IMG/VR virus record: IMGVR_UViG_3300045107_000159
Span: 1-64,000 of that record
Direction: 5' to 3' (one strand)
Length of the DNA: 64,000 nt
Origin: a virus
Part shown: positions 1-64,000 of the stretch, piece by piece
Layout: each line of letters opens with the position of its first letter
How positions within the stretch are numbered: the stretch's first letter is position 1
Position numbers and translations under genes: made by a program
The notes under the pieces: model-generated
The model's input: only the letters and a program-made list of their open reading frames with translations
What the model was told of the DNA's origin: nothing
The model's database searches: none

Positions 1-10
1 CAATTTCGCA

Positions 11-277
11 ATGGTTTACGGGACTGGTGTGACCGTCCGCGTCGACCAGGTCAACCAGGCCGAAAGCACGGGCTCCGTGTGGCTCGTGACCGAAGACAAC
101 CGCATATACGAGGCGGTTTATTCGGGGCCCGCCCGCCCGCCCGTTCACGACTGGCAATTCGTCTTCGTCCTTCCCGGCGACCTCTTCGAGCGTTCGCGCG
201 GCGTCGAGGTCCGCCTTCGCGTTTGTCCGACCGGCGCCGAGTGCGTCGAAAGTTTACCTGCCATCTTGCAGCGGTAG
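11..277 (+). CDS. hypothetical protein, 88 aa
   Basis: ATG ORF co-oriented with neighbours, with G/C-rich third codon positions. No motif recognised. Upstream context is cut by the window edge. Confidence 0.4.
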   Translation: MVYGTGVTVRVDQVNQAESTGSVWLVTEDNRIYEAVYSGPARPPVHDWQFVFVLPGDLFERSRGVEVRLRVCPTGAECVESLPAILQR

Positions 278-320
278 CGCGCGCCGCCGCTGACTGCCCA
301 CAACAACGCAGGGGTAGTTT

Positions 321-827
321 ATGGGACTCTTTAACGTTCAACTCGGGGGCCTTACGGCGTCCGAGAAAGCTCAACTCAATCGAATAGAGGAGATTTTGAA
401 GCGCATGGAAAGCAATCAACCGAATTATCAAGTGGTAGCCGACCAAATCGCGGCCGTAAGTGACGCCGTTAAAACTGGTTTCCAGCAAGTCGGCGACACC
501 ATCGCCTCCAATTCGACCAAGGTGGTCGACGAGGTCGTTCAGACCGCGACGCTCGTGAAAGAGCTCCGCGACGAGCTGATGGCCGGCAACGTGAGCTCGA
601 AGAGTGTTCAGGATAAGCTCGACGGGTTTTCGACCAGCCTGCTCGCCGCCGCCCAAAGCGCGAGGGACGGAGCGCAAGCTGCTTCGGCCGCCATCGCCGC
701 CGCCGGCGACCAGATCGCCGCGAGCCTCGACGCCATTCAGAATCCGCCGACGACTCCGACCGATCCGACGACCCCGACCGACCCCACGGAGCCGACGGAG
801 CCGACAGAACCCACGCCCGCGCAGTAA
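321..827 (+). CDS. hypothetical protein with helical N-terminal part and PT-rich C-terminal repeat
   Basis: ATG preceded by purine-rich GGGGTAG. C-terminus is PTTPTDPTTPTDPTEPTEPTEPT, a short tandem peptide repeat also visible in the DNA at ~745-815. Confidence 0.6.
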   Translation: MGLFNVQLGGLTASEKAQLNRIEEILKRMESNQPNYQVVADQIAAVSDAVKTGFQQVGDTIASNSTKVVDEVVQTATLVKELRDELMAGNVSSKSVQDKLDGFSTSLLAAAQSARDGAQAASAAIAAAGDQIAASLDAIQNPPTTPTDPTTPTDPTEPTEPTEPTPAQ

Positions 828-946
828 GGGCCTAAGCTCCGGCCGCGAATTGCTCTTTGGGATGCAATCAACCTTTGCATTTCAACGAACATACGCTTGC
901 AGCGCGCGCGGCCGGATTACTTTTATCCCCCTTGCGAAAGGGTGAA

Positions 947-1225
947 ATGACAAAGGAACTGATGACTCAGCACGGCGATTTGGCGGTATCTATGGTGTTC
1001 GGATACGTTCTTTCGGTAGCGGGGCATTTTTATTCATTCTTCCTCGTCAACGTCGCGACGCCGGCTGAGCAGATCAAAACACAGCTTTTAGGCACTGGAC
1101 TTAGTTTAGTTCTTGGCTTCCTCCTCAAAAAACTGATGGGCTATCTCTGGTCGAAGGCCAGGGCCTACAGCGCCAGGAGGCAGGCCAAAAAGCTTCAGCC
1201 TCGACCCGGTCCTGCGAACAGATAG
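947..1225 (+). CDS. small two-TM membrane protein with basic C-terminal tail (holin-like topology, tentative)
   Basis: Internal ATG at 947 preceded by AAGGGTG. Two hydrophobic helices (AVSMVFGYVLSVAGHFYSFFLV and LLGTGLSLVLGFLL) followed by a K/R-rich tail. No endolysin gene is adjacent, so the holin call is weak. Confidence 0.4.
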   Translation: MTKELMTQHGDLAVSMVFGYVLSVAGHFYSFFLVNVATPAEQIKTQLLGTGLSLVLGFLLKKLMGYLWSKARAYSARRQAKKLQPRPGPANR

Positions 1226-1295
1226 ACGGGGCACACGCGCCGGACCGCCGGGGCTGAACACAATTAACGGGTGATCCTCCTCAGGGGGTCGAATC

Positions 1296-1340
1296 GCCGA
1301 CGAGATACGCGCGGCCCACGTGCGTCTCGTCGGCGTTTTT
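1296..1340 (+). terminator. intrinsic terminator-like hairpin
   Basis: Perfect 10-bp stem, GCCGACGAGA (1296-1305) with TCTCGTCGGC (1325-1334), followed by G then TTTTT (1336-1340). The ATG of the next ORF follows at 1344. Confidence 0.65.
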
Positions 1341-1343
1341 GTT

Positions 1344-1754
1344 ATGGCGAGACGTTTTAACAGTCGATATTTCATAGAGTTAGCCGAAGGCCAGGTCTTT
1401 AAAACCTCCTTCGGCGAGTTTTCGAAGGCGCTGCGCGGTCGCTGGATCGAGCGCGTCGAGGACGACAGCCGCACCGCCCGCCTTTCCGCCGGCGTCGTCG
1501 GCCGCATCCGTGGCAGCGTCCTCTGGCTGCGCGACAAGTTCCGCGAGTGCTATCTCCGGACGAGCTCCGCGGCGGTCGACAAACTAGCGCCGCGTGACGG
1601 TTGGCAGGCCGACGTCGAGCTCGATTACCACCCCAACGGCAAAGGCGTTGTAGAGCGCTTCGGTTGGGTCTACACGGGGTTTTTCGGAATGGGCGCGGAT
1701 CGTCTGCGCGAGCTCATCGAGGAGCGCAAGGCGGCCAAGTGTGGCGCGGATTGA
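1344..1754 (+). CDS. hypothetical protein, 136 aa
   Basis: The ORF track starts at GTG 1320, which lies inside the terminator hairpin. The in-frame ATG at 1344 directly after the T-run is more plausible. Third positions are G/C-rich. Confidence 0.5.
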   Translation: MARRFNSRYFIELAEGQVFKTSFGEFSKALRGRWIERVEDDSRTARLSAGVVGRIRGSVLWLRDKFRECYLRTSSAAVDKLAPRDGWQADVELDYHPNGKGVVERFGWVYTGFFGMGADRLRELIEERKAAKCGAD

Positions 1755-2106
1755 AGAGGCAGTCGACAAGGTCAGGCGTGAAACGTGCTGCGGCTGCAAG
1801 AGCCGTAAGCCGTGCTTTTTGTCTTACGACCGCGCGCGCGCCACGATTCGCAAACATCGCGGCCGCCGCAAGCTGTCGAGGCGTCCTCGCTGCTATGTCC
1901 GCGTTTACCGGTGCAAAAGCTGCCGGCATTGGCATGTCGGCACCAGCAACAAGACGCTCGACGGCCGCCGCAACCCCTTCAAGAAGTTTCTGGTCCGCTA
2001 CGAGCATGACCTGGCCCGCTGGAAAGAGAATTTAGACAGGGTCGACCGCATTATAGATGGCGAACGTTTGCAAAATTTGCAGCCACCCGCAGAAACTGGA
2101 GATTGA
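1741..2106 (+). CDS. basic Cys-rich (Zn-ribbon-like) protein
   Basis: GTG start overlaps the preceding stop. Cys pairs CCGCKSRKPC ... CYVRVYRCKSCRHWH. GC3-rich. The 3' end overlaps the terS start by ~50 nt. Confidence 0.45.
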   Translation: MARIEEAVDKVRRETCCGCKSRKPCFLSYDRARATIRKHRGRRKLSRRPRCYVRVYRCKSCRHWHVGTSNKTLDGRRNPFKKFLVRYEHDLARWKENLDRVDRIIDGERLQNLQPPAETGD

Positions 2107-2758
2107 TCGGCTAATCGCCGGCGGGAAACAATTACGCGCCATTGCGCGCCAGTTTTCGATTCATCATTCGTCCGTAACGCGCCACATTAACAAATGTATC
2201 CCCTTGATTCTCGAAGGGATGCGCGCGGAAGCCAAGAAAGAGCGCGCGATTGTCGTCGAGGCCGAGATAAATCGCGTTTTCGCCCGCTTGAACAAGCTGA
2301 TCGACGCGTGCGACGCCTGGCTGACCGACCCGGACGACCCCTCGATTTACACCCTAGACGCCCGGGCGACCGAGCTCCTCGTCATTTACGAAGACGGCAA
2401 CGACCTGAACGACAGGGGCGAGCCGAGGCGCAAGCGTGACAATCTCTCGAAACTCCTCACCCTCCTCAACAAGGAAGCGAAGGTCGACGCTCTCACCATC
2501 ACCACGAAAAGCGCCGACCCTCGCGACCTCATCGTGAAGACCGCCGGGCAGATCAAAGAGCAGCTTGAGCTCTTTGCCAGGCTCCAGGGCCTCTTCCAGC
2601 GCGACCGCGCGAACGAGTCCGACCGCGTCCACGACCGCGAGATGGCGGCGATCGTTAAGGCCGAGGTCGAGAAGCTGATTAAGTCCGGATGCACGAAGGA
2701 AGAGGCGCTCGGCATAATTACTGAGGTCGAGCCTGACGCGCTTAAATGGGTGGTCTAA
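2057..2758 (+). CDS. terS: terminase small subunit (putative)
   Basis: N-terminus MANVCKICSHPQKLEIDRLIAGGKQLRAIARQFSIHHSSVTRHINKC (CxxC plus HTH), as in many phage small terminases. Lies immediately upstream of, and overlapping, the large terminase ORF. Confidence 0.6.
   Translation: MANVCKICSHPQKLEIDRLIAGGKQLRAIARQFSIHHSSVTRHINKCIPLILEGMRAEAKKERAIVVEAEINRVFARLNKLIDACDAWLTDPDDPSIYTLDARATELLVIYEDGNDLNDRGEPRRKRDNLSKLLTLLNKEAKVDALTITTKSADPRDLIVKTAGQIKEQLELFARLQGLFQRDRANESDRVHDREMAAIVKAEVEKLIKSGCTKEEALGIITEVEPDALKWVV
2070..2080 (+). repeat. dispersed dyad 11-mer GCAAAATTTGC, copy 1
   Basis: Exact match read directly. Lies 13 nt into terS (read as CKIC) and is read as LQNLQ in the overlapping upstream ORF. 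Confidence 0.9.
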
Positions 2759-4833
2759 GCGTTATTGAAAGGGCGAAGGCCGTCCAGTCCTTCCGCTCGA
2801 AGCTCGCCGTCAAATTCCCGCGCCGCCGGCGCGGCGGAATCGGCCATGCGCTTCAGAGCGCGTTAGACGGCGCCATCGCCGCCCGCGAGATCATTCCCGA
2901 GGCGCAGCAACTCCTGCGCGAGCAGCCGTACCGCGACAACACGCCCGAGGAGCGCGCCGCCCGCGAGTACCAGATCGACCTGGTCGCATGGCAACTCAAC
3001 CGCGCCGCCGACGTCGCCGAGGAGCGTCTTCGCTACATCGAGGCGATTCAGACGCCGGAGCAGATCGAAGCGGAACACGCGAAATGCGCCAAAGGCGTCG
3101 AGGGGACTATCCACTGGTTCGAGTATTACGCCTGGGGTTACGACCCGCGAGAGGACGCGCCGCTCGCGATCATGCCTTTCGTGCTGTTCAAGTTTCAGGA
3201 GCGTTACGTACGGTGGGTGGAATCGCTGATCTTTGCGCAGAAGGCCTCTGGGATGGTCGAGAAAGCCCGCGATATGGGAGCCACGGTCGGCGCGATCAAT
3301 TTGATCGTTAAACAGTGGCGGTACCGCCCCGGGTTCTCGGCGATGCTGACGTCCGCGACCGAAGACTTGGTCGACAGTCAGAAGGATCCCGACACTTTGT
3401 TCGAAAAGGTTCGATTCCAGATCCGCCTCCTGCCGAACTGGATGTTGCCGAGCGGGCTGGACGTCGACAAAGGGCTGACCTACATGAACATCCCCAATCC
3501 CGAGAACGGGGCTGTCATCACCGGCCAGGCGCCGACGAAGAAGGTCGGCCGACAAAGGCGGCGCACCGTCGTTCTCTGCGACGAGTTTCAGGTTTACCCC
3601 CAAGGCGGCTATCCCCAATACACGTCGCTTTCGCAAACGACCCGTTCAATCCTCGTCCTCGGCACGCCCGAGGGCAAATTCAATAAATACGCCGAGCTCC
3701 GCCACTCCGGACACGCGAACGTGTTCGAGATGGATTGGAAAGAACACCCCTGGAAGGACAAGAGATGGTATGACTCTCTCCGACCTGGCTATTGCGGTCC
3801 TCCGATGACCGACCAGCAAATCGCGCAAGAGATCGAGCGGAATTACGACGCGAGTCAACCCGGCAAGGTTTTCCCGGGCTGGCGTGAGGAGTACACGCTC
3901 ATCACCTGGTCCGAGCTCGTCGCGTATTACAAGCGTTTCAAACTCGACCGCCACTTTCTCGCCGGCGACGGCTCATACCGCGTCCCGTACGATTGGACTT
4001 GGGGCCGAACTCACGACTACGGCCAGACCGATCAACACCCCTGGATTGTCACGCACGCGGCCAGGCCGCGCGAGAATTACCCGCTCCACGACAGCGTGTT
4101 CGTTTTCTCCTGTCACCGAATTACCCCGACGGCCGCCGCGGTGGGCGAGGCTCAGCCGCAGATTGATAAGGTCGAGCGCGGCCTCGGTTTCCGCGATTAC
4201 ACTGGAAAGATGGTCCACCGGTACGAGTTTTCCGAGAACTCGCATGAGGCGGAGGAGACGCGGAAGACCTTTCGGGACGAGTTCGGCGAATACTGGACGC
4301 CTTGGAACACCGATTACAACCTGGGCATCCCGCAAATCCAGGAATGGATTCGGCTGATTCAGCCGCAGATGCCGAACCCGATCCGGCCGGCGCTGAGCGG
4401 CCGCACACGCATTTATTTCGTCGCGCCTGACGATGAATACCGCCTGGTCCTCAACGAGAGCTCCGGCGGCTATTTCGTGACGCCGTCGAAGACCGACGCC
4501 GGGTTCAAGCTTTTACGCTTGGAAATGCCGGCCTATCACTACCCGCCGAGCGAGCAGGGCAAGGCCGTTAAGGACATGCGGCCGCTCAAGCTGCAAGACG
4601 ACACCATCGATACCATCCGCGCGTTCGCGACGCATTGGGGGCCCGGCCTGGCGCCGAAGACGGTCGACGAGCGCGTGAATGACGCGCTGCCCGAACACCT
4701 CCGCGACGAGAACGTCGGCGCAATGTCGCAGGGGCGCCGCCTGGCGCGCGAGATCGCGATCGCCGAGCAGCGCGCGATTATCGACAAGGAAGATGTGGGC
4801 GACTTCGGGAGCTTTTGGGATGGCACCTCGTAA
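2746..4833 (+). CDS. terL: terminase large subunit
   Basis: 695 aa. Deviant Walker A-like KARDMGATVGA (KxRxxGxT pattern of several terminase families) and Walker B-like TVVLCDEF. Start overlaps the terS stop. Confidence 0.75.
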   Translation: MGGLSVIERAKAVQSFRSKLAVKFPRRRRGGIGHALQSALDGAIAAREIIPEAQQLLREQPYRDNTPEERAAREYQIDLVAWQLNRAADVAEERLRYIEAIQTPEQIEAEHAKCAKGVEGTIHWFEYYAWGYDPREDAPLAIMPFVLFKFQERYVRWVESLIFAQKASGMVEKARDMGATVGAINLIVKQWRYRPGFSAMLTSATEDLVDSQKDPDTLFEKVRFQIRLLPNWMLPSGLDVDKGLTYMNIPNPENGAVITGQAPTKKVGRQRRRTVVLCDEFQVYPQGGYPQYTSLSQTTRSILVLGTPEGKFNKYAELRHSGHANVFEMDWKEHPWKDKRWYDSLRPGYCGPPMTDQQIAQEIERNYDASQPGKVFPGWREEYTLITWSELVAYYKRFKLDRHFLAGDGSYRVPYDWTWGRTHDYGQTDQHPWIVTHAARPRENYPLHDSVFVFSCHRITPTAAAVGEAQPQIDKVERGLGFRDYTGKMVHRYEFSENSHEAEETRKTFRDEFGEYWTPWNTDYNLGIPQIQEWIRLIQPQMPNPIRPALSGRTRIYFVAPDDEYRLVLNESSGGYFVTPSKTDAGFKLLRLEMPAYHYPPSEQGKAVKDMRPLKLQDDTIDTIRAFATHWGPGLAPKTVDERVNDALPEHLRDENVGAMSQGRRLAREIAIAEQRAIIDKEDVGDFGSFWDGTS

Positions 4834-5137
4834 GAAAAATCGCAGGGCGCCGTATCGCGCGCCGATCGCGCCCGCGCCAGTGTCGACGCCGGCGGCCGAC
4901 ATTCCGGCCCCGCCAGCTGACGCGCCGTCGCCGGGCGTCTGTTCCGCCTGCGAGGCGCTCCGGATCGAGTTGAAAGGTCTTTTGGAACGCGTCCTCACCC
5001 TTGAAAGCAGGGTCGATGCGCTGTCTACGGCGCCTCTCCCTTCCTCAGCCAACAAGCCGGAGCGCGACCAGGTTCCCGCCCCGGAATATATCGCTAACGC
5101 GCCGATCGACGGGGAAGGCCCGCCGTTCGGCGCTTAA
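4820..5137 (+). CDS. hypothetical protein, 105 aa (P/A-rich N-terminus, short coiled segment)
   Basis: Internal ATG at 4820 overlaps the terL end by 14 nt. The upstream part of the tracked ORF (4679-) lies inside terL and looks like a shadow frame. Confidence 0.45.
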   Translation: MAPRKKNRRAPYRAPIAPAPVSTPAADIPAPPADAPSPGVCSACEALRIELKGLLERVLTLESRVDALSTAPLPSSANKPERDQVPAPEYIANAPIDGEGPPFGA

Positions 5138-5151
5138 CTCATGGAGGGCTC

Positions 5152-5364
5152 ATGCCAGTTTCACGCGCTAGGAAGTCGGCCAAGAAGTCGAAGAAAGCAG
5201 CCGCGGCCAAGTCCAATAAAAAGCGCCAGCGGCGCAAAACCGTCGAGGGTCGAAGCGCCGTCAATGGTGAGTTCGTTCCGCTGGCCGATCTTGAAAAGTC
5301 TCCAGACACGACCGTCGCCGTGACTCGTCCGGTCAAAGTCGAGGATCCCGACCAGGAGTGCTGA
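5152..5364 (+). CDS. small basic protein, 70 aa
   Basis: ATG ORF with a K/R-rich N-terminus (SAKKSKKAAAAKSNKKRQRRK). Packed tightly between neighbouring ORFs. Confidence 0.4.
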   Translation: MPVSRARKSAKKSKKAAAAKSNKKRQRRKTVEGRSAVNGEFVPLADLEKSPDTTVAVTRPVKVEDPDQEC

Positions 5365-5591
5365 TGAATCTTCGCAGAATGAAGAATAGGAACGAGCGGG
5401 CGAGCTACGAGCCCCTCGTGGAGCGCAAAGCGGCGGAGCCGGGCGACCGAATCAGCTATGAGCCCCTCGTGGAGCGCAGGGAGAAAAAAGAAAGCTCGCC
5501 GATGAACTGGCAGACCAGCGGCTTTAGGGCGGCCTTCGCGGACGCCGCGTCGCGCGCCAGGTCGGCGAGGCTTAACGAAGAGGAGCAGTAA
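5364..5591 (+). CDS. hypothetical protein with internal SYEPLVER repeat
   Basis: ATG at 5364 overlaps the previous TGA (TGATG), with AGGAG 6-10 nt upstream. A 25-nt direct repeat occurs at 5403-5427 and 5454-5478. Confidence 0.4.
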   Translation: MNLRRMKNRNERASYEPLVERKAAEPGDRISYEPLVERREKKESSPMNWQTSGFRAAFADAASRARSARLNEEEQ

Positions 5592-5594
5592 ACC

Positions 5595-5966
5595 ATGTCT
5601 GACAAAATTATTTTGCCCGGGCCTGTCCAGATCGAGTGTGACACCAATTTCGTCAGCGACGGCTACCACACGTTCGGCGAGCTCTACGAGCATCGCTTCG
5701 AGTTGTTCATCGCGTTGATGCTGAGCCATCCGGAAATCTCTTTCCGGGCGCGCCTCAATTCTGATGGCAATCAATATCCGGGCTGGTTCGTCGCCGGCAT
5801 GAATCTGCCGAACGGGCAGATCAGTTACCACCTGCCGGAGGCGCACTGGATGCGCCTCGGCTCGCTGACTACTTTCGAGCGCTCACCGGGCTATGACGGC
5901 CACACTTCGCTCGACGTGGTCGACAGGCTGCGCGTCTTCTCGTCGGTTCACCTGGCCCAAATTTGA
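5595..5966 (+). CDS. conserved-looking phage hypothetical protein, 123 aa
   Basis: GAGGAG upstream of the ATG. Motifs DGYHTFGELYEHRFELF and GYDGHTSLDVV resemble a recurrent phage family that I cannot name with certainty. Confidence 0.55.
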   Translation: MSDKIILPGPVQIECDTNFVSDGYHTFGELYEHRFELFIALMLSHPEISFRARLNSDGNQYPGWFVAGMNLPNGQISYHLPEAHWMRLGSLTTFERSPGYDGHTSLDVVDRLRVFSSVHLAQI

Positions 5967-6058
5967 CGTTTAATTCCTAAATTCGTCCATTCCGCCTTTA
6001 TCGCCTTCATAACACAGCGTTTATCTGTGGACTACTTTTCCACTCATAGGAGTCATTT

Positions 6059-6403
6059 ATGCCGACCGTAACCGCTTACGACAATAACGCCTTGAGAGAG
6101 GCGGCTCACCTGGCGCTCAGCGCCTATAACTTTTTCCAGGTCACAGACGGCGAGCAGGCGCCGCTTTCTGGCCTGGCCGCGCTCCGCGCGCTGTTCGTCG
6201 CGCGCACCGGGCCGGACCAGGTCTACGTCGAGGAGCAACGAAAGTACCTGGAAGACTGGGATTTCGCCGTCGTCGTGCTTGCGCTCGTCGACGCGGACGT
6301 CTCCGGCTCCGACACCAACGCCGCGATGCAGGGCGTCTTCATCGCCTTCGACACGGCGTCTCTGAGCCTCGGGTATCTCTCGCAGGTCCATTACCAGCGG
6401 TGA
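6059..6403 (+). CDS. hypothetical protein, 114 aa
   Basis: TAGGAG RBS 7 nt upstream of the ATG. GC3-rich. Confidence 0.55.
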   Translation: MPTVTAYDNNALREAAHLALSAYNFFQVTDGEQAPLSGLAALRALFVARTGPDQVYVEEQRKYLEDWDFAVVVLALVDADVSGSDTNAAMQGVFIAFDTASLSLGYLSQVHYQR

Positions 6404-6816
6404 TCCTCTTTACGAAAACTCACGACGCGATCGTCGCGCTATACAAGGCGACCATCGCGGAGCAGAAGCAGCGGTACGAGTCGCGCCAGGCCGAGCTTGA
6501 GGCCGAGCGCGACTTTTACCGCAACGCCTGGCTCGAACGCCTGGGGGGCAAGTTCCCAATCCCCAAGCCGGCCGAGGTCACGGCCGTCGCGCCCGCCGCG
6601 CCCGTCCATGTCCCGGACGATCTCACTTACCGCAAGACGTTTCAGATCAGCCGCGCCAACTGGTCGGTCGACGACCATCAATTCTTCGAAGATTATTGGG
6701 CCAGACCGAGGCTCGCCGCCGGCGTCCCTCGTGAGGAGCTCGATTACTGGTACTATCAGGAATACGGCGAGGCCCTCCCGCTGAAAGTCTTCCTCGATCT
6801 CGCTTTTCCAGAATGA
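6400..6816 (+). CDS. hypothetical protein, 138 aa
   Basis: GTG start overlaps the previous stop (GTGA). The stop overlaps the next ATG (ATGA), suggesting translational coupling. Confidence 0.5.
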   Translation: MILFTKTHDAIVALYKATIAEQKQRYESRQAELEAERDFYRNAWLERLGGKFPIPKPAEVTAVAPAAPVHVPDDLTYRKTFQISRANWSVDDHQFFEDYWARPRLAAGVPREELDYWYYQEYGEALPLKVFLDLAFPE

Positions 6817-9221
6817 GCCAACTAGCCGCACAAGCGATAGGTCAGGTGATGAAGGCCGTCGACGCGCTGAGCTCCTCGGGCGTCAGCTTGGACCAGATGG
6901 CGCGCGACCGCGTTGAAGTCGTCGACTTCTACACGGAGTTTAAGAAGCGCAATGACGCGATGTATCAGCGCCAGATTGATTACTGGAAGGCGCTTTTCAA
7001 AAAGTGGCTCCGCCACGAGCTCTTTTACGACGGTCACCAGGCGCTGGTCCCGCGCGACGGCGGCTTCGACGTCCGACACATCCGCGAGCAACACCGCGTC
7101 TATGTGATCAACCGGTTGCAGCCGTATTCGGACGAGCAGACGTCGGCCTGGATGTCGATCAACCCGAAGATCGGCGTCAACCTTCTCACCGACGACCAGG
7201 AGACTATTCAGCGCAAGCGCGATGCGTTTCGCGACTTGTGCGACCACTTCGATTACCTCCACCACACTCCGGAGTTCTTGCAGCGCACGGCGAAGCACGC
7301 GCAGTTTTGCGGGCCCTATCACTGCGAAATCTGGTTCGACAAGGATAATCGCCGCGGCCAGGAGTTCAAGAAGTACTTCAAGTCCGTCTCTCAGCCTCCG
7401 AGCCAGTTAGGCGCCTGCGTGAATTGTTCCGGTCTTACGCCGCATCCCATGGACGCGGTTAACCCGACTTGTCAGCACTGCAACTCACCCTATCTGCAGA
7501 TGACGCCGCTACAAGGTTTCGATTTTCAGATGCCCGCCGGCGGAGGGTGGGAGCAGGCCGGAGACGTCGAGCTGATCTTCGACCCGACTTGGGCGGTCCG
7601 CTATTCGCTCACTGTCGGCGCCGATCTCTCGCCCTGGCTCTATCACGAGCGCGACGAGGTCCGTGAAACCGTCGAGTATGAGTACGGGCGCATGGCGGGC
7701 ACGGCCGAGGATAACTACTGGGCGCGTGACGAGATCATGCACCCCGGGCGCATCCTCCGCCGGGCGGAGCGCGACCGCGGCGTCGCCGTCGAGTTCGAGT
7801 CTGACAATGAGTGTGTGCTTATTCAGCGGTTCTATTACGAGCGGGAAATGCTGCATTTCATCGCGCTCGACAAGCCGACGCAACTCCCGAACGGCGAAGT
7901 CGTTCCCGCCAACACCCGGCTCAGTGAGGTTTTTCCGGACGGGATGTGTATCAAGGCCTCTCCCGGGCTCCCTTATTTCCTGGATGTCTGCCGCGAATCC
8001 CACAAGGACCGCTTCAAGCACGGCCATTACAACGTGTCCGCCGGCAAGGCGATTTCGCGCGGCAATGATGAGGCGCCGAACTACAACAAGTTTTTGAATG
8101 TGCTGATGTCTGGCGCGTTCGACCATACGTTGAAGACGCTCGCGCCGTCGACCGTTATCATCGACGAAATCTTCCCGGACGGCCGCCTGTTCAACCGCGA
8201 AGACCGCACCATCAAGGTCAAGCTCTCGCAGATCGCCGGGCTAGATGGGGGCCTCGACAAGGCCTTCCGCACCGCCGCGCCGCCGCAACTCACTCCCGCC
8301 GCTCAGGCGCTCATCGAAGCCTTTAGCGGCGAACTCCGCCGCGCGACGAAGTCGGAGAGCTATCTCAATTCCGAGGACGAAGGGGTCGATCCGAACACCG
8401 CGACGGCCGCCAGGATCGGCGAGGGCAGGAACGCTCGCGGAAACAGTCTTCAATTGTCGAGTTTTGCGAGCTACTTGAAGAAATGCCGCGAGCGGGCGCT
8501 GAAACTCGCGCAGGAGAATTACGGCGAAATGCGCCTCATCTCACGCTACGAGGAGGAGGAGCGCGAGCGCATTTCCGTCGTCGTGCGTAAGACCGACATC
8601 GACGTCGAGTTCGTATTGTGGGTCGAGAAGGACAGCTGGCTGACCGATCTGGAGGTCGAGAAGCGCGCGGCGTTCAAGGAAGGCCTAGAAGCGCTCGCCG
8701 CCGGACAGGAGGCAGGGCTACCGCTCCAGCCGTTAATTAGGTCTATCAACCGCTCGTACAACATCGACCTGGCGAGCGACAACCAGCTCAAACGCATCCG
8801 CAGTTGCGAAGAGACGCTCGACAAGCTCCGCGAAAACGTCCTCGGCGTGGTCGACGCCTATTCGCTGTACCAGCTCGCGCCGGTCAACCCGTACACCACG
8901 AACCATGAGGCCTGTTACCTCTGGTGGCGTGAGTGGCTCACCTGGAAGGGAAGTACAGCTCACCCGCTATTGCAGCAGGTCGCCATGATTTACATCCAGG
9001 TTCACGCGGCCGCCTGGCTCGGCGAGCGCGATTTCCTCTCTCTCGCGGCCAAGATCGGCCAGGGACTTATCGCCGCGCCGATTCAGGCCGGCATTACCGC
9101 AGAACAGCAGCAGGCGCCGAAACTGATCGCCGCGCCGGGCGCACAACCTGGCCAATCTGACCAGGCGGCGGCCGCCGGCGGGCAGGGCGCAGACGTTCAA
9201 ACTTCCAACCTGACAATGTGA
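6813..9221 (+). CDS. portal protein candidate (802 aa)
   Basis: Large ORF downstream of the terminase genes and upstream of the scaffold-like and capsid-like ORFs, so the assignment is by size and position only. Contains a CxxC...CxxC zinc-ribbon-like insert (7416-7481). Confidence 0.45.
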   Translation: MSQLAAQAIGQVMKAVDALSSSGVSLDQMARDRVEVVDFYTEFKKRNDAMYQRQIDYWKALFKKWLRHELFYDGHQALVPRDGGFDVRHIREQHRVYVINRLQPYSDEQTSAWMSINPKIGVNLLTDDQETIQRKRDAFRDLCDHFDYLHHTPEFLQRTAKHAQFCGPYHCEIWFDKDNRRGQEFKKYFKSVSQPPSQLGACVNCSGLTPHPMDAVNPTCQHCNSPYLQMTPLQGFDFQMPAGGGWEQAGDVELIFDPTWAVRYSLTVGADLSPWLYHERDEVRETVEYEYGRMAGTAEDNYWARDEIMHPGRILRRAERDRGVAVEFESDNECVLIQRFYYEREMLHFIALDKPTQLPNGEVVPANTRLSEVFPDGMCIKASPGLPYFLDVCRESHKDRFKHGHYNVSAGKAISRGNDEAPNYNKFLNVLMSGAFDHTLKTLAPSTVIIDEIFPDGRLFNREDRTIKVKLSQIAGLDGGLDKAFRTAAPPQLTPAAQALIEAFSGELRRATKSESYLNSEDEGVDPNTATAARIGEGRNARGNSLQLSSFASYLKKCRERALKLAQENYGEMRLISRYEEEERERISVVVRKTDIDVEFVLWVEKDSWLTDLEVEKRAAFKEGLEALAAGQEAGLPLQPLIRSINRSYNIDLASDNQLKRIRSCEETLDKLRENVLGVVDAYSLYQLAPVNPYTTNHEACYLWWREWLTWKGSTAHPLLQQVAMIYIQVHAAAWLGERDFLSLAAKIGQGLIAAPIQAGITAEQQQAPKLIAAPGAQPGQSDQAAAAGGQGADVQTSNLTM

Positions 9222-9228
9222 GGAGATT

Positions 9229-10011
9229 ATGGCGAGGTCAACGACCAACAAAACGACTGAAACCACCGCATCCCCGGCCGCCCCGCAGAATCCGGAGCAG
9301 GCCGAAGCCAACAACCAGCCCGGCCCGCTGAAAGAGCTCGAATCATTCCTGATCGCCTGCGGCCGTTCTCTCGCGCAAGGCACAGTTGCCTCCGCGATTT
9401 CCTACATCTCGCAGTTGATCGGCGAGCGCGACGACGCCTCGGATCTCGTCGCGAAGGTGCACGCGGCGGCTGTCGGCGAGTTCAGAGCGCCGAAGCGCGG
9501 CGTCGTCGAAGACGTCGAGGACGTACTCAAAGAGCTTCGGTACGAAGCGTCGGAGATGAAATCCAATTATGAGGGCGCTTGTAAAACTATCGCGCTGATG
9601 CATGCGGCGGCTGTAGGCGAGGTTACGGGACCGAAGCGCGGCGTCGTCGAGGACGTCCATGACGTCGTCAGCAACTACCGCGCGCAGCTAGCTCTTGCCC
9701 ATGAACAGATCGCCGCGTCGAAGGTCGACCCGCCGTCTTTCGTTCTGGGCCCCGACGAACCGCCCAACGAGGAGTATTTGCTCGACACACCCGCGACTCC
9801 GGTGGGCGGCTCGGCCACCGGTATCAGCACGGTTGAAATCGCGTACGATCGTTTCCGCTCCCGCCAGCCCGAAGGCGAGTACCCGGACTGGCCGGACCTG
9901 GACGGCCGCACGCAGGAGCTATACCGCGAAGCCTGGCAACACGTCGCCGAAGGCGGAGAGCCGCGCACCAACTACGAGCGCGCCGTGGCATCCGTACTCG
10001 CGCTCCCGTAG
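9229..10011 (+). CDS. hypothetical head-module protein with 47-aa internal duplication
   Basis: GAGGAG RBS. HAAAVGE..PKRGVVEDV..DV is repeated with a 141-nt period (9460-9666). Confidence 0.6.
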   Translation: MARSTTNKTTETTASPAAPQNPEQAEANNQPGPLKELESFLIACGRSLAQGTVASAISYISQLIGERDDASDLVAKVHAAAVGEFRAPKRGVVEDVEDVLKELRYEASEMKSNYEGACKTIALMHAAAVGEVTGPKRGVVEDVHDVVSNYRAQLALAHEQIAASKVDPPSFVLGPDEPPNEEYLLDTPATPVGGSATGISTVEIAYDRFRSRQPEGEYPDWPDLDGRTQELYREAWQHVAEGGEPRTNYERAVASVLALP

Positions 10012-10081
10012 CGCGCCGGTCGTTTCCGCCTCACGCCAGACGCCTTCCTAAAACTTTCCACGACAACCAAGGAGAATCGCA

Positions 10082-11395
10082 ATGGATGACACGACTTCAT
10101 TGGCGGACGCCCTATCCGCGCCCGCCCCCGCTCCAGCCGCCGCCCCCGACCCGCAACCCACGACCGCAAACACCGCAACACCCGCTCCTCAGCCAAACGG
10201 GGCGGCCCCGGCCCCTGCCCGCGACGTGAACCCTTACGTCCCGCAGGGCCAGCCTTCGCAAAATTTGCAACAGGGCGACCAGGGCAAACAGGGCGACCAG
10301 GTCAAGCAGGCGGTAAACGGACAGCCGGCGCAGCAGCAACAGGACCAACAGGCGCAGCGGCCGGACGTCCCGCAGGAGTACGCGGAGGCGTACCAGTGGC
10401 GCAATCAAATCGGCGAGGAGGCGAAGGCGTTCGGCGGGCTGCAAAACGTGCCGCAGGCGCTGAAGTGGAGCCGCATGCTTTTCGGCTTGGACCAGACGCC
10501 GGAGGGCATGACGCCGGCCGGCCACTTCTTGCAAAACCTGTTCGATTCCGACCGCGAAGTTTATGACGGTTTGTTGACTGACATCGCCACGACCCACGCG
10601 AAGCAACTTACTCCGCTTCTCGAAGAGAAGATCCTCGCGGCGAACGGGATCCCGAAAGAGCGCCTGGGCGAGGTCCGCGACTTTTTGAAGTACGGCCGCG
10701 TGAACGTCACGGAGTCGGCGCACCGCGATTTTGTCGGCCAGATCGCGCAAGACTGCCAGCAGATTTTCCCGAAGCTTTCCGAGTCGACGCGGAACTGGAT
10801 CGTCGACCAGGTCGACCGCGGGCTGATGACGTGGGAGTTCGCCGAGGAGCAGATCCGCGAAAAGGGCGTCCTCGTGGCGTTACAGGAGCGCGAACAGCAA
10901 CAAAAGCTCGACGTCGAGCAGCGCAAGACGGCCGAAGCCGAAATGCGGGCGCAGGGCGTCATTAACGAGTCCGTGCAGCGATACGAAGACGCCTTTGTGA
11001 ACGCGAAGGCGGCGCAGCTCGGCGTCGAGGCCGAGACCGTCCGCGACTGGGTCGCCCGGGCGGCGTCGGAGCTAGACCTGGCGGCGCAGCAGAACCCCAA
11101 ACACCCGGCCAGGCTCGCCTGGGACGAGTTGAGGACGGCCGCCAAGTCGGCGAACCCTCTCAGAGTCAACGCCGCAATGAACAGCGTCCAGGCCGTCTTC
11201 GAGGAACACTTTAACGCCATGCTCGCGCGGCGCAATGGCAAGGCTCCGGCGCAGAACGGCCAGCAGCCGAACGGCCAGCCCCCTTCGCTCAGACAGCCGC
11301 AGCAGCAGCAACAATTTGAGCCTGACAAGCCCGGCGGTGAGAACCTCGATAACGTCTCGCTTCAAGACTACCTGTTCGGCCGGGCCGGTGTGTAA
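10082..11395 (+). CDS. scaffolding-like protein (Q/A/P-rich, coiled-coil)
   Basis: AAGGAG RBS. Low-complexity P/A/Q N-terminus, long helical E/Q/A-rich body and Q-rich C-terminus. Lies directly upstream of the capsid candidate. Confidence 0.5.
   Translation: MDDTTSLADALSAPAPAPAAAPDPQPTTANTATPAPQPNGAAPAPARDVNPYVPQGQPSQNLQQGDQGKQGDQVKQAVNGQPAQQQQDQQAQRPDVPQEYAEAYQWRNQIGEEAKAFGGLQNVPQALKWSRMLFGLDQTPEGMTPAGHFLQNLFDSDREVYDGLLTDIATTHAKQLTPLLEEKILAANGIPKERLGEVRDFLKYGRVNVTESAHRDFVGQIAQDCQQIFPKLSESTRNWIVDQVDRGLMTWEFAEEQIREKGVLVALQEREQQQKLDVEQRKTAEAEMRAQGVINESVQRYEDAFVNAKAAQLGVEAETVRDWVARAASELDLAAQQNPKHPARLAWDELRTAAKSANPLRVNAAMNSVQAVFEEHFNAMLARRNGKAPAQNGQQPNGQPPSLRQPQQQQQFEPDKPGGENLDNVSLQDYLFGRAGV
10258..10268 (+). 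repeat. dispersed dyad 11-mer GCAAAATTTGC, copy 2
   Basis: Exact match. Read as SQNLQQ using the A/T-ending codons CAA AAT TTG. Confidence 0.9.
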
Positions 11396-11417
11396 CGAGT
11401 TTCTTTTTCCTTATTTC

Positions 11418-11460
11418 CCGCCATTCCGGCGCAAAAGTCGGGGTGGCGGTTTTCTTTTTT
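11418..11460 (+). terminator. intrinsic terminator
   Basis: 13-bp stem, CCGCCATTCCGGC with GTCGGGGTGGCGG (3 G-U pairs), and a 6-nt loop, followed by TTTTCTTTTTT. Lies 23 nt after the scaffold-like stop. Confidence 0.7.
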
Positions 11461-11494
11461 CCGATCATTCACAACCGCATTCATAGGAGCTTTT

Positions 11495-12826
11495 ATGGGT
11501 CAACCATTTGAGAATTTCTGGGACACAGACGTTAAGTTCACCGTCTACATCAAAAATAAGATGGGGAACATCACCAACCTTAACGCGCCCTTCCGCTCCT
11601 GGGTACAGAGCAAGGCGCGCAAAGAAACCTTCGGCCCGGCCGGCATCGAGAAACGCCACATCCAGGGGCACTCGGTCAACATCCGGATGGGGCGTCCCTA
11701 CATGGACTATCCCAACCGGTCGCAGTTCCAGGCCGGCCTCTACAAGCAAGTTCCGACCACGGTCGCGCTGACTTACGCGATTGACCAGGCGACGATGGAC
11801 GCGTACCGCTCCGCCGGCGCCGGCCAGGTCAACAACGAAAAGGGCGCGCTGATGCGGATGGACGACGAGCTGCAGATCCTGGCCAAGGGCCTCGGACACC
11901 GGCTCGACTTCTATCTGGCCACGTCGGACGTCTCCGGGAAGATCGCCACGGTCACCGGCGCGCCGACGACCACAAACGTCCCACTGACTACGACCTGGAA
12001 CGGCACACCCGCGAATGGCGTCGGCGCCTCTCAGATTTATCCGGAGGTCGATTATGACGTCGTCCGCCCGTCGACTCGCGCCGTTATCACTTCCTTCAAC
12101 ATTCCGTACGCGCGCCGCGCGGAAATCAACAAGTCCACGAACACTTTGTCGCTGACGGTGGCGCTGTCGGCCGCCCCCGCGGTCGGCGACATCATCGTCC
12201 CGTCGCAGTCGGCCTATAACGCGCCGTACGGGTTCCCGAAACTGTTCGCCGGCGGCAAGTCGGGCCTCTGGCAAGGGAAGATCGTGACGGGCTCCGTCGA
12301 GGACCAGACGATGGTGGTCGACGCGCAGTCCATCGCGATCAACAACGCGCTGATCGAGCGCGGACTCGGCAAGCGCAAGATCCGCAACATGACGACCGAA
12401 GTCCAGCCTTTCGAGCTGATTACTTCGATCGCGCAGAACATCGAGTACAAGTCGAGCGGGTGGGCGATTTTCCAGCTCAACAACGGCGGCGGCGGCACGT
12501 TGAACACGTCGATCGAGAAGGCGCGTTATCTGCAGTCCGATCTGATGGAGTTCCCGAACATCGACGCGGATTCGCTCTTTGGCGTCGACCTTTCCGACCT
12601 GTACTGCCTGGAGCAGTTCGGGCCGGGGGTGATCTCGCCGGATGGACTGGTGTGGCGCCAAGCGCAGGCGACGGGCGGCGGTTCCTTCGGCCGAGGCGTC
12701 TGGTACACGATCTACGGGTACATTCTCAACTACATGATTGAGAACCCGCAGAATCACTTCCGCCTCCTGAACCTGTACGTCAACCCCAACTACCCGACGT
12801 TGGCGACGTATTCCACGACCACCTAA
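11495..12826 (+). CDS. major capsid protein candidate (443 aa)
   Basis: TAGGAG RBS. Position after the scaffold-like gene and size are typical of HK97-fold capsid proteins. Bracketed by two strong terminators, consistent with a highly expressed gene. No motif-level proof. Confidence 0.5.
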   Translation: MGQPFENFWDTDVKFTVYIKNKMGNITNLNAPFRSWVQSKARKETFGPAGIEKRHIQGHSVNIRMGRPYMDYPNRSQFQAGLYKQVPTTVALTYAIDQATMDAYRSAGAGQVNNEKGALMRMDDELQILAKGLGHRLDFYLATSDVSGKIATVTGAPTTTNVPLTTTWNGTPANGVGASQIYPEVDYDVVRPSTRAVITSFNIPYARRAEINKSTNTLSLTVALSAAPAVGDIIVPSQSAYNAPYGFPKLFAGGKSGLWQGKIVTGSVEDQTMVVDAQSIAINNALIERGLGKRKIRNMTTEVQPFELITSIAQNIEYKSSGWAIFQLNNGGGGTLNTSIEKARYLQSDLMEFPNIDADSLFGVDLSDLYCLEQFGPGVISPDGLVWRQAQATGGGSFGRGVWYTIYGYILNYMIENPQNHFRLLNLYVNPNYPTLATYSTTT

Positions 12827-12852
12827 GACTTACCTCTCCTTCTCCTTATGAC

Positions 12853-12880
12853 GGGGGGCGCCAGGCGCCCCCCGCTTTTT
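12853..12880 (+). terminator. intrinsic terminator
   Basis: Perfect 9-bp G/C stem, GGGGGGCGC with GCGCCCCCC, and a 3-nt loop, followed by GCTTTTTCATTTT. Confidence 0.8.
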
Positions 12881-12899
12881 CATTTTCGGAGGCTTTTTT

Positions 12900-13178
12900 A
12901 TGGCGGTTACTTTTTCCCGCATCGTCGGCCCATTTGGAAACGACGTGCATTTTAGCGACGGCATGGCGAAGGTCGGTTACAAGGTCGTCGGCGACGGCGT
13001 CGGCGGCGCGATCAACCTGCCGTTCCACAAACTCGCGTCTGTCATCTCGGTCCTGGCGGACCAGATATACAACCCCGTCATAGACAACGCGAATAAACAA
13101 GTCACGTTGACGATTCCCGCAGCTTTAGCGAACGGAACCTTCGTGGAAGTTTGGCTGCAAGGCAAAGGCGGGCACTGA
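12900..13178 (+). CDS. small structural-module protein, 92 aa
   Basis: GGAGG RBS. Beta-rich looking sequence. Position after the capsid gene suggests a decoration or head-completion role, but this is unproven. Confidence 0.5.
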   Translation: MAVTFSRIVGPFGNDVHFSDGMAKVGYKVVGDGVGGAINLPFHKLASVISVLADQIYNPVIDNANKQVTLTIPAALANGTFVEVWLQGKGGH

Positions 13179-13957
13179 TGGACTACGGGAAGCTCAACTC
13201 GCACACCTGGGATGACCACATCCCGGCGCCGATGGGGCCAGGCGAGGCCGCGGCCTTCCAGCAAAAGCTCGACGAGCTCGCCGGCGTCGAGCCCGACGGA
13301 TCGCCACGCCTTCGCCTGGCCTGGGCTCCCGACTGCGAAGAGTGGAACGTCTATCTCAAAAAGCCCGCCACGCCGCAGTGGGCGCTCTGGCGCATCATTC
13401 GCGACGGCGTCGAGCAGGCCTCGCCCGGGTCGATCCTTCTCCAGCCGAAATTCAAACTCGTCGCCGCGCCGCGTTACGTGCTTCTCGGCCGCGTGACGGA
13501 GGCGTCCAGGATGGGCGACACGCGCGACCGTACGTTCTCCGAAGCGGACGGGACGTCCGTCGAGGAGCGGGAACAACCGGTCGTGTGGCGTAAGGTCCTC
13601 TGGATCTGGAAGCACACCGAGCAGGACGTCCAGGGTACGCCGCTTTGCTGTATGAACCGCCTGATGGAGCACCGCACCCGATGCTTCGGTGAATTCCGCA
13701 AGCCCGACGAATACGACTTGCAGTTCGTCGCCCGCCTCTTCCAGCAGTGGAGCGCCCAATACCAGGCGGCCGCACATGAACGTCTTACCGAGAAGGATAA
13801 GGCGCGGATCATCTCTGAAACCGGCGATTTTTACGCCGGCCAGCAGGCCGACGTTGACGCCGAGTCCGCATACATCAGCCGGTCCGAGGACAACAACGAC
13901 TGGTACAAACGCCCGAACGACAGCGTGAAGGGCAAATTCTCATTACCGGAGGGATAA
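13178..13957 (+). CDS. hypothetical structural-module protein, 259 aa
   Basis: ATG at 13178 overlaps the previous TGA (TGATG). The tracked TTG start at 13151 is less likely. Confidence 0.55.
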   Translation: MDYGKLNSHTWDDHIPAPMGPGEAAAFQQKLDELAGVEPDGSPRLRLAWAPDCEEWNVYLKKPATPQWALWRIIRDGVEQASPGSILLQPKFKLVAAPRYVLLGRVTEASRMGDTRDRTFSEADGTSVEEREQPVVWRKVLWIWKHTEQDVQGTPLCCMNRLMEHRTRCFGEFRKPDEYDLQFVARLFQQWSAQYQAAAHERLTEKDKARIISETGDFYAGQQADVDAESAYISRSEDNNDWYKRPNDSVKGKFSLPEG

Positions 13958-14887
13958 ATGAACGACCGATTTACTAATGTCGCCACGGCGCGCGCCGCGG
14001 CTCTCGAAGAGAGGATTAGGCAGCAGGTAGACCAGGCCTCTATCCGATACATCTTCGCGCCGATCTTCGACATGGTTTGCGATCCGCTTTCCACCGTCAT
14101 CGTAAAGGGCTCCATCGTCCCGATTTCGGAGCAGGGCCAGCCCGTCGGCGAGGTCTATCTGCAAACGCTGATCGGCCAAAATGAAACGATAGACCCCGCA
14201 AAGTACGACCTGAAAGACGGCATCGGCGAGATTTCGATCAACCCGGCGCCGATCGTCGACGCGTTGCTCTCTCAGTACGGACCGCAAGGCGCGGTTCAAA
14301 TAAAGAGCCTCTTCAATATGGAGATCGGCAAATTCCTCGAAGGCCGCTTCAACGAGATCATCTTCGGTGGGGAAGAGTTCAACACGGCCAAGGCCTACCA
14401 CGAGCGTTTCGCCCTCGTCCGGGAGCAGGTCGGCCGTTCGAATCTTGGTCCCGTGATCGGGCGGGTAATTTCCGAGCTCGAGGCCAGCGTTAGCGCCGCG
14501 TTCGCCTGGGGTAAGGCGAAGGCGGAGTGGAGCAACCAGGCGCTCAAGTCTGGCGACCTGAAGAAGTTCTCGCCGTACGAGTACAAGCTTTTCGACTTTA
14601 CCGGCGTCACGCCGATTGACGAAGCGATGAACCAGGTCGCGGTCAACCAGGGCGCGCTGGCGCAGGCGCTCCCGCAGGTCGTCACGGATTTGAAAGAGGC
14701 CGTGATCGAGTCCCGGCCCGACTGGAAGGAGATCGGCAAGTCGATTTCGGAGGGCGTCAAGGAAGGCGTGAAGGAAGCGATCATCGCCGTGCAGACGCAG
14801 CCCGCCGCGGCGGCCGCCAAAGAAGACGCTAAGACGCCGGCGCAGGCCGGCAATAACCGCCCGAACAAGACACCCAATGCCTCTTGA
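13958..14887 (+). CDS. hypothetical structural-module protein, 309 aa
   Basis: ATG immediately follows the previous TAA. GC3-rich. Confidence 0.6.
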   Translation: MNDRFTNVATARAAALEERIRQQVDQASIRYIFAPIFDMVCDPLSTVIVKGSIVPISEQGQPVGEVYLQTLIGQNETIDPAKYDLKDGIGEISINPAPIVDALLSQYGPQGAVQIKSLFNMEIGKFLEGRFNEIIFGGEEFNTAKAYHERFALVREQVGRSNLGPVIGRVISELEASVSAAFAWGKAKAEWSNQALKSGDLKKFSPYEYKLFDFTGVTPIDEAMNQVAVNQGALAQALPQVVTDLKEAVIESRPDWKEIGKSISEGVKEGVKEAIIAVQTQPAAAAAKEDAKTPAQAGNNRPNKTPNAS

Positions 14888-15635
14888 ATTTGATTACGAC
14901 CGGTTGATCGGTGAAGTGCGCCTCGACTGCAACGAGCCCGAGGCGCACCTCCCGAACGACGATTTGATCATGCAGAAGGCGGGCGACGTCGCGCAGCTCC
15001 TCGTCAACGAGCTCGCGAACGCGCCCCCGGGCTGGTCGCAGCGGTATTACGACTTCGACGTTCAACCGGGGAAGGCGTTTTACCCGATGCCGATCGACAA
15101 GGCCTTCTCGAAGCCGGTCCGGATTCACACGATCAACCAGGGCAACCCTTACCACGTCACGCGCAAGATCGACATGTGCGACCGTCAGAACGTGGACGAG
15201 TTCTATCGCGGGCCCCGCCAGGCGCTCCAGATCGTCGGCCACCACACGGCGCGCGTGATGATCATCTCCTGGGATTTGTCGGAGCCGCAGATCGAGATCG
15301 TCCCGGAGCCTGTCGAAGTAGCGCGTTACCGGGTCTGGTACAACACGGGCGTCATCGACGAACCGCTTCAGGCTCAGAAATCGCCCGTTCCGCTGGAATA
15401 TTTCCGCTACTGGCGGGTTAAGACTTCGCTGCTCGTCTTGCGCTATTGCTCATGGAAGGGGCGCGACCAGGAATCCCGTGCGGCGGAGGTCAAGCTCCTC
15501 GAACCGGTGCTGATCGGCCAGGTCACCGAATTTAGGGCGGCCTGGAACGAGTACAAACTCACCAACCGCGTACTCGGCTCGCAGGAGTCGAACGCGTACG
15601 GGGCTTGGTACATCGACGGCGACCCATACCTCTAA
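14877..15635 (+). CDS. hypothetical structural-module protein, 252 aa
   Basis: Overlaps the previous ORF by 11 nt. GC3-rich. Confidence 0.6.
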   Translation: MPLEFDYDRLIGEVRLDCNEPEAHLPNDDLIMQKAGDVAQLLVNELANAPPGWSQRYYDFDVQPGKAFYPMPIDKAFSKPVRIHTINQGNPYHVTRKIDMCDRQNVDEFYRGPRQALQIVGHHTARVMIISWDLSEPQIEIVPEPVEVARYRVWYNTGVIDEPLQAQKSPVPLEYFRYWRVKTSLLVLRYCSWKGRDQESRAAEVKLLEPVLIGQVTEFRAAWNEYKLTNRVLGSQESNAYGAWYIDGDPYL

Positions 15636-16397
15636 ATGGCCACCAATCCTTACTACTACCAGGTCGAGCGCGGCGTTTTAGGCCACGTTAACGCGCTGCG
15701 GTCGGATCTCGTCGCGACCGGTGAAACGAACTACCGGGCGAATGCGATGACGCCGGACACCGTTATCAAGAACCCGATGTTTCCGCCGACTCTCGTCCGC
15801 GTCGAGATCGTCAACATGGAGCGCGTGATCGCGGACCTGATTTGCTCGACCGATGGCCACCCGCGCCGGGTCGATTTTCTGGTCGTCGTGTCGGTAGCCA
15901 ATGGCGCGCCGTTGCCATCCTCGGTCGGCGGGATCGGCGCCGTTTACAGGCAAACCGAAACCGAGCCGCTTTACTACCTCAATCGGCCGATTGACGTGGT
16001 GCAGGCGATGCGCGCCGAGGACGAGCAGATTTTGGTAACCGCCGCTCCCGTACGGGAGGACCGTATTTGGGGATGGGACGGCGCGACCTTCTTCGCCACC
16101 ACTGACGACGTGCTAAAGATGGAAACGTTCGACTACGACGTTCCCTACAACACGTTTGCGGAGCTCGACATCTTCTTCGACCCGACGCGGCCGACGCCGC
16201 CCGGGCCGAACAGGTCGAAGCTCGCGCCGGAGTTTCAAGAGGCATGGGAGGCCGGAGCCGCGGCCGTTCTGGCGGCCAAGGTCGGGACTTTCCCGCGCGA
16301 GGCGTCCGACTACTGGCAGAAGTTTACGACCTTGATGCAGATGCAGGGCGTGCAGGTCTCCATCGACCTGGACCACGCTTCGAGGGAGTCCAAATAA
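15636..16397 (+). CDS. hypothetical structural-module protein, 253 aa
   Basis: ATG directly abuts the previous TAA. Confidence 0.6.
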   Translation: MATNPYYYQVERGVLGHVNALRSDLVATGETNYRANAMTPDTVIKNPMFPPTLVRVEIVNMERVIADLICSTDGHPRRVDFLVVVSVANGAPLPSSVGGIGAVYRQTETEPLYYLNRPIDVVQAMRAEDEQILVTAAPVREDRIWGWDGATFFATTDDVLKMETFDYDVPYNTFAELDIFFDPTRPTPPGPNRSKLAPEFQEAWEAGAAAVLAAKVGTFPREASDYWQKFTTLMQMQGVQVSIDLDHASRESK

Positions 16398-16991
16398 ATG
16401 CCGGGGATTACTTACGACCAGTTCCTTACGACTTCAACCCTCGCGCTCCAGCGCGGCGCAGGGGCGGCCGCCTCGGGCGTGCAGCGCGATTGGGTGAAAC
16501 AGTTCTTGCCTTCCACCCTCAACAAGCTCGCGGAGCAGGTCGCCGAGGATCCCGCGCGCCGGCCGCTGCTGATTAAGCAGATCGACGTCGGCATAACGAG
16601 GAAGGACAACGGGATTTCCGAGGGCGAGATTGACATCGACGCCATGCGGCAGATTCTGTTTACCGCCCTCGTCCATTCGAGCTGTTTCGACCCCGCCTCA
16701 ATCGTCGAAGACGGCAACCAGCCGCTCGAATTGCTCTACAAGCAAGACTGGCATCGCGTGGTGAACTCGGCGCGATACCTGAACCCGGCTTACGCGTATT
16801 ACAGCTTGCGGGGCAGTACGCTCGTCGCCAGGCCTTCGGCCGCGATCACCGACTTCGGCCCGACGCTGAAGCTCTACGTGCCCGCCATTCCCGACTTCGA
16901 CACGGTCCCACTTCCTTACGAGCTCGTCGACGACTCGCAGGCCATCTTGTGGTCGTTCGCGGGCCAATTCCTAACAGCAAAGGCGAAATAG
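16398..16991 (+). CDS. hypothetical structural-module protein, 197 aa
   Basis: ATG directly abuts the previous TAA. Confidence 0.6.
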   Translation: MPGITYDQFLTTSTLALQRGAGAAASGVQRDWVKQFLPSTLNKLAEQVAEDPARRPLLIKQIDVGITRKDNGISEGEIDIDAMRQILFTALVHSSCFDPASIVEDGNQPLELLYKQDWHRVVNSARYLNPAYAYYSLRGSTLVARPSAAITDFGPTLKLYVPAIPDFDTVPLPYELVDDSQAILWSFAGQFLTAKAK

Positions 16992-17315
16992 ATGGTTGCC
17001 GTTATTTTGTTTCTGAGGCTCGCCGTCGGGCATTTCCTCTGCGACTACCCGTTACAGGGAGATTTCCTGGCGCAGGCCAAAAACCACAAGCGGCCGATTC
17101 CGAACGTGCCCTTTTACCAGGCGCTCCTCGCGCACGCTGCGATCCAGGGCGGCGCGGTCTGGTTCCTGACGGGGTCAATCGCCTTCGGCGCGGTCGAATT
17201 TGTTTTGCACGCCGTTATCGATTACCTGAAAAACGAGGGCACGATCAACTACAACCAAGATCAAGCTCTCCATTTGGCGTGTAAAGCGATTTACTCAATC
17301 ACCTTCCTGGGATAA
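16992..17315 (+). CDS. small polytopic membrane protein, DUF3307-like (tentative)
   Basis: N-terminal LAVGHFLCDYPLQ resembles the H-x-L-x-D-[FY]-x-LQ signature I associate with DUF3307. Has 3 hydrophobic segments. Embedded in the tail-gene run. Confidence 0.4.
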   Translation: MVAVILFLRLAVGHFLCDYPLQGDFLAQAKNHKRPIPNVPFYQALLAHAAIQGGAVWFLTGSIAFGAVEFVLHAVIDYLKNEGTINYNQDQALHLACKAIYSITFLG

Positions 17316-17317
17316 CG

Positions 17318-19300
17318 ATGGGAATCACTTACACAGGCCAGGCCGGGTACATCTCCGCGCAGCCGAAAGTCGGTACCGGCATTGTCGACTCCGTCTTCGC
17401 CGGCGAGAACGCGATTCACGAGCCGAACGGCTGGCGCGCCTTCAACGGTTGGGGCGCGGCGGATTCCGCGCGCGCGCTCCCGACGATGGCTTACACCGCG
17501 ACTCTCACCGTCGGCGTCAACGTGGTCGTCCTTTCCGGAGGAGCCACGGCGAAGACCGATTTCCGCTTCGCGCAGCACATCTTGTTAGGGCGAAAGCTTT
17601 TCGTAATCGAGAAGATCATCGCGGATGACCGCCTGCAGGTTTCGCCGGCTCCGGACGCGAACTCCGTCGGCGTGGCGATCAAGAAAGTTCCCGCGCTCTC
17701 CGCGCTCAATCTCGACCGCGCGACCCTCCTCGCCGGAAACGCCGTCAGATTCCGCGAGCAGGCCATATTCGCTATTGGCGACGGGGATCTATACGTCAAC
17801 GGCGCCGCGATCTCCGCCACGCTCACCGCGTCCGAGGCGCTGAAGGTCGCCTATCCGATCCCCGCCGGCGGGTTCGATTCACGCCTGGCCGGCTTCACCA
17901 CGCCGCCGGCGCCGACCGTCGTCGAAGGCACGGCCGGGACGAAGAATCTTCCGACCGGCGCGTATTGGGTGGCCGTCTCGCGCAAGCGGAAGGGATTCTC
18001 GGGGCAGGGCAACCCGTCTGACCGTAGCCTGGTGACCATCACCGTCGCCGGCAACCGCATCAAGGTTTCGCTCGGCGCGTTCGACGCCACGCAGGGCCAG
18101 ACGGCATGGAACGTCTACGTCTCGCGCATCTCGGAGCGCGCGACCGAGCGGCCGGGCTTGTGGCTGTTCCAGGAATACGACGTCCAGTCCACTGACGTCG
18201 AGTTCGACTTCTTCGACGACGACCTGGTCGAACGCGCCGAGTATGACAACGACCCGCCGCCGAAGGCGCTTTTCGTCTTTACTCTCGGCAATCACCTGGC
18301 CATCGCGAGCTGCGGAGGCCCTCCGGACGGCACGGGCGCGAACACCACGCCAGGCGCGGAGGTCGCCGCGTCGAAGTACAACAACCCGGAGGCTTTCAGC
18401 CCCTTCGCGCACACTCCGACCGAGGGCGGCGAGGTTATCGCCGGCGTCGCGCTCGGCGAGTTGGTCGCCTACCTGATGACGCCGAATTCGCTCCAGGTGG
18501 TCTCTTTGACCGGTAACTCGATCAACCCTTTCGCCATCCGTAAACAGTGGGGCGCCGGCTTCGCGCATCAGTATTGCGGCGTCGTCCACAACGACCTTTT
18601 TTACGGGCTCACGAAGCGCGGCCTCTTCCGCACGATCGGGAAGGACGCCGACCAGGCCACGGACGATTTCGCGCGGGCCGTTCGGCCGGAACTGCAGGCC
18701 ATCGCGCCCGGGCGCAGTTTCATCGGCTCCGACATCGGAAAGAAGCAGGTGGTTGTGTTCTGGTCGAACGCTCGGCAGGGGGCGGGCGGCGGCTGGCAGA
18801 CGAAGGCCATGGTCTACAACACCGAGCAAGGCGCGTGGTCGGCCCCTGCCTGGCTCGGCGACGGGACAACGGATTTCATCGTCACGAGCTGCGCGACCAT
18901 CGGTAACGATCTGTACGTGACGACGGCGGACGGCGCCGTGTGGCGTTGGGACGACGAGGCGTCCGGACTGACGATCGCCGGGTTCCTCGGCTTCCCGTTC
19001 GTCGCCGGCGACAGCCGCTTCCTGAAGACAGTTCGCTCCTCCAAACTGACGGGCAACGCGAACGGCGAGCTCCGGATCTACACGCAGCTCGACCAGGTCG
19101 GCCTGGTGAACGGCGCCGCGGCGCCCGCGTTCGCGCTCCCCGGGGGCGGCACGGGCCAGTCCATCGAGCATCCCGAATGGGGTATGAATACGCTTTGTAA
19201 CTCCTTCGCGATGCGGCTCAGTTTCAGCTTGCCCGCGGGCGCGCCCGTCTTCGACGCGCTCGAAGTCGAATACCTCGAGCACGAAGGGTTTAGCCAATAA
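17318..19300 (+). CDS. large tail/baseplate-type structural protein candidate (660 aa)
   Basis: Size and position only. No tape-measure, tube or sheath signatures were recognised anywhere, so a short-tailed (podovirus-like) virion is possible. Confidence 0.4.
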   Translation: MGITYTGQAGYISAQPKVGTGIVDSVFAGENAIHEPNGWRAFNGWGAADSARALPTMAYTATLTVGVNVVVLSGGATAKTDFRFAQHILLGRKLFVIEKIIADDRLQVSPAPDANSVGVAIKKVPALSALNLDRATLLAGNAVRFREQAIFAIGDGDLYVNGAAISATLTASEALKVAYPIPAGGFDSRLAGFTTPPAPTVVEGTAGTKNLPTGAYWVAVSRKRKGFSGQGNPSDRSLVTITVAGNRIKVSLGAFDATQGQTAWNVYVSRISERATERPGLWLFQEYDVQSTDVEFDFFDDDLVERAEYDNDPPPKALFVFTLGNHLAIASCGGPPDGTGANTTPGAEVAASKYNNPEAFSPFAHTPTEGGEVIAGVALGELVAYLMTPNSLQVVSLTGNSINPFAIRKQWGAGFAHQYCGVVHNDLFYGLTKRGLFRTIGKDADQATDDFARAVRPELQAIAPGRSFIGSDIGKKQVVVFWSNARQGAGGGWQTKAMVYNTEQGAWSAPAWLGDGTTDFIVTSCATIGNDLYVTTADGAVWRWDDEASGLTIAGFLGFPFVAGDSRFLKTVRSSKLTGNANGELRIYTQLDQVGLVNGAAAPAFALPGGGTGQSIEHPEWGMNTLCNSFAMRLSFSLPAGAPVFDALEVEYLEHEGFSQ

Positions 19301-19338
19301 GGCTTAGGCGGAATTTGAAGTTTTTCTTTAAACTCAGT

Positions 19339-19596
19339 TTATCGTTTTTCACGTTTGAAGTAGTAGGCCAATTGGGTCGTGGTTCCCGCGCCCGTTACTG
19401 GAACTACTGAAATCAGTTCCCATCCCTCCGCTCCGATCTGAGTTAGCTTGACGGCATCTATTTGCGGGTCGGTACTATTTATCTGAAACAATTTGTATTC
19501 AAAATGTGGAGTAACACGTCGTTGATTACTCCATCCGAGCGTAAAGACAGAGCTGACTAGAACCAATAGAACGACCCAAAATATTTTCAATTTCAT
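19339..19596 (-). CDS. secreted small protein, DUF4177-like (moron candidate)
   Basis: The only antisense gene in the late block. Clearly lower GC than its surroundings. GGAGGA RBS. Signal-like N-terminus MKLKIFWVVLLVLVSSVFTLG. C-terminus LTQIGAEGWELISVV...AYYFKREK resembles DUF4177. Confidence 0.6.
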   Translation of the reverse strand: MKLKIFWVVLLVLVSSVFTLGWSNQRRVTPHFEYKLFQINSTDPQIDAVKLTQIGAEGWELISVVPVTGAGTTTQLAYYFKREKR

Positions 19597-19659
19597 GTCT
19601 AATCCTCCGGTTCGATTCGAAATCAGTTTTGTTAAGGCACTGCATTATTCCAGAAAAGT

Positions 19660-20052
19660 ATGCAATTTCGCGAGAAACTCCTTGGCCAAGAGGTCGTATT
19701 CCAGCAGTTTGAGAACGCCACGCCGCTGAACACGGTTCCGCAGGCGGCGCAGCCCGACGAGTCTCCGCTTACCGACGTCTCGTCCAACACGCTGGTAAGT
19801 GGCGGCAGGGTGGGCTCCGTCAAAAATCTCGAACTGCCGCAGCCGCTCGCCGTGGGCGACGACCCGACCTTTAACACAATCGACGTCGCGGACCCGTCCA
19901 CGACCCGCAACAACCTCGAAGCGGCCCGCCGCGCCACGCCCGCGATCGCCGGCGTGACCATACCGCTCGCTAAGATCACCGGCGGCGGGACGGACGGCAG
20001 TATCACCGTCAATTCCGAGGGGATCGTCACCGCCTACACCCTTCCGACGTGA
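19660..20052 (+). CDS. tail-fibre-associated protein candidate, 130 aa
   Basis: ATG ORF. The segment DPTFNTIDVADPSTTRNNLEAA resembles conserved fibre N-terminal or connector motifs. Weak. Confidence 0.4.
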   Translation: MQFREKLLGQEVVFQQFENATPLNTVPQAAQPDESPLTDVSSNTLVSGGRVGSVKNLELPQPLAVGDDPTFNTIDVADPSTTRNNLEAARRATPAIAGVTIPLAKITGGGTDGSITVNSEGIVTAYTLPT

Positions 20053-20546
20053 ACGAGCTGCGAGGCGACTACGTCCGGCGCGTCGACCACACGGAGGAGG
20101 GCGACCGCGCATTACTCCGCCGAGTCTTCCTGTGGGCGGCCTGCGCGCCGGCGCTTTATCTGGACGGCGGCGGCTACCACAGCGTCGAAGACTTCCTCGC
20201 GCCGCCCCTGAACTCCTTCGAGTATTTCGTCTTCATCGACGACCGCCCCGCCGCGCTCCTGACACTCATGCGCCTCGGCTCATACCGCAAGGTTTACCAG
20301 GTCGGCCTCATCACCGACCCCGACGCGAGTCTCCGCAAAATTTGCAAACTCCTACTCGGCTTTATGGGCGCCGTCTTCGAAGTGATCGCGGACGCCCTCT
20401 TCGTCGATCTCCCGGACTCTCCGGACTTCGCGGCGACCAGAAAGCTCGCCAGATTCTTCGGGTTAGCGCCCGTTTCTCAAACCAATTTCATCCTTTTCAA
20501 GAGTCAATATGGGATCAAGAAACCAACCAGCGACCCTCAAAAATGA
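20049..20546 (+). CDS. hypothetical protein, 165 aa
   Basis: GTG start overlaps the previous TGA (GTGA). GC3-rich. Confidence 0.5.
   Translation: MNELRGDYVRRVDHTEEGDRALLRRVFLWAACAPALYLDGGGYHSVEDFLAPPLNSFEYFVFIDDRPAALLTLMRLGSYRKVYQVGLITDPDASLRKICKLLLGFMGAVFEVIADALFVDLPDSPDFAATRKLARFFGLAPVSQTNFILFKSQYGIKKPTSDPQK
20335..20345 (+). repeat. dispersed dyad 11-mer GCAAAATTTGC, copy 3
   Basis: Exact match. Read as RKICK here, a different frame from copies 2, 4, 5 and 6. Confidence 0.9.
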
Positions 20547-20568
20547 GACGAATTACGAAGGCTCGTTC

Positions 20569-20967
20569 ATGTCGCACGACCTTACGCCCGAGGAGAAGAC
20601 GCTCGAATCCTGGCAGCCGAACCAGACGTTGCTGAACTCCGGGCAGGCGGCGAGCTATGGCGCGGCGAGGCAGGGAATTGTCGAGGGGACCGGCGGCTAT
20701 TCGGGAGTAACCAACCCCGTGTTGGCGGCCCGTATGCAGCAAATCGGCCTCCAGGAGCTCGCGGACAAAGAGGCTTCCGCCAAGGCGGACGCGAACCTCG
20801 CGAACAACCAGCTCGACATTCAGAACAAGCAATTCGTCGCCGGGCTGCGCGCCCCGCAGTACATCACCACGAAAACCTACGGGTACGGCCAGCAGCAGGC
20901 GCAAAACAGCGGACTCTTAAATTCTATCGTCGGCGGAGGCCTCGGCCTGGCCGCCGCTTTCGCTTAA
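20569..20967 (+). CDS. hypothetical protein with Gly-rich hydrophobic C-terminus, 132 aa
   Basis: ATG at 20569 follows GAAGG. The alternative upstream ATG at 20509 would overlap the previous ORF by 38 nt. C-terminus is LLNSIVGGGLGLAAAFA. Confidence 0.5.
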   Translation: MSHDLTPEEKTLESWQPNQTLLNSGQAASYGAARQGIVEGTGGYSGVTNPVLAARMQQIGLQELADKEASAKADANLANNQLDIQNKQFVAGLRAPQYITTKTYGYGQQQAQNSGLLNSIVGGGLGLAAAFA

Positions 20968-20976
20968 GGAGCTTTT

Positions 20977-21303
20977 ATGCCGGCTAATGTCGTCGAAATT
21001 CCGATCAATCTCACCGAACTAACCACCGCGCCGAACCGCAGCGCGATTTTTCCGCTCAATAACGCGCAGCGCGCGACGTTGATCGTTCAGACAGGGCCGA
21101 CTCCGACCGCCGGCTCCTGGGTGCTGAAGACGCTCGCCGGCAACGACTCCTCTGTCGGCGGCCAGGCGCTTATCACGACCAATTTCCCGCCGTCCGGGCG
21201 CGTCAACTCGGCTTCGGCCGACGTCTGCCATCAATACGGCTATGTCGAACAGGTCACCCCCTGCGACGTGGCGCTTCAAAAGGTGTCGGTATACCTGCGA
21301 TGA
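20977..21303 (+). CDS. hypothetical protein, 108 aa
   Basis: AAGGAG RBS 6 nt upstream of the ATG. Confidence 0.6.
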   Translation: MPANVVEIPINLTELTTAPNRSAIFPLNNAQRATLIVQTGPTPTAGSWVLKTLAGNDSSVGGQALITTNFPPSGRVNSASADVCHQYGYVEQVTPCDVALQKVSVYLR

Positions 21304-21803
21304 CCGCCATTAAGCCTTATTTGGCCGTGTTCTTTTCGTGGGCGCTCACCATGGCGGTTTACCTGACCGCCGGCGCGCGGCTGATTCGGCGCGAGAACCT
21401 GGTCGTGTACCGGTTCGCGCCGAAGGACCGCGAGTACGTCTTTCTGAATTTGCTTTGGTGGGCGGTTCCGCTGACCTGGCTGATCGCGCCGGCGCTCCCG
21501 TTCGGGCCTGGTTGGAGTGTCGGCCTCGGCTTGTTCGTCGGCGGCTCGACGCTCGTCATTTGGGCGCGCCGCGCGAACCCCTTCTTTTATCCGACGATCC
21601 GCAGGCCTCCGCGGCTCATCACCGCCGGCCCGTACCGCCGGCTCCGTCATCCGGGCTACATCGGGTTTACCGCGATGTCGCTCGGCTCGATCTTAATGCT
21701 CGGTCATCCTCTCGGATTTTTCCCGTTCGGCTGTTACGTCGGGCTCCTTATTTCCAGGGCCCACCGCGAAAACAATCTGCTCCGCGCTCATAAGCTCGTA
21801 TGA
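21300..21803 (+). CDS. ICMT/PEMT-family membrane methyltransferase-like protein
   Basis: Polytopic membrane protein. LITAGPYRRLRHPGYIGFTAMSLGSILMLG matches the conserved G-x-Y-x-x-x-RHP-x-Y core of isoprenylcysteine carboxyl / phospholipid methyltransferase families. ATGA overlaps at both ends. Confidence 0.6.
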   Translation: MTAIKPYLAVFFSWALTMAVYLTAGARLIRRENLVVYRFAPKDREYVFLNLLWWAVPLTWLIAPALPFGPGWSVGLGLFVGGSTLVIWARRANPFFYPTIRRPPRLITAGPYRRLRHPGYIGFTAMSLGSILMLGHPLGFFPFGCYVGLLISRAHRENNLLRAHKLV

Positions 21804-24800
21804 AAAAGCTTTTCCTTCTCGTCTTCTTGTTGCTCGCGCTCGCCGCGCCCGCGTTGGCTACCGACGTCACCGTCGCGGCCAGCCAAATGCCGGACTTCAA
21901 CGCTTCCAACATCGGAAGCGACGTCACCATTACGGGCGTCATCGCCACGAACGGCTCGACCATTCTCATCAGTTCGGGGAAGTGGCGGCCGAATTGGGTC
22001 GGGATCGGTGGATTCCGCATCACAATCGACTTTGTCGATTACACCGTCGCGTACGTCACGGATTCCAACTTCCTGATGCTCACGACGCCTTACGCCGGGA
22101 CCACTACCAGCGCCGCGACTGTCGTCTGGCACAAGTACGCGGAGCTGCGTTTTTACGTGTCCTCTCCGTTCAGGCCCCTCGGCAAGGACTATATCGTGCA
22201 GAGCGGCACGCCGGGCAGCGGCGCCTGGTACAAGCGCGTCGCGGCGTCCGTTCTGACAGTGGCCGGGGTGAACACCCTCTTTATTCCGCAGGTAGTTCTC
22301 GACGCGACGACGGATTCGCCGACGGACAACACCGCGCAATACCAGGCGGCCTTTTACACGGCCGCCGGGGCGGAGATCCAGCGCTTCGACTGTTTCCGGC
22401 AATTCGGCCTCCCGCCGATCACGCCGACGAATTGGGCGGACGTCTGCACCTACAACTCCTCGCCGATCAACGCGCGCAACGTCAACGCCTACACGCAAGA
22501 CCAGTCCGACGCCATGCACCCGTCGTGCGCGCAGGACCAGCTCGCCTATTACGCGACCACCGGGCGCGCGCAGAAGTGTCTGAGCCTCGGCTCCAATCTG
22601 TCGATCGTCAACGGCGTCATAAACTCGACCGGCGGCGGAGGATCGTCGAACGGCGTTCGCCAGGCGCTAAACGCCGTGACCGACTTCGACGCCCCGATCA
22701 ACGGGACTGACGACGCGACCGCCGCGATTCAGGCATGCATCAACGCGTCGACCACTGGCAAGCAGTGTCAGATTCCGGGCCTGGCCGCCGGTTACTCCGT
22801 TACCGGGCTCAACCTGCCGGACAACGCTTATGTGGTCGGCGACGGCGGGCGCAATGGCCGGACGACGCTGAAGGGGACATCCCCGAGCACTCCGATTTTT
22901 AGTGTCCTTAACACCGCCGCCAACGCCACGATTGTCGGTATTAAGATCACCGGCCTTCCTGTCGGCTCCGGGCAGTACGGGATCGTGCTGGATGGGACGG
23001 GCGATTACGCGGGCGTCGTGCTGGACGATGTGTCGATCGGCCAGGTCGGCGCGGACGGGCTTTACATCAGAAAGGCGTTCTCGTCGAAGTTCAGCAACCT
23101 TTCGTTCGACCTTGTCACCGGCGTCAGTCTCGTCTACGACGGCGCCAATAAGCCGTCGAACCTATTCGAAAACGTCTACGTCCACCGCCTCGGCTCCGCT
23201 CAGAGCGTGGCCTATTGGATCAAGTCTGGTGAGTTCGTCTGCGACGGCTGCAACGGGATCGACACCTTCCGCCCGGACACGGTTACGATGGAGGTCGGCT
23301 CCAGCGTGGCGTCCCATGGCGTCGACTCCACCGGTTACGCGGTACTCAGGAACAGCAACCTCGAAGGCTTTGGCTTGTATGGGACGCATTTCTACTTCAA
23401 CTCGAAGGCCGATTTCCTGCACGGGACGACGCTTATCCAGGCGGTTTTCTCGACGCAGCTGACTTCGACCATCTCGAACGCTCAGACAACCATTCCGGTC
23501 GGCTCGACCACTGACTTCCTGCCCACGGCGAACGTGCTTCGCATTCAGAATGAGATTCTCGAATGCGCCGGCAAGACGTCGAACAGCTTTACGGGCTGCA
23601 CGCGCGGCGCTCAGGGCAGCACGGCCGCCATTCACGCCGGGGCGAGCTTCGTGGAGAATCACAACGCAGTGCCGATCCTTTATGAGGTCGAGCCGAGTCT
23701 GTTTCCGGACTTCTTCCCGCCCGGAAAGATGGATGACACGGTCTCGTTCGGCGGCGGTCCCGAAACCGAGTTCAACCGCTCCCATGCCGTGTGGTCCATC
23801 GGGGGCGTGCCTCCGCTGCAGATGGACGGCCAGGGCGGCAGCATCAGCCCCGGTAACGCCGCGTATCCGCTCGCGACCTACTGGAACGTCACGAAGTCCG
23901 CCAGCTATATGCTCAAACGCGCGGACGGCGGGGGCCAGTGGCTGACCGTGACGGGGTCCACCAACATTGACAGCGTCGGCGTCAATCTCATCAAGGCTAA
24001 CTGCTCGGCCCCTTGCACAATCCGTCTGCCTTGGCCCGGCTGGTATCTGACGTCTCATCCGATCGTCATCAAGGACGTTTCCGGGAACGCTTCGGCCAAC
24101 AACATCACGCTCACGGCGGGCTCGGGCGGCACGGTCAACGGCGGCTCCTACGTCATCAACCAAAATGGCGGCTCGGTTACGCTGTGGGGCGAGAACACTT
24201 CGGCCGATTACAAGGTAGTCGCGGCCTACCCGATCACGGGCGGCTCGGCCGTCAACATTCGGCAGGCGTTCAACCTGGTCAGCGACTACGGCGCCGACCC
24301 GACCGGGACGGCGGACGTCTCGGCCGCGCTCGGGAACTGCCTGGCGGCATCCGCCGCGGCGGGCGGGAAAAACTGTTACGCGCCGGCGGGGACGTTCAAG
24401 CTCACGGCGCAGGCGACCGCCCCGGCCGGCTCGACGCTCGTAGGCGACGGTGACAACACCGTCTTTACCGGCTCCTTCGTCGGGGATTTGATCAACGTCG
24501 GCGGCTCGAACGTCGAGCTCTCTTACTTCAAAACCGCCGGCGCTCACCGTCGGGGCGTGATCGTCGCTTCGGGCGCGACTAACGTCCGGGTGCATCATGT
24601 AAATTTCACCGGCGCGACCGCGCACACGAACGGCTTACCTACCGCCGCCTTCCTGGCCAGCGGGCAGAACAATGATCTTTTCATCACCGACAGTAGGTTC
24701 GCGGGCAATGGCAATCTGAGCAATACCGACGACGGCGCCGACATTTTCATCGCGGCGACCACGAGCCCCTTTAACAACAGGGTTCGCATCAGCCGGAACA

Positions 24801-27800
24801 CGATCAGCGGCGGGAGCTCGCGCTTCAGCGTCGTTTGCTACGATTGCTTCGACTCGGAGGCCTCCGACAACACAATCGACCAGAACAACCAGATGGCCAG
24901 CAGCACGCCGGCCAATATCTCGGGTTACGGGATTCTTTTCTACTCGGGCGGCACGTCGAGCGGGGTGATTCAGAGGAACAGGATCACCAACAATCATGTC
25001 AGCAACACCGCCGGCTCGGGAATTTATCTCGTCAATTCCTGGGGGAGCCTGGTCGCCAACAACACCGTTTTCGATACTACCAAGCAGCAAATCGACGGGA
25101 CGCTCCCGGTAGGCGGTATCACGTTAAATGGTAGCGAGCAGGGGACCGTCACCGGGAACACGGTCAAGCGCACCACTCAGGGAAATGGAATCGCGGTCTT
25201 GGGCAACGCCAGTACGACAACCCTGTCCGGCGGCATCAGCTCCGGGACGACGTCCTTGACGGTCGCTTCCACTCTGGTTTTCGGCGCGGTCGGGGACAAG
25301 GTCACCGTCACAATCGGGACCGAGAAGATCATTTGTACGATCTCTTCCGCGACTTCCTGGACGGCTTGCGCGCGCGGCCAGTACGGCACGTCGGCCGCAA
25401 GCCATTCAAACGGCGACACAATCTCTTTCTCCTCGATGACCGGAACGGTCGTCGCGAACAACACCATCATCGCGGCCGGAGGGACGGCGTCGATCAACCT
25501 CCGCAATTTTTGCAACGGGTGTGTGGTCGACTCGAACGCGATTAGCGGCGGCTCGATCGGCATCGCGAATACCACCGGGACCGTAATCAACGACGCGAGA
25601 ATCTCGAACAATACGATCGACAACGCCGGCGGGCAGGGAATCAACATCGAGACCGCCAACAACTCGGCCTTCGTCGGGAATCGCATCAACCAGGCGGCCG
25701 CGCAGGGAATCCTGATTCAGGGGGGGAATAATAACCAGGTAGTTTCCAACACGGTCACGAACGCCGGCGCCGCGGCGCTGGACATGCGCGCGACCCGCAC
25801 GGTGGTCTATCTCAACGAGGTGACTCAGAACCCCACCGGGATTAGCGACACGGGCGTCTTTAACATCTATCGGGGAAATAAAGTATTTGGCAACACTACA
25901 AATTCCTCGATAAGCACGGCCTCGCAGCAAATCACCATCACCAGCGGGGCCACTCCGGACGTCTCGGAAGCCAGCGAATTCAATCTAACCTACGGCTCAC
26001 CGACGACCATCACGAATTTCCTCGGCGGCAGCCCGCTCGACCCGATCAAGGTGTTCCGCGCGACCAACTCGAACGTCACGCTCCAAGGCGGGGGCGCTCT
26101 CTCGTTGAATGGAAACAACGGTTTCCAGATGGCGACGAATGACACCATCATTTTCTACTGGAGCAACGGCTGGTACGAGATCGGAAGGAAGTCCGCCACA
26201 AATCCTTACGTCGTGGGACGGCTCATCATCGGCCCTGACAGCTTCGGCAACGCCATCGACGTCACGCAGGCCTCCGCCGCGGCCTCCCCGGTCCGCGCCT
26301 CGGTGAAGAACTCGACGGCGTCGGGATGGGCCGGGCTTACGCTCTACAACGACGCGCACAACGGCGGACTCGAGATCACGGGCACGGGTTACTCCGGCTC
26401 ATTCCTCGGGGGCTCGGGCGCGCCTTCCGGCGAGGCGGTAAACCTCTACAGCTCCGCCAATTTCCCCGTCGTTTTCGGCTCCAACAATTCGGCGAGGGGC
26501 TATATCACCGGCTCCGGCGATTGGGCGCTCGGCCTGGGCGGACTCGCGACCAACGCGACCGGGCCTTTCGTCTACATGCCCTCGATGGCGGGCACTCCGA
26601 CCGGCGTCCCCGCGACGTCCATCTCCGGAATGGTGCCGTTCGTCTTCGACGTCTTGGCCTCGAAAATTTGGGTCTATACGGCCGGCAGTTGGGCCGCCTT
26701 CGGCTCAGGCGGCGGCGGCGGCGGCGGCCTGGCGGATCCGGGCGCGAACGGCGTCGTCATCAGGACCGCCTTAAACACCACGACGGCGCGAACGCTCACC
26801 GGGACGACGAATCAAATCCTCATAGCCAACGGCGACGGCGTGAGCGGCGCTCCGACCATCTCCACGCCACAAAATCTGGACACTGCGGCGCTTTTCCAGG
26901 TCGGCGCGCTCGGCGTCGGGACGCCCGCGCCCTCCGCCGGCGGAATTGATTTGATCGGCATCCCGATCAACACGAACGCCGGGAACACGGTCGCGATGTT
27001 CAACGGCTTCCACCAGTTGATTAAGAACAGCGCGCTCACGCGCACCTATTACGGCGTTTTTTTGAAGCCGCAAATCAACACGGGCGTCTCGAACACCAGC
27101 ACGACTTACAACCTCTTTGCGATCGACACGACGAACACTTCGACAACCGGCGTCACCACGAATCTCATCAACGTGAAGTACGGCGGCTCGCTGGTCTTCA
27201 ACGTCGACCAGGCCGGACTCCTGACGCTCGCCGACGGATCCACCTTCGCCACGTCGGGCAACCATGCGATCACGCTGACGACGACGGGAACGACAGGCTT
27301 AACCCTGCCGACGACGGGCACGCTCGCCACCTTGGCGGGGACTGAGACTTTCACGAACAAGACGATTAACGGGGGCACACACACGGGAATTACGTCGCTC
27401 GGGATTCGCTCGACCGGCTCCGGCGCGTTCGACCTGACTCTGGCCAACACCGAGAACCTGACGGCCGGTCGGACGCTGACGATCACCCTTAATGACGCCG
27501 CGAGGACGCTCAATCTCGGCGGAAATCTCACCCTTGCGGCGGCCTTCTCGACGTCCGGGTCGAACGCCCTCACGCTGACGACGACGGGGTCGACAAACGT
27601 GACCCTGCCGACGACGGGCACGCTCGCCACCTTGGCGGGGACTGAGACTTTCACAAACAAGACGATCACCGGCGGCGCGCATACCGCGATCACTTCGCTC
27701 GGCATCCGATCCACAGGGACCGGCGCGTTCGATCTGACGCTCGCGAACACCGAGAACCTGACGGCCGGCCGGACGCTGACGATTACGCTCAACGACGCGG

Positions 27801-29854
27801 CCCGTTCGCTCATCCTCGGCGGCAACCTGACGCTCGCGGCCGCGTTTTCGACGTCGGGCGCGAACGCGCTCACGCTGACGACAACCGGTTCGACGAACGT
27901 GACGCTCCCGACTAGCGGGACGCTCGCCACCAGGGCCGGCTCCGAGACGTTCAGCAATAAGACGCTCGACAACACGAACGCCTTCAACGGCTACTTCGAC
28001 GTCGCCAAGATTTCGGCGCCGTCGAACCCGGCCGCCGGAAACTTCCGCGTCTTCGCCAACACGACGACCGGCAAGCTCGCCTGTCTGGACAGCGCCGGCG
28101 CCGACTGTATGCCCGCGGGCGGCGGCGGAGGCCTCGGCGACCCGGGGGGCAACGGGATCGTCGTCAGAACCGCCTTAAACACGACGACCGCGCGCACCAT
28201 CAGCCTCTCGTCGAATCTGTCGGGGTCGAACCTCGACGGCGTGAGCGGCAACCCCTCGATCGACACGGTCCAGGGCATCCAGATTACTTCGACGCCACAG
28301 TTCGCGGCGCTCGGCCTGGGGGCGGCCGCCCCGACCGCCGGGCAGACGATCGTCGGACTTACCCTTTCGACGCAGGCGACTAACACGGTCGCCGCGCAAA
28401 ACCTCTCCTTTTCGCTGACGAAGAATAACGCGAGCTCCCGCACGTTTTACGGGCAGCTGATTAAGCCGACGCTCGCCGTCGGCGGCTCCAACAGCAACAC
28501 GGTCATGGTCGTGCGCGGTGTCGACACCGTGAACACGTCCCTTACGGGAACGACTGTCTTGCTCGACCAGTGGAATTTTGGCGGCTCCGAAGTCGCGAGG
28601 ATGGCGAGCAGCGGCGTTTTGACCACAGTCTTGAATATCACCGGCGGCGAGCAGGTTTCGCAGACTCCTTCGAGCTCTCCGCCGTTTGTCGGCCCTCTGA
28701 GCAAGCTGGCCGTGTTCGCGATCGACGACGAAACAGTCTATTGGAACTACGGCCTTACGAACGCGGCCGCGCCGTCGAATTGGGGCGCGCAAGTCCAGAA
28801 CTCCGGCGATCTAATCATCGCGAATTTCACCACGGGCGGGACCGGGCAAAGTTTGGTCACGTTCCCGGCCGCCGGCGGGATAATGCTGAGTCCGGATGAC
28901 GGCTCCACGACACCGTTTAAGGTCAATTCGGGCGGGGTCTTCTACAACAAGGACGCGCTAGGAACGACTTCGACCGACGGATTTACTCTGCTCAATAACA
29001 CGGCGGCCGCCGCGGGCGCGCAGCAGATTTCACCGCGCCTTCGTTTCACCGGCCAGGGTTGGAAGACCGCCGCGACGGCCAGCTCGCAGACGGTCGACTT
29101 CGTCGTCGAGGCCTTGCCGGTCCAGGGCACGGCCAACCCGAGCGTTACTTTAAATTTCAGCAGCCAGGTCAACGGCGGCGGCTACACTCAGCGCGCGTCG
29201 CTGACCAGCGCCGGGCTTTTCACCGCGACGTCTCTCGCCGGCGACGGCTCGGCGATCACCAACCTGAACGCGTCGAACCTGGCGACGGGCTCCGTCGCGA
29301 ACGCCCGCCTGTCCGCGCAGGTCGTTTTGACGAATCAGGCGAACACCTGGTCGACCGGCGCGCAGGACATGGGCTCGGCCTCCTCGCTGAAGGTGCCGAC
29401 GTCGGGCGGCGCAGCGCCGACCACCGAGGGCCAGGTCGCGGTCGATTCCACTTCGCACGAAGGCAAAGTCGCCATCAACGGCGCGACGGTCTCTTTTACC
29501 TCGTACGACCTTTCCGGCTCCGTGACGTCGAAGCCCGGCTCGTCGCAGGTCGTGCTGCGCGTGGTGCTGGCTCGCGCCGTACAGCTGTTCACCGGGACGA
29601 TCTCGAACGGAACAAACGCCCCGGTTAAGGCGGGCACCGCGGCGACGGCTCAAACCGATTTCACGGTCGCGAAAGTGGGCACGGGCACAATTTGCACGCT
29701 CCGTTTCGCGGCGTCGGGCACGCAGGCGACTTATCAGTCTTGCACGTCGACGAGCTTTTCCGCCGGCGACGTGTTGACGATCACCGCCCCGTCGTCTCAG
29801 GACAGCACGCTTGCGGACATCGGCTTCACAATTCCCGGGAGGTTGGGTAACTGA
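21800..29854 (+). CDS. giant (2,684 aa) beta-helix fibre / depolymerase-like protein with Sec-type signal peptide
   Basis: N-terminus MKKLFLLVFLLLALAAPALA-TD. Two pectate-lyase/tailspike-type N-caps (VTDFDAPINGTDDATAAIQACI, and VSDYGADPTGTADVSAALGNCL followed by CYAPAGTF). Parallel beta-helix repeats (ISNNTIDNAGGQGINIE, NRINQAAAQGILIQGGNNN). Two poly-Gly hinges followed by DPGxNG[IV]V[IV]RTALNTTTART. A 100-aa tandem repeat. Confidence 0.7.
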   Translation: MKKLFLLVFLLLALAAPALATDVTVAASQMPDFNASNIGSDVTITGVIATNGSTILISSGKWRPNWVGIGGFRITIDFVDYTVAYVTDSNFLMLTTPYAGTTTSAATVVWHKYAELRFYVSSPFRPLGKDYIVQSGTPGSGAWYKRVAASVLTVAGVNTLFIPQVVLDATTDSPTDNTAQYQAAFYTAAGAEIQRFDCFRQFGLPPITPTNWADVCTYNSSPINARNVNAYTQDQSDAMHPSCAQDQLAYYATTGRAQKCLSLGSNLSIVNGVINSTGGGGSSNGVRQALNAVTDFDAPINGTDDATAAIQACINASTTGKQCQIPGLAAGYSVTGLNLPDNAYVVGDGGRNGRTTLKGTSPSTPIFSVLNTAANATIVGIKITGLPVGSGQYGIVLDGTGDYAGVVLDDVSIGQVGADGLYIRKAFSSKFSNLSFDLVTGVSLVYDGANKPSNLFENVYVHRLGSAQSVAYWIKSGEFVCDGCNGIDTFRPDTVTMEVGSSVASHGVDSTGYAVLRNSNLEGFGLYGTHFYFNSKADFLHGTTLIQAVFSTQLTSTISNAQTTIPVGSTTDFLPTANVLRIQNEILECAGKTSNSFTGCTRGAQGSTAAIHAGASFVENHNAVPILYEVEPSLFPDFFPPGKMDDTVSFGGGPETEFNRSHAVWSIGGVPPLQMDGQGGSISPGNAAYPLATYWNVTKSASYMLKRADGGGQWLTVTGSTNIDSVGVNLIKANCSAPCTIRLPWPGWYLTSHPIVIKDVSGNASANNITLTAGSGGTVNGGSYVINQNGGSVTLWGENTSADYKVVAAYPITGGSAVNIRQAFNLVSDYGADPTGTADVSAALGNCLAASAAAGGKNCYAPAGTFKLTAQATAPAGSTLVGDGDNTVFTGSFVGDLINVGGSNVELSYFKTAGAHRRGVIVASGATNVRVHHVNFTGATAHTNGLPTAAFLASGQNNDLFITDSRFAGNGNLSNTDDGADIFIAATTSPFNNRVRISRNTISGGSSRFSVVCYDCFDSEASDNTIDQNNQMASSTPANISGYGILFYSGGTSSGVIQRNRITNNHVSNTAGSGIYLVNSWGSLVANNTVFDTTKQQIDGTLPVGGITLNGSEQGTVTGNTVKRTTQGNGIAVLGNASTTTLSGGISSGTTSLTVASTLVFGAVGDKVTVTIGTEKIICTISSATSWTACARGQYGTSAASHSNGDTISFSSMTGTVVANNTIIAAGGTASINLRNFCNGCVVDSNAISGGSIGIANTTGTVINDARISNNTIDNAGGQGINIETANNSAFVGNRINQAAAQGILIQGGNNNQVVSNTVTNAGAAALDMRATRTVVYLNEVTQNPTGISDTGVFNIYRGNKVFGNTTNSSISTASQQITITSGATPDVSEASEFNLTYGSPTTITNFLGGSPLDPIKVFRATNSNVTLQGGGALSLNGNNGFQMATNDTIIFYWSNGWYEIGRKSATNPYVVGRLIIGPDSFGNAIDVTQASAAASPVRASVKNSTASGWAGLTLYNDAHNGGLEITGTGYSGSFLGGSGAPSGEAVNLYSSANFPVVFGSNNSARGYITGSGDWALGLGGLATNATGPFVYMPSMAGTPTGVPATSISGMVPFVFDVLASKIWVYTAGSWAAFGSGGGGGGGLADPGANGVVIRTALNTTTARTLTGTTNQILIANGDGVSGAPTISTPQNLDTAALFQVGALGVGTPAPSAGGIDLIGIPINTNAGNTVAMFNGFHQLIKNSALTRTYYGVFLKPQINTGVSNTSTTYNLFAIDTTNTSTTGVTTNLINVKYGGSLVFNVDQAGLLTLADGSTFATSGNHAITLTTTGTTGLTLPTTGTLATLAGTETFTNKTINGGTHTGITSLGIRSTGSGAFDLTLANTENLTAGRTLTITLNDAARTLNLGGNLTLAAAFSTSGSNALTLTTTGSTNVTLPTTGTLATLAGTETFTNKTITGGAHTAITSLGIRSTGTGAFDLTLANTENLTAGRTLTITLNDAARSLILGGNLTLAAAFSTSGANALTLTTTGSTNVTLPTSGTLATRAGSETFSNKTLDNTNAFNGYFDVAKISAPSNPAAGNFRVFANTTTGKLACLDSAGADCMPAGGGGGLGDPGGNGIVVRTALNTTTARTISLSSNLSGSNLDGVSGNPSIDTVQGIQITSTPQFAALGLGAAAPTAGQTIVGLTLSTQATNTVAAQNLSFSLTKNNASSRTFYGQLIKPTLAVGGSNSNTVMVVRGVDTVNTSLTGTTVLLDQWNFGGSEVARMASSGVLTTVLNITGGEQVSQTPSSSPPFVGPLSKLAVFAIDDETVYWNYGLTNAAAPSNWGAQVQNSGDLIIANFTTGGTGQSLVTFPAAGGIMLSPDDGSTTPFKVNSGGVFYNKDALGTTSTDGFTLLNNTAAAAGAQQISPRLRFTGQGWKTAATASSQTVDFVVEALPVQGTANPSVTLNFSSQVNGGGYTQRASLTSAGLFTATSLAGDGSAITNLNASNLATGSVANARLSAQVVLTNQANTWSTGAQDMGSASSLKVPTSGGAAPTTEGQVAVDSTSHEGKVAINGATVSFTSYDLSGSVTSKPGSSQVVLRVVLARAVQLFTGTISNGTNAPVKAGTAATAQTDFTVAKVGTGTICTLRFAASGTQATYQSCTSTSFSAGDVLTITAPSSQDSTLADIGFTIPGRLGN
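27240..27970 (+). repeat. in-frame 300-bp tandem repeat, ~2.4 copies
   Basis: 27301-27600 and 27601-27900 align almost base for base (CTGCCGACGACGGGCACGCTCGCCACCTTGGCGGGGACTGAGACTTTCAC...), with partial copies on both sides. The encoded unit is a T/L/G-rich 100-aa module. Confidence 0.9.
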
Positions 29855-30627
29855 TGACCAGAATATTTTCTTGTTTACTCGCCTGGATTCTAGTTTTCAC
29901 TGCCACGGTGGCCCCGGTCAGGCCGCAGCGCGGCGGTAATTCCTCGGCCGCGCAGAGTCTCTATCAAGGGCTCCAGGTTTATTACAACCTGGACGAGGCC
30001 AGTGGTGGCCGCTCGGCCGCTTTCCAAAACGCCAGCCTCAGTCTGACCGACAACAACACCGTCACGTCGACCACCGGCAAGCTCGGCCTGGCCGCGCAGT
30101 TCACCCGCGCGAATCAGGAGTCTTTGACGGTCGCGGACAACGCTTCCTTGAGTTTTGGGAGCAATACCAATTTCACGATCAGCTGTTGGGTGAACTTCAC
30201 CAGCCTGACAGGGGGCGAGGCGTTGATAGGGAAGTGGAACGTGTTCGGCTCAGGCCAGCGAGAATACGAAATCCTTTACCTCGCCGGCGGGACACAGCGG
30301 TTTCAATTCTCGGTCACCACCAACGGCACGACCATTACGACGGTCACCGCCAATAACTTCGGCGCCGCGTCGACGTCGACCTGGTATTTCGTCGTCGCCA
30401 GTTACGACGGGTCGAACATTTCGATCAACGTCAACAACGGCACGGCGAACACCGCGACTTTTACGGCGGGCGTCTTCGACGGGAGCTCGAACTTCGCGAT
30501 CGGCAACGACTCTGACGGCGATTTTATGGACGGCCTGATTGACATGGTGGCTGTCTGGAAGCGGACTCTGTCGGCCGCCGAGCTCGCCTACCTTTACAAC
30601 TCCGGCAACGGCCGCGCGCCGTTGTAA
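29854..30627 (+). CDS. LamG/concanavalin-A-like lectin domain protein with signal-like N-terminus
   Basis: ATG overlaps the previous TGA. C-terminus GLIDMVAVWKRTLSAAELAYLYNSGNG is the characteristic end of the LamG_3-type domain. Hydrophobic N-terminus MTRIFSCLLAWILVFTATVAP. Confidence 0.6.
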   Translation: MTRIFSCLLAWILVFTATVAPVRPQRGGNSSAAQSLYQGLQVYYNLDEASGGRSAAFQNASLSLTDNNTVTSTTGKLGLAAQFTRANQESLTVADNASLSFGSNTNFTISCWVNFTSLTGGEALIGKWNVFGSGQREYEILYLAGGTQRFQFSVTTNGTTITTVTANNFGAASTSTWYFVVASYDGSNISINVNNGTANTATFTAGVFDGSSNFAIGNDSDGDFMDGLIDMVAVWKRTLSAAELAYLYNSGNGRAPL

Positions 30628-30654
30628 TTCTTCACCCATTTAACGAGGACAAAC

Positions 30655-31080
30655 ATGAAGTCGGTTATTTTACTTCTCGTCGTCGCGGCGTGCGCGGCGA
30701 CCGCCCACGCGCAGAAACCTCCGAAACAGGCGCCGGCGCCGGCTTCGGCCGAAGCAAAGCAGGACGCCCCGCCGGTCCCGCTCACCGAGGACGAATCCAA
30801 GCAGATCACGGCGATGGAAAAGGAGTTTCAGCAGCTCCTGGGCGAAGAGACGCTCACGCGGCAGGACTCGCTGAAACTGGCGGCGAGCGACAAGGGCGGG
30901 TACGAGGCCCTCGGCCGCCGCGTGCAACAGATCGCGCTGTCGATGGAGCTCTCGCGCGGGTCGTACAACCATTGGCTTGAGAGCGTCAGGAAGCGCACCG
31001 GCTGCGCCGACTGCTATTGGGATGGCAAGGCGCTGATAAAGCCTCCTCCCGCGCCGGCCGCGCCCGCGGCGGCGAAATAG
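30655..31080 (+). CDS. small secreted protein, 141 aa
   Basis: Canonical signal peptide MKSVILLLVVAACAATAHA-Q. Helical body with two Cys (CADCYW). Confidence 0.55.
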   Translation: MKSVILLLVVAACAATAHAQKPPKQAPAPASAEAKQDAPPVPLTEDESKQITAMEKEFQQLLGEETLTRQDSLKLAASDKGGYEALGRRVQQIALSMELSRGSYNHWLESVRKRTGCADCYWDGKALIKPPPAPAAPAAAK

Positions 31081-31100
31081 CGCGAAATCAACGGTCATTC

Positions 31101-31131
31101 GGGCGGCGGATTCTCGCCGCCCAAACTTTTT
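31101..31131 (+). terminator. terminator-like hairpin
   Basis: 8-bp stem, GGGCGGCG with CGCCGCCC, and a 6-nt loop, followed by AAAC and TTTTT. Confidence 0.55.
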
Positions 31132-31142
31132 GAGGGCTAACT

Positions 31143-32540
31143 ATGTTTGGTTTTCTATCGAGTCTCGGCTCAGGCATCAGCAATTTAGGATCTTCCATGG
31201 CGCGCGGAGTCCAAAAATTGGGCGGCGCCGCCAAACGCGTCGGCGACCCGGACGAGACATCGCCGAACCCGATTGAGTCCCCGGCTAACCTGGCGCGGCC
31301 TGACGTCCGGACGCTCGAAGACTCCGTCGCCAACGCCGAAAAGGGCGCGGCGGTCGACTTCGGCGCCGATCGCGGGGCGTTCTCCTCGCCCGGCATCCAG
31401 CCGGACGTGAACCTTCCGCGCTCGCCGGCGCTCTACAACGTCCCCGACCCGCCGCCCGGGCCGACGATGGCCGCGACCAGGTCGCCCTTACTTATCCCGC
31501 CGGCGATGCGCTCTCCCGACATGTCGGCCGCGGCGGTCACCCCGCCTTTCGCCCCCTCGGGCGCGATGGCGCCGGCGGCGGTCGACCGGTCGGAAGTTCC
31601 GATTCCCGCGCTTCCCGGCCAGGCTGGCGGCCCCTCCGCGTACGACCCGGTCAAGGCCGCGCGATATGACTATGTGATGCAGGGCGCGCGCCATGGCGAG
31701 GACGGCAGCCTCCTCACCAAGGACCATGGCGGGGGATTCGACCGCAATTGGAAGAACGTCGCGCAGAATCTCTTGATCGGCGCTTCCAGGGCCGCCGCGG
31801 CTAACCCGCACGACCCTATTGGCGCGGCGATCGGCGGCGCCGGCGCCGGCGCGCTCGGGACGATCATCAACCCCGAGAAAGGGCGCGAATTCACCTTCGA
31901 TTCCGTCCAAGGTCCGCGGATGGAGCGGGAACAGGAAAAGGCGCGCAGGGAACGTCAGCAGGCGGGCGAAGAGGCCTTATCGAGGGCCAAGATTGATCAG
32001 ATCATCACGGAGAACGGCCTGAATCGCGCCAGGACGGCCGCCACCGTCGCCGGCATGAAGGATTCCGACTTGCAGAGGCGCAGGTCGGAGGCGGAGATCG
32101 ATCTCTTCAACGCCCGGGCGGAAGCCGCGCGCACCGGCAAGCCGACTTACAAGGACATCGCGGGTCCCGACGGCAAAATCCAGACCGTCGCGGTCTACGC
32201 AAACGGCGACCAGATCCCGGTCGGCGGCTCCGGAGCGGCCGCGATGCAGCGCGACCGCATTGCGGCGCAGGATAAGCGCGCGGACGACCGAAACGCGGCC
32301 GCGCTCGAGCGGACGAAGGCTCACGAGGCCGGCGCGGACGCCCGTACAGACAAGACGATCGCCGGCGCCAAAGAGCGCGCGGAAATTCAGGAGCGCGGGC
32401 GCGACGCCAGGTCTCAACGCGCGCCCGGCAGACTCACCCGGCCCGGCCTGAGCAATTCCGGTACGTCCTCCGGATCGGGGCTGACGCGGAAGATCGATCC
32501 CAAGCGTTACCCGTCGGGCACGCTTAACTTCGATTATTGA
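31143..32540 (+). CDS. internal virion / ejection protein candidate, 465 aa
   Basis: GAGGG RBS. P/A-rich low-complexity N-terminal half and a charged helical C-terminal half. Lies directly upstream of the giant SLT-containing ORF. Function is inferred from position only. Confidence 0.4.
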   Translation: MFGFLSSLGSGISNLGSSMARGVQKLGGAAKRVGDPDETSPNPIESPANLARPDVRTLEDSVANAEKGAAVDFGADRGAFSSPGIQPDVNLPRSPALYNVPDPPPGPTMAATRSPLLIPPAMRSPDMSAAAVTPPFAPSGAMAPAAVDRSEVPIPALPGQAGGPSAYDPVKAARYDYVMQGARHGEDGSLLTKDHGGGFDRNWKNVAQNLLIGASRAAAANPHDPIGAAIGGAGAGALGTIINPEKGREFTFDSVQGPRMEREQEKARRERQQAGEEALSRAKIDQIITENGLNRARTAATVAGMKDSDLQRRRSEAEIDLFNARAEAARTGKPTYKDIAGPDGKIQTVAVYANGDQIPVGGSGAAAMQRDRIAAQDKRADDRNAAALERTKAHEAGADARTDKTIAGAKERAEIQERGRDARSQRAPGRLTRPGLSNSGTSSGSGLTRKIDPKRYPSGTLNFDY

Positions 32541-32588
32541 TTCTCTCTTTCCCACCACTCGTTACTGTCCACTGACCACTGACAAGCT

Positions 32589-35500
32589 ATGCCGTTTGAT
32601 GAACTAGACGATCAGGAACAGTCTGGAGGCCAAACTCCGTCCGGAGGCCAGCCCGAACAGCAAGAAATGACCCTCGACCAGTTCGAGGACCATTACGCCA
32701 AGGTGTTCAAGATCCCGAAATACCTGCGCCAGGCGATGAAGGAGCAGGAATCCGGGGCCGACGACACGAAGGCCTTGTCGAAAAAGGGCGCCGTCGGCCG
32801 CTGGCAGGTCATGCCGGACACGGCGGCGAAGTACGGTCTCGACACGAACGACCCGTTCGACAACGCTTACGCGGGGATGCGCTATCTCCGCGAGAAGTAC
32901 GACCAGGTCGACTCCAAAATCACCGAACCCGGCGCGCGCTGGCAGGCGGCGCTCGCCGGATACCACGGCGGCGAGCGGCAGATTAACCACATCAACAAGA
33001 CCGGGGAGATCGCGCCGGGTAACGACGGGAACATCGAGACCGGCAACTACGCCGACAACATCATGCGGCGCTGGCAGCAGCTCAGTTCGGGCGACCATTC
33101 GACCGGCCTCAACAAGGTGGAGATGGGCGCCGGCGACACGATGGACCTCGGCACGGGCAAGATTACGAAGCCCGCGCCGGCTCAGCCCGCGACCAAGCCG
33201 AAAGACGTTCTCGACGGCGTCCCCGTCGACCCGTCGAACCCGTTCGAGTTCCGCGCGCCGCTGGCCAAACTGCCGGCGGAGCAGCCCTCGCGCCTCCCGG
33301 GCGGCCCGATTCGCGCCGACGTCTTCGCCGGCGGGACGCCCCCGCAAAATTTGCAAACCCCTCAGCGGGCGCGGCTGGAGCGCCCGACGAGACAGCTCGA
33401 GCAGCCGAGCCCCTTCGACTTTCGGGGCCCGCTCGCGCAAGTCCCCGAGGGCATGGGCCAGGGGCCGCAACCTGGCGCGACGGTCAAGGTCGACGTCGGC
33501 CAGCCGGCCAACGTCGCGCCGACCAGCCTCCGCGTGATGCGCGAGGACGCGCGAGCCCGCGAGCTCGCCCGGGCGAAAGCCCCGCACGACCATTCCGGCC
33601 CGACCTGGCGCGACCTGCCGCAGGAAACCCGGAACATGCTCGAAAACCCGCAGGCCGCCGCGGCGCTCACCCCGGACGCGCGGGATTACCTCGAATCGCT
33701 GCGGGCCGCGGACGCGCAGGCGCAAGCGGCGTACGAGCGCGATACCGACATCCAAAACGCCCCTTGGTATCCGGAGCAGCTCGCCAACCGCGCGGCGCGT
33801 GGATTCAGCGGCACAATCGACAGCTCCGTTAAAGGTCTCTCGCTTCTTCACCCGGACATCGAGAACCGTCTCCGGCAGAGTTTTATCATGGGCACGACGG
33901 AGGAGGATCAACAGATTCTCCGCCGGCGCTTCCCGGTCGACCCTACCGACGATAGCTATCTGGCGAAAGCGGCGGAGGCCGCGGGTTCGGCCGTCCCGTT
34001 CGCGGCCACGTCCGCCATGGGCGGATTCCTGGGCTTTCCCGAGTTCCTTATCCCGTCCGTGATGGGCGCGGCGTCCAACGCCGGCCAGACCTACGACGAG
34101 GCGATTGCGGCCGGCCAGAATCCGGACCAGGCGAAGCGCGCGGCCGTGATCGGCGCGTTCATCGGCCTGAGTGAAGGGTTCGGCGTCGGGAGCCTCGGCG
34201 CGCCGGCGGAACACGCGGCGACGCACGGCCTTTTGCGCTCCATCGGCGACGAGGCGATGGAAGAGTTCCTGCAGGAAGGCTTTTCGCAGGTGATGAACAA
34301 CATCAACGCGAAGGAGCTCTCCGGCTACGACACGAAGCGCGCCATTACCGAGGGGGTCGCGGAGTCCGCGCTCCTTGGCGGCCTGGTCGGCGGCGGGTTC
34401 GGCGGCGCTCACCACGTCGTCGGCGCCGCCGCCGGCTCCCTCGCCGATCGCGCGGACAGGCAGGCGGGCGCGCGGGCGGTACAGAACGAAGGATTCGCGC
34501 CGCTCAACCTCACGCCGACCACCATGGGGCCGACGCAGCTGACCAGCTTGCGCCAGGCCGCGCAGCCCGAATACCGCAAACGCCTTCAGGAAGCGGCCGC
34601 GCCGGCGCAGGCGCAGACACAGGGCGCCGAAGCCGCGGCGGCCGCCGGGGCGACGCCGGCGGCCGAATCGGCGCCGGCCGCCCCGTTGACCGGACGCGCC
34701 CGCCTCGACGCCGCGGTTCAGCGGCTCCAGTCACTACAACAGCCGAAGAAGGGCGAGAAGCCGACGACGGCGCAAACCCTCGCGGACCTCGAAACCAAGG
34801 GCCAACAGCTCGCCACGTTCGCCATCCAGCGCGCGGACGCAGACCCCGACACCGCCAACCTGGCGTTAAGCCAGTCCATCGGCCACTACCAACGGGCGAT
34901 AAACACCCTCAAGGGCTCGCCCGAATACCAGGCCGAATTGATGTCCATCGCCGGCGGCCAGGCGGCCGAAACGCCGCTGCGCGACAAAATGCTCGAGCTC
35001 GACAAGACGCTCAAAGGCCTCCAGTCATTTTCCGAGCGGGACGCGCGCGCCGAAGCGGACCGAGTGAAGGCGCAGAAGGAAGCCGAGAAAAAGGCGGCGC
35101 AGGACGAAAAAGAGCGCAAGGCGGCCGAAGTGAAGGCGCAGCGCGAGGCCGACGAACGCGCCCGCGTCGATGCGCGCAACAAGAAGGTGGCGGACGCCGA
35201 GCGCAACCGCGCGGAGCAGGAGGCCAAACGGAACGCGGCCGAGGCGCAAAAGACGCTCGACCGCCGGCAGGCCGAAGAGTCGAGGATCCGCGAGCGCGAC
35301 GAAGCCGAACGCGCCAAGGCGGACCAGGCCAGCACGCGCGAGGCCGAGGGCGAGATCAGGCGCATGCGCCTCTTCGACGAGTCGAACGCGGCGGCCGACA
35401 GGGCGGCGGCCGACTCCAGATCCCGCGAGGAGTCCGGCGACTACTCGGGCGCGATCGGCGCGCTCCGGACGCAGCAGGACGCGCTACAGACCGCGCTGCG

Positions 35501-38500
35501 GTACCTTCCGCAGACTCCGGAGGCGGTTAAGACCCGTGCCGCGCACGTCGAGCGAATCCAGGAGATCGCCAACCGGATTCCCGATCTCCGCCGGCGGGCG
35601 GCCGCCGCTCCGCAAAATTTGCGACGGTTCCCGGCCGGCGCCGGCGTCGGGACTGAGAACGGCCCGGAAAGCCGGCTTTTCCGCTCGGTCACGAACCCGG
35701 AGGGCGGCGTACCGCAGACCGAAAGTGGCTATTCGCCGGGGGCCGGTTTCGAGCGCCTGGCCGAGAAGTCGCGCGGGCCGGTCGAAGACCAGACTTCGCT
35801 GCTCACCGCCATTCGGCGTATGGGCGGGATTAGCGACGACGGCGACACGTCGGGCGAACTCCGCCGGATCGGACTGAAGGAAGCCGGTACGACCGGCCTG
35901 GCGCGTCGCGACGGCCATTCCCCGGACACCATGCGCGAAATGCTGGCGTCCGAAGGCTACCTGCCGAAGGATTCGACCGTCAGCGACATGTATGACGCGA
36001 TCGAGGGCGAGCTGCGCGGCCGCGGGTCGAGCCGCGAATCTTCCGAGGAGGACCTCTCGCGCCATTACGAGGAAGAAGCCGAGCGCGAAAAGGCGCTCGG
36101 CGACATCGATCTGCGCCTCCGGACCGGAGAAATCGACCAATTCGACGCCACGCGCGAGCGTAACAAACTGGTCCGCCCGCAATACACGCCGGCGGAAACC
36201 GGTACCGAGCCTATCGAGAGTTACAGCCGTAGCCCTCATCTAGCGGGCGGGACGATTGAGCTCGACGGCGCGACGTACCTTGTCAGAAACGAGCAGGGCG
36301 ACGTCCTGGGCGCCAACGCGAATAAGATGGCGGCCGTTCGTAACGCGGAAGACCGCGCCAGTGGTAGCGGCGACTTCGCGATCAATGAGGAGGGGCGCTC
36401 CGTTTACGCCCCTCAATCTGAAGAGAAAAACGTCACGCCGAGACTCGTCCGGCCGACTGAGCGCGAATCCGTTCCCAAAGCCACGGCCGAAAATATTGAC
36501 GAGCTGCGGCGCAGACGTGATGTATTATCCCGCCTCCGCGCTGACCGGGGCGGGGAGATGTCCGACGACCTCGAAGACGAGTACAAAGAGCTCGGGGCGC
36601 AGATCATCCCCTACGAGGACTCGCAGAGGACGCCGGAGGAGAAGCGCGCGTTAGAGCAGGCGCCCCCCTGGGCTGACACCCGACCGTGGCGGCCGCCGAC
36701 GCGCAAAGAAACGCTCCGCGCGGTCGAAACCGCCGAGCGCGAAGTCGACGAAGAGATCGCCGAGGCCGTCGAAAGCGCTGACCCTGAAGAGGCCGAACTC
36801 CTCGAAAACGCCGCGCAACTTGTTGACGGACTTCTCGGCAGAGTGAACGCGGACGTCGACACCGCGGAACTGCTTGAACTTGCCATAGGAGGCGATGCCG
36901 ATGCTGAAGCGACCCTTACCCGATACGCCGAGCGAAAGCTCAACGCCGGCGCTGACGCCGTTCGAGACCTTATCGAGGCCGGACGATCTGAGCGAGAGCG
37001 AGAGCGAACAGCCGAGCGACCAGACGAGCGACCAGACGAGCGGCGAGACGAACGACCAGGAGCTGAAGAACGCGAAAGCGAGAGTCGCGATGAAACGGGC
37101 GCTCCTGTCGCAGCACCGGAGGAGCGGCCTCAAGAGCCAGGCGCACCGAGCCGCCCGGCGTCCGCGCAGACACTAGACCTTCTTTCCGTCGACCCGGCGA
37201 CCGTGGCGGTCGCCGACTTCGACACCTACCTCGGATCCCTCGAACAACTCAGAAACGATCAGCTGGTCGGCAAGGTGGAGCTCGAAGATTGGGCTAACCG
37301 ACAGCTCCGGGCTAAGCTGAAGCGCGCCAACGAAGTCCGCGTGAAGCTCCGCAAGGAAGGCAAGCTCGGGCCGAAGAACCCACCCCGCCAAGGTAAACAG
37401 AAGCAGCTGAAGAAAGACGAGCTCGGCCGTCGCCTGATGGCGGAGCAAGGCCTTGGCGCTCGCCTCGAAGAAGCCATCGCCGGGTACGGGCGCGGTCTCG
37501 TTTCCATTTCCGATCTGCGCTCGCAATTCCCGGACGTCGGCAAAGAAGCCTTCGACCGCGAAATCGGCAAACTTCACGACCAGCAGCGAGTCGCGCTGCA
37601 TGAGCATGACTGGCCAGCCGGCATGACCGAGGACGCGCGCAACGCCCTCGTCGAAAGGCCGGCCCGGGATGCGCGGACGGGCCAGCCCGGCAAGGCTTAT
37701 TACAACGGCGTCACGCTGCGTGAAGGCGTTAAGCCTGGCGAGGAGGTAAAGCCGAAGGAAGGCCCGACGCTCTACCACGGCTCGCACGAGGCGCTCACCG
37801 CGCTCGGCGTCCGGACGCCGAAAACCTTCGACAGCTTCGGCACCTGGTTTACGAGCGATCCGGAGCTCGCCGGCCATTACGGCGCGAACGTGTACGAGTC
37901 CAAACTGCCGGCGGATTTGAACCTGATCGAGTACGAGGGTAACGGCCAGACCGGAGACCCGACCGCCGACATCAACCGGAAAATCCTCGCCAGCCCCGAT
38001 GTGGCCAGGCGGAGCGGCTTTGAGAAAGAGGCCGCCATCCTCGAAAAGACGCAACCGGACACGCCCCGCCTGAACGAGCTCACGCGCAAGTTGGAACATT
38101 CCGGCCAGCCGCTGACGCCGGCGGAGCAGAAAGAGCTCCGGCAATTGCGGGAAGCCGCGGACGCCTCGCGGACACTCGGCAAAAGCCAGCGTTACATGCA
38201 GACGTTGCGCCAACAGACTGAGGCCGCCGGCTATGACGGCATTGTCTGGCGGAACGTGATGTACGACGTCTCCGACAGGCCGCACGACGTTTACGTGATC
38301 TTCAACAAAGAAGATTTACCGGTCACGAAGCGCCAGGCCGCCGCGCCGAAGGCGAAGCCCGTCGAAGCGGCGAAGCCGGCCGCCGCCGCGGAGATGACGC
38401 CGGAGGAGATGATCGCCGAGGACGAGCGGCGCGAAGTCGCGCGCGTGAAGCGCATCGACGACTTTATCAACGACCATAACGAAACGCCCTTCCAGGCGCC

Positions 38501-41500
38501 GTTACGCGACGGCAAGTCGCTGATCGTCCACCGCTCCGTTAAGCCGGAGTACAAGGACAAGTGGCAGGTCACATGGCTCGACAAGGACGGCGAGCCCTTC
38601 AGAGACACCGCGTTCAAAGACTTCCGCGAGACGCTGGACGAGCTCACGCGCTTTTACGGACTCGACCTCGACCAGGCCTCGGTCGCGCCGGCCGCACAGG
38701 CGCAGCCGCAGGCCTCCGCGCCGGCGGAGTTCGGCGCCGAGAACAAAGTCTTCACGCGCGACCGCGCCGACAAAGCGCGCGACCTCCTGAAGAAGAAATT
38801 CGCCGAGATGTCGCGGCAGACGAACGCCGGCGTCCCGATCGATCCGGAGATGATCCAAGCCGGCGTGGACCTGGTCGGTTATTACGTCGAGGGCGGCGCG
38901 CGCACGTTTGCGGACCTGACCAAGCGCATCATTGGCGACTTGGGCGAGTCCGCCCGGCCGTACGTGAAGTCTTGGTATCTGGCCGTGCGGAATTATCCGG
39001 GCTTCGATAAGAGCGGGATGGAATCGGAAGCCGATCTCGACCGCCTCGAATCCGGCGAAGAACAGCCGACGCTCACTCATCGGGATCCCGAACTTGACCG
39101 CAAGCCGATACTCGCCGAGACGAAAGACGGCCGCAAGATCGTCGCCAACCCCGCGAACGAGAGCGGGGTGTCCGTAGTAAAGGACCGCTCAGAGGACATG
39201 GGCGGATACTCGTCTAGTTCGACGCAGGTCGACCTGCCGAAAGACATCGCGGACCAGGTCGTCGCGTTTGGTAAGAAAATCCCCGACTCCGCGCTGACGG
39301 GAGACGGTCGCGAGAAGCGGCCGCATGTCACGATCCTCTATGGCCTACATGGTTTCGACCCGAAGTTCGTCCAGGCGGCGCTGGAAGGCGAGCGGCCTGT
39401 CAAAGTCACGTTTGGTAAGGTGTCACTCTTCGAAAACGACGAGAGGGACGTGGTCAAAGTCGATGTAACGAGTCCGGATTTGCACCGCCTCTATGCAAAA
39501 GTTCTCAAGTCTCAGCCGAACACACAAACCTTCCCCGAGTACAAGCCGCACGCGACGATCGCCTATGTGCGAAAAGGCCAGGGCGCGAAGTACGTCGGCG
39601 ACAACTTCCTCGAAGGGAAGTCCATCACGCTCGACAAGGTCGTTTTCTCCGGGCGCGACGGCGAGGAGACGGAGATCCAGTTAAACGGCAAGCCGGCCGA
39701 GCAGTTGGACGAAACTCAGGCGGCCGAACCCGTGGAAGCGCCGGCGGAGCAGCCCGCGGCCCGCGACTACGGCACGCCGGCGGAGCCGAACATTCCTGAC
39801 CTGGCGGCCGCGTTCTCTGAAAAATTTGCAAAAGGCGAGGGCTTCCGCACGACGGCCGAGGCGCGCGCGTACGCTGCCGAGCTCCTTGGCGGCGAAGTCG
39901 GGGCCGGATCGCCGGCGGCGAAGCAGATCGACGAGGCGGTTGAACTCGGCGCCGTGCGCGCCGGGCGCGACTTGGCCGCCAAGGGACTTTCGTCGGCGGA
40001 GACTTACGCCGGCATGCTGAAGATCCTCGACGCTCAGCCGACGCTCAACGAACGCACGTCCACGTCCATCGCGAACCAGGCCTTTTCTACGCCGGTACCG
40101 CTGGCTTTCGCCGCGCAGCAGCTCGCCGGCGTCGACGAAAAAACGACGGTCTACGAGCCGACGGCGGGCAACGGCGCGCTCGTGATGGCGGCGAAGCCCG
40201 AGAACATTACGGCGAACGAGCTCAATCCGGAGCGCGCGGCCAACCTGCGCGAATCGATCGACGCGGCCGAAGTCTCGAACGCCGACGCCACGCAGTTCGA
40301 CCCGGGCAAAAAGTTCGACGTCGTGATCGCGAATCCCCCATTCGGCCCGGTTCGGACCGAGAACGGGTCAAAGCGGTTCCAGACGCCATTCGGCGAGACC
40401 ACGGAAATCGACCACGCGATCGCGTTCAAGGCGTTAGAGTCGATGAAGGACGACGGGAGCGCGGTTTTGATCGTCGGCGGAATCTCGCCCCTGGCCAAGT
40501 CGGAGGAGGCGCGATCGGACGCGTACAACACCTCAGCGAAAAGACGCTTCTATTTTTACTTGTACCAAAATTATAATGTTGTCGACCATTTCACGGCCGC
40601 CGGTTCCATGTACAAAAAGCAGGGCGCGGGCTGGCCTGTAGACGTGATCGTAATTAAGGGGCGCGGAAAGTCGGGGCTGGAGCTCCCGGCCGTCGAAGTT
40701 CCGCGGATCATCAGCAACTATGACGAACTCGGCAATCTTATCGAGAACCCCCGCCAGCCAGCCGCAAGGCCGGCCTCAAATCGTGTATTGGAGTCCGGGG
40801 AACGCGGAGCTCGGAGTGATCAAGGCGGCGGTAGACATGCCGATCAGCCACGCGGATTACGTCGACCTTCTGTGTCAACGGCTGGAGGAGAGGCTCAAGC
40901 GGGAGGAAAATCCGGAGCAAGTCCTGGCGGACGCCCGCGAACAACTCCGAAGCTCGTTCGGGAGCCTAACTTATTTGAAGACGCCGACCGAGTGGATTCT
41001 GGAAAACCCGCAGATACAGGAGAGACTCAACTCCCTGCGCGTGAGCCCGCCCAAGGGCTTCCGGATGAAACCAGGTCCGGACCAGCAGCGGCTGCGGGAG
41101 GCTTACGAACAGACCAGTCTGCTCCAGTGGGTGGACGAACTGACGTGGGGGCTCGACGAACACCTGTCGTAGCCGAAACCGAGTCACATTCCCCTTACAA
41201 ACCGCTTAGCAAAGCCAACAGCCTGAACGTCGCAGTCCCTAGGAATATGAGCGGGGCGACGGAAAAGGCTCTCTCCGACTTCGAGGAGCGCCACGGCTCC
41301 CCGGACGAATACCTGGCCGAAAAACTCGGCTACGACGTCAAAGACATCCCGAAATATTTCGGCGCCGAACAGGTCGACGCTGTCGCGCTGGCCGTCTCGA
41401 ACATCGAGGCGGGTAAGGGTTTCGTGATCGGAGACCAGACCGGAATCGGCAAAGGGCGCACGAATGCGGCGATAATCCGCTACGCGATCAAGAACGGGAA

Positions 41501-44500
41501 GACGCCGATCTTCGTGACGCAGAAGCCCGCGCTCTACGCCGACATGATTCGCGACCTGTCGGACATCGGTATGCCGAACGCGCGCGTCCTCATCACCAAC
41601 GGCGGCGAGTCGATCCCGCTCAACGACGCCGGCACGGAATGGATGCAGGCGGTTAAGGACGCCAAGGACAAGGACCAAAAGGCGCCGCCGAAACCCTCCG
41701 ACGCGAAAGTCTTCCGCGCGAAACCCGACCACGATCAAATGCTCGAGCGCTTGGCGCAGTCCGGCAAACTCGCCGGCTATGACGTTGTCTTCACGACCTA
41801 CGACCAGATGAACCCGCAGGGCGGCAAGTTCGACCGACCGCGACATGGGGCCGTGTCTAGGTTGGGTGACGGTGGCGTAGTAATTCTGGACGAGTCCCAC
41901 ACCGCCGGCGGGACGGAGCCGGGCGCGCGGAGCAATCCGAACCAGCAGACGCGAAGTAAGTTTTTCCGCCAGCTTGTCAATAAGGCGGGGTCGGTTTTCT
42001 ACAGCTCGGCGACGTATGCCAAGCGTCCCGACGTGATGGATTTATATTCGAAAACCGACCTCGGCCAACTCGGCGGCAACAAGACGAGCCTGGCCGACCT
42101 CTTCCACCGCGGCGGCGTCGCGCTCCAGCAGGTCGTGGCGTCGAAACTGGCCGAGGCCGGCCAATATCTCCGGCGCGAGCGCACCTTCGACGGCATCCGC
42201 TACGACCCGCAGGTCGTCAAGGTCGAGAAGGAGCAGGCCGAACACGTTAGCCGCGCCATGGCGGTTATCGCCGCTTTCGACGAGGCGAAGAAGGGCGCGA
42301 TCAAGGCTCTCGACAAAGAGGCCAAGCGCGAGGGCAAGTCGCTGAGCGGCGACGGCTCGACCGGATCGGCGGGAGCCGATTCCACGAACTTTACGTCGTT
42401 GATGCACAACGTCGTCGACCAGATGCTGCTCGGACTGAAGGCGGAGCCGGCCGCGCAGCAGGCCATCGAGGCGATTAAGCGCGGCGAAAAGCCCGTCTTG
42501 ACGGTCTCGAACACGATGGAGTCCTTCTTGAAAGAGGCGGGGCTCTCGCCGGGCGACCCCGTCGATCTGTCCTTCCGGGACATCCTTCTGCGATACCTGA
42601 ATCGAAGCCGCGACGTTACCATTCGGGACCGCGACGGTAAACGATCGCGGCGGCCGCTGAGCGACGACGAACTCGCCCGGGGCGGCGCGCTCAGCGCCTT
42701 CGAGGCGGCCGAAGACTTCATCCGCGACGCCGATTTCGCGGACATTCCAATCTCGCCGATCGACTACGTCCGCCAAAAAATTCAGGCGGCCGGCTATTCG
42801 GTGGACGAGATCACCGGCCGCGGGACGCAGGTCGATTACACCGGCAAAATGCCGATCTTGAAAGCCAGGTCGTCGGCCGATACGAAGGTCGCCGGACGCC
42901 GGCGCGTCATTCAGCAGTTCAATAACGGCAAGCTCGACGCGCTGATTCTTAACCAGGCCGGATCCACCGGTATCAGCCTGCACGCCTCCGAAAAGGTTGA
43001 GGACAAGAACGTGCGGCACATGATCATCTGGCAGCCCGAGAAGAACATTGACACTCACATGCAGATGCTCGGGCGCGTCAACAGGACCGGCCAGGTCGTC
43101 GTCCCTCGCTACACGCAGATGATCGCGGACGTCCCCGCCGAGAAGCGGCCGGCCGCCGTGCTTCTGAAGAAAATGGCTTCGCTCAACGCCAACACGACCG
43201 CCTCCCGCAAGTCGGCCGTCCAGACCGAAGGCGTTACGGACTTTATGAACGAGCTCGGCGACGAAGTGATCGCGCGGTTGATGGCGACCGAGGGCGACAT
43301 CCACCGCAAGCTCGGCAGTCCGCTCGATTACGACGGCGATTCGATGGCTTCGGCCGAAGCGGCGCGCCGCGTGACCGGCCGCATTCCCCTCCTGCCGATC
43401 GCGGAGCAGGAGGCGCTATACGACCGCATCGAGCAGGAATACAAGGATTATCTCGAACAGCGCGACGCGATGGGCGACAATCCGCTCGAAGCGAAGACGA
43501 TGGACTTTCGCGCGGAAACCCTCAAAAAAGATTTGCTCGTCGAGGGCACGCCGGGCAGTCCGTTCAGCGAGCCGGCGTACCTGGAGCGCGTTAAAATCCA
43601 GGTTCCCGTCAAACCGTACACGCAGGCCGAAGTAATGGGGATGCTGCGCGATAACCTCGGCCTCGGCGAGTCGGCCGAGCTCGGCGAACTGCAGCAGGCA
43701 GGGAAGCGCCAGGTCAAGGAACTCCGCGACCAGGTGCGGGCCCGCGTCGACGATTTCAAGGACAACATGGCGTCGGAGTACGACAGCGACGCCACCCTAC
43801 AGGCGCAGCGGCAGAAGGCCGACCAGACGTTCTTGCGGTGGAACGCGATCGCGAATCTCGTCACCCCGGGGTCGACCGTCACGGTCGAGACGCCGTCCGG
43901 GAGCGTGTCCGGCGTAGTTATCAGCCTGCAGGAGCGCGGGAAGCCGAAGAACCCGGCCGCCTTCGGCGCCTGGCAGGCGCGCCTTGCCGTCCTCGACGGC
44001 CGCGAGCTCCGCTTTAGCTTCAACGACTTGGTCGACAAGGGCGGCCAGCCGCGCGTGAAGTTCACCGACGAAGTTCAACGCTTCAACCAGGAGACGGGGC
44101 TTTTCGAGTATCGGCCGATGCTCCCCGAGTTCGACGATTCGCAGGGGCTGAAGAAGCAGACGCGTTACATGGTGACCGGCAACATCGTTTCCGGTTATTC
44201 GAAGATCCCCAAGGGGCAAATCCTCAACTACACGGACGCCGACGGCGTGGTGCGCCAGGGCGTGCTTATGCCGGCGAATTTCGACGCGGACAAGGCGATG
44301 CAGGAAATGCCTGTGGAGTTCAAATCCGCGGACCACGTCCTCCAATTCATCGACAAGTCTGGCGCCGTGACGCTCTCCGACCCGCAACCGGCTTTCAGAA
44401 TTTCGCGCGGCAAGAATGGCAAGGTTTTGATGGCGGCCTCCGGGCAAAAGGCGAACGCCGGAAAAATCATCCTCAGTCCGGCCTTGCGAGACATGGGCAT

Positions 44501-47500
44501 CGAGTTTTCCGGCAACCGCACGCGCATGACGGCGCAAATGGACCAGGAGACCGCCCGCCGCGCGATTTGGGGCATCCTCTCGGGCGAGGTAACCGGGGAG
44601 CCTGAAACGCTTCAGGCCGAAAACCTGCGCGACGTGGCGAAAGGGATCGTCAGCAGCGGCTCCGGGCCGGCGCGAGAGCGGTCGCGGGATTGGCAGACGA
44701 AATCGGTCGCGATGGCCGAATCGCTGGCCGACATCGCCGAAAATACTCGAATCCGCGTTCCGAAGTCTCCGTCCCGCGCCAACATGATCTATGGCAATGA
44801 GCAGGCTCACGCCTGGGTCGATAAGGCTGATACGCGCATTCATGGCGTACGGGAGCCCTTCAACGGGATGAACCTGTCGAAGCAGGAGGCCAAGCAGATG
44901 GCGGAGGAAATCCGCCGCGAGAAGTACTGGTGGAGAGACGAGGCCCCGGACGTCAAACGCCGGGCCGACGCCGCGATCGACAAGCTGGCCGACGCCTTCG
45001 ACAACGCCGCGGACAAGTTCGACCGCGTGATCTACGTTCGCGCGCAGGGGCGCGGGTTCCGCAATCTGCGCGGCACTGTATATCACGAGCTCACGCACAA
45101 CGCGGAGCGGACGTACCGCTCGGTCAAGGGCTGGTTCGCGGCGCAACCGGTCTTTGAGAAGATCAAGGCGGCGCTCGAAGACAAGGGTTACAAGCCCCAC
45201 GAGATGATTTCCGAGTCGGTGGCGCACATCCTCGGTGGACAGCGCCGCCAGTTAGGCTTATCGTTGAAGGAGGCGGTGGATTACCTCGACAGTTATTTTG
45301 CAAATATTTCATTCGCGAACGGTCGCGAATCCGTCAACTCGTTTAATCCGATGAACGCCGCGCCGGAAATGCGCCAGGCGCTGCGCGAAGCAAAGGAGAA
45401 ACATGGGCCAAGAGAACCAGTTAGAATTGATGAAGAGGCGATTCAGCGAGCGATACGGCGACGCTCCGGAGGCGACGGAGAATCCGGAGAGCGGGACCGA
45501 CCTTTACGACGACCTCAGCCAGGCGAAGGAGGCTTGGCAGACGCGGGGCAAAGACGGCTTGAAAGACCTACTGGAGTCGCGAGAGAACGAGTCGCGGCCG
45601 ACGAAGACGACGAGCTGACGCCGCACGAGAAGCTTGTCGAGGATTTCGGGAAAGACCGCGATTACATTTCCGATTTCTTTTACGACGACCTTCCCGGCAA
45701 ATTCGACCCGAAAAAACTGATCACCGACCAGTCGCGCGCCATTTGGGACGCTTACCATAAGCGCCTGAGCGACTTCGTCGAGGACTTCTCAGGCCAGCCC
45801 GCCAAAATGGCCGCTCAAATTAAAGCCGCGCAGGCCGAACTCAGCCAGGGCGAGAGCGAGTACCAACGGCTTAATGACCGTTATTACGCACTCCCCGAGG
45901 ATTCCGCCGAAGAGGCCGAAGTCATGGAGAAGATGGAGGCCCTCGAAGCCTCGAACGCGCAGCTCGAAGAAAAAATCGACTACCTCCAAGACGAGCATGG
46001 CTATCTGAAGAACGATGTCCGGGAGTTTAAGCGTCTGGTCGAGCGCAACACCCGTTATGATGAGGCGGACATCGAAAGCGACCTCGGGCGCGAGGCCAAC
46101 CACAAAATCTTCCAGATCGAAAACGAGCGCGACGACGCAATGCGGAAGGCCTTGTCCGATTTACAGAATCCGCCGGCGTCGAAGCCGGATTTCGTCGTCG
46201 AGGCCGAGCAGCGTCTGCGTGAGGCGGCCGCCGGCCAGCTGGCGGGGTCCGGGACGAGGCAGCTCGCCGACCTGGCGATCGTCACTGGCTGGCGCGTCTA
46301 CGAGAAAGGCATGTCCTTCGCGCAGTGGGCGCGCGAGGTCGTCGCAAACCATGGCGACAAGATTCGCCCGTACCTGCAAGGGGCTTGGCGCAAGGTCCGG
46401 AGCGCGAAGGCCGATCAGAAAGTCGGCCGGTCCATCGAACGTCTCTCGGATGAGTATGACTCTCTTACGGACAGGCAGGGCGATCTTCGCAAGGCGATGT
46501 TTGGCCACGCCGACGCCGTCGAAGCGGCGACCAATGAGCGGTACTCGATCGACGAAGACGTCCGCCGGCTGAACGAGCAGCTTAAAAACTCGGTCGCGAA
46601 CACCAGGGCGGCGCAGGCGGCTATCCGCCGTTTGGCCATCGACTCCGAAAGCCCGGAGATCACGAAAGAGAAGGCGCGGCTCGATCGGCAGATCGTCGAA
46701 GGCCGCAAGAATATCGAGCGCCTAAAAGCCCGCCTCGACCGTATCCGCGACGAACGCGACCACATAGGCGACGAGCTGGAGACCTTCGAGGCATGGGACC
46801 AGCCGCGGCTCGACCCCAAAATGGAGGATTGGGCGAAACGCGTCTCAGAAATCCGGAAAGAGCGGCACGCGGAGCAGGCGAAGAAACGCCCCCCGGGGAC
46901 TTACATGGGCGCCGGTTTCGGTTCGTTGCAGGCGCTTTTCGACAGCAAGCCGGCGCCGAAAACGACGCCGCTGCGCGAAGTCGTGAACAAACTCGGTCAC
47001 GAGCCGCTAGGCGTCGACCCGGCGCAGGTCGCGAAGGCCACTCAGGAGCAGTTCATTGAAGCGCTCTCGAAGGGCAAGAACGGCACGTTGCCCGGCGCGC
47101 GCGCGCAGTATTGGGCCGAGAAGCTCGGCGCGAAGAAGACCGCCGACCGCCTGGCCGAGAAACAGGCCAAATTCATCGAAGACGGCGTCGACCTAGTCGC
47201 CAAGATCGCGGACGCGACCGAGCGCATGGCGAAAGCGCAGCGGGGAAGCGCCGAGTACGAAAAGGCCAAATCCGACCAGGACCGCGCCCGGATCAAGCTG
47301 GCGAATCAGTTCTCGAAGGCGGGCGAGTACACCCACCCGTTCGACTACGCCGCGAAAGCGTACAAGGCCTCACTGCTGAGCGCGCTGCACATCCCCTATT
47401 TCAACATCGTGGCGCAGGTCGCGCAGTTCCCCTTCCATGAGGCTCAAAAGGCGGCGGACTGGCTCGTCCCTCAATCCGTGTTCAAAAAGTGGGGCATCCC

Positions 47501-49481
47501 GTACGAAAAACAGCTCTCGGCCGACGTCCGCACCTGGGGCCCGGCGATGTGGCGCGAGCTCGGCGCGCTGAAGAAGGGCGCGGGATCGATCTTCGGCGAC
47601 GTCGCCGACATGATGTATTACGGGACCACCACCCTCGGACAGAATGTCGAGATGGCGGGCGAGGTTCACAAGAAACGCATGGCGGCTAAGCAAGGCGAGC
47701 GCGAGAAGATTACCGGCGGCACGGACAAGTACGAGCTCGGGAATCGGCCGAAAATGATCCCCGGGGTCGACCAGGCGCTGATGACGGTCGGCCGCGTTCA
47801 GGGCGCCGCCGACGTTCCGTTCTTTAACGTGATGTTCGCGACGGCGCTGGCGGCCGAGGCCGACGCCACGGCGAAGAAGATCGCCCGCGAGAATCCCGAA
47901 CTCGAGTTCACGGCCGAAGAGGTGAAGGCGCTCGCGCGCGACCTGGCGCATGAGCCGTCGCCGGCGATGATCGTTCACGCCGCGGACGAGGCCAACCGGT
48001 TCAAATTGGATTATCCGACCTGGGGTTACGAGCAATTGCAAAAGTTGCGCAACTCGGAGCGCATCAAACAGGGCGGCCGCCACGTCGAGGCCGCTTGGAA
48101 GGCCGCGCTCGATTTCGTTGTTCCGTTCTCGAAAATCCCCTTGGCCGCGGTGGATATGGCGCTTTTCCGTTACAGCCCTGTCGGGTTCGGCCGCGTCGGC
48201 TCCCGCCTGGTGAAGGCGGGCAGGGAATTGAACGAGGCGAAACGGACGGCGGAGCGCCAGGGCCGCAAGCTCGGCGCGACCGAAGGCCGGCAATCGGAGG
48301 CCTTCGCGCGCGACACGGCCGAACTCTACCGCCAGGCGATCGTCGGCTCGATCTCCTGGGCGGCGCTCGGCCTCCTGGGCGCGCTCGGATACGCCTCATT
48401 CACCGGTGGCGACGACGACAAGGACAGGAAGGGCGCCGCGGCGAAAGAGGCCCTCGGCGAGAAGTACACGCCGGAAATGATCGTGGGGGATTACGCCGTC
48501 GACGTGGGCAAGCTCGGGCCGGTCGGCCAGGCCGCCGCGCTCGGCGGCCGCATCGCCGCGGCCTCCCGCCGGCGGTACGAGGAGAAGCGCGAAGATTACG
48601 AGCCGGAATCGAAGCGGCTCGACAGGACGTTCGGCGCGATCGGCAAGGGCGCGTTCTTGGACAACCCCCTCGGCCAGGGCGCGAAGGACGTTATCGACGC
48701 CTTCGATTCCGGCAGCCCGGGCGCCGGCGCCGCGAAGTTCCTCGGCGGTAAGGCCGGCGCGATCGTCCCCGGGGCGCTGCGCGACGTCGCCAAAATGACC
48801 ACACCAACGAAGGTCATGCCGGACGACAATTCCGGCCTCGGTAGGATCCGCGGCGATCTCCGCTCCGCCGTGCCGTCCCTCCGGGCGCAAATGCAACCGC
48901 GCCTCGACGCGCTCGGCCGGCCGGTCGACCAGCCGAATCCGTTCGCGTTCGTCCGTTCGCTGCGCCACAACGACCAGGTCGAAGACACTCTCCGCGTCGG
49001 CTCCGGACTTCCGAAGCCCGCGCGCGACCAGGGCGAGCCCGCGGCAGAGTACAACCGGCGGCTGCAGCGCAACGCCGGCAACCTGAACGACACAATGCGG
49101 AGCCTGCGGCGCGATCCGGAGATGCAGACGGCCTCGCCGCTCGCGCGCCGGGCGATCTATGAGCAGGCCTTCAACTCGAAACAGATGGAGCGCGCCGGCA
49201 AGCTTTCGGAAGAGTCCGTCCAGGCGGAGCGCCACATCGAGGGGTTGAAGGCCGACGCCTTCGCGGCGCTGGCCGGCTCCGCCGAGTACCAGGCGCTCAA
49301 CGAGAAGGATAAGGCGGCCGCCCGTAAGCTCATTACAGAGGAGCTGAAGCGCTACCGCGCCCGGGTGGGCAGCGTCGACAGGGCAGGGAGGCCGCGCGCC
49401 GAGAAGCCGGCCGAGATCCCTGATTGGACGCCGGGCAACTTGGCTAGGGCGGCTTTGCAAAATTTGCGGGCCGGCCGGTGA
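32589..49481 (+). CDS. giant polyvalent virion protein (5,630 aa): SLT, ART-like, 2H phosphoesterase, N6-MTase, Sno/SNF2-like helicase, HExxH peptidase
   Basis: Uninterrupted 16,893-nt frame with the catalytic signatures listed as separate domain features. The MTase-plus-helicase core resembles phage P1 DarB and plasmid methylase-helicase fusions. See the findings on two internal stretches whose coding signature is out of frame. Confidence 0.7.
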   Translation: MPFDELDDQEQSGGQTPSGGQPEQQEMTLDQFEDHYAKVFKIPKYLRQAMKEQESGADDTKALSKKGAVGRWQVMPDTAAKYGLDTNDPFDNAYAGMRYLREKYDQVDSKITEPGARWQAALAGYHGGERQINHINKTGEIAPGNDGNIETGNYADNIMRRWQQLSSGDHSTGLNKVEMGAGDTMDLGTGKITKPAPAQPATKPKDVLDGVPVDPSNPFEFRAPLAKLPAEQPSRLPGGPIRADVFAGGTPPQNLQTPQRARLERPTRQLEQPSPFDFRGPLAQVPEGMGQGPQPGATVKVDVGQPANVAPTSLRVMREDARARELARAKAPHDHSGPTWRDLPQETRNMLENPQAAAALTPDARDYLESLRAADAQAQAAYERDTDIQNAPWYPEQLANRAARGFSGTIDSSVKGLSLLHPDIENRLRQSFIMGTTEEDQQILRRRFPVDPTDDSYLAKAAEAAGSAVPFAATSAMGGFLGFPEFLIPSVMGAASNAGQTYDEAIAAGQNPDQAKRAAVIGAFIGLSEGFGVGSLGAPAEHAATHGLLRSIGDEAMEEFLQEGFSQVMNNINAKELSGYDTKRAITEGVAESALLGGLVGGGFGGAHHVVGAAAGSLADRADRQAGARAVQNEGFAPLNLTPTTMGPTQLTSLRQAAQPEYRKRLQEAAAPAQAQTQGAEAAAAAGATPAAESAPAAPLTGRARLDAAVQRLQSLQQPKKGEKPTTAQTLADLETKGQQLATFAIQRADADPDTANLALSQSIGHYQRAINTLKGSPEYQAELMSIAGGQAAETPLRDKMLELDKTLKGLQSFSERDARAEADRVKAQKEAEKKAAQDEKERKAAEVKAQREADERARVDARNKKVADAERNRAEQEAKRNAAEAQKTLDRRQAEESRIRERDEAERAKADQASTREAEGEIRRMRLFDESNAAADRAAADSRSREESGDYSGAIGALRTQQDALQTALRYLPQTPEAVKTRAAHVERIQEIANRIPDLRRRAAAAPQNLRRFPAGAGVGTENGPESRLFRSVTNPEGGVPQTESGYSPGAGFERLAEKSRGPVEDQTSLLTAIRRMGGISDDGDTSGELRRIGLKEAGTTGLARRDGHSPDTMREMLASEGYLPKDSTVSDMYDAIEGELRGRGSSRESSEEDLSRHYEEEAEREKALGDIDLRLRTGEIDQFDATRERNKLVRPQYTPAETGTEPIESYSRSPHLAGGTIELDGATYLVRNEQGDVLGANANKMAAVRNAEDRASGSGDFAINEEGRSVYAPQSEEKNVTPRLVRPTERESVPKATAENIDELRRRRDVLSRLRADRGGEMSDDLEDEYKELGAQIIPYEDSQRTPEEKRALEQAPPWADTRPWRPPTRKETLRAVETAEREVDEEIAEAVESADPEEAELLENAAQLVDGLLGRVNADVDTAELLELAIGGDADAEATLTRYAERKLNAGADAVRDLIEAGRSERERERTAERPDERPDERRDERPGAEERESESRDETGAPVAAPEERPQEPGAPSRPASAQTLDLLSVDPATVAVADFDTYLGSLEQLRNDQLVGKVELEDWANRQLRAKLKRANEVRVKLRKEGKLGPKNPPRQGKQKQLKKDELGRRLMAEQGLGARLEEAIAGYGRGLVSISDLRSQFPDVGKEAFDREIGKLHDQQRVALHEHDWPAGMTEDARNALVERPARDARTGQPGKAYYNGVTLREGVKPGEEVKPKEGPTLYHGSHEALTALGVRTPKTFDSFGTWFTSDPELAGHYGANVYESKLPADLNLIEYEGNGQTGDPTADINRKILASPDVARRSGFEKEAAILEKTQPDTPRLNELTRKLEHSGQPLTPAEQKELRQLREAADASRTLGKSQRYMQTLRQQTEAAGYDGIVWRNVMYDVSDRPHDVYVIFNKEDLPVTKRQAAAPKAKPVEAAKPAAAAEMTPEEMIAEDERREVARVKRIDDFINDHNETPFQAPLRDGKSLIVHRSVKPEYKDKWQVTWLDKDGEPFRDTAFKDFRETLDELTRFYGLDLDQASVAPAAQAQPQASAPAEFGAENKVFTRDRADKARDLLKKKFAEMSRQTNAGVPIDPEMIQAGVDLVGYYVEGGARTFADLTKRIIGDLGESARPYVKSWYLAVRNYPGFDKSGMESEADLDRLESGEEQPTLTHRDPELDRKPILAETKDGRKIVANPANESGVSVVKDRSEDMGGYSSSSTQVDLPKDIADQVVAFGKKIPDSALTGDGREKRPHVTILYGLHGFDPKFVQAALEGERPVKVTFGKVSLFENDERDVVKVDVTSPDLHRLYAKVLKSQPNTQTFPEYKPHATIAYVRKGQGAKYVGDNFLEGKSITLDKVVFSGRDGEETEIQLNGKPAEQLDETQAAEPVEAPAEQPAARDYGTPAEPNIPDLAAAFSEKFAKGEGFRTTAEARAYAAELLGGEVGAGSPAAKQIDEAVELGAVRAGRDLAAKGLSSAETYAGMLKILDAQPTLNERTSTSIANQAFSTPVPLAFAAQQLAGVDEKTTVYEPTAGNGALVMAAKPENITANELNPERAANLRESIDAAEVSNADATQFDPGKKFDVVIANPPFGPVRTENGSKRFQTPFGETTEIDHAIAFKALESMKDDGSAVLIVGGISPLAKSEEARSDAYNTSAKRRFYFYLYQNYNVVDHFTAAGSMYKKQGAGWPVDVIVIKGRGKSGLELPAVEVPRIISNYDELGNLIENPRQPAARPASNRVLESGERGARSDQGGGRHADQPRGLRRPSVSTAGGEAQAGGKSGASPGGRPRTTPKLVREPNLFEDADRVDSGKPADTGETQLPAREPAQGLPDETRSGPAAAAGGLRTDQSAPVGGRTDVGARRTPVVAETESHSPYKPLSKANSLNVAVPRNMSGATEKALSDFEERHGSPDEYLAEKLGYDVKDIPKYFGAEQVDAVALAVSNIEAGKGFVIGDQTGIGKGRTNAAIIRYAIKNGKTPIFVTQKPALYADMIRDLSDIGMPNARVLITNGGESIPLNDAGTEWMQAVKDAKDKDQKAPPKPSDAKVFRAKPDHDQMLERLAQSGKLAGYDVVFTTYDQMNPQGGKFDRPRHGAVSRLGDGGVVILDESHTAGGTEPGARSNPNQQTRSKFFRQLVNKAGSVFYSSATYAKRPDVMDLYSKTDLGQLGGNKTSLADLFHRGGVALQQVVASKLAEAGQYLRRERTFDGIRYDPQVVKVEKEQAEHVSRAMAVIAAFDEAKKGAIKALDKEAKREGKSLSGDGSTGSAGADSTNFTSLMHNVVDQMLLGLKAEPAAQQAIEAIKRGEKPVLTVSNTMESFLKEAGLSPGDPVDLSFRDILLRYLNRSRDVTIRDRDGKRSRRPLSDDELARGGALSAFEAAEDFIRDADFADIPISPIDYVRQKIQAAGYSVDEITGRGTQVDYTGKMPILKARSSADTKVAGRRRVIQQFNNGKLDALILNQAGSTGISLHASEKVEDKNVRHMIIWQPEKNIDTHMQMLGRVNRTGQVVVPRYTQMIADVPAEKRPAAVLLKKMASLNANTTASRKSAVQTEGVTDFMNELGDEVIARLMATEGDIHRKLGSPLDYDGDSMASAEAARRVTGRIPLLPIAEQEALYDRIEQEYKDYLEQRDAMGDNPLEAKTMDFRAETLKKDLLVEGTPGSPFSEPAYLERVKIQVPVKPYTQAEVMGMLRDNLGLGESAELGELQQAGKRQVKELRDQVRARVDDFKDNMASEYDSDATLQAQRQKADQTFLRWNAIANLVTPGSTVTVETPSGSVSGVVISLQERGKPKNPAAFGAWQARLAVLDGRELRFSFNDLVDKGGQPRVKFTDEVQRFNQETGLFEYRPMLPEFDDSQGLKKQTRYMVTGNIVSGYSKIPKGQILNYTDADGVVRQGVLMPANFDADKAMQEMPVEFKSADHVLQFIDKSGAVTLSDPQPAFRISRGKNGKVLMAASGQKANAGKIILSPALRDMGIEFSGNRTRMTAQMDQETARRAIWGILSGEVTGEPETLQAENLRDVAKGIVSSGSGPARERSRDWQTKSVAMAESLADIAENTRIRVPKSPSRANMIYGNEQAHAWVDKADTRIHGVREPFNGMNLSKQEAKQMAEEIRREKYWWRDEAPDVKRRADAAIDKLADAFDNAADKFDRVIYVRAQGRGFRNLRGTVYHELTHNAERTYRSVKGWFAAQPVFEKIKAALEDKGYKPHEMISESVAHILGGQRRQLGLSLKEAVDYLDSYFANISFANGRESVNSFNPMNAAPEMRQALREAKEKHGPREPVRIDEEAIQRAIRRRSGGDGESGERDRPLRRPQPGEGGLADAGQRRLERPTGVARERVAADEDDELTPHEKLVEDFGKDRDYISDFFYDDLPGKFDPKKLITDQSRAIWDAYHKRLSDFVEDFSGQPAKMAAQIKAAQAELSQGESEYQRLNDRYYALPEDSAEEAEVMEKMEALEASNAQLEEKIDYLQDEHGYLKNDVREFKRLVERNTRYDEADIESDLGREANHKIFQIENERDDAMRKALSDLQNPPASKPDFVVEAEQRLREAAAGQLAGSGTRQLADLAIVTGWRVYEKGMSFAQWAREVVANHGDKIRPYLQGAWRKVRSAKADQKVGRSIERLSDEYDSLTDRQGDLRKAMFGHADAVEAATNERYSIDEDVRRLNEQLKNSVANTRAAQAAIRRLAIDSESPEITKEKARLDRQIVEGRKNIERLKARLDRIRDERDHIGDELETFEAWDQPRLDPKMEDWAKRVSEIRKERHAEQAKKRPPGTYMGAGFGSLQALFDSKPAPKTTPLREVVNKLGHEPLGVDPAQVAKATQEQFIEALSKGKNGTLPGARAQYWAEKLGAKKTADRLAEKQAKFIEDGVDLVAKIADATERMAKAQRGSAEYEKAKSDQDRARIKLANQFSKAGEYTHPFDYAAKAYKASLLSALHIPYFNIVAQVAQFPFHEAQKAADWLVPQSVFKKWGIPYEKQLSADVRTWGPAMWRELGALKKGAGSIFGDVADMMYYGTTTLGQNVEMAGEVHKKRMAAKQGEREKITGGTDKYELGNRPKMIPGVDQALMTVGRVQGAADVPFFNVMFATALAAEADATAKKIARENPELEFTAEEVKALARDLAHEPSPAMIVHAADEANRFKLDYPTWGYEQLQKLRNSERIKQGGRHVEAAWKAALDFVVPFSKIPLAAVDMALFRYSPVGFGRVGSRLVKAGRELNEAKRTAERQGRKLGATEGRQSEAFARDTAELYRQAIVGSISWAALGLLGALGYASFTGGDDDKDRKGAAAKEALGEKYTPEMIVGDYAVDVGKLGPVGQAAALGGRIAAASRRRYEEKREDYEPESKRLDRTFGAIGKGAFLDNPLGQGAKDVIDAFDSGSPGAGAAKFLGGKAGAIVPGALRDVAKMTTPTKVMPDDNSGLGRIRGDLRSAVPSLRAQMQPRLDALGRPVDQPNPFAFVRSLRHNDQVEDTLRVGSGLPKPARDQGEPAAEYNRRLQRNAGNLNDTMRSLRRDPEMQTASPLARRAIYEQAFNSKQMERAGKLSEESVQAERHIEGLKADAFAALAGSAEYQALNEKDKAAARKLITEELKRYRARVGSVDRAGRPRAEKPAEIPDWTPGNLARAALQNLRAGR
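32691..33083 (+). other. lytic transglycosylase (SLT) domain of giant ORF
   Basis: KEQESGADDTKALSKKGAVGRWQVMPDTAAKYGL ... AYAGMRYL ... LAGYHGG matches the ES ... GLMQ ... AYNAG pattern of the SLT family. Confidence 0.75.
33344..33354 (+). repeat. dispersed dyad 11-mer GCAAAATTTGC, copy 4
   Basis: Exact match. Read as PQNLQT. Confidence 0.9.
35612..35622 (+). repeat. dispersed dyad 11-mer GCAAAATTTGC, copy 5
   Basis: Exact match. Read as PQNLRR. Confidence 0.9.
37761..38320 (+). other. ADP-ribosyltransferase-like (ART-PolyVal-type) domain, tentative
   Basis: GPTLYHGS (YHGS at 37773-37784) ... FGTWFTSDPELAGHYG ... VYESKL ... GYDGIVWRNV ... DVYVIF. This is an H...[FY]-x-[ST]...E-like arrangement seen in ART domains of polyvalent proteins. 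My recognition is weak. Confidence 0.35.
39205..39690 (+). other. 2H phosphoesterase (LigT / 2-prime-5-prime RNA ligase-like) domain
   Basis: Two H-x-T motifs in hydrophobic context at the typical ~75-aa spacing: RPHVTILYG (HVT at 39324-39332) and KPHATIAYV (HAT at 39549-39557). Confidence 0.65.
39990..40710 (+). other. N6-adenine DNA methyltransferase domain
   Basis: SAM-binding motif I VYEPTAGNGAL (~40149-40178) and catalytic motif IV NPPF (40332-40343, in DVVIANPPFG). Confidence 0.8.
40720..41172 (+). CDS. embedded +1-frame coding-like segment (150-aa ORF) inside giant ORF
   Basis: Hand-counted GC3 is ~77% in this frame versus ~41% in the giant-ORF frame over the same nucleotides. The translated peptide is globular-looking (W, Y, C and amphipathic helices), whereas the giant frame here reads R/G/P/A-rich. 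The +1 frame is open from 40654. No good SD precedes ATG 40720. Confidence 0.4.
   Translation: MTNSAILSRTPASQPQGRPQIVYWSPGNAELGVIKAAVDMPISHADYVDLLCQRLEERLKREENPEQVLADAREQLRSSFGSLTYLKTPTEWILENPQIQERLNSLRVSPPKGFRMKPGPDQQRLREAYEQTSLLQWVDELTWGLDEHLS
41330..43230 (+). other. Sno (strawberry-notch)/SNF2-like helicase domain
   Basis: Motif I GDQTGIGKGRT (41430-41462), DExH box VILDESH (DESH at 41889-41900), C-terminal lobe LILNQAGSTGISLHA, and motif VI QMLGRVNRTGQ. Confidence 0.8.
45084..45098 (+). other. HExxH zinc-metallopeptidase motif of giant ORF
   Basis: RGTVYHELTHNAE (HELTH), with a downstream E/H (ESVAHILGG). Matches metallopeptidase modules of polyvalent proteins. Confidence 0.55.
45403..45618 (+). 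CDS. embedded +1-frame coding-like segment (71-aa ORF) inside giant ORF
   Basis: AAGGAG (45393-45398) lies 4 nt upstream of the ATG. Hand-counted GC3 is ~81% in this frame versus ~38% in the giant-ORF frame. The peptide is acidic and helical-looking, while the giant frame reads R/G/E-rich. Confidence 0.4.
   Translation: MGQENQLELMKRRFSERYGDAPEATENPESGTDLYDDLSQAKEAWQTRGKDGLKDLLESRENESRPTKTTS
49457..49467 (+). repeat. dispersed dyad 11-mer GCAAAATTTGC, copy 6
   Basis: Exact match 12 nt before the giant-ORF stop. Read as LQNLRA. Confidence 0.9.
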
Positions 49482-49502
49482 GGGGGTCTGCGCTACATAT
49501 GG

Positions 49503-49553
49503 TGGACCACTTTTGGGAATAGTCCATGGACTTGTCCAAAAAGTGGTCCATTT
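49503..49553 (+). terminator. long nested palindrome / terminator-like hairpin after giant ORF
   Basis: TGGACCACTTTTGG (49503-49516) pairs with CCAAAAAGTGGTCCA (49536-49550), giving 14 bp with one bulge. It encloses the 12-bp palindrome AGTCCATGGACT (49521-49532) and is followed by TTTGATT. Begins 22 nt after the stop. Confidence 0.5.
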
Positions 49554-49611
49554 GATTAAAGCCTGTCTCGCGTTTCGCTGCTCGTTACGTAGATAAAACG
49601 CTGATTTATTC

Positions 49612-49642
49612 TTAGCACAAGGGCGGGGATTGCTGGTATACT
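49612..49642 (+). promoter_or_regulatory. sigma70-like promoter with extended -10 (candidate)
   Basis: TTAGCA (49612-49617), a 19-nt spacer, then TGGTATACT (extended -10, with TATACT at 49637-49642). The host sigma specificity is unknown. Confidence 0.35.
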
Positions 49643-49648
49643 CCGCTC

Positions 49649-49767
49649 AATTGGCGGCGGTAAATTCTGAATGGCTGAGGACGCCGCCGAATCGACGTTA
49701 GGAAACTGACGTCTGGCGTTTAACGAGCAAAAAGGCCGACCGGAACAGCGTCCCGGTCGGCCTTTTT
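49649..49767 (+). ncRNA. candidate ~120-nt small RNA (promoter, two hairpins, intrinsic terminator)
   Basis: No credible ORF. Hairpin 1: TTGGCGGCG (49651-49659) with CGCCGCCGA (49682-49690), 21-nt loop. Hairpin 2: GACGTTA (49694-49700) with TGACGTC (49707-49713). Ends in the GC-rich terminator 49734-49767. Confidence 0.35.
49729..49767. terminator. bidirectional intrinsic terminator between convergent arms
   Basis: AAAAA, then GGCCGACCGG (49734-49743), a 9-nt loop, CCGGTCGGCC (49753-49762), then TTTTT. The A-run and T-run allow function on both strands. Lies 20 nt beyond the stop of the minus-strand gene at 49787. Confidence 0.8.
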
Positions 49768-49786
49768 GCTTACTTATCGACCGCGC

Positions 49787-50755
49787 TTAGGCGCAGAGCG
49801 TAAAGTCCGGATGCCACACCCTCAACTGACAGCAAGGGCAGGGGTCACTCGTGTTTATATTTCCGCCGATCGTGTGATAGCACGTGTCCGACATTTGGAC
49901 GCGATTCCAACCCTCAGTGTCTCCGTTCAGAATCGGCTTACCGTATGCGCACCCTACGCATTCAGGGATGGCGGGCATTGTGGCCGGCGGGACCACCGTT
50001 CCATCAGTGCATAGAACGGGTGTGCTGAGTGGCTGCGGGTACTCGGGAATTTTCCAGCATTGCGGACTCGGGACATAGCTGGCTTTCAGCATCGTCGCGG
50101 AGCCGTTGGCGCGCGCTTGCTTCTTGAATAGGTACGGCCTTGCCGGGTCTGCGGCCCAACCGTTTGCCGTCCGTATCGCGAAGCCTGGCGCGGACCACCC
50201 TTTATCGATGTCCTCAAAGACCACTACCCCTAGTGAAATTCTCCCCCTCGCTGGAAGCGTCGCTTGATGCTGGTTGTGAATGTGTTTTATGAACCGTTCG
50301 TAGAGATCCGGCTTGTTCTGATTGAACCCGAACATCGCTACGGCGCCGGGCGCCAGCGCGACGTCGGGGGCCTGGTCGTCGAAGGGCGTTCTGGAGTTGA
50401 AATAATCTCGTCCATATCGCATTTCCACCCGGCGAATCCCGATCCGCTCATCCCCGGTGGGGAGGTCCAGATTAAGCACGACCTGTTTAATCGTTTCAGT
50501 CGATACGTTCTTAATCATTACCCTGAGTTCCGGCAACCAGTGCTCGCCGGCCGGAAAATCCTCGCCTGACTTTACCTCTTTCGACCCCATATAGAGTCCC
50601 GTGATTTTTATGGGCTCTTTGTCCTGGAAGGCCTCCTTAAAGTCTTCGATTCTGATGTTTCCGCCCGCGGGCGTCTGTTTCGCGTAATGCGCGCGCGCGA
50701 CGCCTATAGAGCACAGCAGGATCGCGGCGAAACTGATGAAGATGGTTTTTTTCAT
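49787..50755 (-). CDS. secreted Cys-rich protein, 322 aa (accessory / lysogenic-conversion candidate)
   Basis: Internal ATG at 50755 with AAGGAA upstream gives the signal peptide MKKTIFISFAAILLCSIGVARA. The C-terminal ~90 aa carry about 10 Cys. GC is lower than in the late block. Confidence 0.6.
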   Translation of the reverse strand: MKKTIFISFAAILLCSIGVARAHYAKQTPAGGNIRIEDFKEAFQDKEPIKITGLYMGSKEVKSGEDFPAGEHWLPELRVMIKNVSTETIKQVVLNLDLPTGDERIGIRRVEMRYGRDYFNSRTPFDDQAPDVALAPGAVAMFGFNQNKPDLYERFIKHIHNQHQATLPARGRISLGVVVFEDIDKGWSAPGFAIRTANGWAADPARPYLFKKQARANGSATMLKASYVPSPQCWKIPEYPQPLSTPVLCTDGTVVPPATMPAIPECVGCAYGKPILNGDTEGWNRVQMSDTCYHTIGGNINTSDPCPCCQLRVWHPDFTLCA

Positions 50756-51054
50756 GGATTCCTTTTCGTGGTTAAGGGAGACGAACCTCCGGCGACTGAT
50801 TTGGCTCCGGCATGCTATCAGAGACCCGTGTGAACTCATGTGTTCCCCACCCGGGCCCGTTTGTCGGGGCGTCACAAAGGAGCGGGAGATTCTCCGGTTG
50901 AGGTTTGGCAGCGCATATACTAGCGCCGCAGACTCGGACATGCCAGCGTCGGGGCTCGAACCCGGCTAAAAACGCCTCCGGTCCGCGCGTCGGGTAGCTA
51001 AGGCCTGGTCATGACTCAGGCGCGCCGGCGCGCGTGGCGCTATGCTGGCGCAGG

Positions 51055-51414
51055 CTATTCGACAGGGAAGCCGAGCGCCTTGCGCGCGTTGAGACACTTT
51101 TCCCCGCCCGGCTCGAACGCCCGGCAGGTTTCGGGGCGGTACTCGTAAATCGAACAGCGGCAATCCCCGATTTGCCCTTCGAGCGCCTTGCACTGGTATC
51201 GGTCGCCGACCTTGCGGCCGCGCAGCCAACGGTCAAAGTCGATATCGAGGTCGTACTCCACGACCAGGCCGCGGCGGATCTTGACCGGAATCTGGTCGAC
51301 CCGGTCGTTGTTGATAAACAGCCCCTTGCCTCTGCGACCGATGTCGATTAGCTCCTCGGTGAAGAAGTAAGAGCAGCAGGCGCCACACTTGGTGCAGTCG
51401 TCATTCGTAATCAT
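51055..51414 (-). CDS. YkgJ-family Cys-cluster (CxxCxxCC Zn/Fe-chelating) protein
   Basis: CTKCGACCS near the N-terminus and C-terminal CKALEGQIGDCRCSIYEYRPETCRAF match the YkgJ/UPF0153 pattern. GGAGGAG RBS. Confidence 0.65.
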   Translation of the reverse strand: MITNDDCTKCGACCSYFFTEELIDIGRRGKGLFINNDRVDQIPVKIRRGLVVEYDLDIDFDRWLRGRKVGDRYQCKALEGQIGDCRCSIYEYRPETCRAFEPGGEKCLNARKALGFPVE

Positions 51415-51426
51415 TCGATTCTCCTC

Positions 51427-51696
51427 CTAGCACTCCCTCATTGCCCTTACTTTCGCGAGGACCTTCCGCACGAAACTCTCGGCCTCCGGGTGAGCCAAGA
51501 AGCCGCGCTGGCAGTCTTTTGAGCAAACGACGATCATGGCGGAGTCTCCGCTTCCGTCGTTTAGGGCGATGTCGGCCGACCGCCAGCCCTCTGCCTTTGC
51601 CTCGATGGCGCAGTTGGCGCATTTCAGCGTCGGCGCGTCCCCTTCAATCTTGTTGAACACCAAATGATTCAGTTTGAATCTCTTCACTCCGTCCAT
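51427..51696 (-). CDS. small Cys-containing protein, 89 aa
   Basis: ATG ORF with CANC ... CSKDC (Zn-ribbon-like). Tightly linked to the YkgJ-like gene. Confidence 0.45.
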   Translation of the reverse strand: MDGVKRFKLNHLVFNKIEGDAPTLKCANCAIEAKAEGWRSADIALNDGSGDSAMIVVCSKDCQRGFLAHPEAESFVRKVLAKVRAMREC

Positions 51697-52087
51697 ATCT
51701 TGAGCTCCTGGGTTTTTGCCTTTGTTGCTGGTCTTTTTCGTACAACTCCATTAAGTCGTTGATGGCGTCGACGCAGCGCGTCTTATTGACAGGCGCCTGT
51801 GTGATTCGCGTTATCGACTCCGCCGGCAGCTTCGCGAGAAGGCCGGACTTATAGAGCACTATCCAGCGCAACTCGCGGCAGTAGTTGGCGTCAGCCTCTT
51901 CCATGAATTTGCCCGTGAGAGCCTTTTCGGCTCTTAGTTCGCGTTGCCATTTCAGCGCGAGATAGCCGGAGGTCACCGAACTGACCGAGGCGCACATAAA
52001 AAGCGCTAGAAAGAAACGATCCCAATTCAACTTGCTCCTCCTTTTGAGTTTGTTGACCCTCTCGGGCGTGGGTGGTAGCTTATACAT
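51644..52087 (-). CDS. single-pass membrane protein, 147 aa
   Basis: TM segment FFLALFMCASVSSVTSGYLAL. The 3' end overlaps the next ORF by 53 nt. Confidence 0.45.
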   Translation of the reverse strand: MYKLPPTPERVNKLKRRSKLNWDRFFLALFMCASVSSVTSGYLALKWQRELRAEKALTGKFMEEADANYCRELRWIVLYKSGLLAKLPAESITRITQAPVNKTRCVDAINDLMELYEKDQQQRQKPRSSRYGRSEEIQTESFGVQQD

Positions 52088-52267
52088 AATTACCGTTTGA
52101 ACCGATTAGTGGTTTGAGTTCAGGCAGGAAGGGCCGGCGCATTTGTGTCCGGCCCTTTTTCCTGTCGGTCACCGGGGAATTCCTTTCGGTTATAAATCCG
52201 CCCATACTTATTGCGTCCGATAATAAACCTTATGTATCGACATCCGATAGGAGGGAACTCGCCGGCG

Positions 52268-52549
52268 TCAGCCAGGCGCGTCTATCGGCTGCAGGAAGCG
52301 ATGCTCGACGGCCTCGCGCAGTCGGTTCATTTCCCGCTGCGTGTCGAACGCTTCGACCATTTCCGCCCCGATTTCGAGCGTGCGCATCATCCTCAGGTAA
52401 AACTGGTGGCTCAGCATGACGGCAACCGGTTCGCCCTCGGCCTGAATCACCACGACCTGGTCGCCGAGCTCGCGCAGCGCGCCGGCGTCCTCTTTGTGCA
52501 GCGCGTTTACATCGACGTAGCGCACGGCGCCCCCGTTCGGTTCGTTCAT
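52268..52549 (-). CDS. small protein with Phd/YefM-antitoxin-like N-terminal pattern (tentative), 93 aa
   Basis: ATG at 52549 forms an ATGA overlap with the upstream stop. VVVIQAEGEPVAVMLSHQFYLRMM resembles the beta-strand/helix core of Phd/YefM antitoxins. No recognisable toxin partner is nearby. Confidence 0.3.
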   Translation of the reverse strand: MNEPNGGAVRYVDVNALHKEDAGALRELGDQVVVIQAEGEPVAVMLSHQFYLRMMRTLEIGAEMVEAFDTQREMNRLREAVEHRFLQPIDAPG

Positions 52550-53043
52550 TTTCTCCCTCCCTCGTCTTTCTGTTTTGTCTGAAGTCGTTCGTTCAATTTG
52601 TCGATCAATCCGAACAAATAGGATCGGCCGAGGAATTCTTTTTCTTTTTTGGCCAAGGCGACGATGCAATCGCCGAGCTGGTGGATCATTGTTAATCGGA
52701 CTGCTCTCGTCTCGCGCTTCTCGGCCAGGCTGTCTAGGTTAAAAAGCGCGATTTCCGCAAAGGCGCGCGTTTCCTCTGGCGCGTTGGCGTAGTACCCGGC
52801 GTCAGCCAGTCGTCGGACTTCTCTTTTCCAGCCCTCGCAGACCGTCCAGCCCGCGGCGAACGCTTCACGCTTCGACTTAGGCCACTGCTCCGAATTTCGC
52901 CAGGGCTTGCCGTGGTGGCATAGAAACGGGATCGGGCCGAGCGCGCAGATTCGCCCCTTTAGACTTGAGACCGTTTCAACGTTGGCGGCCGCGCCGGGCG
53001 TGAAGGCGCACCCCTCGCATGGTTTATTACAGTTCACATCCAT
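52546..53043 (-). CDS. Cys/His-rich hypothetical protein, 165 aa
   Basis: N-terminus CNKPCEGCAF ... C ... FLCHH ... C suggests metal binding. Helical C-terminal half. Confidence 0.5.
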   Translation of the reverse strand: MDVNCNKPCEGCAFTPGAAANVETVSSLKGRICALGPIPFLCHHGKPWRNSEQWPKSKREAFAAGWTVCEGWKREVRRLADAGYYANAPEETRAFAEIALFNLDSLAEKRETRAVRLTMIHQLGDCIVALAKKEKEFLGRSYLFGLIDKLNERLQTKQKDEGGRK

Positions 53044-53669
53044 CCCCTCATCTCCCGGATTCGATTTCTTGCAGCCAGCGCGGCCTGGAAGTCGCCCACG
53101 TTCCCGTTCCCGGTGTCGCTGTGTGTTTTCCTGAGCGCGTCTGCCGCCACTCTCTCGAACAGTTCCCTACTCGCGAGAAGCTCCACCGGCGTACATTCGA
53201 AAAGCGCGAATTTGATCAACTCCTTCGCTCTCTCGGCGGCCTCATCGTGCAGAGATGCCGGCTTCAGTTTTAACCATCCGGTGTACTGCTCCTGTCTCTC
53301 GGAGGTCGCCCCGTAGCGTTTTACGGCGCGCAGGCATTCGAGCGTGAGCGCGATCGCGCGCACGTTCGCCTCCCAATGCGTGTAGGTGTCGCACGGCATG
53401 ACCATCCGCCCCTGCTTCGTATCGAAGCTGACGATCACCCCCGGCTGAGTCGGCCTGGCTCCGGATTTCGGCCAGCCGTCATTTCTAATATCGCCGAGGC
53501 TGAAGAACCCTTCGATGGCTATCGACCCCGCGTCTAGGTGGTTGAGCTCGGCCTCCAGCAAGTCGAGCGTCTTCTGCCAGCCCGATTTAAACGGGCTCCT
53601 TTTTCGCTGTTCGCCTGGCGTGGGCTTCGACGGCCAGGCGTTGATGGGTTTGAATCGGCAATCAATCAT
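53034..53669 (-). CDS. conserved phage protein with degenerate J-domain-like C-terminus (tentative), 211 aa
   Basis: Start MIDCRFKPINAWP... matches an N-terminal pattern I recall from alpha-proteobacterial prophage proteins annotated as DnaJ-like. The C-terminus DALRKTHSDTGNGNVGDFQAALAARNRI resembles a J-domain with HSD in place of HPD. Confidence 0.4.
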   Translation of the reverse strand: MIDCRFKPINAWPSKPTPGEQRKRSPFKSGWQKTLDLLEAELNHLDAGSIAIEGFFSLGDIRNDGWPKSGARPTQPGVIVSFDTKQGRMVMPCDTYTHWEANVRAIALTLECLRAVKRYGATSERQEQYTGWLKLKPASLHDEAAERAKELIKFALFECTPVELLASRELFERVAADALRKTHSDTGNGNVGDFQAALAARNRIREMRGWM

Positions 53670-53976
53670 CGTTCCCTTTTGCCTCCTGCGTGCTATCGGG
53701 CGTGCTAGTACCAGCAATAGCGAGAGTGCTGGTACTAGCAGAATTCAATAAATGCGCCGCGTTCATCAATTTGGCGTAAAGCTCCTGGGTCATTCGGGCT
53801 TCGAGCGCGTCGTTGATTTGGTTGGCGGCCGCTATTAAACGCCCCCGGGCGTCGGGGTCCGGATGTGTCTGCGCGTCAGCTCGGATCTGAGCCAGTTCGG
53901 CCAGTAGCACGACGGCCAGATAAGTCGCGTTTGGGTGCGCGTTTGGCGCGCTGCTTTTTTTTGCTCTTGCTGCCAT
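53662..53976 (-). CDS. hypothetical protein, 104 aa
   Basis: GGAGAG RBS 5 nt upstream of ATG 53976. The C-terminus is encoded across the palindrome pair 53703-53740 (ASTSTLAIAGTST). Confidence 0.5.
   Translation of the reverse strand: MAARAKKSSAPNAHPNATYLAVVLLAELAQIRADAQTHPDPDARGRLIAAANQINDALEARMTQELYAKLMNAAHLLNSASTSTLAIAGTSTPDSTQEAKGNDD
53703..53740. repeat. pair of 14-bp palindromes TGCTAGTACCAGCA / TGCTGGTACTAGCA separated by 10 bp
   Basis: Read directly. The two sites are reverse complements of each other and one mismatch from the perfect palindrome TGCTAGTACTAGCA. Confidence 0.9.
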
Positions 53977-54505
53977 ATTTGCTCTCCAAGTCTGCTATCG
54001 CCTGGTTGGTGTAATGACCGGCGTAACCGCCGTCGCTCCGGCGGGTGAGGGTCCACCCGCCGCTGTGGTCCTGGAAGTAATGTCCGGGCGCCGTGACCTT
54101 CGGGTACTTCGGGTTCTTCTCGAACAGCTTCGGCCGCCAGACGATCTCCTCCGCGATTCCCCAAAGGCCGTCGAACTCGCCGAGCTCGCCGAAAGTGCTA
54201 GTACTAGCAATCGGCGCTGGCGGCGCGGTCGGTTGGGGCGTTGGGAAGAAGTAAACATTCGATTTCTGCTCCAGTTTTAGAGCCAGCGCGCCGGCCGTTT
54301 GTGGCTCCTCTGCCCTCATTTCTGACTCGGCCAAGGCGCTCGGTATAACTTGTTGTGTCGTCGCCGGTTTCGGAATTGTGCTAGTACTAGCAATCGGCTC
54401 CATGCTGGTACTAGCAACCGGGTCGACCGGATCTCTCGCCGCCGTGATCTCGTGCGATGGAGCCGGAGGGCTCGAACTCGGCGCCTCCGGCTCCGCACAT
54501 CCCAC
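53876..54505 (-). CDS. P/T/A-rich hypothetical protein (start uncertain: GTG 54505 or ATG 54403)
   Basis: Only the 3' ~200 codons of the tracked 355-aa ORF look protein-like (GLWGIAEEIVWRPKLFEKNPKYPKVTAPGHYFQDHSGGW). The 5' part overlaps the better gene 54514-55317. The last ~100 nt overlap the next gene. Confidence 0.35.
   Translation of the reverse strand: MGCAEPEAPSSSPPAPSHEITAARDPVDPVASTSMEPIASTSTIPKPATTQQVIPSALAESEMRAEEPQTAGALALKLEQKSNVYFFPTPQPTAPPAPIASTSTFGELGEFDGLWGIAEEIVWRPKLFEKNPKYPKVTAPGHYFQDHSGGWTLTRRSDGGYAGHYTNQAIADLESKYGSKSKKKQRAKRAPKRDLSGRRATGRTGSDPS
54195..54208. repeat. perfect 14-bp palindrome TGCTAGTACTAGCA
   Basis: Read directly. Extended identity GCCGATTGCTAGTACTAGCAC (minus strand) is shared with the copy at 54379. 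Confidence 0.9.
54379..54416. repeat. pair of 14-bp palindromes TGCTAGTACTAGCA / TGCTGGTACTAGCA separated by 10 bp
   Basis: Read directly. Same pair architecture (24-bp centre-to-centre) as at 53703-53740. Confidence 0.9.
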
Positions 54506-54513
54506 CTCGGCGG

Positions 54514-55317
54514 CTACATTTTTCCCGGCGTGGTCTTCGGCCAGGCGTCCGGCTTCTGCTGCCCGGTACGGGTCGTGTGGCCGAGGGCGCGCGCCACTTC
54601 CTCGCGTAGCGCCTCGTCGGGAATCTCCTCGACCATCTGCCGCTCTTTTTGTTGCAGGTCGAGGAAGGAGCCGAGTTTCTGCAGGTAGCGCCCTTTGAGT
54701 TCGATCCGCTCTTCGAGGTGCGTTAATTTTTCCCGGTCGAGCTGTGACTCGGCGCGCATTGCATGCGATTCGGCGACCATCTGCGCCTTTCTGGTTTCGA
54801 TCTCCACCATTGTTCTCGCTTGCTCCTGGGTCACCTTTTGACTGAAGTGCGTCAGGTAGATCGCGAGTGACCCGACGAAGAGCAGCGCGAACAGGAGTGG
54901 GAAGGCGACGTTTTGCGAATAGGCCTCGATCGTGTGCTGCCACTTCGCGTTTCGCTCCACTTTGAAAAAGCTCAGAGTCGCGTGGGTGAAAGAGAAGACC
55001 GTCAGGACCGCGCCGGTAATTCCGAGCGTGGTCTTATGCAGGTCCGCCGATCTGACGAAGTTGATGATGCAATACATCGCCAGCGCTTCGAGGCCGAGCG
55101 CGAACAGCGCCGTCAGGTAGGCCTCCCACCCAGGAATGGTGGTCAGGAACAACTTGACGTTGTAATAGCCGAACAGCGCAAAGAGAGCGAATTTCAGGTA
55201 GTAGGGCAGGCCTTTCGCGGGCGCCAATTTGAAGCCCTTGGCCGCGCGCTCCTGCCTTTGCGCCTGGCGTGCCGCCGCGCCGTCGCGGTCCAAAAAGTCA
55301 TGGATTCTTTCGAACAT
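54514..55317 (-). CDS. polytopic membrane protein with C-terminal coiled coil, 267 aa
   Basis: 4-5 hydrophobic helices (YLKFALFALFGYYNVKLFL, LTALFALGLEALAMYCIINF, ITGAVLTVFSFTHATL, FPLLFALLFVGSLAIYL) followed by a charged heptad region. Confidence 0.6.
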   Translation of the reverse strand: MFERIHDFLDRDGAAARQAQRQERAAKGFKLAPAKGLPYYLKFALFALFGYYNVKLFLTTIPGWEAYLTALFALGLEALAMYCIINFVRSADLHKTTLGITGAVLTVFSFTHATLSFFKVERNAKWQHTIEAYSQNVAFPLLFALLFVGSLAIYLTHFSQKVTQEQARTMVEIETRKAQMVAESHAMRAESQLDREKLTHLEERIELKGRYLQKLGSFLDLQQKERQMVEEIPDEALREEVARALGHTTRTGQQKPDAWPKTTPGKM

Positions 55318-55736
55318 GGTTTCTCCCTTCAGGTTGGGAGTCGTAGACGTGACAATTCACATTGGCTAGGTGTAAATTGCGACCGCCTCACGACATCGCG
55401 TTAAGTCTTTGTCGTTGAGGTTCAACGCCCTGTGCGAGTGTCGAAGCTCACGCGCAGGGCGCAATTTTTTAAGGGATGAATTGGTAGGCGGAAATGAAGC
55501 GCGGGCAGTATAGCACGAGCTCGCGATTTGCTATGAAATTTTCCCCGCGCGGACCGAAAATGGACATAGGTTTTCGCCGCGTATTGACCTTAAACGAGTT
55601 AAAGAGTGAACCACATGCCGAGGCGAGGTCATTCGTATTCATTTTGCTATCCCCTTCCCTATTGGATTTAAAGCGCTTACGGCATAGCACGCGCGGCGAA
55701 ATCCGCGAAAAATGCGCCGGTTTTGGCGATGGCTGG

Positions 55737-56951
55737 TCAAATTTTGGTACTGGCTTCCTTCGTCTCCTCACCGTCTTTTTCCCCGTCATTTTTGATCGCT
55801 AATGTTTCGAGAGCGGCGGCGGCGCGCGCGACCGAGCCGGGGTGCATGTGGGAATAATGCGCGATCAGATGTTTCGCCCGGTGACCGGTTATTAGTCCGA
55901 TGGTGTCGTAGTCGAGGCCGGATTCGACTAGCCTGGTCGTGACCGTGTGACGCGCTGTGTGAAGCACCAGGCCGTCTTCCAGGTTCTTACCGTACGGGAT
56001 GCCCAACTGCTGACAGGCCCGCCCGAGAATCACGTAAAAACTCTGCGTGATCCCTCCCTTCTTCGAAAAGATGTATTTCCCCTTCCAGGTTTTCTTTCGC
56101 TCGTTGAGCAGTCTCTCAATCGGCGGAATTAGCGGGATCTCTTTCGGCGTTAAGGTCTTGGTCTGGTAAATGTAAATTTTCCTTCGCTCCCAATCCACGT
56201 CAGTCCATTTGATCGCCGTAATCTCGCTGTGCCGCGCCGCGCTCATCATGGCGAACTCGAATATTTGCGCGACCCTAAGACGGCCCCGGTAATTTATCGT
56301 CCGAGTTCTTTTCATTTCCCCTTCGTCTTCGCCCGGCGGCCGCCGCAAGTGGGCGATGATCCGCCTGTGCTCCTCTTCAGTGACGATCCTTTCCCGGCGC
56401 GATTTTACGACCTTTAGTCTCGGCACCTTCGGCGCTTTCCACTGCTCGAGCTCCGCGAAATAGTCGCCGGCCTGGTTGAGAGTCGAGGCGATGACCGTCA
56501 ACTCTCGGTTAATGGTCGAGTTCGCGACTCCGTCCGCCAGGCGTTGGTCCACGTACATGCGTAGGTGGTGGGTCTTCATTTCGTCGACCCTCACGGAGCA
56601 TCGGTACTTGTCGGTTGGCGTGAAGTCTTCCGCTAGTTTCAAATGCGGGTCAATGAGCCTGAGCCATGTATACAAGACGCGCCGGGATCGGCTTCGCTCG
56701 ACCTGCTCCTGTATCGCGCGAAGTTTCTTCTCGATCAGTTCTTGCAGTTTCGGGCGGTTGATCGCCAGCGTAATGCCGTATTTCGCGTCCCGCTCCGCCC
56801 GCCGGATGCCGCTGACGACCTGCTCAGCCTGGTCGCGCGTCTCGAACTCGTAACGCCTAATTCGCTTCGAGCCGCCGCGGCCGTTGTTCACTCGGATGTC
56901 GTAGCCCCACATTTTTCGGCCGTGCTTCTCCGAATAACGTTTGCTGATCAT
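55737..56951 (-). CDS. int: tyrosine recombinase (phage integrase)
   Basis: 404 aa. Box I ARHSEITAIKWTDVD, box II LHTARHT (HxxR), and ITGHRAKHLIAHYSH (catalytic Tyr region). Confidence 0.85.
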   Translation of the reverse strand: MISKRYSEKHGRKMWGYDIRVNNGRGGSKRIRRYEFETRDQAEQVVSGIRRAERDAKYGITLAINRPKLQELIEKKLRAIQEQVERSRSRRVLYTWLRLIDPHLKLAEDFTPTDKYRCSVRVDEMKTHHLRMYVDQRLADGVANSTINRELTVIASTLNQAGDYFAELEQWKAPKVPRLKVVKSRRERIVTEEEHRRIIAHLRRPPGEDEGEMKRTRTINYRGRLRVAQIFEFAMMSAARHSEITAIKWTDVDWERRKIYIYQTKTLTPKEIPLIPPIERLLNERKKTWKGKYIFSKKGGITQSFYVILGRACQQLGIPYGKNLEDGLVLHTARHTVTTRLVESGLDYDTIGLITGHRAKHLIAHYSHMHPGSVARAAAALETLAIKNDGEKDGEETKEASTKI

Positions 56952-56954
56952 CGT

Positions 56955-57413
56955 TCACGCCTCCGGTGTCTCGGCAGGTTTCTTCTTGTAGTTGAGATGG
57001 ATGGCTAGGATTGAGGGAATCCCGAGGACGAGAAGGTATTTAAGCCCGTGTTCGTTCCTTTCCTGCTCCGTCGGCTCGAAGTCGACGACCACTTCGCCCC
57101 CGCCGCCTCTTAACGGATCGTCGTCTTCGACGTGCGTCCCGTAGGTGGCGCGCAGCCCGTACGCCAAAAGAGCGGTGATGACGATGGAGTAAAAGTAGGC
57201 CAGGGATCTCCCTTTTTTCGAGTTCCAGCGCCTCAAGTCGCGGTTCTTCGAATTGTTTCTGGCGTCGTCGAGCAAAAATCGTGTGAGATGGAAGGCTCCG
57301 GCCACGATCAGCCAGGAGCCGAGAGTTTTTGAAACTTCAATAATGACGTGTCCGAAGTTCATATCAGTGGCTGACGGTGGGGCGCGGAAGAGACCAACAA
57401 ACCGCGCTTCCAC
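56955..57413 (-). CDS. membrane protein upstream of int (start uncertain: GTG 57413 or ATG 57362)
   Basis: Three hydrophobic segments. The stop lies 3 nt before the int ATG, implying co-transcription. A superinfection-exclusion role is speculation. Confidence 0.5.
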   Translation of the reverse strand: MEARFVGLFRAPPSATDMNFGHVIIEVSKTLGSWLIVAGAFHLTRFLLDDARNNSKNRDLRRWNSKKGRSLAYFYSIVITALLAYGLRATYGTHVEDDDPLRGGGGEVVVDFEPTEQERNEHGLKYLLVLGIPSILAIHLNYKKKPAETPEA

Positions 57414-57443
57414 CCGACTGAGGGTATCCTTCTGTTGATGGCG

Positions 57444-57686
57444 TTAGGAGCTCACCTGTTTATATAAAATTCTCGGTTGATACTGGCGGACTTCCCTTAT
57501 CACTCCGAGGTTAGCCTGGCCGCAATATTCTTCGACCAGGATGTTTTTTGAATCGTCCAACTCGACACCAACCAACTCTCCTATTTCGGGGATCGCCTCG
57601 GAGTCGAGCTCGACATAAACGTCTTCGTATTCGAGTTCGATGAAATACAGGCGCGCCGGCTGGCGCGTGGGCGAACGAGACTTCAT
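57444..57686 (-). CDS. small acidic hypothetical protein, 80 aa
   Basis: AAGGAG RBS 6 nt upstream of the ATG. Confidence 0.55.
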   Translation of the reverse strand: MKSRSPTRQPARLYFIELEYEDVYVELDSEAIPEIGELVGVELDDSKNILVEEYCGQANLGVIREVRQYQPRILYKQVSS

Positions 57687-57992
57687 TCGGGACTCCTTTT
57701 CGGGGCACAGGCACAGACAAATACACGAATCAGGGGAAGATTGCTGGCCCGTTTACTTGAAGTCGTTCCCACCACAGCGCGTACTCCACCGACACCTCTT
57801 TCATGCATGGGGTTTTTTGCCGAAATGGCTTAGAGAGAAGTCGAGCCGCTGGCCGGTCAGCGCCTCATTGCCGAGCCCTGCTTGTCGCTTTACACACCGA
57901 GAACTGAGAACGAGCTTGCCAGGAGTTGAAAAAAAACTCGGTGCGTCCGTGTGTCAGTAGTTTGCTTGGGGAACCTGCGCCTACCCTTGCGT

Positions 57993-58307
57993 CTACCCTT
58001 GGCCTTTTTTCGCGGTCACAGGTCGGCCGATCTTACCCTTTAACCGGCTCGATTCTTTTTTTGCTGATGGGAGACCTTCATCGAATATTCCGAAGGGAGC
58101 CAGGAGCGGCGCCTCTTCTTCGTTTTCATCCAGCTTGCCGTCACGCAGATAAGCCGCGATCCCCCTTATCAGGAGTTTTCGCGCGAGTTGGCTTCGCGAG
58201 CGGTCGAGCGCCGAATGCATGCGCTCAATCCAATCTGCGACGGCAGGAGGCACTTTGCATGGAACTTCCACGAGCACCTCGCCCGGTTCTTTCTTGGGTC
58301 TTCCCAT
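57993..58307 (-). CDS. ribbon-helix-helix (Arc/CopG-type) transcriptional regulator
   Basis: LVEVPCKVPPAVADWIERMHSALDRSRSQLARKLLIRGIAAYL fits the beta-strand / helix / helix RHH pattern. First gene of the leftward arm and divergent from a second RHH gene. Confidence 0.6.
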   Translation of the reverse strand: MGRPKKEPGEVLVEVPCKVPPAVADWIERMHSALDRSRSQLARKLLIRGIAAYLRDGKLDENEEEAPLLAPFGIFDEGLPSAKKESSRLKGKIGRPVTAKKGQG

Positions 58308-58396
58308 GGCTAGCGGTATACACTAAAAATATTTTCAATAGTATTAACTCTTTAAACTTGTAAAACTATTTAAGCTAGCTTATATTCCCCTCCGCG
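58308..58396. promoter_or_regulatory. AT-rich divergent promoter/operator region (genetic switch)
   Basis: The most AT-rich 89 bp in the window. Rightward promoter: TTGTAA (58358-58363), 17 nt, TATATT (58381-58386), only ~10 nt before ATG 58397, so the mRNA would be near-leaderless. The 10-bp palindrome AAGCTAGCTT (58372-58381) lies in the spacer. Leftward candidates: TTTAAA, 17 nt, AATATT on the minus strand. Confidence 0.55.
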
Positions 58397-58648
58397 ATGG
58401 AACACACAACAACTGAAACCGCTGAGAAACGTCCCAATAAAGTCGTATGTGGCGCTACGGTCGACCCGGCGGAAGTGGAAGAGGTTGTCGGTCTTGCCCG
58501 ACGGCGCACTTGGAGCAAAGCCCAAACTGCAGGGTACTTGATCAGACTCGGCCTTTTTGCGCTGAAAAACGGGCTAGATGTGGAACTAGATCGGCAGGAC
58601 GCGGAGGCGTCCGCCACGAGTACTGAGGGGCTGTTTTTACAATCTTAA
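58397..58648 (+). CDS. ribbon-helix-helix regulator (Cro/Mnt-like role, tentative)
   Basis: VVCGATVDPAEVEEVVGLARRRTWSKAQTAGYLIRLGLFAL fits the RHH pattern. No SD. The promoter -10 sits just upstream. Confidence 0.5.
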   Translation: MEHTTTETAEKRPNKVVCGATVDPAEVEEVVGLARRRTWSKAQTAGYLIRLGLFALKNGLDVELDRQDAEASATSTEGLFLQS

Positions 58649-58771
58649 ATTTCGAAATCCCCGCAAGCGCGGGGTGGGCTGGTAGGCAGGCGGAATGAAG
58701 CAACGTCGCTGACCAGTATCGGCGTGGGCGAGCCTCGTGCCTCGATCTCGCCCACGCCCAAAACGATTCTA

Positions 58772-59101
58772 ATGGAGCCGACCGAGAGACAACAAGACGA
58801 ATGGATGGATTATCGGGACGCGGCGCTCTTGATGCACCGCCCCGCCTCGTACTTCCGCCGGCGGAACGAACTCGGCGAGTACGAGTACTTTCCATCCATC
58901 GAACGTTGGCAGCCGGGCGGGCGCGGGACGCGGCTTTACGTGAAACGCGAACACGTCGAAGCCTGGATCGCCGCCAGCCGCACCCCGGCTCCGTGCCCGA
59001 TCCCGAGCTTCGAGCGGCCAGTCGGCTACGAGAGTATGCGCGACGAGCTGATTCGGCTCGGCGCGTTCGGGACGATGAAATCTCTCGGTTTGAGTTCTTG
59101 A
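58772..59101 (+). CDS. excisionase-like HTH DNA-binding protein (tentative)
   Basis: ATG at 58772 is preferred over GTG at 58724. WMDYRDAALLMHRPASYFRRR ... RLYVKREHVEAWI resembles the excisionase / MerR-type HTH_17 pattern. Confidence 0.4.
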   Translation: MEPTERQQDEWMDYRDAALLMHRPASYFRRRNELGEYEYFPSIERWQPGGRGTRLYVKREHVEAWIAASRTPAPCPIPSFERPVGYESMRDELIRLGAFGTMKSLGLSS

Positions 59102-59195
59102 GTGGCTGACGGCGCATGGGGCGCCGTCGGGCCGGGGCTTGACTCAGCAGGGGCAGGCCCCCGACTGAAACCGGGGCGCGCATATGACGACTCCC

Positions 59196-59223
59196 GCCAG
59201 GAGGGTGCGCGCCTCGGCTTTTT
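59196..59223 (+). terminator. weak terminator-like hairpin
   Basis: GCC-(AG)-GAGG, loop GTGCGCG, CCTC-GGC (7 bp with a 2-nt bulge), followed by TTTTT. Abuts the reverse-oriented 11-mer copy. Confidence 0.35.
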
Positions 59224-59234
59224 GCAAATTTTGC
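59224..59234 (-). repeat. dispersed dyad 11-mer, copy 7 (GCAAATTTTGC on + strand, i.e. reverse orientation)
   Basis: Exact reverse complement. The only intergenic copy. The 14-mer 59222-59235 is the exact reverse complement of CGCAAAATTTGCAA. Followed by the perfect tandem GTCGGTAGAA GTCGGTAGAA (59235-59254). Confidence 0.9.
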
Positions 59235-59455
59235 GTCGGTAGAAGTCGGTAGAAAGACAAGTAGCCCCCTCACGCCCGCCAAACCCGCATGGGCCCGCTC
59301 ATCCCACTGAGCGTGCGAGTAGGACGGACGACAGGACGATGACGAGGAGCTCGCAACCTCGCCCGAAGAAAATTCAACAACGATCCCCCTCAACACCGGC
59401 GCTAGCCGCGCCTGGCCGTACTGCGTGTACGTGAGGGGCCTCATGGGAACGAACT

Positions 59456-59689
59456 ATGCACACGACGGAGGGAAAAGCGGCGAGCGCGGAAGAGAGCGGT
59501 TTCGCCGTCGATTACGAAAAATTTGTCACCGTGGTTAACGGCGTCATTGTCGGGTTTATCGACGGCGTCGTCGGCCAGCCGATTGGCGGCGCGCTCCTCG
59601 GAGTCGCGCGGGACGCGATTCGGCGCCGGGTAAAGGTTTCGCGCGAAGAGACTCGCGCAACGGAACACGCCGCAAGCGCGGCGTTGTAG
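59456..59689 (+). CDS. small hypothetical protein, 77 aa
   Basis: ATG ORF with hand-counted GC3 of ~73%. Weak RBS. Preferred over the antisense ORF 59441-59830. Confidence 0.4.
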   Translation: MHTTEGKAASAEESGFAVDYEKFVTVVNGVIVGFIDGVVGQPIGGALLGVARDAIRRRVKVSREETRATEHAASAAL

Positions 59690-59822
59690 CGGCCGGCTTA
59701 CTTGGAAGGGCCAATGCCACCGGCCGCTTTCTCTCACTTCACTCATCGGGGGCGGGTTCGCCCGCTCCCGAATTTTCAACCTAGAACCGCCGCTAGTAGC
59801 CGGCGGAAACGAAAGGAGCCTT

Positions 59823-60254
59823 ATGGGCAACAGCGCGAACGCGAAGAAGGAGCCGATGAAATTCGATTCCGAAAACAGGCCGTCCTATCGGCGGCCGCAG
59901 GCCGAAATCCTCTGCGATCTTCGCAGGGAAATCCCGGCGTCTCTTTTGAAGACGAAGACGATCAAGGGGACGGCGATTACGTACATTCCGTGGCACAAGG
60001 TCGTGGACATCCTCGACTGGTTCGCGCCGGGCTGGTCGCTGGAAGTTCGCGGGATTCACGGCTCGGGCGCGCAGACGATCATCACAATGCGTCTGACGAT
60101 CCCCGCGGCCGAAGGCGACATTCACCGCGAGGCGACCGGGATCGAAACAGAAGAAGTGACGGGCTACGGCGACACGTCGTCCAACGCCTCGGCGATGGCG
60201 CTCCGGCGCTGCGCGGCGATGTTCGGCGTCGGCAAATATCTCTACAACAAGTGA
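59823..60254 (+). CDS. Rad52/Sak-type single-strand annealing protein (tentative)
   Basis: AAAGGAG RBS. ITYIPWHKVVDILD ... SNASAMALRRCAAMFGVGKYLY resembles the Rad52/Rad22 (DUF1071-like) core ending in G-[LV]-G-[RK]-YLY. Lies immediately upstream of ssb. Confidence 0.55.
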   Translation: MGNSANAKKEPMKFDSENRPSYRRPQAEILCDLRREIPASLLKTKTIKGTAITYIPWHKVVDILDWFAPGWSLEVRGIHGSGAQTIITMRLTIPAAEGDIHREATGIETEEVTGYGDTSSNASAMALRRCAAMFGVGKYLYNK

Positions 60255-60261
60255 GGGGCGC

Positions 60262-60702
60262 ATGGCTTCGTTCAACAAGATCATCGTGGTCGGCTACCTG
60301 GTGCGCGCCCCGGAGCTCCGCTTCACGCCCGCCGGCAACCCGGTTTGCTCTTTCAATATCGCCAGCACTGAGAAGCAGGGCGACAAGGAGTACACGACCT
60401 GGTTCAAGGTCGCGGTGTGGGGCCGGCTAGCCGAAATCTGCAACGAGCGGCTTCGCAAGGGCGACCAGGTCTTCGTCGACGGCCGCTTGCGGCATGAGAC
60501 GTACACGCGCCGCGACGGCGAACCGGGCTGCACGCTCACACTCCAGGCCCAAAAAGTCGAGTTCATCGTTTTACGTGCGCGCCCGGAGGAGGACGGGCAG
60601 CGCGCGAGCGACGAGGGCGAAAGGTCGTCACCCACGCGACCTTCGCCCGGAGGCGAGTCGCGCCAGCGCAGCTTCGAGGAAGAGGACGACATCCCGTTTT
60701 AG
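60262..60702 (+). CDS. ssb: single-stranded DNA-binding protein
   Basis: OB-fold SSB signature MASFNKIIVVGYLVRAPELRFTPAGNPVCSFNIAS ... WFKVAVWGRLAE, and an acidic C-terminal tip EEEDDIPF. Confidence 0.9.
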   Translation: MASFNKIIVVGYLVRAPELRFTPAGNPVCSFNIASTEKQGDKEYTTWFKVAVWGRLAEICNERLRKGDQVFVDGRLRHETYTRRDGEPGCTLTLQAQKVEFIVLRARPEEDGQRASDEGERSSPTRPSPGGESRQRSFEEEDDIPF

Positions 60703-60943
60703 CTTTTCGAGTTCCGCGTTGATGTTCTTTCAAAATACTTCCCACTTCCGTAAGGGAGACGTTCGCGCCGTGACGAGAACCACGGCCTGGACGCGGAACT
60801 CGATGCAATCTCTCGGCCGGGCGCTTTGTGCGTTTCGGCTCGGCCGACGGCAGTTGAAATGCACACCTGATAGAAAAGCGCTTGTTACGGGGGCGGGAGA
60901 AATACCCGCTCCCGCTTTTTCCATTCTCAGAGGAGGTAATCAA

Positions 60944-61474
60944 ATGGCACAGGAGTACGCCGAAGCTCCCGTCGAGGTTGTGGAGCTGGCGAACCGCCTC
61001 ATCAACTCCCACCACACACACCTGGAGCCAATTCGAATCGAGTACCTGTTTTTGTCCGAGCCGATTTTAGAAAGGGGGAAAGACGTATGGGGGCGCGCCC
61101 GTAAGGTGACGGGGCTTAACGCGTACCTGGCCGCGAGAGAAAGGCCTCAAGAGGCCATCGAGCCGCGCGGATTCTTCGTGGTCGAGCTGGTCAAGAACAT
61201 CTGGAACCAGTTGGACTCAAAGTCGAAGGACGCCCTCATGGATCACGAACTAAGTCACTGTTGGGTGAACGATGACGGCTCGCTCGCGATCAAACCGCAC
61301 GACCTTGAGGAATTCAATTCAATCGTCCGACGTCACGGCCTGTGGCGCGCGGACATCGAATCCTTCCTTAACGCGGCGCGCGAACAGCGCTCCTTGTTTA
61401 CCGACAACGAAGATTACGAGGACGACGACGAGGCGGAGCGCGAGCCCCGCAGATCGCGTGAAGCCAATGCCTAA
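60944..61474 (+). CDS. phage metallopeptidase-domain protein (HExxH)
   Basis: AGGAGG RBS (60931-60936) before ATG 60944. LMDHELSHCWVNDDGSLAIKPHDLEEFNSIVRRHGLW matches the putative phage metallopeptidase family pattern. Acidic C-terminus. Confidence 0.6.
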   Translation: MAQEYAEAPVEVVELANRLINSHHTHLEPIRIEYLFLSEPILERGKDVWGRARKVTGLNAYLAARERPQEAIEPRGFFVVELVKNIWNQLDSKSKDALMDHELSHCWVNDDGSLAIKPHDLEEFNSIVRRHGLWRADIESFLNAAREQRSLFTDNEDYEDDDEAEREPRRSREANA

Positions 61475-61736
61475 CGATCAACAAGACGAGGAGGAATATT
61501 TCATCATGATCAAACCAGCCGTACCGCCAACGTTCATGCCGGCGCCGCAAGACACTCGCGCGGCGCTCAGAGCCGCCGAATCTGTTCTTGCTAAGTATGG
61601 CGCCAGCCTGTCGCCACATCAGCTTGGAGCCTTCACCGGAGCGGTGGCGCGCACAATCGCGCCTGCGGCCATCGACACGCCGACAACGCGCGCGGCCACG
61701 CCGAAAAGAGGGAAAGGAGGCGCGCAGGCCGCATGA
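61467..61736 (+). CDS. hypothetical protein, 89 aa (alternative start 61506)
   Basis: ATG overlaps the previous stop (ATGCCTAA). GC3-rich. Confidence 0.45.
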   Translation: MPNDQQDEEEYFIMIKPAVPPTFMPAPQDTRAALRAAESVLAKYGASLSPHQLGAFTGAVARTIAPAAIDTPTTRAATPKRGKGGAQAA

Positions 61737-62095
61737 GCGATCAGACCAACGTTCAACCCGACCCGGCCGCGCCGTCTCCGGACGGCCTCACCGACGCGCA
61801 GCGGCGTCTCGTGGCGCTCGATCTCCGCAAGAAGGAGATCACCGCGTATTACGAGGAGCTCGACCAGGTTCTTCCGCTCGTCGTGGCCGAGGTCGGCATC
61901 AACGGCTATTTCCAGGCGCCAGACGGCACCGTCTACAAGCTCCTGAAAGCGGAAGGAAAATTCGTCACATTCAAAGACTTCGATTTCCATCGCACGAAAC
62001 GCGAGGGGGAGTCGCGAGGAACTCTTTCCAAAGATGAAGCCGAAAAAGCCAAAGCAAACGGATTCAAACCGCTCGCCACGGCAACCAAAGTCTAA
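61733..62095 (+). CDS. hypothetical protein, 120 aa
   Basis: ATGA overlap with the previous ORF. GC3-rich. Confidence 0.55.
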   Translation: MSDQTNVQPDPAAPSPDGLTDAQRRLVALDLRKKEITAYYEELDQVLPLVVAEVGINGYFQAPDGTVYKLLKAEGKFVTFKDFDFHRTKREGESRGTLSKDEAEKAKANGFKPLATATKV

Positions 62096-62310
62096 AGGGT
62101 TCAGGCAAGGCTCGGCCGGATGGTGGCTCCAACAACGCGGTTGGGTTCCCGTTCGGCCGAAGCGCAAGAAGGGTGAGCCTTTCTTGCGTTTTCCCCTTTG
62201 GGCGATGGCAGGCCAAGGACATGCGCCGATCACCATGTCGGCCGCGATCGGCGTCGAGTGGGCGCGCATAAACAGGCAGTTCGAGAAAACAGTTAGCTGA
62301 AAGGGTGCCA

Positions 62311-63507
62311 ATGTCAGGGAAGATTGCAGGCGGAGTATGGGATTTGGCTATTCCACATCAACACGCTTGGGTGTTGATGGCCTTATCCGACCACGCCGAC
62401 CACGAGGGGAACAACGCCTATCCGGGCGTCGATCTGCTCGCGTGGAAAACGAACTATTCGGAGCGCCAAGTCCGCCGCATATTGGAATGGCTTGAGAAGA
62501 AAGAAATCATCGTGCGCGAGGGCGGCGGCCTCGGGCGCGGCAACATGGTTTCGTACCAGATCCTCCTCCAGAACGCCCCCAAAAAGCCCCCGCGCCAGCC
62601 CCGGAAAAAGTCGAAAAAAGCGCGCCAGGCGGAAAGAAAAAAAGTGGACAAAATGTCCACCTTTTCCGCGCCGGGTCAGGGGAAGCCCGGGCCGAAAAAA
62701 GCGGACATTTTGACCACCTTTCCCGCCGAGAAAAAAGTGGACATCCCGCCGAAAGAAAAGCGGACATTTTCGGCCGAAAATTCCGAAAAAGTGGACATTT
62801 CGGACAGTCCGCATGATAAGGACCGCGCGCGTATTAACCGTCCTAATGAACCGTCCATAGAACCGTCAGTAGAAGAAGCTCCTTCCACTCCCTTCGACAA
62901 CTTCGACGACCCGCTTTCCGCCCTCGCGCTCGCTATCGCCAGGGTGATGGGCTACGCCTCGGTTCCCGACGGCGTTGGCGGCGACCAGATCAACGCCCTG
63001 GCGGAGCTTTTCCTGGCGGCAGGCGTGACGCCGCAAGACGTGATTGACTTCGATGACGAATGGCACCGGAGGAAGGCCGGGAAGGGGCAGCGCTACGTGA
63101 TGACAATCCCGATTCTCCAGTCCGACGTTCCGACCTGGGTGCGCTCCCGGCGCAAGCAAAACGAAGCCGCGAGGCCGCGCCAGGCCGCGCCCGCCGCGCC
63201 GCTCCCCGACGTGCCTCCGCGCGCCAGGACTGGCAAGTGGGGGCAGGCGCTCGACCTTCTCGACGCGATGATCGGCCCCTTGAACGTCGCGTCGTGGATT
63301 GAGCCGCTCGACTTTCGAGGCGTCGAAAACTCTCAAGTCCGTTTGCACGCGGTCGATACGGTCTTTCGGGACTGGATCGGCCAAAACTACTCAACCCAAC
63401 TCTCCGACGCGCTGCGCGAGGCAGGCCTCGGGGACAAATTCGAAATCATCGTAGGAGGTTTAAATGGAAACTCAATTGCAACTGGCTCCGACGGGGCCGG
63501 CCGATGA
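62311..63507 (+). CDS. replication initiator: N-terminal winged-HTH, iteron-bearing linker, DnaA-N-like C-terminal domain
   Basis: N-terminus WVLMALSDHADHEGNNAYPGVDLLAWKTNYSERQVRRILEWLEKKEII is typical of phage/plasmid replication wHTH domains. C-terminus WGQALDLLDAMIGPLNVASWIEPL...LHAVDTVFRDWIGQNY resembles DnaA domain I. Start is ATG 62311 or GTG 62305. Confidence 0.6.
   Translation: MSGKIAGGVWDLAIPHQHAWVLMALSDHADHEGNNAYPGVDLLAWKTNYSERQVRRILEWLEKKEIIVREGGGLGRGNMVSYQILLQNAPKKPPRQPRKKSKKARQAERKKVDKMSTFSAPGQGKPGPKKADILTTFPAEKKVDIPPKEKRTFSAENSEKVDISDSPHDKDRARINRPNEPSIEPSVEEAPSTPFDNFDDPLSALALAIARVMGYASVPDGVGGDQINALAELFLAAGVTPQDVIDFDDEWHRRKAGKGQRYVMTIPILQSDVPTWVRSRRKQNEAARPRQAAPAAPLPDVPPRARTGKWGQALDLLDAMIGPLNVASWIEPLDFRGVENSQVRLHAVDTVFRDWIGQNYSTQLSDALREAGLGDKFEIIVGGLNGNSIATGSDGAGR
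62635..62867 (+). repeat. iteron cluster (candidate ori) inside the initiator gene
   Basis: Five AAAAG[TC]GGACA repeats with cores at 62644, 62701, 62737, 62760 and 62791. The first is part of the inverted repeat GTGGACA-AAA-TGTCCAC. These are followed by three AACCGTC repeats at 62836, 62849 and 62861. Confidence 0.65.
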
Positions 63508-64000
63508 CGTCCACGAAGCCGAGGTCGTCCCGGAGCTCGTCGCGCAGCGCCCGCTGTTCGACTATTCGTTCCTCGACGTGGATTCACAGATCAAGATTCG
63601 CCTGCTGACGAGCGAGATTAATTCCATCGCCAAACGAATGGCGAGCGATGTGGTCGAGATTGGAGGCAAGCTCGCCGAAGTGAAGGATCGCCTTGGCTCC
63701 GGCGACCGTTTCAAGGCGTATCTGGAGGCCGAACTCGGTTGGAGCGAGAGGCAGGCGTACAACTTCATGGCAGTTTGGCAGAAGTTCGCAAACGCAAATT
63801 TTTCAATCCAAAACATCGCGACGTCCGCGCTGTATTTGCTCGCAGCAGCGTCGACGCCGGCGTCCGCAGTCGAGAACGTGAAACAGCTCGTGGCCGAAGG
63901 CCACCACGTTTCGCACGACGAGGCGAAGACGATCATCGAAATACACAAGCAGGCAGAGGCCGAACAATCGCCGCCGCTTTTCGAGCCGCTCGACGAAGAA
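63464..64000 (+). CDS. DUF3102-like protein (partial, runs off the window end)
   Basis: AGGAGG RBS (63453-63458) before ATG 63464. Not in the ORF track because there is no stop in the window. My translation, ...EIGGKLAEVKDRLGSGDRFKAYLEAELGWSERQAYNFMAVWQKF..., resembles DUF3102 of phages and plasmids. Confidence 0.5.
   Translation, partial: METQLQLAPTGPADDVHEAEVVPELVAQRPLFDYSFLDVDSQIKIRLLTSEINSIAKRMASDVVEIGGKLAEVKDRLGSGDRFKAYLEAELGWSERQAYNFMAVWQKFANANFSIQNIATSALYLLAAASTPASAVENVKQLVAEGHHVSHDEAKTIIEIHKQAEAEQSPPLFEPLDEE

Follow-up and report, generated by a model that had tools for sequence, protein, structure and literature searches.

The window analysed here, a stretch of 64,000 nt, leaves out 5,273 bp of a 69.3-kb circular phage genome. 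The phage is a temperate phage of soil Acidobacteria, with an integrase gene at 55737-56951. Its late block includes terS, a scaffold-like gene (10082-11395), a gene referred to here as gene X (20049-20546), a gene for a 2684-aa beta-helix protein and a giant ORF. The giant ORF encodes a 5630-aa polyvalent protein with an SLT domain and an Eco57I-like N6-adenine methyltransferase-like domain adjoining a Strawberry-notch/SNF2-type helicase, and at the end of this gene the late block meets a convergent leftward operon. Two RHH genes were confirmed at 57993-58307 (- strand) and 58397-58648 (+ strand).

A sequence-only reading of this DNA had described seven exact copies of an AT-rich dyad, and all seven are present, six on the + strand and one on the - strand, with the exact core GCAAAATTTGC. 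Dinucleotide shuffles predict 0.03 copies of GCAAAWTTTGC in the window, and seven or more copies were reached in none of 100 shuffles. An eighth exact copy lies outside the window, which brings the whole genome to eight, and the 14-mer CGCAAAATTTGCAA occurs at four places, as previously described. In an order-2 Markov ranking of the 11-mers of the window, a null that the earlier reading had proposed, the motif is within the top two for over-representation; the other top 11-mer comes from a different, clustered palindrome. Five sites with one mismatch are present in the window against approximately 0.9 matches expected, whereas the two-mismatch class is background (22 matches with at most two mismatches, 14 expected).

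Seven of the eight exact sites are intragenic. Site 1 (2070..2080, +) lies 13 nt into terS, where it is read as CKIC, the first CxxC of the zinc-ribbon/HTH N-terminus, and the upstream gene 1741-2106, which overlaps terS here, reads it as LQNLQ in its final 12 codons. Site 2 (10258..10268, +) is read as SQNLQ in the N-terminal linker, rich in Pro, Ala and Gln, that the scaffold-like gene encodes, and site 3 (20335..20345, +) is read as RKIC within gene X; the K, I and C do not vary across 22 homologues. The polyvalent protein contains the next three: site 4 (33344..33354, +) in the Pro-rich linker after the SLT domain (PQNLQ, aa 252), for which a search found no alignable relative; site 5 (35612..35622, +) in a further linker (PQNLR, aa 1008); and site 6 (49457..49467, +) in the last eight codons, at the end of the late block. 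The earlier reading of QNL(Q/R) in four proteins is thus correct for the four QNL sites but not for the number of proteins, which is two (one site in the scaffold-like protein and three in the giant ORF). Site 7 (59224..59234, -) is intergenic, as had been claimed, between the + strand genes 58724-59101 and 59456-59689; its centre on the + strand is T, a terminator-like hairpin and T-run stand immediately before it and two tandem copies of GTCGGTAGAA immediately after. The eighth copy, GCAAATTTTGC (L143:6029), is read as CKFC in a ThiF/E1-like gene. No fixed relation of the sites to gene starts, promoters or terminators was found, and none comes with a sigma-70 or sigma-54 promoter signal.

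The one-mismatch sites are located at 25503..25513 (-; GCAATTTTTGC on the + strand) in the beta-helix protein gene, 29685..29695 (+; GCACAATTTGC), 39819..39829 (+; GAAAAATTTGC followed by AA, read as EKFA in the polyvalent protein), 48038..48048 (+; GCAAAAGTTGC) and 63794..63804 (-; GCAAATTTTTC on the + strand) downstream of the replication-initiator gene. Three of these had been listed correctly before; for the second the end coordinate had been given in place of the start, and the fifth was missing. The copy at 25503 is possibly a weak or decaying site.

Selection acts on the nucleotides and not on the peptides, as the earlier reading had proposed. In shuffles of synonymous codons, one of the controls suggested with that proposal, 0.21 coding copies are expected compared with the six observed, a number reached in 0 of 1000 shuffles. 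Seven of the nine places in the proteome with a motif-compatible peptide encode the motif, corresponding to six sites. At least four reading contexts are used (QNL, KIC, KFC and, in relatives, ANFA), in addition to one intergenic copy. Together with exact copies at orthologous positions in relatives despite protein divergence, the varied contexts and the shuffle excess place the selection at the level of DNA.

A comparison with related phages, likewise suggested earlier, showed that three sites have exact orthologous copies in relatives whose proteins are only 45-69% identical. The orthologue of site 1 is exact at L001:2474, where terS is 67% identical. Exact orthologous copies of site 2 lie at L137:2400 and L151:6620/L152:392, in proteins of 45-50% identity and between diverged flanks; the QNLQ is retained in nine of the ten homologues that span the region, and the gene calls of four further homologues begin at its Leu, which fits a TTG codon there. 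L153 has no copy of site 2. Site 3 is exact in L240/L241/L242, L239 and L145, with 59-69% amino acid identity in gene X. A single synonymous change in the motif, with the RKIC peptide retained, is present in L149/L150, where gene X and ICMT form a chromosomal cassette in a Blastocatellia MAG, and likewise in L238, where ICMT lies directly 3' of gene X. The L145 protein is also encoded on a contig that looks chromosomal, as judged from its neighbours alone, and so the suggestion that the motif decays outside phages rests on two lineages. Phages with another, unrelated TerS type also keep the motif. L141, L015, L016 and L010-L012, which are more distantly related, have no copy, and neither do 80 further phage loci (1.53 Mb in all) that encode a homologous giant protein; the phenomenon is clade-specific.

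The exact core is part of a longer, two-fold symmetric motif, YYGCAAAWTTTGCRR, of approximately 13-15 bp. The base at -1 is a pyrimidine and the base at +1 a purine in 13 of 13 copies; these two bases often cannot form a pair, a point against a hairpin. Half-sites are separated only by a single central base, which is always W, and each copy is isolated in GC-rich flanks, with no second box within 150 bp. The centre is oriented alike in six of the eight copies and oppositely in two. The central base described earlier as shared is common to the six late-block copies, all of which have the same sense orientation, but this is not general, since the other two copies and copies in relatives are opposite. 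The copy in L003/L004/L005/L014 has the opposite centre while the genes are transcribed in the same direction, and the two opposite-centre copies of the present genome also lie in or between genes of the same transcription direction. In the intragenic copies, the central base is dictated by the codon that contains it. Central-base orientation is therefore independent of transcription direction and strand specificity is not supported, which weakens any reading that needs an asymmetric, oriented signal, namely an ops-like element or a T5-type nick site.

These observations bear on the roles proposed previously, of which a binding site for a dimeric protein is the best fit, given the symmetric flanks and the exclusive 1-bp-centre spacing; there is no support for a role as ops-like element, nick site, methylation target, uptake sequence or pac site. 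It is highly improbable that the sites are localized single-strand interruptions in virion DNA, as in T5, phiKMV-like and LUZ24-like phages, with the central A/T selecting the strand. An exact 11-13 bp motif in few copies at intervals of approximately 10 kb does resemble the known nick consensus sites of T5, phiKMV and tf, and one orientation prevails in six of eight copies. However, a nickase would cut both strands of a palindrome with symmetric flanks, relatives with the same gene order differ in orientation, neither an HNH enzyme nor any other nickase was detected among the scanned phage proteins, and the nicked genomes known to us are those of virulent phages, whereas this phage is temperate. 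Slightly less probable still is a signal in the transcript or transcription bubble, either an ops-like element for pausing or for recruiting a processivity factor on the 48-kb late transcript, or a site for an RNase or RNA-binding protein (GCAAAAUUUGC). The common sense orientation of the late-block copies, the similarity of the 11-mer in length to the exposed non-template strand and a possible 4-bp mini-hairpin would suit such a signal, but the preferred flanking bases show two-fold symmetry and not pairing, no site lies in an operon leader, a search for a NusG/RfaH-like gene was negative, and the region around 59224 folds no better than its shuffles (z = -0.13). A modification or packaging role, with the motif as the target of the methyltransferase domain of the injected polyvalent protein, of a restriction-modification enzyme or of a pac enzyme, is as improbable as nicking. 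The domain is present, and the terS 5' end, where one copy lies, is a frequent location of pac sites; yet the 80 loci with a homologous giant protein carry no copy, a modification target needs neither enrichment nor positional conservation, and Eco57I-type enzymes recognize short, asymmetric sites. Retention of the motif alongside the unrelated TerS indicates that TerS is not its reader, and additional pac sites would have no obvious benefit. The least probable reading is that the phage carries a copy of an uptake-sequence-like or highly-iterated-palindrome-like element abundant in the host chromosome. Uptake sequences are typically exact and present in several reading frames and both orientations, as is this motif, but an 11-kb Blastocatellia chromosomal contig has no copy beyond gene X, approximately 42 kb of other Acidobacteriota MAG contigs have none, the density is approximately one per 9 kb and not one per kb, and the sites are positionally conserved and not turning over.

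Binding by a host global regulator of the Lrp/AsnC (feast/famine) family, which would couple phage expression or compaction to host physiology, is unlikely but carries more weight than the preceding readings. The dimeric archaeal regulator Ss-LrpB, whose fold is known, has the optimal box TTGCAAAATTTGCAA, in which only a central A-to-T change is tolerated, and it makes two major-groove contacts and requires an A/T centre for bending (PMC1802622). The present sequence is identical to this optimized 15-bp box, including the A/T tolerance at its centre, although the outer TT/AA are only Y/R in the present motif. Scans of early and accessory proteins against Pfam, PHROGs, NCBIfam and PDB sequences yielded one Arc-like RHH match but none to ParB/KorB or Lrp/AsnC, so that no phage-encoded candidate emerged from the scanned proteins, and stability of the motif across phages with 45-50% protein identity and both TerS types is easier to explain with a conserved host factor. 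However, the usual target of family members is an array of degenerate boxes at regular spacing, and Ss-LrpB itself binds three regularly spaced boxes in its own promoter, whereas the present boxes are single, intragenic and kilobases apart. Specificity varies within the family, and the match to one archaeal box may be coincidental. Approximately 70 kb of Acidobacteriota MAG DNA (L016, L017 and L149/L150) contains no exact copy, and the chromosomal gene X cassette copy is decaying.

The copies could plausibly, if tentatively, be putative isolated, high-specificity duplex-DNA sites for a homodimeric protein that acts on the whole phage chromosome. The full site, YYGCAAAWTTTGCRR, would be contacted in the major groove at two GCA/TGC elements, some 8-10 bp from each other, with an A-tract centre between them providing a narrow, bendable minor groove. 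The eight sites keep fixed places round the 69.3-kb genome, and neighbouring sites are never more than 14 kb apart; the largest gap is 13.8 kb, and the sites are more evenly spread than chance by a test on only eight points (P = 0.015 for a maximum gap this small among eight random points). They may have been fitted into coding DNA at the lowest protein cost, in disordered linkers and tails (QNL) and CxxC zinc knuckles (CKIC, CKFC). The binder may be phage-encoded or a host regulator of Lrp/AsnC type. The RHH regulators named earlier are real genes, but the intergenic control region between them contains no motif copy, and so the RHH proteins are not obvious binders and the motif, in contrast to that of L5, does not serve as the primary immunity operator. 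The bound protein presumably acts on the chromosome as a whole, and conjecturally its most likely action would be to block or silence late-gene transcription in the lysogen, either as a roadblock, as at mycobacteriophage stoperators, or by loading at each site and spreading or sliding, as KorB does from OB on RK2.

On the best reading, these two systems would be the closest analogues. L5-type stoperators are more than 20 13-mers across the genome that stop transcription elongation in the lysogen (PMC9283540). Like the present sites, the stoperators of cluster A mycobacteriophages, bound by the L5 gp71 repressor, are near-identical, isolated, single 13-bp sites dispersed through a temperate phage genome, including its late structural region, and conserved as a set over a large clade. 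They differ in being asymmetric, monomer-bound and oriented with transcription, whereas the present site is palindromic and its orientation uncoupled; most of them occupy short gaps between genes, and their sequence doubles as the operator at the early promoter. The OB palindromes of KorB, by comparison, mediate long-range silencing, and OB, TTTAGCSGCTAAA, is a 13-mer with a degenerate central base (PMC11790492). Sites of this kind (KorB-OB of the IncP plasmid RK2 and, more generally, ParB-parS, Noc-NBS and MatP-matS) resemble the present ones as isolated, perfect 13-16 bp palindromes, and OB sites act as loading points for silencing. On RK2 they are scattered round a replicon of approximately 60 kb; that replicon is a plasmid, however, whereas the present sites lie within the coding sequence of an integrase-bearing tailed phage in whose scanned proteins no ParB/KorB-family gene was detected. 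In contrast to the present sites, which have no consistent relation to gene boundaries, the C1 operators of P1 and the inverted repeats of Streptomyces phage phiC31, where one regulator binds many highly conserved, dispersed sites in a temperate phage, are located at promoters or between genes and control individual operons.

The palindrome GCAAAWTTTGC, the core of a site also written CCGCAAAATTTGCAAAC, is a real, strongly selected and clade-specific DNA element. The exact 11-mer occurs seven times in the window, at 2070, 10258, 20335, 33344, 35612 and 49457 on the + strand and at 59224 on the - strand, against 0.03 copies expected, and the sequence-only reading was therefore right to place it far above chance. 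An eighth exact copy lies outside the window, in a ThiF/E1-like gene on the contig L143. One-mismatch copies are also enriched, with five sites against about 0.9 matches expected, whereas the two-mismatch class is at background. Half-site spacings from 0 to 12 were tested, and GCAAA-N1-TTTGC was the sole arrangement, the central base being A or T in every case; no occurrence was found at any other spacing in that range. Shuffling of synonymous codons within genes gave a mean of 0.21 coding copies against the 6 observed, a number reached in 0 of 1000 shuffles, and this result, together with the count relative to expectation, rules out chance or codon bias as the source of the copies. IMG/VR scans with a 14-mer, a 17-mer and a 20-mer returned unrelated single matches only, and the other over-represented k-mers of the distant relatives L141, L015 and L016 resemble ordinary coding repeats.

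The window is 64 kb out of a 69.27-kb circular temperate phage genome, recovered from JGI soil metagenome 3300045256 (contig Ga0484956_0001155), with the missing 5,273 bp present in L143. Its late genes include terS (start 2057), whose product has a zinc-ribbon/HTH N-terminus, TerL (2746-4833), a portal gene (6813-9221), a scaffold-like gene (10082-11395), a capsid gene (11495-12826), a 2684-aa beta-helix protein (21800-29854), and a giant ORF (32589-49481) encoding a 5630-aa polyvalent protein with SLT, ADP-ribosyltransferase, 2H-phosphoesterase, Eco57I-like methyltransferase and Strawberry-notch/SNF2 helicase domains. A tyrosine integrase (55737-56951) lies within a leftward operon, two divergent ribbon-helix-helix (RHH) genes occupy 57993-58307 (-) and 58397-58648 (+), and an Erf-like protein, an SSB and a replication initiator whose gene contains iterons were also identified. 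An excisionase-like protein is encoded at 58724-59101, and the operon at 49.8-57.4 kb has unannotated products. Megablast found no close relative among deposited phage genomes, and no match came from scanning IMG/VR proteins with the major capsid protein, the N-terminus of the giant ORF or the replication initiator. The relatives consist of short contigs from soil metagenomes together with others binned into Blastocatellia or Pyrinomonadaceae MAGs and, given this binning and a Solibacter-type domain in one accessory protein, the host is probably an acidobacterium.

The motif is read as QNL(Q/R) in four copies, as CKIC or RKIC in two and as CKFC in one, the remaining copy being intergenic; an ANFA reading was found in a gene known from relatives only. 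The proteome contains nine peptide-compatible places, and the exact rare codons are used in seven of the nine, which correspond to six sites. A peptide motif, such as a protease site QNL(Q/R), is ruled out by the uniform rare codons, the other frames, the one intergenic copy, and the two peptide-compatible places that do not carry the nucleotide motif. The variety of readings, the intergenic copy, the rare-codon use and the synonymous-shuffle null thus bear out the proposal that selection acts on DNA rather than on peptide. Programmed -1 frameshifting at A_AAT_TTG was also rejected, given that the alternative frames soon close or go nowhere and that two sites are out of frame. The QNL copies are located in Pro/Gln/Ala-rich linkers or C-terminal tails, and the K-I/F-C copies fall on cysteine motifs, namely the CxxC knuckles of terS and ThiF and an invariant Cys of the 20049-20546 product (gene X). 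The signal is positioned at places of protein tolerance, and represents an unusually clear case of a DNA signal superimposed on protein-coding sequence, one that forces rare codons which are fixed across relatives at about 50% protein identity.

The expectation that the motif would recur in related phages was confirmed at every site that could be compared, with three of the eight sites comparable and all three still present at the orthologous place. L001, whose TerS is 67% identical, has an exact terS site. In L137 and L151/L152 the scaffold-linker site is likewise exact, although protein identity is 45-50% and the neighbouring low-complexity sequence has diverged; at the protein level, QNLQ is present in nine of the ten homologues spanning the linker, and four further scaffold gene calls begin at the QNLQ Leu, consistent with a TTG codon there. 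The L153 lineage does not have this site. L145, L239 and L240-242 (59-69% identity) all have the gene X site in exact form, and the protein encoded by L145 also occurs on a chromosomal-looking contig. At the giant-ORF sites, the sole homologue does not align across the positions. Relatives L003/L005/L014 and L004 have a single, oppositely oriented copy, located in a small gene missing from the window, and across close relatives the motif occurs about once per 9-10 kb, as it does in the window. No copy was found in the more distant relatives L141, L015, L016 and L010-L012, and about 70 kb of Acidobacteriota MAG DNA contained no exact copy.

Gene X and an ICMT/PEMT-like membrane methyltransferase gene (20049-21803 in the window) are also found as a two-gene cassette, the second immediately after the first and the intervening phage genes absent, in L149 (8460-9695), L150 (6118-7359) and L238 (625-1952). 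The L149/L150 cassette sits among chromosomal housekeeping genes of a Blastocatellia MAG. Both cassette lineages, L149/L150 and L238, retain RKIC but have altered the motif by one synonymous change (TGT and ATC, respectively), which suggests, from these two lineages only, that the nucleotide constraint is tied to the phage context. The gene X product resembles a GNAT acetyltransferase by eye, and family searches gave no match.

In an alignment of 13 copies, 9 of them independent, only C or T is seen at position -1 and only A or G at position +1, and positions -2 and +2 lean likewise, which makes the site a 13-15-mer with two-fold symmetry, YYGCAAAWTTTGCRR. A hairpin or cruciform is rejected, as the bases at -1 and +1 are often C and A and so unable to pair; such symmetry is what duplex DNA contacted by a symmetric protein would show. 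The base at the centre is independent of transcription, as 59224 and the ThiF-gene copy both have T at the centre in + strand units, as does the L003-group copy. The copies are isolated: six sites have no second box (up to 3 mismatches) within 150 bp, and the one 3-mismatch match at -48 from site 20335 corresponds to the background rate of about 0.5 per 300 bp. AT content within 20 bp of the sites is 0.10-0.53, and these GC-rich flanks rule out an AT-rich nucleation patch for an H-NS/Lsr2-type silencer. Around the 69.27-kb circle, successive sites are 8.2, 10.1, 13.0, 2.3, 13.8, 9.8, 8.9 and 3.2 kb apart, and a largest gap this small has P = 0.015 under random placement. A tandem direct repeat, GTCGGTAGAA x2, abuts the intergenic copy at 59235-59254 and has no other exact copy in the window.

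Several roles put forward for the motif do not agree with this anatomy. An ops-like element of the RfaH type would be orientation-dependent and placed in an operon leader, whereas the copies here lie mid-gene or at gene ends in mixed orientation, and T5-type nick sites, which are physical single-strand interruptions in virion DNA, would be expected to show strand-specific asymmetric recognition, in contrast to the two-fold symmetry over 13-15 bp. Recognition by TerS as a pac site is excluded by retention of the motif in phages of unrelated TerS type. The ops-like, nick and pac readings, and the virion methyltransferase target that had also been suggested, each lack a needed property. An uptake-sequence or highly-iterated-palindrome reading, which would call for very high density throughout the host chromosome, is probably unsuitable too, given 0 exact copies in the approximately 70 kb of Acidobacteriota MAG DNA. 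A link to the polyvalent protein is rejected on the basis of 80 homologous loci (1.53 Mb) from phages that have the helicase part of the giant protein in common, which contain 0 copies. Promoter readings are ruled out by scans: no common -10 or -35 element lies downstream of the sites, sigma-70 scans are at background, and the nearest weak GG-N10-GC match to a sigma-54 promoter or enhancer is more than 1.6 kb from any site. The motif is also not the replication origin, as the initiator gene contains iterons of another sequence, AAAAAAGTGGACA.

Three known systems are closer. In L5-like mycobacteriophages, stoperators block transcription elongation in the lysogen (PMC9283540) and are likewise clade-conserved and dispersed as many isolated copies over early and late regions. 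However, they are asymmetric 13-bp sequences whose orientation follows transcription, whereas the sites here are palindromes with symmetric flanks, and two of the eight copies and the relatives' copy are in the opposite orientation. The L5-type sequence also serves as the early lytic promoter operator, whereas the divergent RHH control region (58308-58396) has no copy at up to 2 mismatches; the sites thus fail two defining stoperator features, and the phage proteins scanned gave no family match to a repressor with an N-terminal HTH and a stoperator domain. The OB palindromes on RK2 are KorB loading points for long-range silencing (PMC11790492) and, like parS and OB, the sites are isolated perfect palindromes in the 13-16 bp range with several per replicon. 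No ParBc match was found in the proteins scanned (Pfam, with a subset against NCBIfam or PHROGs), most of which had no family match of any kind. The sites also resemble Lrp/AsnC (FFRP) boxes, which are 13-15 bp dyads of the form abcde-WWW-e'd'c'b'a' with an A/T centre; the optimised box of the dimeric, Lrp-like Ss-LrpB is exactly TTGCAAAATTTGCAA, with two major-groove contacts, an A/T centre for bending, and only the central A-to-T change tolerated (PMC1802622). The core here is identical to the Ss-LrpB consensus and the flanks are Y/R, and this analogy shows that a winged-HTH dimer can read exactly such geometry. It does not follow that an Lrp homologue is the reader here, and, unlike Lrp/AsnC boxes, which form regularly spaced arrays with cooperative binding or wrapping, the sites do not form arrays.

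The motif is best described as a variation on the dispersed-operator or loading-site theme. The isolation, symmetry and spread of the sites fit single-dimer recognition, and the most likely reading of the sequence is that a candidate binder acts from them on the whole genome. In the prophage, such a protein may hold the long late block, and the operons next to it, in a quiet or organised state, a proposal for which stoperators and KorB OB palindromes provide functional precedents; both illustrate whole-replicon control by mobile elements from a handful of short sequences. Three positions fit roadblock logic: one in the opening codons of terS, one in the closing codons of the giant gene, where the site faces a convergent operon, and one just behind a terminator-like hairpin in the early operon. 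A bolder reading, which we consider improbable, is that the eight sites are 'address labels' of an unrecognised genome-wide system of temperate tailed phages, in which some protein other than ParB or an L5-type repressor would load at regular intervals, on sites set into coding sequence, and would coat, silence or organise the whole prophage or virion chromosome. Its specificity would be lineage-specific, as the distant relative L010 (TerL 41% identical; 70.9-kb IMG/VR contig) carries its own dispersed perfect palindrome, TCCCCCATGGGGGA, with five copies in 22 kb (275, 2024, 6794, 13270 and 15407), four of them inside genes in one shared frame (S/F-P-M-G-D/E). Nothing like the L010 palindrome was found among 80 other polyvalent-protein phage loci. 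To our knowledge, few dispersed single-site systems have been described, none of them from phages of Acidobacteria, for which we know of almost no molecular biology. If the binder were found, the motif would provide a handle for DNA-affinity capture, a marker of this uncultured phage clade in metagenomes, and a way to test long-range silencing or genome organisation in a tailed phage.

Further features were observed elsewhere in the genome. Another perfect palindrome with no relation to the first, TGCTAGTACTAGCA (variants TGCTRGTACYAGCA), is present five times at 53703-54416, as two pairs at 24-bp spacing and one single copy, all in an approximately 800-bp stretch of the leftward operon near the integrase that has no convincing ORF; the cluster looks like a clustered operator or centromere-like array. 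The iterons AAAAAAGTGGACA lie at 62638-62800, with at least five direct copies and additional inverted copies, inside the replication-initiator gene (62305-63507; HTH_36 and DnaA_N), and this region is probably the replication origin. Between the replication module and the packaging genes, L143 1446-6390 (the stretch joining window 64000 to window 1) codes for a ubiquitin-like conjugation trio of Prok-E2_D, Prok-JAB and ThiF/E1 together with a DUF3102 protein. The gap between the giant ORF and the convergent operon (49495-49770) contains a perfect-stem hairpin of approximately 50 nt at about 49500-49550, followed by an AT-rich stretch and, at about 49730-49770, a bidirectional terminator-like hairpin with A and T runs on either side, and could be a small RNA or regulatory region. 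Just 5' of terS, 1741-2106 encodes a small Cys/His-rich, zinc-ribbon-like protein with no family assignment, which is kept upstream of terS in relatives of either TerS type; the 3' end of its gene overlaps terS, and the motif site at 2070 is read through in both frames.

Follow-up and report, generated by a model that had tools for sequence, protein, structure and literature searches.

Is a reading frame of 5,630 codons in phage DNA one gene, and if so, what would its product do? The question is raised by the ORF at 32589..49481 of a 64,000-nucleotide stretch of viral DNA (the window, meaning the whole stretch that was analysed). It takes up about one quarter of the 64-kb stretch, a fraction of window length only; related contigs are 45–70 kb long. 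An earlier description made from the letters alone (the sequence-only reading) had seen at least six enzymatic signatures in the product and had likened its MTase-helicase core to the polyvalent proteins known from phages and conjugative elements. We find that the giant protein falls within the polyvalent class as set out by Iyer, Burroughs, Anand, de Souza and Aravind (2017, J Bacteriol, PMC5512222). In our preferred reading, to which we give a probability of about 70%, it would be made late, loaded in a few copies per virion, and leave through the tail together with the DNA or before it.

The giant gene and its genomic setting

The ORF and its surroundings are as follows.

31143..32540 (+), 465-aa gene directly 5′ of the giant ORF, no family hit
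32589..49481 (+), giant ORF, last gene of a long plus-strand late operon
49726..49770, GC-rich hairpin with A5 and T5 flanks, 3′ of the giant ORF
55737-56951, integrase
62305-63507, replication initiator

The giant ORF starts with ATG and encodes a 5,630-aa protein of 617 kDa (pI 5.8), and its terminal codon is the sole stop in the translation. At the observed GC content the chance of 5,630 stop-free codons is ~1e-64, and the longest ORF in the other frames across the same interval is 603 aa. GC3 is 0.77–0.87 in 15 of its 18 300-codon blocks and at least 0.8 in most blocks, with similar values in neighbour genes, and falls to 0.61–0.67 in blocks 1201–1500, 2701–3000 and 4201–4500. All three of these blocks hold a low-complexity linker; such segments, among them aa 642-971, 1444-1538, 2715-2869 and 4262-4348, lie between the mapped domains and make up ~930 residues, or 17% of the chain. 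In principle, the GC3 dips could conceal frame errors, as would be expected if several ordinary genes had been joined by assembly or sequencing mistakes. However, in two of the closest relatives, the independent assemblies L002 and L083, single ORFs are collinear with the giant protein through all three dips and span the same junctions. Giant ORFs are present in more than 90 further relatives and also in cultured phages (BS-TP4 gp3, 5,391 aa; Ruegeria phage 45A6, 3,912 aa). Continuity is independently supported by single ORFs of ~2,300–5,140 aa around the same helicase at 80 IMG/VR and 15 GTDB loci. We consider an artefact extremely improbable, also in view of the chance estimate given above: the giant ORF is genuine and coding along its entire length.

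The uninterrupted frame described by the sequence-only reading is thus borne out, and every motif quoted there was found at its assigned residues of the translation. Its remark that the size is unusual does not hold within the lineage, where BS-TP4 gp3 reaches 5,391 aa (64-kb genome) and another relative 7,768 aa (66-kb contig). The kind of protein has been described before, and its size is not unique.

The giant ORF closes a single plus-strand block that opens with a terminase-like gene and contains a gene for a 2,684-aa beta-helix tail-fibre protein. The hairpin downstream is likely a bidirectional terminator separating this late operon from the convergent gene at 49787-50941 (–). The closest relatives (L001, L002 and L083) also have the 465-aa gene immediately 5′ of their giant ORF, and its product is possibly a partner or chaperone of the giant protein. 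Based on the integrase and the replication initiator, we call the phage temperate. Most neighbouring structural genes gave no PHROG or Pfam match. The window yielded no Rfam or tRNA hit and no terminal repeats, and megablast of the giant ORF against 50,697 phage records returned no match. An exact 44-mer taken from the ORF was likewise absent from IMG/VR and from GTDB genomes.

Domains along the chain

The first third of the chain holds the following modules. Pfam was searched with cut-offs of E 0.01 for the whole protein and E 1 for segments.

32697..32996 (+), SLT lytic transglycosylase domain, aa 37-136 (Pfam PF01464, PHROG, motifs)
33774..34958 (+), N1, Gly/Ala-rich putative scaffold module, aa 396-790 (PHROG, family HMM)
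34140-34196 (+), TM-like segment within N1, aa 518-536 (hydropathy)
35706..36098 (+), N2, putative scaffold module, aa 1040-1170 (shared with 21 related giant proteins)
37770..38312 (+), ART-PolyVal-like module with a ~100-aa insert, aa 1728-1908 (PF18760, sub-threshold)

The SLT domain belongs to the GH23 lytic transglycosylases by both its profile match (PF01464, E 5e-12, 45.8 bits against a GA of 21.3) and its catalytic Glu-Ser pair (residues 54-55 within QESG, 53-56). It also carries GRWQVMP (70-76) and AGYHGG (123-128), and PHROG families labelled ‘lytic tail protein’ and ‘endolysin’ match the same region.

N1, which was found in 36 giant proteins, matches PHROG 2206, ‘virion RNA polymerase’, with E 1e-9. 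A family HMM aligned it to residues ~281-508 of N4 gp50 with 18.5 bits (maximum over 200 shuffles, 11.6). The signal is weak and compositionally biased, though given by two independent profiles; we take N1 to be a homologue of a segment of the N4 virion RNA polymerase's N-terminal (injection) domain. N2 belongs to no known family and had no Pfam match at the above cut-offs.

The ART-like module scored 17.2 bits against PF18760, and 24.7 bits when the segment was searched alone, both below the GA of 31.2. The expected His (in LYHGS, 1728-1732) and Asp (in GYDGI) are present, while the catalytic Tyr is not assignable. A homologue carrying the same ~100-aa insert is present in the related giant protein P0003.

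The central part of the chain contains the remaining enzymes.

38742..39008 (+), small helical domain upstream of the MTase, aa 2052-2140 (in 22 relatives)
39309..39596 (+), 2H phosphoesterase, aa 2241-2336 (PF13563, PHROG 755, two H-x-T motifs)
39786..40508 (+), LPD36-like helical lead-in and predicted gamma-class N6-adenine MTase, aa 2400-2640 (motifs, PHROG, DarB homology)
40731..41195 (+), low-complexity linker between MTase and helicase, aa 2715-2869 (in the lowest-GC3 300-codon block, 0.61)
41412..43286 (+), Strawberry-notch-type SF2 ATPase, aa 2942-3566 (PF13872, PF13871, motifs)
43287..44693 (+), post-helicase extension, aa 3567-4035

Both H-x-T/S motifs of the 2H fold (HVT, 2246-2248, and HAT, 2321-2323) lie inside an above-threshold match to PF13563 (2_5_RNA_ligase2, 37.6 bits, GA 27). 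The model of Acb1, the T4 anti-CBASS 2H phosphodiesterase (PF23474, GA 27), gave 28.4 bits on the isolated segment and 23.9 on the long query, and the generic 2H model scored higher, making an Acb1-like assignment borderline. The two proteins would share the 2H fold and the pair of H-x-T/S motifs, whereas Acb1 is a small early protein and the 2H domain studied here is embedded in a giant one.

The predicted N6-adenine MTase is supported by its motifs (TP at 2501-2502, motif I VYEPTAGNGAL at 2521-2531, motif IV NPPF at 2582-2585), by PHROG 3820 (E 2e-12), and by homology to P1 DarB (27% identity between residues 2499-2629 and DarB 91-224 in a pairwise comparison, E 2e-6). The Pfam Eco57I and N6_Mtase models scored below GA. 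The helical lead-in contains a GAGS motif within residues 2400-2490. The helicase matches AAA_34 (PF13872, 79.8 bits, GA 27) as its N-lobe and Helicase_C_4 (PF13871, 81.2 bits, GA 30.5) as its C-lobe. Its motifs, GDQTGIGKGRT (2948-2958, with the Walker A GKGRT), DESH (3101-3104) and the motif VI QMLGRVNRTGQ (3492-3502), are intact, placing it among Strawberry-notch-like (Sno) SF2 enzymes. In polyvalent proteins an EcoKI/TaqI-like N6-adenine MTase with TP and NPP(Y/F) motifs is preceded by a helical domain and followed by an SF2 helicase (PMC5512222); the same dyad is seen here, with the G-x-G-[GAS] lead-in, TP, NPPF and helicase in this order. In the first comparison set the post-helicase extension accompanied the MTase-Sno core in 96 of 97 proteins. 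At the position of the MTase-helicase linker, L002 has an insertion of ~460 aa. PHROG 10089, labelled ‘DarB-like’, matches residues 1910-2438, outside the MTase-helicase.

The C-terminal part is built of the following modules.

44733..45413 (+), [H/E]-E-x-x-H domain, aa 4049-4275 (HELTH, 4166-4170)
45576..46838 (+), coiled-coil/helical spacer, aa 4330-4750 (absent from L002)
46200-46400 (+), diverged second copy of the small helical domain, aa 4538-4604
46926..49469 (+), all-alpha C-terminal anchor, aa 4780-5627 (~850 aa)
48336-48392 (+), TM-like segment in the anchor, aa 5250-5268 (hydropathy)

The [H/E]ExxH domain had been read as a peptidase. Aligning it with 13 homologous copies showed that E4167, H4170, a Tyr and E4209 are invariant and that the first His of the motif is Glu in 7 of 14 copies. 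A structural model (pLDDT 91.4) has three beta strands, the motif helix, and then a helix with the invariant Glu. This predicted topology fits that of zincins (HExxH helix after a three-stranded sheet, Glu downstream), with a variable first His. Foldseek with this model found no known fold, zincin or other (best E 0.3 in PDB and 0.75 in BFVD), which is why we do not call the domain a peptidase. No Pfam or NCBIfam match was obtained, a profile search of PDB sequences gave chance-level hits only, and no similarity to P1 DdrB or to the C-terminal domain of N4 gp50 was seen. The domain is conserved and may possibly be a minimal zincin-like peptidase.

Wherever a full-length giant protein matches the anchor from end to end, the match lies at the very C-terminus. 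The anchor is rare, with 58 clusters among 1.84 billion representatives, and had no match in the 50,697 phage records or, at the cut-offs given, in Pfam. Profile search of PDB sequences stayed at chance level, and Foldseek of an AF2 model of pLDDT 69.7 against PDB gave a best E of 0.09, which is meaningless. The anchor resembles neither P1 DdrB nor the C-terminal domain of N4 gp50; we rejected homology to the latter for lack of signal, and treat the likeness as an analogy. By hydropathy only two TM-like segments exist in the whole protein, one in N1 and one in the anchor, so that the ‘hydrophobic C-terminal region’ noted previously shrinks to a single such segment. Searching three large segments as single sequences against PDB sequences returned nothing, and NCBIfam added nothing to the annotation of the chain.

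Taken with the gene order, these profiles and motifs support, as the sequence-only reading had proposed, a polyvalent protein with a MTase-helicase core and an N-terminal SLT domain that is probably delivered with the DNA; its gene belongs to a late structural operon. That reading had named profile searches for its families as a test, and significant matches above the Pfam GA were obtained for SLT, 2H and the Sno helicase. Of the other signatures that it listed, the MTase stands on motifs, PHROG and DarB homology with Pfam scores below GA, and the ART module stays sub-threshold.

Conserved ends, exchanged enzymes and the known polyvalent proteins

Giant ORFs of 2,385–7,768 aa were found on more than 100 related phage and prophage contigs. 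ART and 2H are missing from L002 and L083, both of which align collinearly with the window protein. P0001 keeps SLT, N1, N2 and the [H/E]ExxH domain in the absence of the MTase-helicase, and N1, N2, the [H/E]ExxH domain and the anchor are all kept, again without MTase-helicase, in P0003, P0004, P0005, P0006, P0010, P0015 and P0017. The MTase-helicase core itself occurs in ~99 giant proteins, mostly with other flanks. Word-indexed protein searches gave one match each or none, coiled-coil words having saturated the candidate list. Judged from these alignments, a conserved putative delivery scaffold (the N1-containing N-terminal part, the [H/E]ExxH domain and the anchor) carries swapped cargo (ART, 2H, MTase-helicase). 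This scaffold-plus-swappable-cargo pattern is what the present comparison adds to the known polyvalent class.

The length range of the homologues also bears on whether the protein could be a tail-internal structural component of the tape-measure or tail-needle type, acting in tail assembly and envelope penetration with its enzymes as accessories. Such segments as coiled coils, lytic domains and Gly-rich hydrophobic stretches are common in tape-measure proteins; no other gene of the window was recognised as a tape measure; and the putative tail ruler of P1, Sit, has an SLT domain that is weakly matched by the SLT profile built here. However, lengths from 2,385 to 7,768 aa cannot be reconciled with a length ruler, the gene lies downstream of the fibre genes, the cargo is directed at DNA, nucleotides and proteins, and the 17% of the chain that is low-complexity linker does not make a continuous coiled coil. 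We rejected the tape-measure role because of the three-fold length variation among relatives, and give little credence to a tail-internal structural protein in general.

As a polyvalent protein, the product combines at least two unrelated activities in one polypeptide (SLT, 2H and Sno helicase above the Pfam thresholds, with support for the MTase) and is phage-encoded beside late or virion genes, the window holding the terminase-like gene, the beta-helix tail fibre and the integrase. In phages, polyvalent proteins are encoded among the late virion genes (PMC5512222). ART-PolyVal, 2H, peptidoglycan hydrolase and zincin-like modules all figure in the list of components given for the class, as does the dyad with helical lead-in, TP and NPPF, and the class is predicted to be delivered with DNA (PMC5512222). 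Differences are seen in the helicase, whose Strawberry-notch type was found there only ‘in a few instances’, and in the anchor, N2 and [H/E]ExxH domain with no Pfam match.

The architecture had been likened to that of P1 DarB (2,255 aa), which protects from type I restriction. DarB is a component of the virion head and protects DNA in cis (PMC5512222). The likeness stands for the order, N6-adenine MTase then SF2 helicase, and for the MTases, which are homologous. It does not extend to the helicases, which match only marginally (best E 0.0016–0.16) and share no detectable subfamily, the window helicase being of the Strawberry-notch and not the DarB type. Moreover, DarB lacks SLT, N1, 2H, ART and the anchor, and tblastn of the MTase-helicase core gave no P1/DarB match. 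We rejected DarB orthology, as homology is detectable in the MTase only and not in both domains.

N4 gp50, the packaged and ejected virion RNA polymerase (3,500 aa), resembles the window protein in being a loosely linked giant chain with a mid-chain cargo enzyme and a large helical C-terminus, and in a segment of its N-terminal domain that appears homologous to N1. In N4, injection and membrane association have been linked to this domain and encapsidation to the helical C-terminal one, and the loosely connected domains were proposed to allow passage through a ~30–35 Å channel (PMC13492108, PMC13434306). The window protein differs in having no RNA polymerase domain by Pfam or PHROG match and in belonging to a temperate phage; the N-terminal-domain segment alone is common to both, and we do not count the protein among N4-type virion RNA polymerases. 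Internal core and ejection proteins of the T7 gp16 type are likewise large proteins with an N-terminal SLT domain that need to cross the envelope, a likeness examined only at the level of the SLT fold family. T7 gp16 is not known to carry cytoplasmic enzymes.

A proposed route from virion to host

The features described above could be combined in a beads-on-string protein, in which folded modules would be separated by low-complexity linkers. The scaffold would comprise the N-terminal part (here SLT, the Gly-rich N1, and N2), the [H/E]ExxH domain, and the ~850-residue helical anchor; the delivery roles of the last two are proposed from position and conservation only. Delivery together with the DNA is supported indirectly by the homology of N1 to the N4 N-terminal domain. 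The cargo would be the ART-like module, the 2H phosphoesterase, and the N6-adenine MTase fused to a Strawberry-notch-type translocase. Upon ejection, the SLT domain would cut peptidoglycan, the Gly-rich module would associate with the membrane, and the string of domains would thread into the cell. There the MTase-translocase may track the entering DNA and methylate it in cis against restriction, in the manner of P1 DarB; the 2H domain may destroy cyclic or 2′-5′ nucleotide signals, or heal RNA ends; and the ART-like module may modify host proteins. The [H/E]ExxH domain may cleave the chain at its linkers.

The same enzymes could act without packaging, in a protein expressed late or during lysogeny that stays in the cytoplasm of the producer cell, methylates progeny or prophage DNA, counters defences there and aids lysis with its SLT domain. 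The temperate nature of the phage agrees with this, and the presence of the MTase-helicase core among mostly other flanks makes it independent of the present scaffold. Yet an N-terminal SLT followed by a module like the N4 virion RNA polymerase injection domain is hard to explain in a cytoplasmic enzyme, the giant ORF closes a structural operon, and the conserved terminal modules stay in place as the enzymes lying between them change, a pattern more in keeping with a delivery vehicle than with an enzyme complex. We find such a cytoplasmic role improbable and favour the packaged and ejected polyvalent protein.

A bolder version of delivery, which we put forward tentatively and regard as doubtful at present, is that the N4-injection-like head, the [H/E]ExxH domain and the anchor form an undescribed delivery platform of temperate phages with cassette-exchanged anti-defence enzymes. 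In the phage studied here it would bring in an Acb1-like nuclease and a DNA-tracking MTase before phage gene expression. If so, immunity based on nucleotide signalling and restriction would both be neutralised from the very start of infection.

The prediction of polyvalent proteins dates from 2017 and was made from sequence; few of them have been studied experimentally. One chain here holds three candidate counter-defence activities: a translocase-coupled methylation of DNA, a 2H domain whose phosphoesterase activity could clear the nucleotide signals of immunity, and what may be an ADP-ribosyltransferase. The division into scaffold and cargo offers a concrete, testable design, with parts that would serve virion loading and parts that would act in the host. 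If it holds, the N4 virion polymerase model, in which very large proteins are threaded through the phage tail, would extend to temperate phages and anti-defence cargo, and the scaffold would provide a natural chassis for enzyme delivery into bacteria; if it fails, there is still a well-annotated member of a class already known. The three unannotated conserved domains are worth adding to family databases.

Counterparts in cultured phages are available for comparison. Bacteroides phage BS-TP4, a 64-kb temperate phage, encodes gp3 (PQ571277), which shares the MTase-Sno-post-helicase core with 30% identity over ~1,480 aa. The ORF of Ruegeria phage 45A6 (KT820175) shares N1 and an MTase segment, follows tail-fibre genes and is preceded by a gene of ~470 aa. 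Both differ from the window protein in lacking the C-terminal anchor and in their cargo sets. Both are annotated as hypothetical proteins only.

The giant reading frame and its genomic setting

ORF listing and translation returned, exactly as claimed in the sequence-only reading, a plus-strand frame at 32589-49481 that opens with ATG and runs for 5,630 codons to its sole, terminal stop; all motifs quoted there were located in the predicted product (617 kDa, pI 5.8), in the order described. A stop-free run this long has a chance probability of ~1e-64 at the base composition of the window, and the longest ORF in the other frames across the region has 603 codons. Of 18 blocks of 300 codons, 15 have a GC3 of 0.77-0.87, as in neighbouring genes; the value dips to 0.61-0.67 in blocks 1201-1500, 2701-3000 and 4201-4500, each with a low-complexity linker inside. 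Antisense ORFs of up to 603 aa overlap the frame (e.g. 32604-34415, minus strand); long antisense ORFs here are a by-product expected of ~65% GC and GC-rich third positions, and were not taken as genes.

In an IMG/VR scan the helicase segment matched 80 viral contigs (mostly 40-70 kb) at 44-54% identity; on each of them the match falls inside one long ORF, of about 2,300-5,140 aa. GTDB genomes yielded 15 further loci, every one in metagenome-assembled genomes. The closest of these, L083 (helicase 75% identical, ORF of 4,881 aa), and the related locus L002 (4,829 aa) are independent relatives that follow the window protein in collinear order from about residue 400 up to the C-terminal end, spanning all three GC3 dips. 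The unbroken frame is conserved and is not an assembly accident, and we regard an artefactual giant ORF as extremely improbable. L083 is contig CAYXVZ010000009.1 (132,614 bp, locus GC 59%), binned as ‘uncultured Heliobacteriaceae’; the binning looks questionable, and with it the assignment of a host. Two cultured phages offer parallels that have gone unremarked: gp3 of Bacteroides phage BS-TP4 (5,391 aa, 64,274-bp genome) has the methyltransferase (MTase)-helicase core in common, with 30% identity along ~1,480 aa, and goes undiscussed in the paper describing that phage (PMC12694917), and Ruegeria phage 45A6 has a comparable 3,912-aa ORF in a 53-kb genome. The size of the window protein, initially taken as unusual, is large but falls within the range of its own lineage; ‘a quarter of the genome’ holds as a share of the window, and the genome itself may differ in size from it.

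The window belongs to a temperate phage or a prophage and has the following features.

Features of the window outside the giant ORF (coordinates, strand, description)
2746-4833, plus: terminase-like gene
21800-29854, plus: 2,684-aa protein; right-handed beta-helix/NosD repeats, C-terminus of tail-fibre type
after the preceding gene, plus: gene for a ConA-like lectin protein
31143-32540, plus: 465-aa gene, between the lectin gene and the giant ORF
49503-49550: near-perfect 48-nt palindrome (two 24-nt arms without a spacer, 88% complementary), 22 nt past the giant-ORF stop
49726-49770: GC-rich hairpin (21-nt arms, A5/T5 flanks), between the late operon and the convergent gene 49787-50941 (minus)
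55737-56951, minus: tyrosine integrase
60494-61474, plus: transposase-like gene
62305-63507, plus: lambda-O-like replication initiator

The last three genes, all in the right region, indicate that the phage is temperate; GC falls from 0.60-0.70 to 0.56-0.59 across 50000-64000. Most structural genes in the window had no match in profile searches, and tRNA and Rfam scans found nothing anywhere in it. The 465-aa gene had no match in Pfam, PHROG or NCBIfam; a conserved copy directly precedes the giant ORF in L001 (another related locus), L002 and L083, and in phage 45A6 the equivalent position is taken by a 473-aa gene with no detectable homology. The palindrome may serve as a protein-binding site or form an RNA hairpin. 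The hairpin looks like a bidirectional terminator and was undetected by a consensus terminator scanner. The beta-helix ORF, which with the giant ORF makes up ~39% of the window, contains a tandem repeat of 2 x 300 nt (27243-27842, 81% identical) and a 100-nt repeat with copies at 26714 and 28118 (77%).

Enzymatic domains

Domains of the window protein (residues, assignment, evidence)
aa 37-136: SLT; PF01464, 45.8 bits against a cut-off of 21.3, Glu-Ser catalytic motif
aa 1728-1908: probable ART-PolyVal; 17.2-24.7 bits against a cut-off of 31.2
aa 2241-2336: 2H phosphoesterase; PF13563, 37.6 against 27, both H-x-T motifs
aa ~2490-2640: N6-adenine MTase; PHROG, motifs, DarB homology
aa 2942-3566: Strawberry-notch (Sno) helicase; AAA_34 79.8 bits, Helicase_C_4 81.2 bits
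aa 4049-4275: [H/E]ExxH domain containing HELTH; conserved, own profile

Of six enzymatic signatures proposed earlier, the SLT lytic transglycosylase, the 2H phosphoesterase and the Sno-type helicase were borne out by family models above cut-off with their motifs present, Walker A, DESH and motif VI all being intact in the helicase. An Acb1 model reached its cut-off on the 2H domain only for the isolated segment (28.4 against 27), and the generic model scores higher. The MTase assignment stands on PHROG MTase families (E 2e-12) and on the presence of motif I, of NPPF and, further upstream, of the TP motif known from the clade; Pfam MTase models all stayed below cut-off on the window protein. 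The helical lead-in carries a G-A-G-S motif, fitting the description of LPD36. The DarB-type reading of the core holds in part: the MTase segment is homologous to residues 91-224 of phage P1 DarB (E 2e-6), whereas the helicase is of the Strawberry-notch type and its similarity to that of DarB is marginal at best, so that orthology to DarB was rejected. An extension of ~470 residues after the helicase goes with the core in 96 of 97 proteins of the first comparison set. In the ART-like module, which scores below cut-off and has a ~100-residue insert common to one relative, His and Asp of the H-Y-D triad could be placed and Tyr could not.

The profile of the [H/E]ExxH domain gave 16 matches in 15 protein entries, corresponding to 13 distinct copies (two in one protein), nearly always just upstream of the helical C-terminal domain (the anchor). 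Glu, the second His, a Tyr, an Ala and a Glu ~40 residues downstream are invariant in the alignment. In 7 of the 14 aligned copies, the window copy being among the 14, Glu stands in place of the first His (R-E-E-R-F-H). An AlphaFold2 model built from the alignment is confident (pLDDT 91.4, pTM 0.71) and orders three strands, the motif-bearing helix and a helix with the invariant Glu, as in the minimal zincin core reported for peptidases of polyvalent proteins. The domain had no match in Pfam, NCBIfam or PDB sequences and no similarity to N4 gp50 or P1 DdrB; Foldseek gave no match either, its best E values being 0.3 in PDB and 0.75 in BFVD. A metal site is plausible, and the proposed HExxH peptidase is a conserved, confidently modelled domain with a variable first His, a putative peptidase.

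Every enzymatic module here, including the rarer Strawberry-notch dyad variant, is on the list of Iyer et al. 2017, and the window protein is a polyvalent protein as they define it, in line with the original proposal. A small helical domain without family assignment occurs twice, at aa 2052-2140 (38742-39008) and aa 4538-4604 (46200-46400); both copies match one segment of BS-TP4 gp3, and the domain lies upstream of the MTase in 22 relatives.

Likeness to N4 virion RNA polymerase and proposed action

The N-terminal module N1 matches PHROG 2206, ‘virion RNA polymerase’ (E 1e-9, profile positions 298-596). An N1 HMM from 36 giant proteins aligns to residues 281-508 of N4 gp50 with 18.5 bits; when the N4 N-terminal domain was shuffled 200 times with its composition kept, no score rose beyond 11.6 bits. 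The pattern E-E-G-x-Q ... N ... G-V ... G-x-x-x-G lies within the common stretch. According to recent structural papers, the N4 residues concerned lie in a flexible N-terminal domain implicated in injection and membrane association, the helical C-terminal domain of the polymerase is required for encapsidation, and loosely connected domains are proposed to let the 383-kDa protein through a 30-35 A tail channel (PMC13492108, PMC13434306). The layout is alike in both proteins (N-terminal module, cargo, large helical C-terminus), and the window protein has ~930 residues of low-complexity linker between mapped domains. The likeness of the C-termini is an analogy only, since they are not detectably homologous. 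An N4-type polymerase was rejected as a class for the window protein.

Beyond the ORF itself, its graded domain identities, its modular conservation and its late-operon position, which are supported directly, we propose, with a probability of about 0.7 for the reading as a whole, that the window protein is packaged in the virion and then expelled. The SLT domain would cut murein, N1 would engage the membrane, and the chain would thread into the cell. There the MTase-translocase would methylate the incoming DNA in cis, the action proposed for dyads of the DarB type, the 2H domain would remove nucleotide signals or heal RNA ends, and the ART-like module would modify host proteins; cleavage at linkers may fall to the [H/E]ExxH domain. 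A cytoplasmic protein that is not packaged seems unlikely to us, and a tail protein of tape-measure-like type somewhat more so.

Constant and exchangeable modules

A HMMER search with the C-terminal ~850 residues, the anchor, matched 58 of 1.84 billion cluster representatives, 33 of them at E <= 1e-10. The anchor stands at the extreme C-terminus of every full-length giant (2,411 to 7,768 aa) that matches the whole domain. It had no match among 50,697 phage records, no Pfam, PHROG or NCBIfam family, and no relative in PDB by sequence or fold; its moderately confident model (pLDDT 69.7) is entirely alpha-helical.

Iterated HMMs over related giant proteins (P numbers) gave a matrix of module presence and absence. 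In full-length anchor-bearing proteins N1 (aa ~430-700), the second scaffold module N2 (aa ~1040-1170) and the [H/E]ExxH domain are nearly always present; N2, [H/E]ExxH and anchor are conserved without any family assignment. The MTase-helicase core is found among anchor-bearing proteins only in the window protein, L002, L083/P0060, P0009 and the short or truncated P0002 and L091 (a related locus), and the 2H domain is limited to the window protein, P0003, P0004 and P0019. ART is confined to P0003 and the window protein, apart from one Pfam match below threshold in P0001, which the ART family profile built here did not recover. SLT occurs in the window protein, P0001, P0003 and P0015. The 2H domain is the sole Pfam match of P0004, and P0010 (4,339 aa) has none. 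The core is present in ~99 giant proteins, mostly with other flanks, and about a quarter of these carry N1. Judged from these profiles, the pattern is one of a constant frame with exchangeable contents, a division into conserved scaffold and swappable cargo that is absent from the literature searched. Membership of the window protein in a cassette-bearing delivery platform is the more novel reading, and we offer it tentatively, as a minority possibility.

P0003, at 7,768 aa, exceeds the window protein and takes up ~35% of its 66,071-bp NCBI contig; it carries SLT, N1, N2, ART, 2H, two [H/E]ExxH domains and the anchor, without the MTase-helicase, and most of its length is unannotated.

What the first reader, a model, noticed from the sequence alone, without database searches (positions are those of the whole stretch)
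40654..41172. Coding signature jumps to the +1 frame for ~420 nt between the methyltransferase and helicase modules
From about 40750 to 41170 the giant-ORF frame loses the genome's strong G/C third-position bias. My hand count gives ~41% GC3 there against ~79% just downstream, and the translation becomes R/G/P/A-rich. The +1 frame has ~77% GC3 and encodes a globular-looking peptide (...PQIVYWSPGNAELGVIKAAVDMPISHADYVDLLCQRLEERL...LLQWVDELTWGLDEHLS) that ends at TAG 41170-41172. The +1 frame is open from 40654 (ATG at 40720). The switch coincides with a C5 run (40748-40752, AAC CCC CGC), where a Pro-tRNA could re-pair in +1, and a G5 run sits at 41147-41151. The giant frame regains normal bias right after the TAG (ETESHSPYKPLS...). 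I see four possible readings:
(a) an overprinted gene inside a disordered linker;
(b) a programmed +1 frameshift making a truncated SLT-to-MTase product with an alternative C-terminal domain;
(c) a compensated pair of frameshift mutations that re-coded a linker domain;
(d) paired homopolymer indel errors in the assembly.
Basis: seen in the sequence. Interest (0 to 1): 0.8.

Follow-up and report, generated by a model that had tools for sequence, protein, structure and literature searches.

The report
Hidden gene nested inside giant gene
The frame switch is real: a small, conserved, unannotated protein gene is written in the +1 frame inside the linker between the methyltransferase and helicase parts of a giant phage protein gene, and about 150 related phage, plasmid and metagenome loci have the same arrangement.

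Summary
Across 40750-41170, GC3 is 0.41 in the giant-ORF frame and 0.77 in the +1 frame.

It is not an assembly error or a lineage-specific pair of frameshifts. In 74/74 viral-contig relatives and 81/82 further metagenome/MAG relatives, the methyltransferase and helicase modules share one frame. That frame has no stop in the linker, and a +1 ORF of about 90-170 codons fills the linker.

Evidence that the +1 frame encodes a protein:
- Substitutions follow the +1 codon structure.
- Frame 0 is stop-free more often than synonymous shuffles allow: 66/66 loci, median P 0.11, window 0.02.
- In relatives the +1 ORF starts at an ATG behind a strong Shine-Dalgarno site (median -8.5 vs -2.2 kcal/mol, p=1e-52).
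- The window's +1 peptide gives a confident AlphaFold model (pLDDT 92).
- It has free-standing homologues.
- It matches no known family or fold.

Reading (a), a nested gene over a disordered linker, is supported. Readings (c) and (d) are refuted. Reading (b) has no comparative support.

The window and its closest relative lack the canonical SD-ATG, so the start (ATG 40720 or GTG 40783) is uncertain. The protein's function is unknown.

The parts
32589..49481 (+). Giant host ORF (5630 codons), a polyvalent-type protein. Domains: SLT lytic transglycosylase, weak ART-PolyVal, 2H-phosphoesterase/Acb1-like, N6-adenine MTase, Strawberry-notch-type helicase.
   Evidence: ORF list; Pfam hits.
39999..40748 (+). 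C-terminal part of the methyltransferase module in frame 0. It is conserved at 45-69% identity in relatives. The last conserved frame-0 residues end at about 40730-40748.
   Evidence: tblastn of this block against the loci; Pfam Eco57I/N6_Mtase hits at residues 2545-2629.
40654..41172 (+). Full stop-to-stop extent of the open +1 frame, the interval given in the finding.
40720..41172 (+). Nested +1-frame gene 'X', longest version: ATG 40720 to TAG 41170-41172, 150 codons. The ATG is conserved at the same position in the closest relative L168. Sub-clade homologues P0097 and P0112 also carry a 17-19-residue N-terminal extension. The SD is weak (-3.3 kcal/mol).
40783..41169 (+). Conserved core of X (129 codons) from the alternative start GTG 40783. 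This start lines up with the family's N-terminus (M-x-A-W-x-P). It has a moderate SD-like AAGG upstream (-4.7 kcal/mol; -5.7 in L168). This stretch gave the pLDDT-92 model.
   Evidence: Alignments A1/A3; structure; SD energies.
40749..41174 (+). Frame-0 reading of the same nucleotides: a 142-residue R/G/P/A-rich linker of the giant protein, presumably disordered. It is kept stop-free.
   Evidence: no Pfam hit.
41175..43400 (+). Start of the Strawberry-notch-type helicase module in frame 0 (AAA_34, Helicase_C_4). Normal frame-0 codon bias resumes here.
40748..40752 (+). C5 run proposed as a +1 slip site. It is not conserved in L168 or other relatives, so it is probably incidental.
41147..41151 (+). 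G5 run (Trp-Gly codons of X). It is not conserved in L168, so it is probably incidental.

Best explanation
The 420-nt stretch is dual-coding.

Ribosomes that started at the 5' end of the giant gene read it in frame 0. In that frame it encodes a low-complexity, basic, presumably disordered linker joining the methyltransferase and helicase modules.

Other ribosomes initiate internally in the +1 frame. They make a separate acidic protein of about 130-150 residues ('X') with a mostly helical fold that no library recognises.

In nearly all relatives, internal initiation uses a strong Shine-Dalgarno site 6-9 nt before an ATG, written inside the frame-0 codons for L-K-E-K-L. A +1-frame stop codon often sits immediately before that ATG. 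The window and its closest relative have lost that canonical signal. They probably start at GTG 40783 (weak SD) or at ATG 40720.

Shown here:
- Both frames are open.
- Selection acts mainly on the +1 frame.
- Selection keeps frame 0 stop-free.
- Relatives have an SD-ATG.
- The +1 product is predicted to fold and has free-standing homologues.

Inferred, not shown:
- X predates the linker. The linker would have arisen when a methyltransferase gene and a helicase gene flanking a small gene were fused by read-through in another frame.
- X acts together with the MTase-helicase (anti-restriction-type) module, as a partner, regulator or anti-defence factor.
- Its function is not established.
For: Frame signal in the window: GC3 is 0.41 (frame 0) vs 0.77 (+1), and the codon-usage scan flags the stretch.

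Family-wide layout:
- In 74/74 viral loci and 81/82 metagenome/MAG loci with both flanks, the MTase and helicase share a frame, frame 0 has no stop, and a +1 ORF fills the linker.
- The same layout occurs on cyanobacterial plasmids of Acaryochloris, Leptolyngbya, Gloeobacter and Picosynechococcus PCC 7002 pAQ6.

Homology:
- The window's +1 peptide hits relatives' linkers in their +1 frame (L001 E=1.5e-11, L168 E=3e-30), while the frame-0 peptide hits nothing.
- The local HMM scores the window's +1 ORF at E=1.9e-21.

Selection:
- Over 415 pairs, differences at +1 codon positions 1/2/3 are 0.31/0.23/0.40. The +1 amino-acid identity exceeds the frame-0 identity in 415/415 pairs.
- Window vs L168: 58/128 residues identical in +1 vs 32/125 in frame 0.
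- Frame 0 is stop-free in 66/66 non-redundant loci, although synonymous shuffles keep it open with median P=0.11. The +2 frame carries the expected number of stops.

Initiation: median SD energy is -8.5 kcal/mol at 113 distinct embedded starts vs -2.2 at 2260 control ATGs, p=1e-52. The SD moves with the ATG where the ATG is displaced.

Protein reality:
- AlphaFold2 gives pLDDT 92 and pTM 0.84 with a 133-sequence alignment.
- 186 representative homologues were found. They include free-standing genes and fusions to T5orf172, ankyrin or other domains.
- None of them is in frame within an MTase-helicase protein.
Against: - There are no expression data (proteomics, Ribo-seq) for any member.
- In the window itself the canonical SD-ATG is absent. 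ATG 40720 has -3.3 kcal/mol and GTG 40783 has -4.7 kcal/mol. These values fall at the 30th and 17th percentile of control ATGs. How X is initiated here is therefore not settled.
- The +1 frame is open 66 nt upstream of the ATG, so a frameshift fusion is not excluded by sequence alone.
- The 'X is older than the linker' scenario lacks a surviving three-gene intermediate. None was found.
- The function is only guessed from context.
Confidence: 0.8

Rival explanations
1. Programmed +1 ribosomal frameshift at the C5 run (AAC CCC CGC). A fraction of ribosomes translating the giant ORF would slip into +1 and terminate at TAG 41170. The product would be a truncated SLT-to-MTase protein carrying X as an alternative C-terminal domain.
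For: - In the window and in L168 the +1 frame is open upstream of X, from 40654.
- No strong SD precedes either candidate start.
- CCC-C allows tRNA-Pro to re-pair in +1 (sequence).
Against: - The C5 run is not conserved in L168, which has GCC CCA GAA.
- There is no stop or rare codon in the A site, and no SD-like stimulator 3 nt upstream.
- In most relatives a +1-frame stop lies directly before X's ATG, and a strong SD is present, so the family makes X as a separate protein.
- Free-standing homologues begin at the same N-terminus.
- An exhaustive HMM search found no protein with X fused in frame behind a methyltransferase.
Confidence: 0.07
2. X is part of the giant protein through two recoding events, +1 at the 5' edge and -1/+2 at the 3' edge. 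The mature polyprotein would then contain the folded X domain instead of the R/G/P linker.
For: The +1 ORF fills almost exactly the gap between the two modules. It starts about 14 nt after the end of MTase homology and ends about 26 nt before helicase homology.
Against: - No conserved slippery motif exists at either edge.
- The +1 stop plus SD-ATG at the 5' edge argue for initiation.
- Frame 0 is kept stop-free through the whole stretch. That would be unnecessary if ribosomes left frame 0.
- No long protein anywhere has X in frame.
Confidence: 0.03
3. An ancient compensated pair of frameshift mutations re-coded a former domain. The +1 signal would be a fossil, and only frame 0 would be translated.
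For: A frame switch bounded on both sides, with the overall frame restored.
Against: - A fossil signal would decay. Instead the +1 ORF stays open in about 150 loci that have diverged to 20-45% identity in X.
- Substitutions still follow the +1 codon structure.
- An SD-ATG is maintained.
- Co-variation is strong enough for a pLDDT-92 model.
Confidence: 0.02
4. Paired homopolymer indel errors in this assembly.
For: Homopolymer runs (C5, G5) lie near both edges.
Against: - The same layout occurs in about 150 independent assemblies, including finished plasmids and a cultured phage genome that may carry it.
- The runs are not at the frame boundaries of relatives and are not conserved.
Confidence: 0.01

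Closest known systems
Lambda Rz/Rz1 two-component spanin genes (PMC5295617, PMC6139136)
   Same: A complete gene is nested in the +1 frame of a longer same-strand gene in a phage. It has its own start signal, and both products are made.
   Different: - Rz1 is a 60-residue lipoprotein inside a 153-codon host, and the two products are known to form a complex.
- Here the host is a 5630-codon multi-enzyme gene.
- The nested protein is a cytoplasmic-looking acidic helical protein with no sequence or fold relation to spanins.
- No interaction has been shown.
comS nested out of frame in srfAB of Bacillus subtilis (PMC12915044)
   Same: A small gene lies in a different reading frame inside a very large multi-module gene, so that the two are co-transcribed.
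   Different: - ComS is 46 residues and lies inside a catalytic module coding region, not in an inter-module linker.
- That nested gene is lineage-restricted, whereas X is conserved across phages, plasmids and many bacterial phyla.
Intragenic out-of-frame 'genes-in-genes' slr0489/slr1079/slr1082 of Synechocystis (bioRxiv 10.64898/2025.12.20.695498)
   Same: A long internal out-of-frame ORF is translated together with the host frame. That work shows by Ribo-seq and proteomics that such pairs exist in bacteria and that their products interact.
   Different: It is a different, unrelated gene family of membrane proteins. X has no experimental support yet.
Viral overprinting, with one frame ordered and the other disordered (PMC3494269, PMC8227390). 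From my own knowledge, the hepatitis B virus polymerase 'spacer' overlapping preS is the closest layout.
   Same: A disordered spacer between two enzymatic domains of a large protein is encoded by the same nucleotides as a second protein in another frame. One frame shows the compositional oddity typical of the younger frame.
   Different: - Here the element is a DNA phage or plasmid.
- The nested frame, not the host frame, appears to be the older one.
- The nested gene has free-standing homologues elsewhere.
Polyvalent proteins of phages and conjugative elements, with the MTase-helicase dyad (PMC5512222)
   Same: The host gene fits this class: many conflict-related domains in one polypeptide, including SLT, ART-PolyVal, an adenine MTase and a Strawberry-notch-type SWI2/SNF2 ATPase.
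   Different: The paper's main text contains neither 'frameshift' nor 'overlapping', and its one use of 'embedded' refers to peptidase domains (term search). The nested gene therefore appears to be an undescribed feature of these genes.

Membership tests
Same-strand nested out-of-frame gene with independent initiation (Rz1/comS type) | A second ORF lies entirely inside a longer ORF on the same strand in another frame. | tested here: met
   +1 ORF 40720-41172 lies inside 32589-49481.
Same-strand nested out-of-frame gene with independent initiation (Rz1/comS type) | The nested frame is under purifying selection as a protein. | tested here: met
   - Codon-position differences are 0.31/0.23/0.40.
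- The +1 identity exceeds the frame-0 identity in 415/415 pairs.
- Window vs L168: 45% vs 26% identical.
- The HMM scores the window at E=1.9e-21.
- The structure model has pLDDT 92.
Same-strand nested out-of-frame gene with independent initiation (Rz1/comS type) | The host frame is maintained open beyond chance. | tested here: met
   Frame 0 has no stops in 66/66 non-redundant loci, against a median shuffle probability of 0.11 (window 0.02). The +2 frame is not protected.
Same-strand nested out-of-frame gene with independent initiation (Rz1/comS type) | The nested gene has its own ribosome-binding site and start codon. | tested here: inconclusive
   This is met in relatives: median SD energy is -8.5 kcal/mol, and 76% of starts are at or below -6 vs 8% of controls. 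In the window, ATG 40720 has -3.3 and GTG 40783 has -4.7 kcal/mol. Many other window genes also lack a strong SD.
Same-strand nested out-of-frame gene with independent initiation (Rz1/comS type) | Both protein products are detected. | not testable with these tools
   No proteomic or Ribo-seq data are available here.
Programmed +1 ribosomal frameshift (prfB/antizyme type) | A conserved shift site with a slow or stop codon in the A site, plus a stimulator. | tested here: not met
   AAC CCC CGC has no stop or rare codon. The site is absent from L168. Most relatives have a +1 stop between the MTase end and X's ATG.
Programmed +1 ribosomal frameshift (prfB/antizyme type) | The trans-frame fusion product exists. 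| tested here: not met
   Among 186 hits in the exhaustive HMM search of 1.84 billion proteins, none has X joined to a methyltransferase. Gene callers do not predict trans-frame products, so this evidence is weak.
Polyvalent protein (host gene) | Several unrelated conflict-related domains sit in one polypeptide of a phage or plasmid, including the MTase-helicase dyad. | tested here: met
   Pfam finds SLT, 2_5_RNA_ligase2/Acb1, Eco57I/N6_Mtase, weak ART-PolyVal, AAA_34 and Helicase_C_4. The window also has a terminase, a tail-fibre-like protein and an integrase.
Any described protein family or fold for X | A significant match to Pfam, PHROGs, NCBIfam, PADLOC, PDB sequences, PDB folds or BFVD folds. 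| tested here: not met
   No family matches. The best PDB sequence E-value is 0.18. The best Foldseek E-values are 2.5 (PDB) and 1.1 (BFVD).
Assembly artefact | The frame anomaly is confined to this assembly and sits at homopolymers. | tested here: not met
   The layout is shared by about 150 independent loci. The homopolymers are not conserved. Raw reads are not available.

The most novel reading that the evidence does not exclude
The inter-domain linkers of giant polyvalent-protein genes may be systematically built over small nested +1-frame genes. These genes would form a hidden set of proteins that annotation pipelines cannot see.

X would be the most conserved of them. It would act as a dedicated partner or regulator (or an acidic anti-defence factor) of the injected MTase-helicase anti-restriction module. 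Its fold would be new.

The window itself shows two further +1 candidates with SD-ATG (36895-37176 and 45403-45618). High-GC relatives show recurrent +1 candidates in upstream linkers.
Probability: 0.3. Interest if true: 0.8.

Novelty: new member of a known kind. Interest (0 to 1): 0.68.

Why it matters
Gene callers forbid fully nested same-strand genes, so this family is nearly absent from protein databases. A word-indexed search of 5.8 billion proteins returned only 10 members, all from contigs under 1.6 kb. The exhaustive search returned 186 representatives. Yet the gene sits in about 150 phage, plasmid and MAG loci found here.

It adds a conserved, foldable protein of unknown function and unrecognised fold to the MTase-helicase 'dyad' that phages and plasmids use against restriction.

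It also gives a clear bacterial-virus case in which a disordered linker of a fusion protein and a structured protein share the same nucleotides. That makes it useful for studying how fusions and overlapping genes arise.

A model organism carries it (Picosynechococcus PCC 7002, plasmid pAQ6), so the prediction can be tested directly.

Tried and rejected
- A word-indexed homology search with the window's +1 peptide alone found nothing. tblastn against GenBank phages also found nothing. Homology appeared only through tblastn on related loci and through profiles.
- Scans of genome and metagenome collections with the +1 peptide as query found no close relative.
- AlphaFold with an 11-sequence alignment gave pLDDT 50. 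Only the 133-sequence alignment gave a usable model.
- Fold and sequence searches against PDB and BFVD, and scans of Pfam, PHROGs, NCBIfam and PADLOC, gave no function.
- I looked for a surviving three-gene arrangement (MTase, X and helicase as separate ORFs). The apparent cases (L188, L189, the Gloeobacter annotation) have frame 0 open or a single disrupting stop, so none is convincing.
- More distant MTase-Sno genes either lack a linker or have an ordinary frame-0 acidic linker without a clear +1 ORF or HMM hit (Pseudomonas and Vogesella plasmids, Acinetobacter phage).
- Bacteroides phage BS-TP4 has a positionally equivalent +1 ORF with a GC3 switch, but no significant similarity (hhalign E=0.03).
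- Text searches of the held paper library found no description of this nested gene.
- The C5 and G5 runs were examined as slip sites and rejected as unconserved.
Full report
**Observation**

The giant ORF runs from 32589 to 49481 (5630 codons). Over 40750-41170, third-position GC is 0.41 in its frame, 0.77 in +1 and 0.67 in +2. The whole ORF has 0.80, and 150-nt windows downstream have 0.76-0.92. The +1 frame is open from 40654, has an ATG at 40720 and stops at TAG 41170-41172.

The frame-0 peptide is 54% R/G/P/A with pI 10.9 and no I, M, C, W or Y. The +1 peptide has an ordinary composition and pI about 5. A codon-usage scan of the giant ORF flags only three stretches where another frame looks more like coding than frame 0. 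This is the longest of the three.

**Context**

The window looks like a temperate phage. It has a terminase large subunit, a 2684-residue protein with a tail-fibre-like C-terminus, and an integrase.

The giant protein carries these domains:
- SLT
- a weak ART-PolyVal hit
- a 2H-phosphoesterase/Acb1-like domain
- an N6-adenine methyltransferase
- after the anomalous stretch, a Strawberry-notch-type helicase

This matches the 'polyvalent protein' class with its MTase-helicase dyad (PMC5512222).

**Relatives**

A scan of viral contigs with the helicase start returned 80 loci at about 45-55% identity. In all 74 loci that contain both flanks:
- the MTase and helicase are in the same frame;
- that frame has no stop in the linker;
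- a +1 ORF occupies the linker, typically from 14 nt after the end of MTase homology to about 26 nt before helicase homology;
- in the large majority, GC3 in the linker is far higher in +1 than in frame 0, typically 0.7-0.9 vs 0.3-0.5; the few exceptions have long linkers whose frame-0 sequence extends beyond the +1 ORF.

The window's +1 peptide hits these linkers in their +1 frame (L001, E=1.5e-11). The frame-0 peptide hits nothing.

Metagenome and species-genome scans added 82 loci with both flanks, and 81 have the same layout. Cyanobacterial plasmids of Acaryochloris, Leptolyngbya, Gloeobacter and Picosynechococcus PCC 7002 have it too. In Gloeobacter pGMOR1 the nested ORF is even annotated, as hypothetical protein WP_230844304.1.

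This excludes assembly error and a private pair of frameshift mutations.

**Both frames are used**

With each +1 protein and its codon composition held fixed, synonymous shuffles leave frame 0 stop-free with median probability 0.11 (0.02 for the window). Yet 66 of 66 non-redundant loci have no frame-0 stop. The +2 frame carries the expected number of stops.

Substitutions follow the +1 codon structure. Positions 1/2/3 differ in 0.31/0.23/0.40 of sites. The +1 amino-acid identity exceeds the frame-0 identity in 415 of 415 pairs.

Against its closest relative, L168, the window keeps 58/128 residues in +1 but only 32/125 in frame 0. L168 is a MAG contig with the helicase at 75%, the MTase at 69% and X at 44% identity (E=3e-30).

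So the +1 frame is under protein-level purifying selection. Frame 0 is mainly selected to stay open.

**How the +1 frame is reached**

In 65 of the 66 first non-redundant loci the +1 ORF begins with ATG, usually 6-9 nt after a purine-rich SD such as AAGGAG, GGAG or GAGG; a few loci (for example L001, L015, L069) have only a weak one. A +1 stop often lies directly before the ATG (TAA-ATG).

Over 113 distinct contexts, the median anti-SD pairing energy is -8.5 kcal/mol. For 2260 other ATG triplets in the same loci it is -2.2 (p=1e-52). Where the ATG lies further downstream, the SD has moved with it (for example L007). That is the signature of independent initiation, not frameshifting.

The window is the exception, together with L168. 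Neither has the AAGGAG-ATG. Both keep an ATG at the same place (window 40720; SD -3.3 in the window, +1.9 in L168). Both also keep a GTG exactly at the family's N-terminus (window 40783; -4.7 and -5.7).

Sub-clade homologues P0097 and P0112 carry a 17-19-residue N-terminal extension. P0112 starts at an ATG behind GAGG. Many other genes of the window also lack a strong SD.

I therefore leave the window's start as 40783 or 40720. The C5 run is not conserved.

**The product**

The +1 peptides align end to end, with W8, P10, L35, R38, N80, L87, P99, L118 and W121 conserved. Shorter versions (92-113 residues) match the central part by profile-profile comparison (91.8% probability, E=7e-7).

No Pfam, PHROGs, NCBIfam or PADLOC family matches.

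In 5.8 billion clustered proteins, the word-indexed search found only 10 members, all on contigs shorter than 1.6 kb. This is expected if gene callers systematically miss a nested gene.

An exhaustive HMM search of 1.84 billion representatives found 186 hits. Most are 120-200 residues. Some are genuine fusions:
- to T5orf172 plus a zinc ribbon;
- to ankyrin repeats;
- to transmembrane segments;
- to an unknown domain of about 200 residues.

Several are free-standing chromosomal genes in accessory islands. Their neighbours include HTH regulators, a GIY-YIG nuclease, an MmeI-type enzyme, a four-gene cluster that reads like a Zorya-type defence system, HipA and Bro-N. None is in frame within an MTase-helicase protein.

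With a 133-sequence alignment, AlphaFold2 models the window's +1 peptide at pLDDT 92 and pTM 0.84: a short N-terminal beta-hairpin plus a helical bundle. An 11-sequence alignment gave only pLDDT 50. Foldseek finds no neighbour in PDB or BFVD (best E-values 2.5 and 1.1), and a profile search of PDB sequences finds nothing.

The family is acidic, with median pI 4.6 and net charge -10.

**Interpretation**

The stretch is a nested gene over a linker. The nested frame is folded, conserved and has free-standing relatives. The host frame is low-complexity, and its codon positions vary in the wrong order.

The most economical history is that a small gene lying between (or inserted between) a methyltransferase gene and a helicase gene was read through in the -1 frame relative to itself. 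That fused the two enzymes, and the read-through became the linker. This is an inference. I found no surviving three-gene intermediate.

The R/G-rich composition of the linker follows mechanically from reading an E/D/A/L-rich, GC3-rich gene one base early.

The function of X is unknown. Three facts suggest a partner, regulator or anti-defence role:
- its fixed position inside the MTase-helicase dyad;
- its acidity;
- the conflict-island contexts of free-standing homologues.

I give that role no more than about 0.3.

**Comparison with known systems**

Nested same-strand out-of-frame genes are a known kind:
- Rz1 in Rz (PMC5295617, PMC6139136);
- comS in srfAB (PMC12915044);
- the recently verified Synechocystis genes-in-genes (bioRxiv 10.64898/2025.12.20.695498);
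- viral overprinting in general (PMC3494269, PMC8227390).

From my own knowledge, the layout 'disordered spacer of a multi-domain enzyme overlapped by another gene' also recalls the hepatitis B virus polymerase spacer and preS.

This case is a new member of that kind. It is an undescribed gene family, nested in polyvalent-protein genes, and conserved across many phage, plasmid and MAG lineages. The main text of the polyvalent-protein paper contains neither 'frameshift' nor 'overlapping' (term search), and text searches of the held paper library found no description of the nested gene.

**Verdict**

- Reading (a) is supported.
- Reading (b) is unsupported but not excluded for this one genome.
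- Readings (c) and (d) are refuted.
- Confidence in the nested, separately translated gene is 0.8.
- Interest is 0.68.

Noticed in passing
window 45369-45639 (+1 ORF: ATG 45403 to TGA 45616-45618): This is a second stretch of the giant ORF where +1 looks more like coding than frame 0 (GC3 about 0.8 vs 0.47). It holds a 71-codon +1 ORF behind AAGGAG-N4-ATG (-8.7 kcal/mol), and frame 0 is R/G/E/P-rich there. L001 has an analogous SD-ATG +1 ORF (65 codons, GC3 0.73 vs 0.35) after the homologous frame-0 domain. The two peptides show no detectable similarity.
   Followed up: partly
window 36879-37209 (+1 ORF 36895-37176): This is the third flagged stretch: a 93-codon +1 ORF behind AGGAGG, with GC3 0.85 vs 0.54. 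Both frames are low-complexity (frame 0 has ERPDERPDERRDERP repeats), so the signal is ambiguous.
   Followed up: partly
Loci L017, L023, L070 and L033, L044, L053, about 2.4-3.6 kb upstream of the helicase start: In high-GC relatives, 20 of 21 additional frame-switch stretches are in +1, and many have an SD at or below -6 kcal/mol before the first ATG. Two small groups of these peptides are homologous within the group (E values between 1e-4 and 4e-40). This hints at further nested ORFs in other linkers of these giant genes.
   Followed up: partly
L186 (Bacteroides phage BS-TP4, PQ571277.1, gp3), linker between the MTase and helicase: This cultured phage has a 5391-codon gene with a 435-nt linker. 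The linker holds a +1 ORF of about 120 codons (GC3 0.61 vs 0.33) at the equivalent position. Similarity to X is not significant (hhalign E=0.03), so homology is open.
   Followed up: partly
L194 3590-4096 = NC_010480.1 complement 100507..101013 (Picosynechococcus sp. PCC 7002 plasmid pAQ6): The nested gene is present inside the annotated strawberry-notch gene SYNPCC7002_RS15125 of a model cyanobacterium (HMM E=7.6e-35, GAGGA-N7-ATG). It is not annotated there. This is a convenient system for an experimental test.
   Followed up: yes
window 39309-39596 (giant protein residues about 2241-2336): A 2H-phosphoesterase / anti-CBASS Acb1-like domain lies inside the giant protein (Pfam 2_5_RNA_ligase2 at 8e-8; Acb1 at 3e-5, below its cut-off). 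It suggests cyclic-nucleotide degradation as one of the polyprotein's anti-defence activities.
   Followed up: no
window 32589 (start of the giant ORF) and other gene starts: The giant ORF's annotated ATG has no SD (+0.5 kcal/mol), and about half of the window's long ORFs lack one. Start-site calls in this genome are therefore uncertain. Translation of the giant frame may be weak compared with internal initiation.
   Followed up: no
L191 1-5691 (next to free-standing homologue P0073): An ankyrin-X fusion gene lies beside a divergent HTH gene. About 2 kb away is a MotB_plug / EH_Signature / SNF2-Mrr_cat gene set that reads like a Zorya-type defence system, which would place it in a defence island.
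   Followed up: no
L118 (metagenome contig Ga0208876_1000422): This is the only relative of 82 in which the MTase and helicase are out of frame, with a frame-0 stop and a truncated +1 ORF. It is probably a pseudogene or a sequencing error.
   Followed up: no
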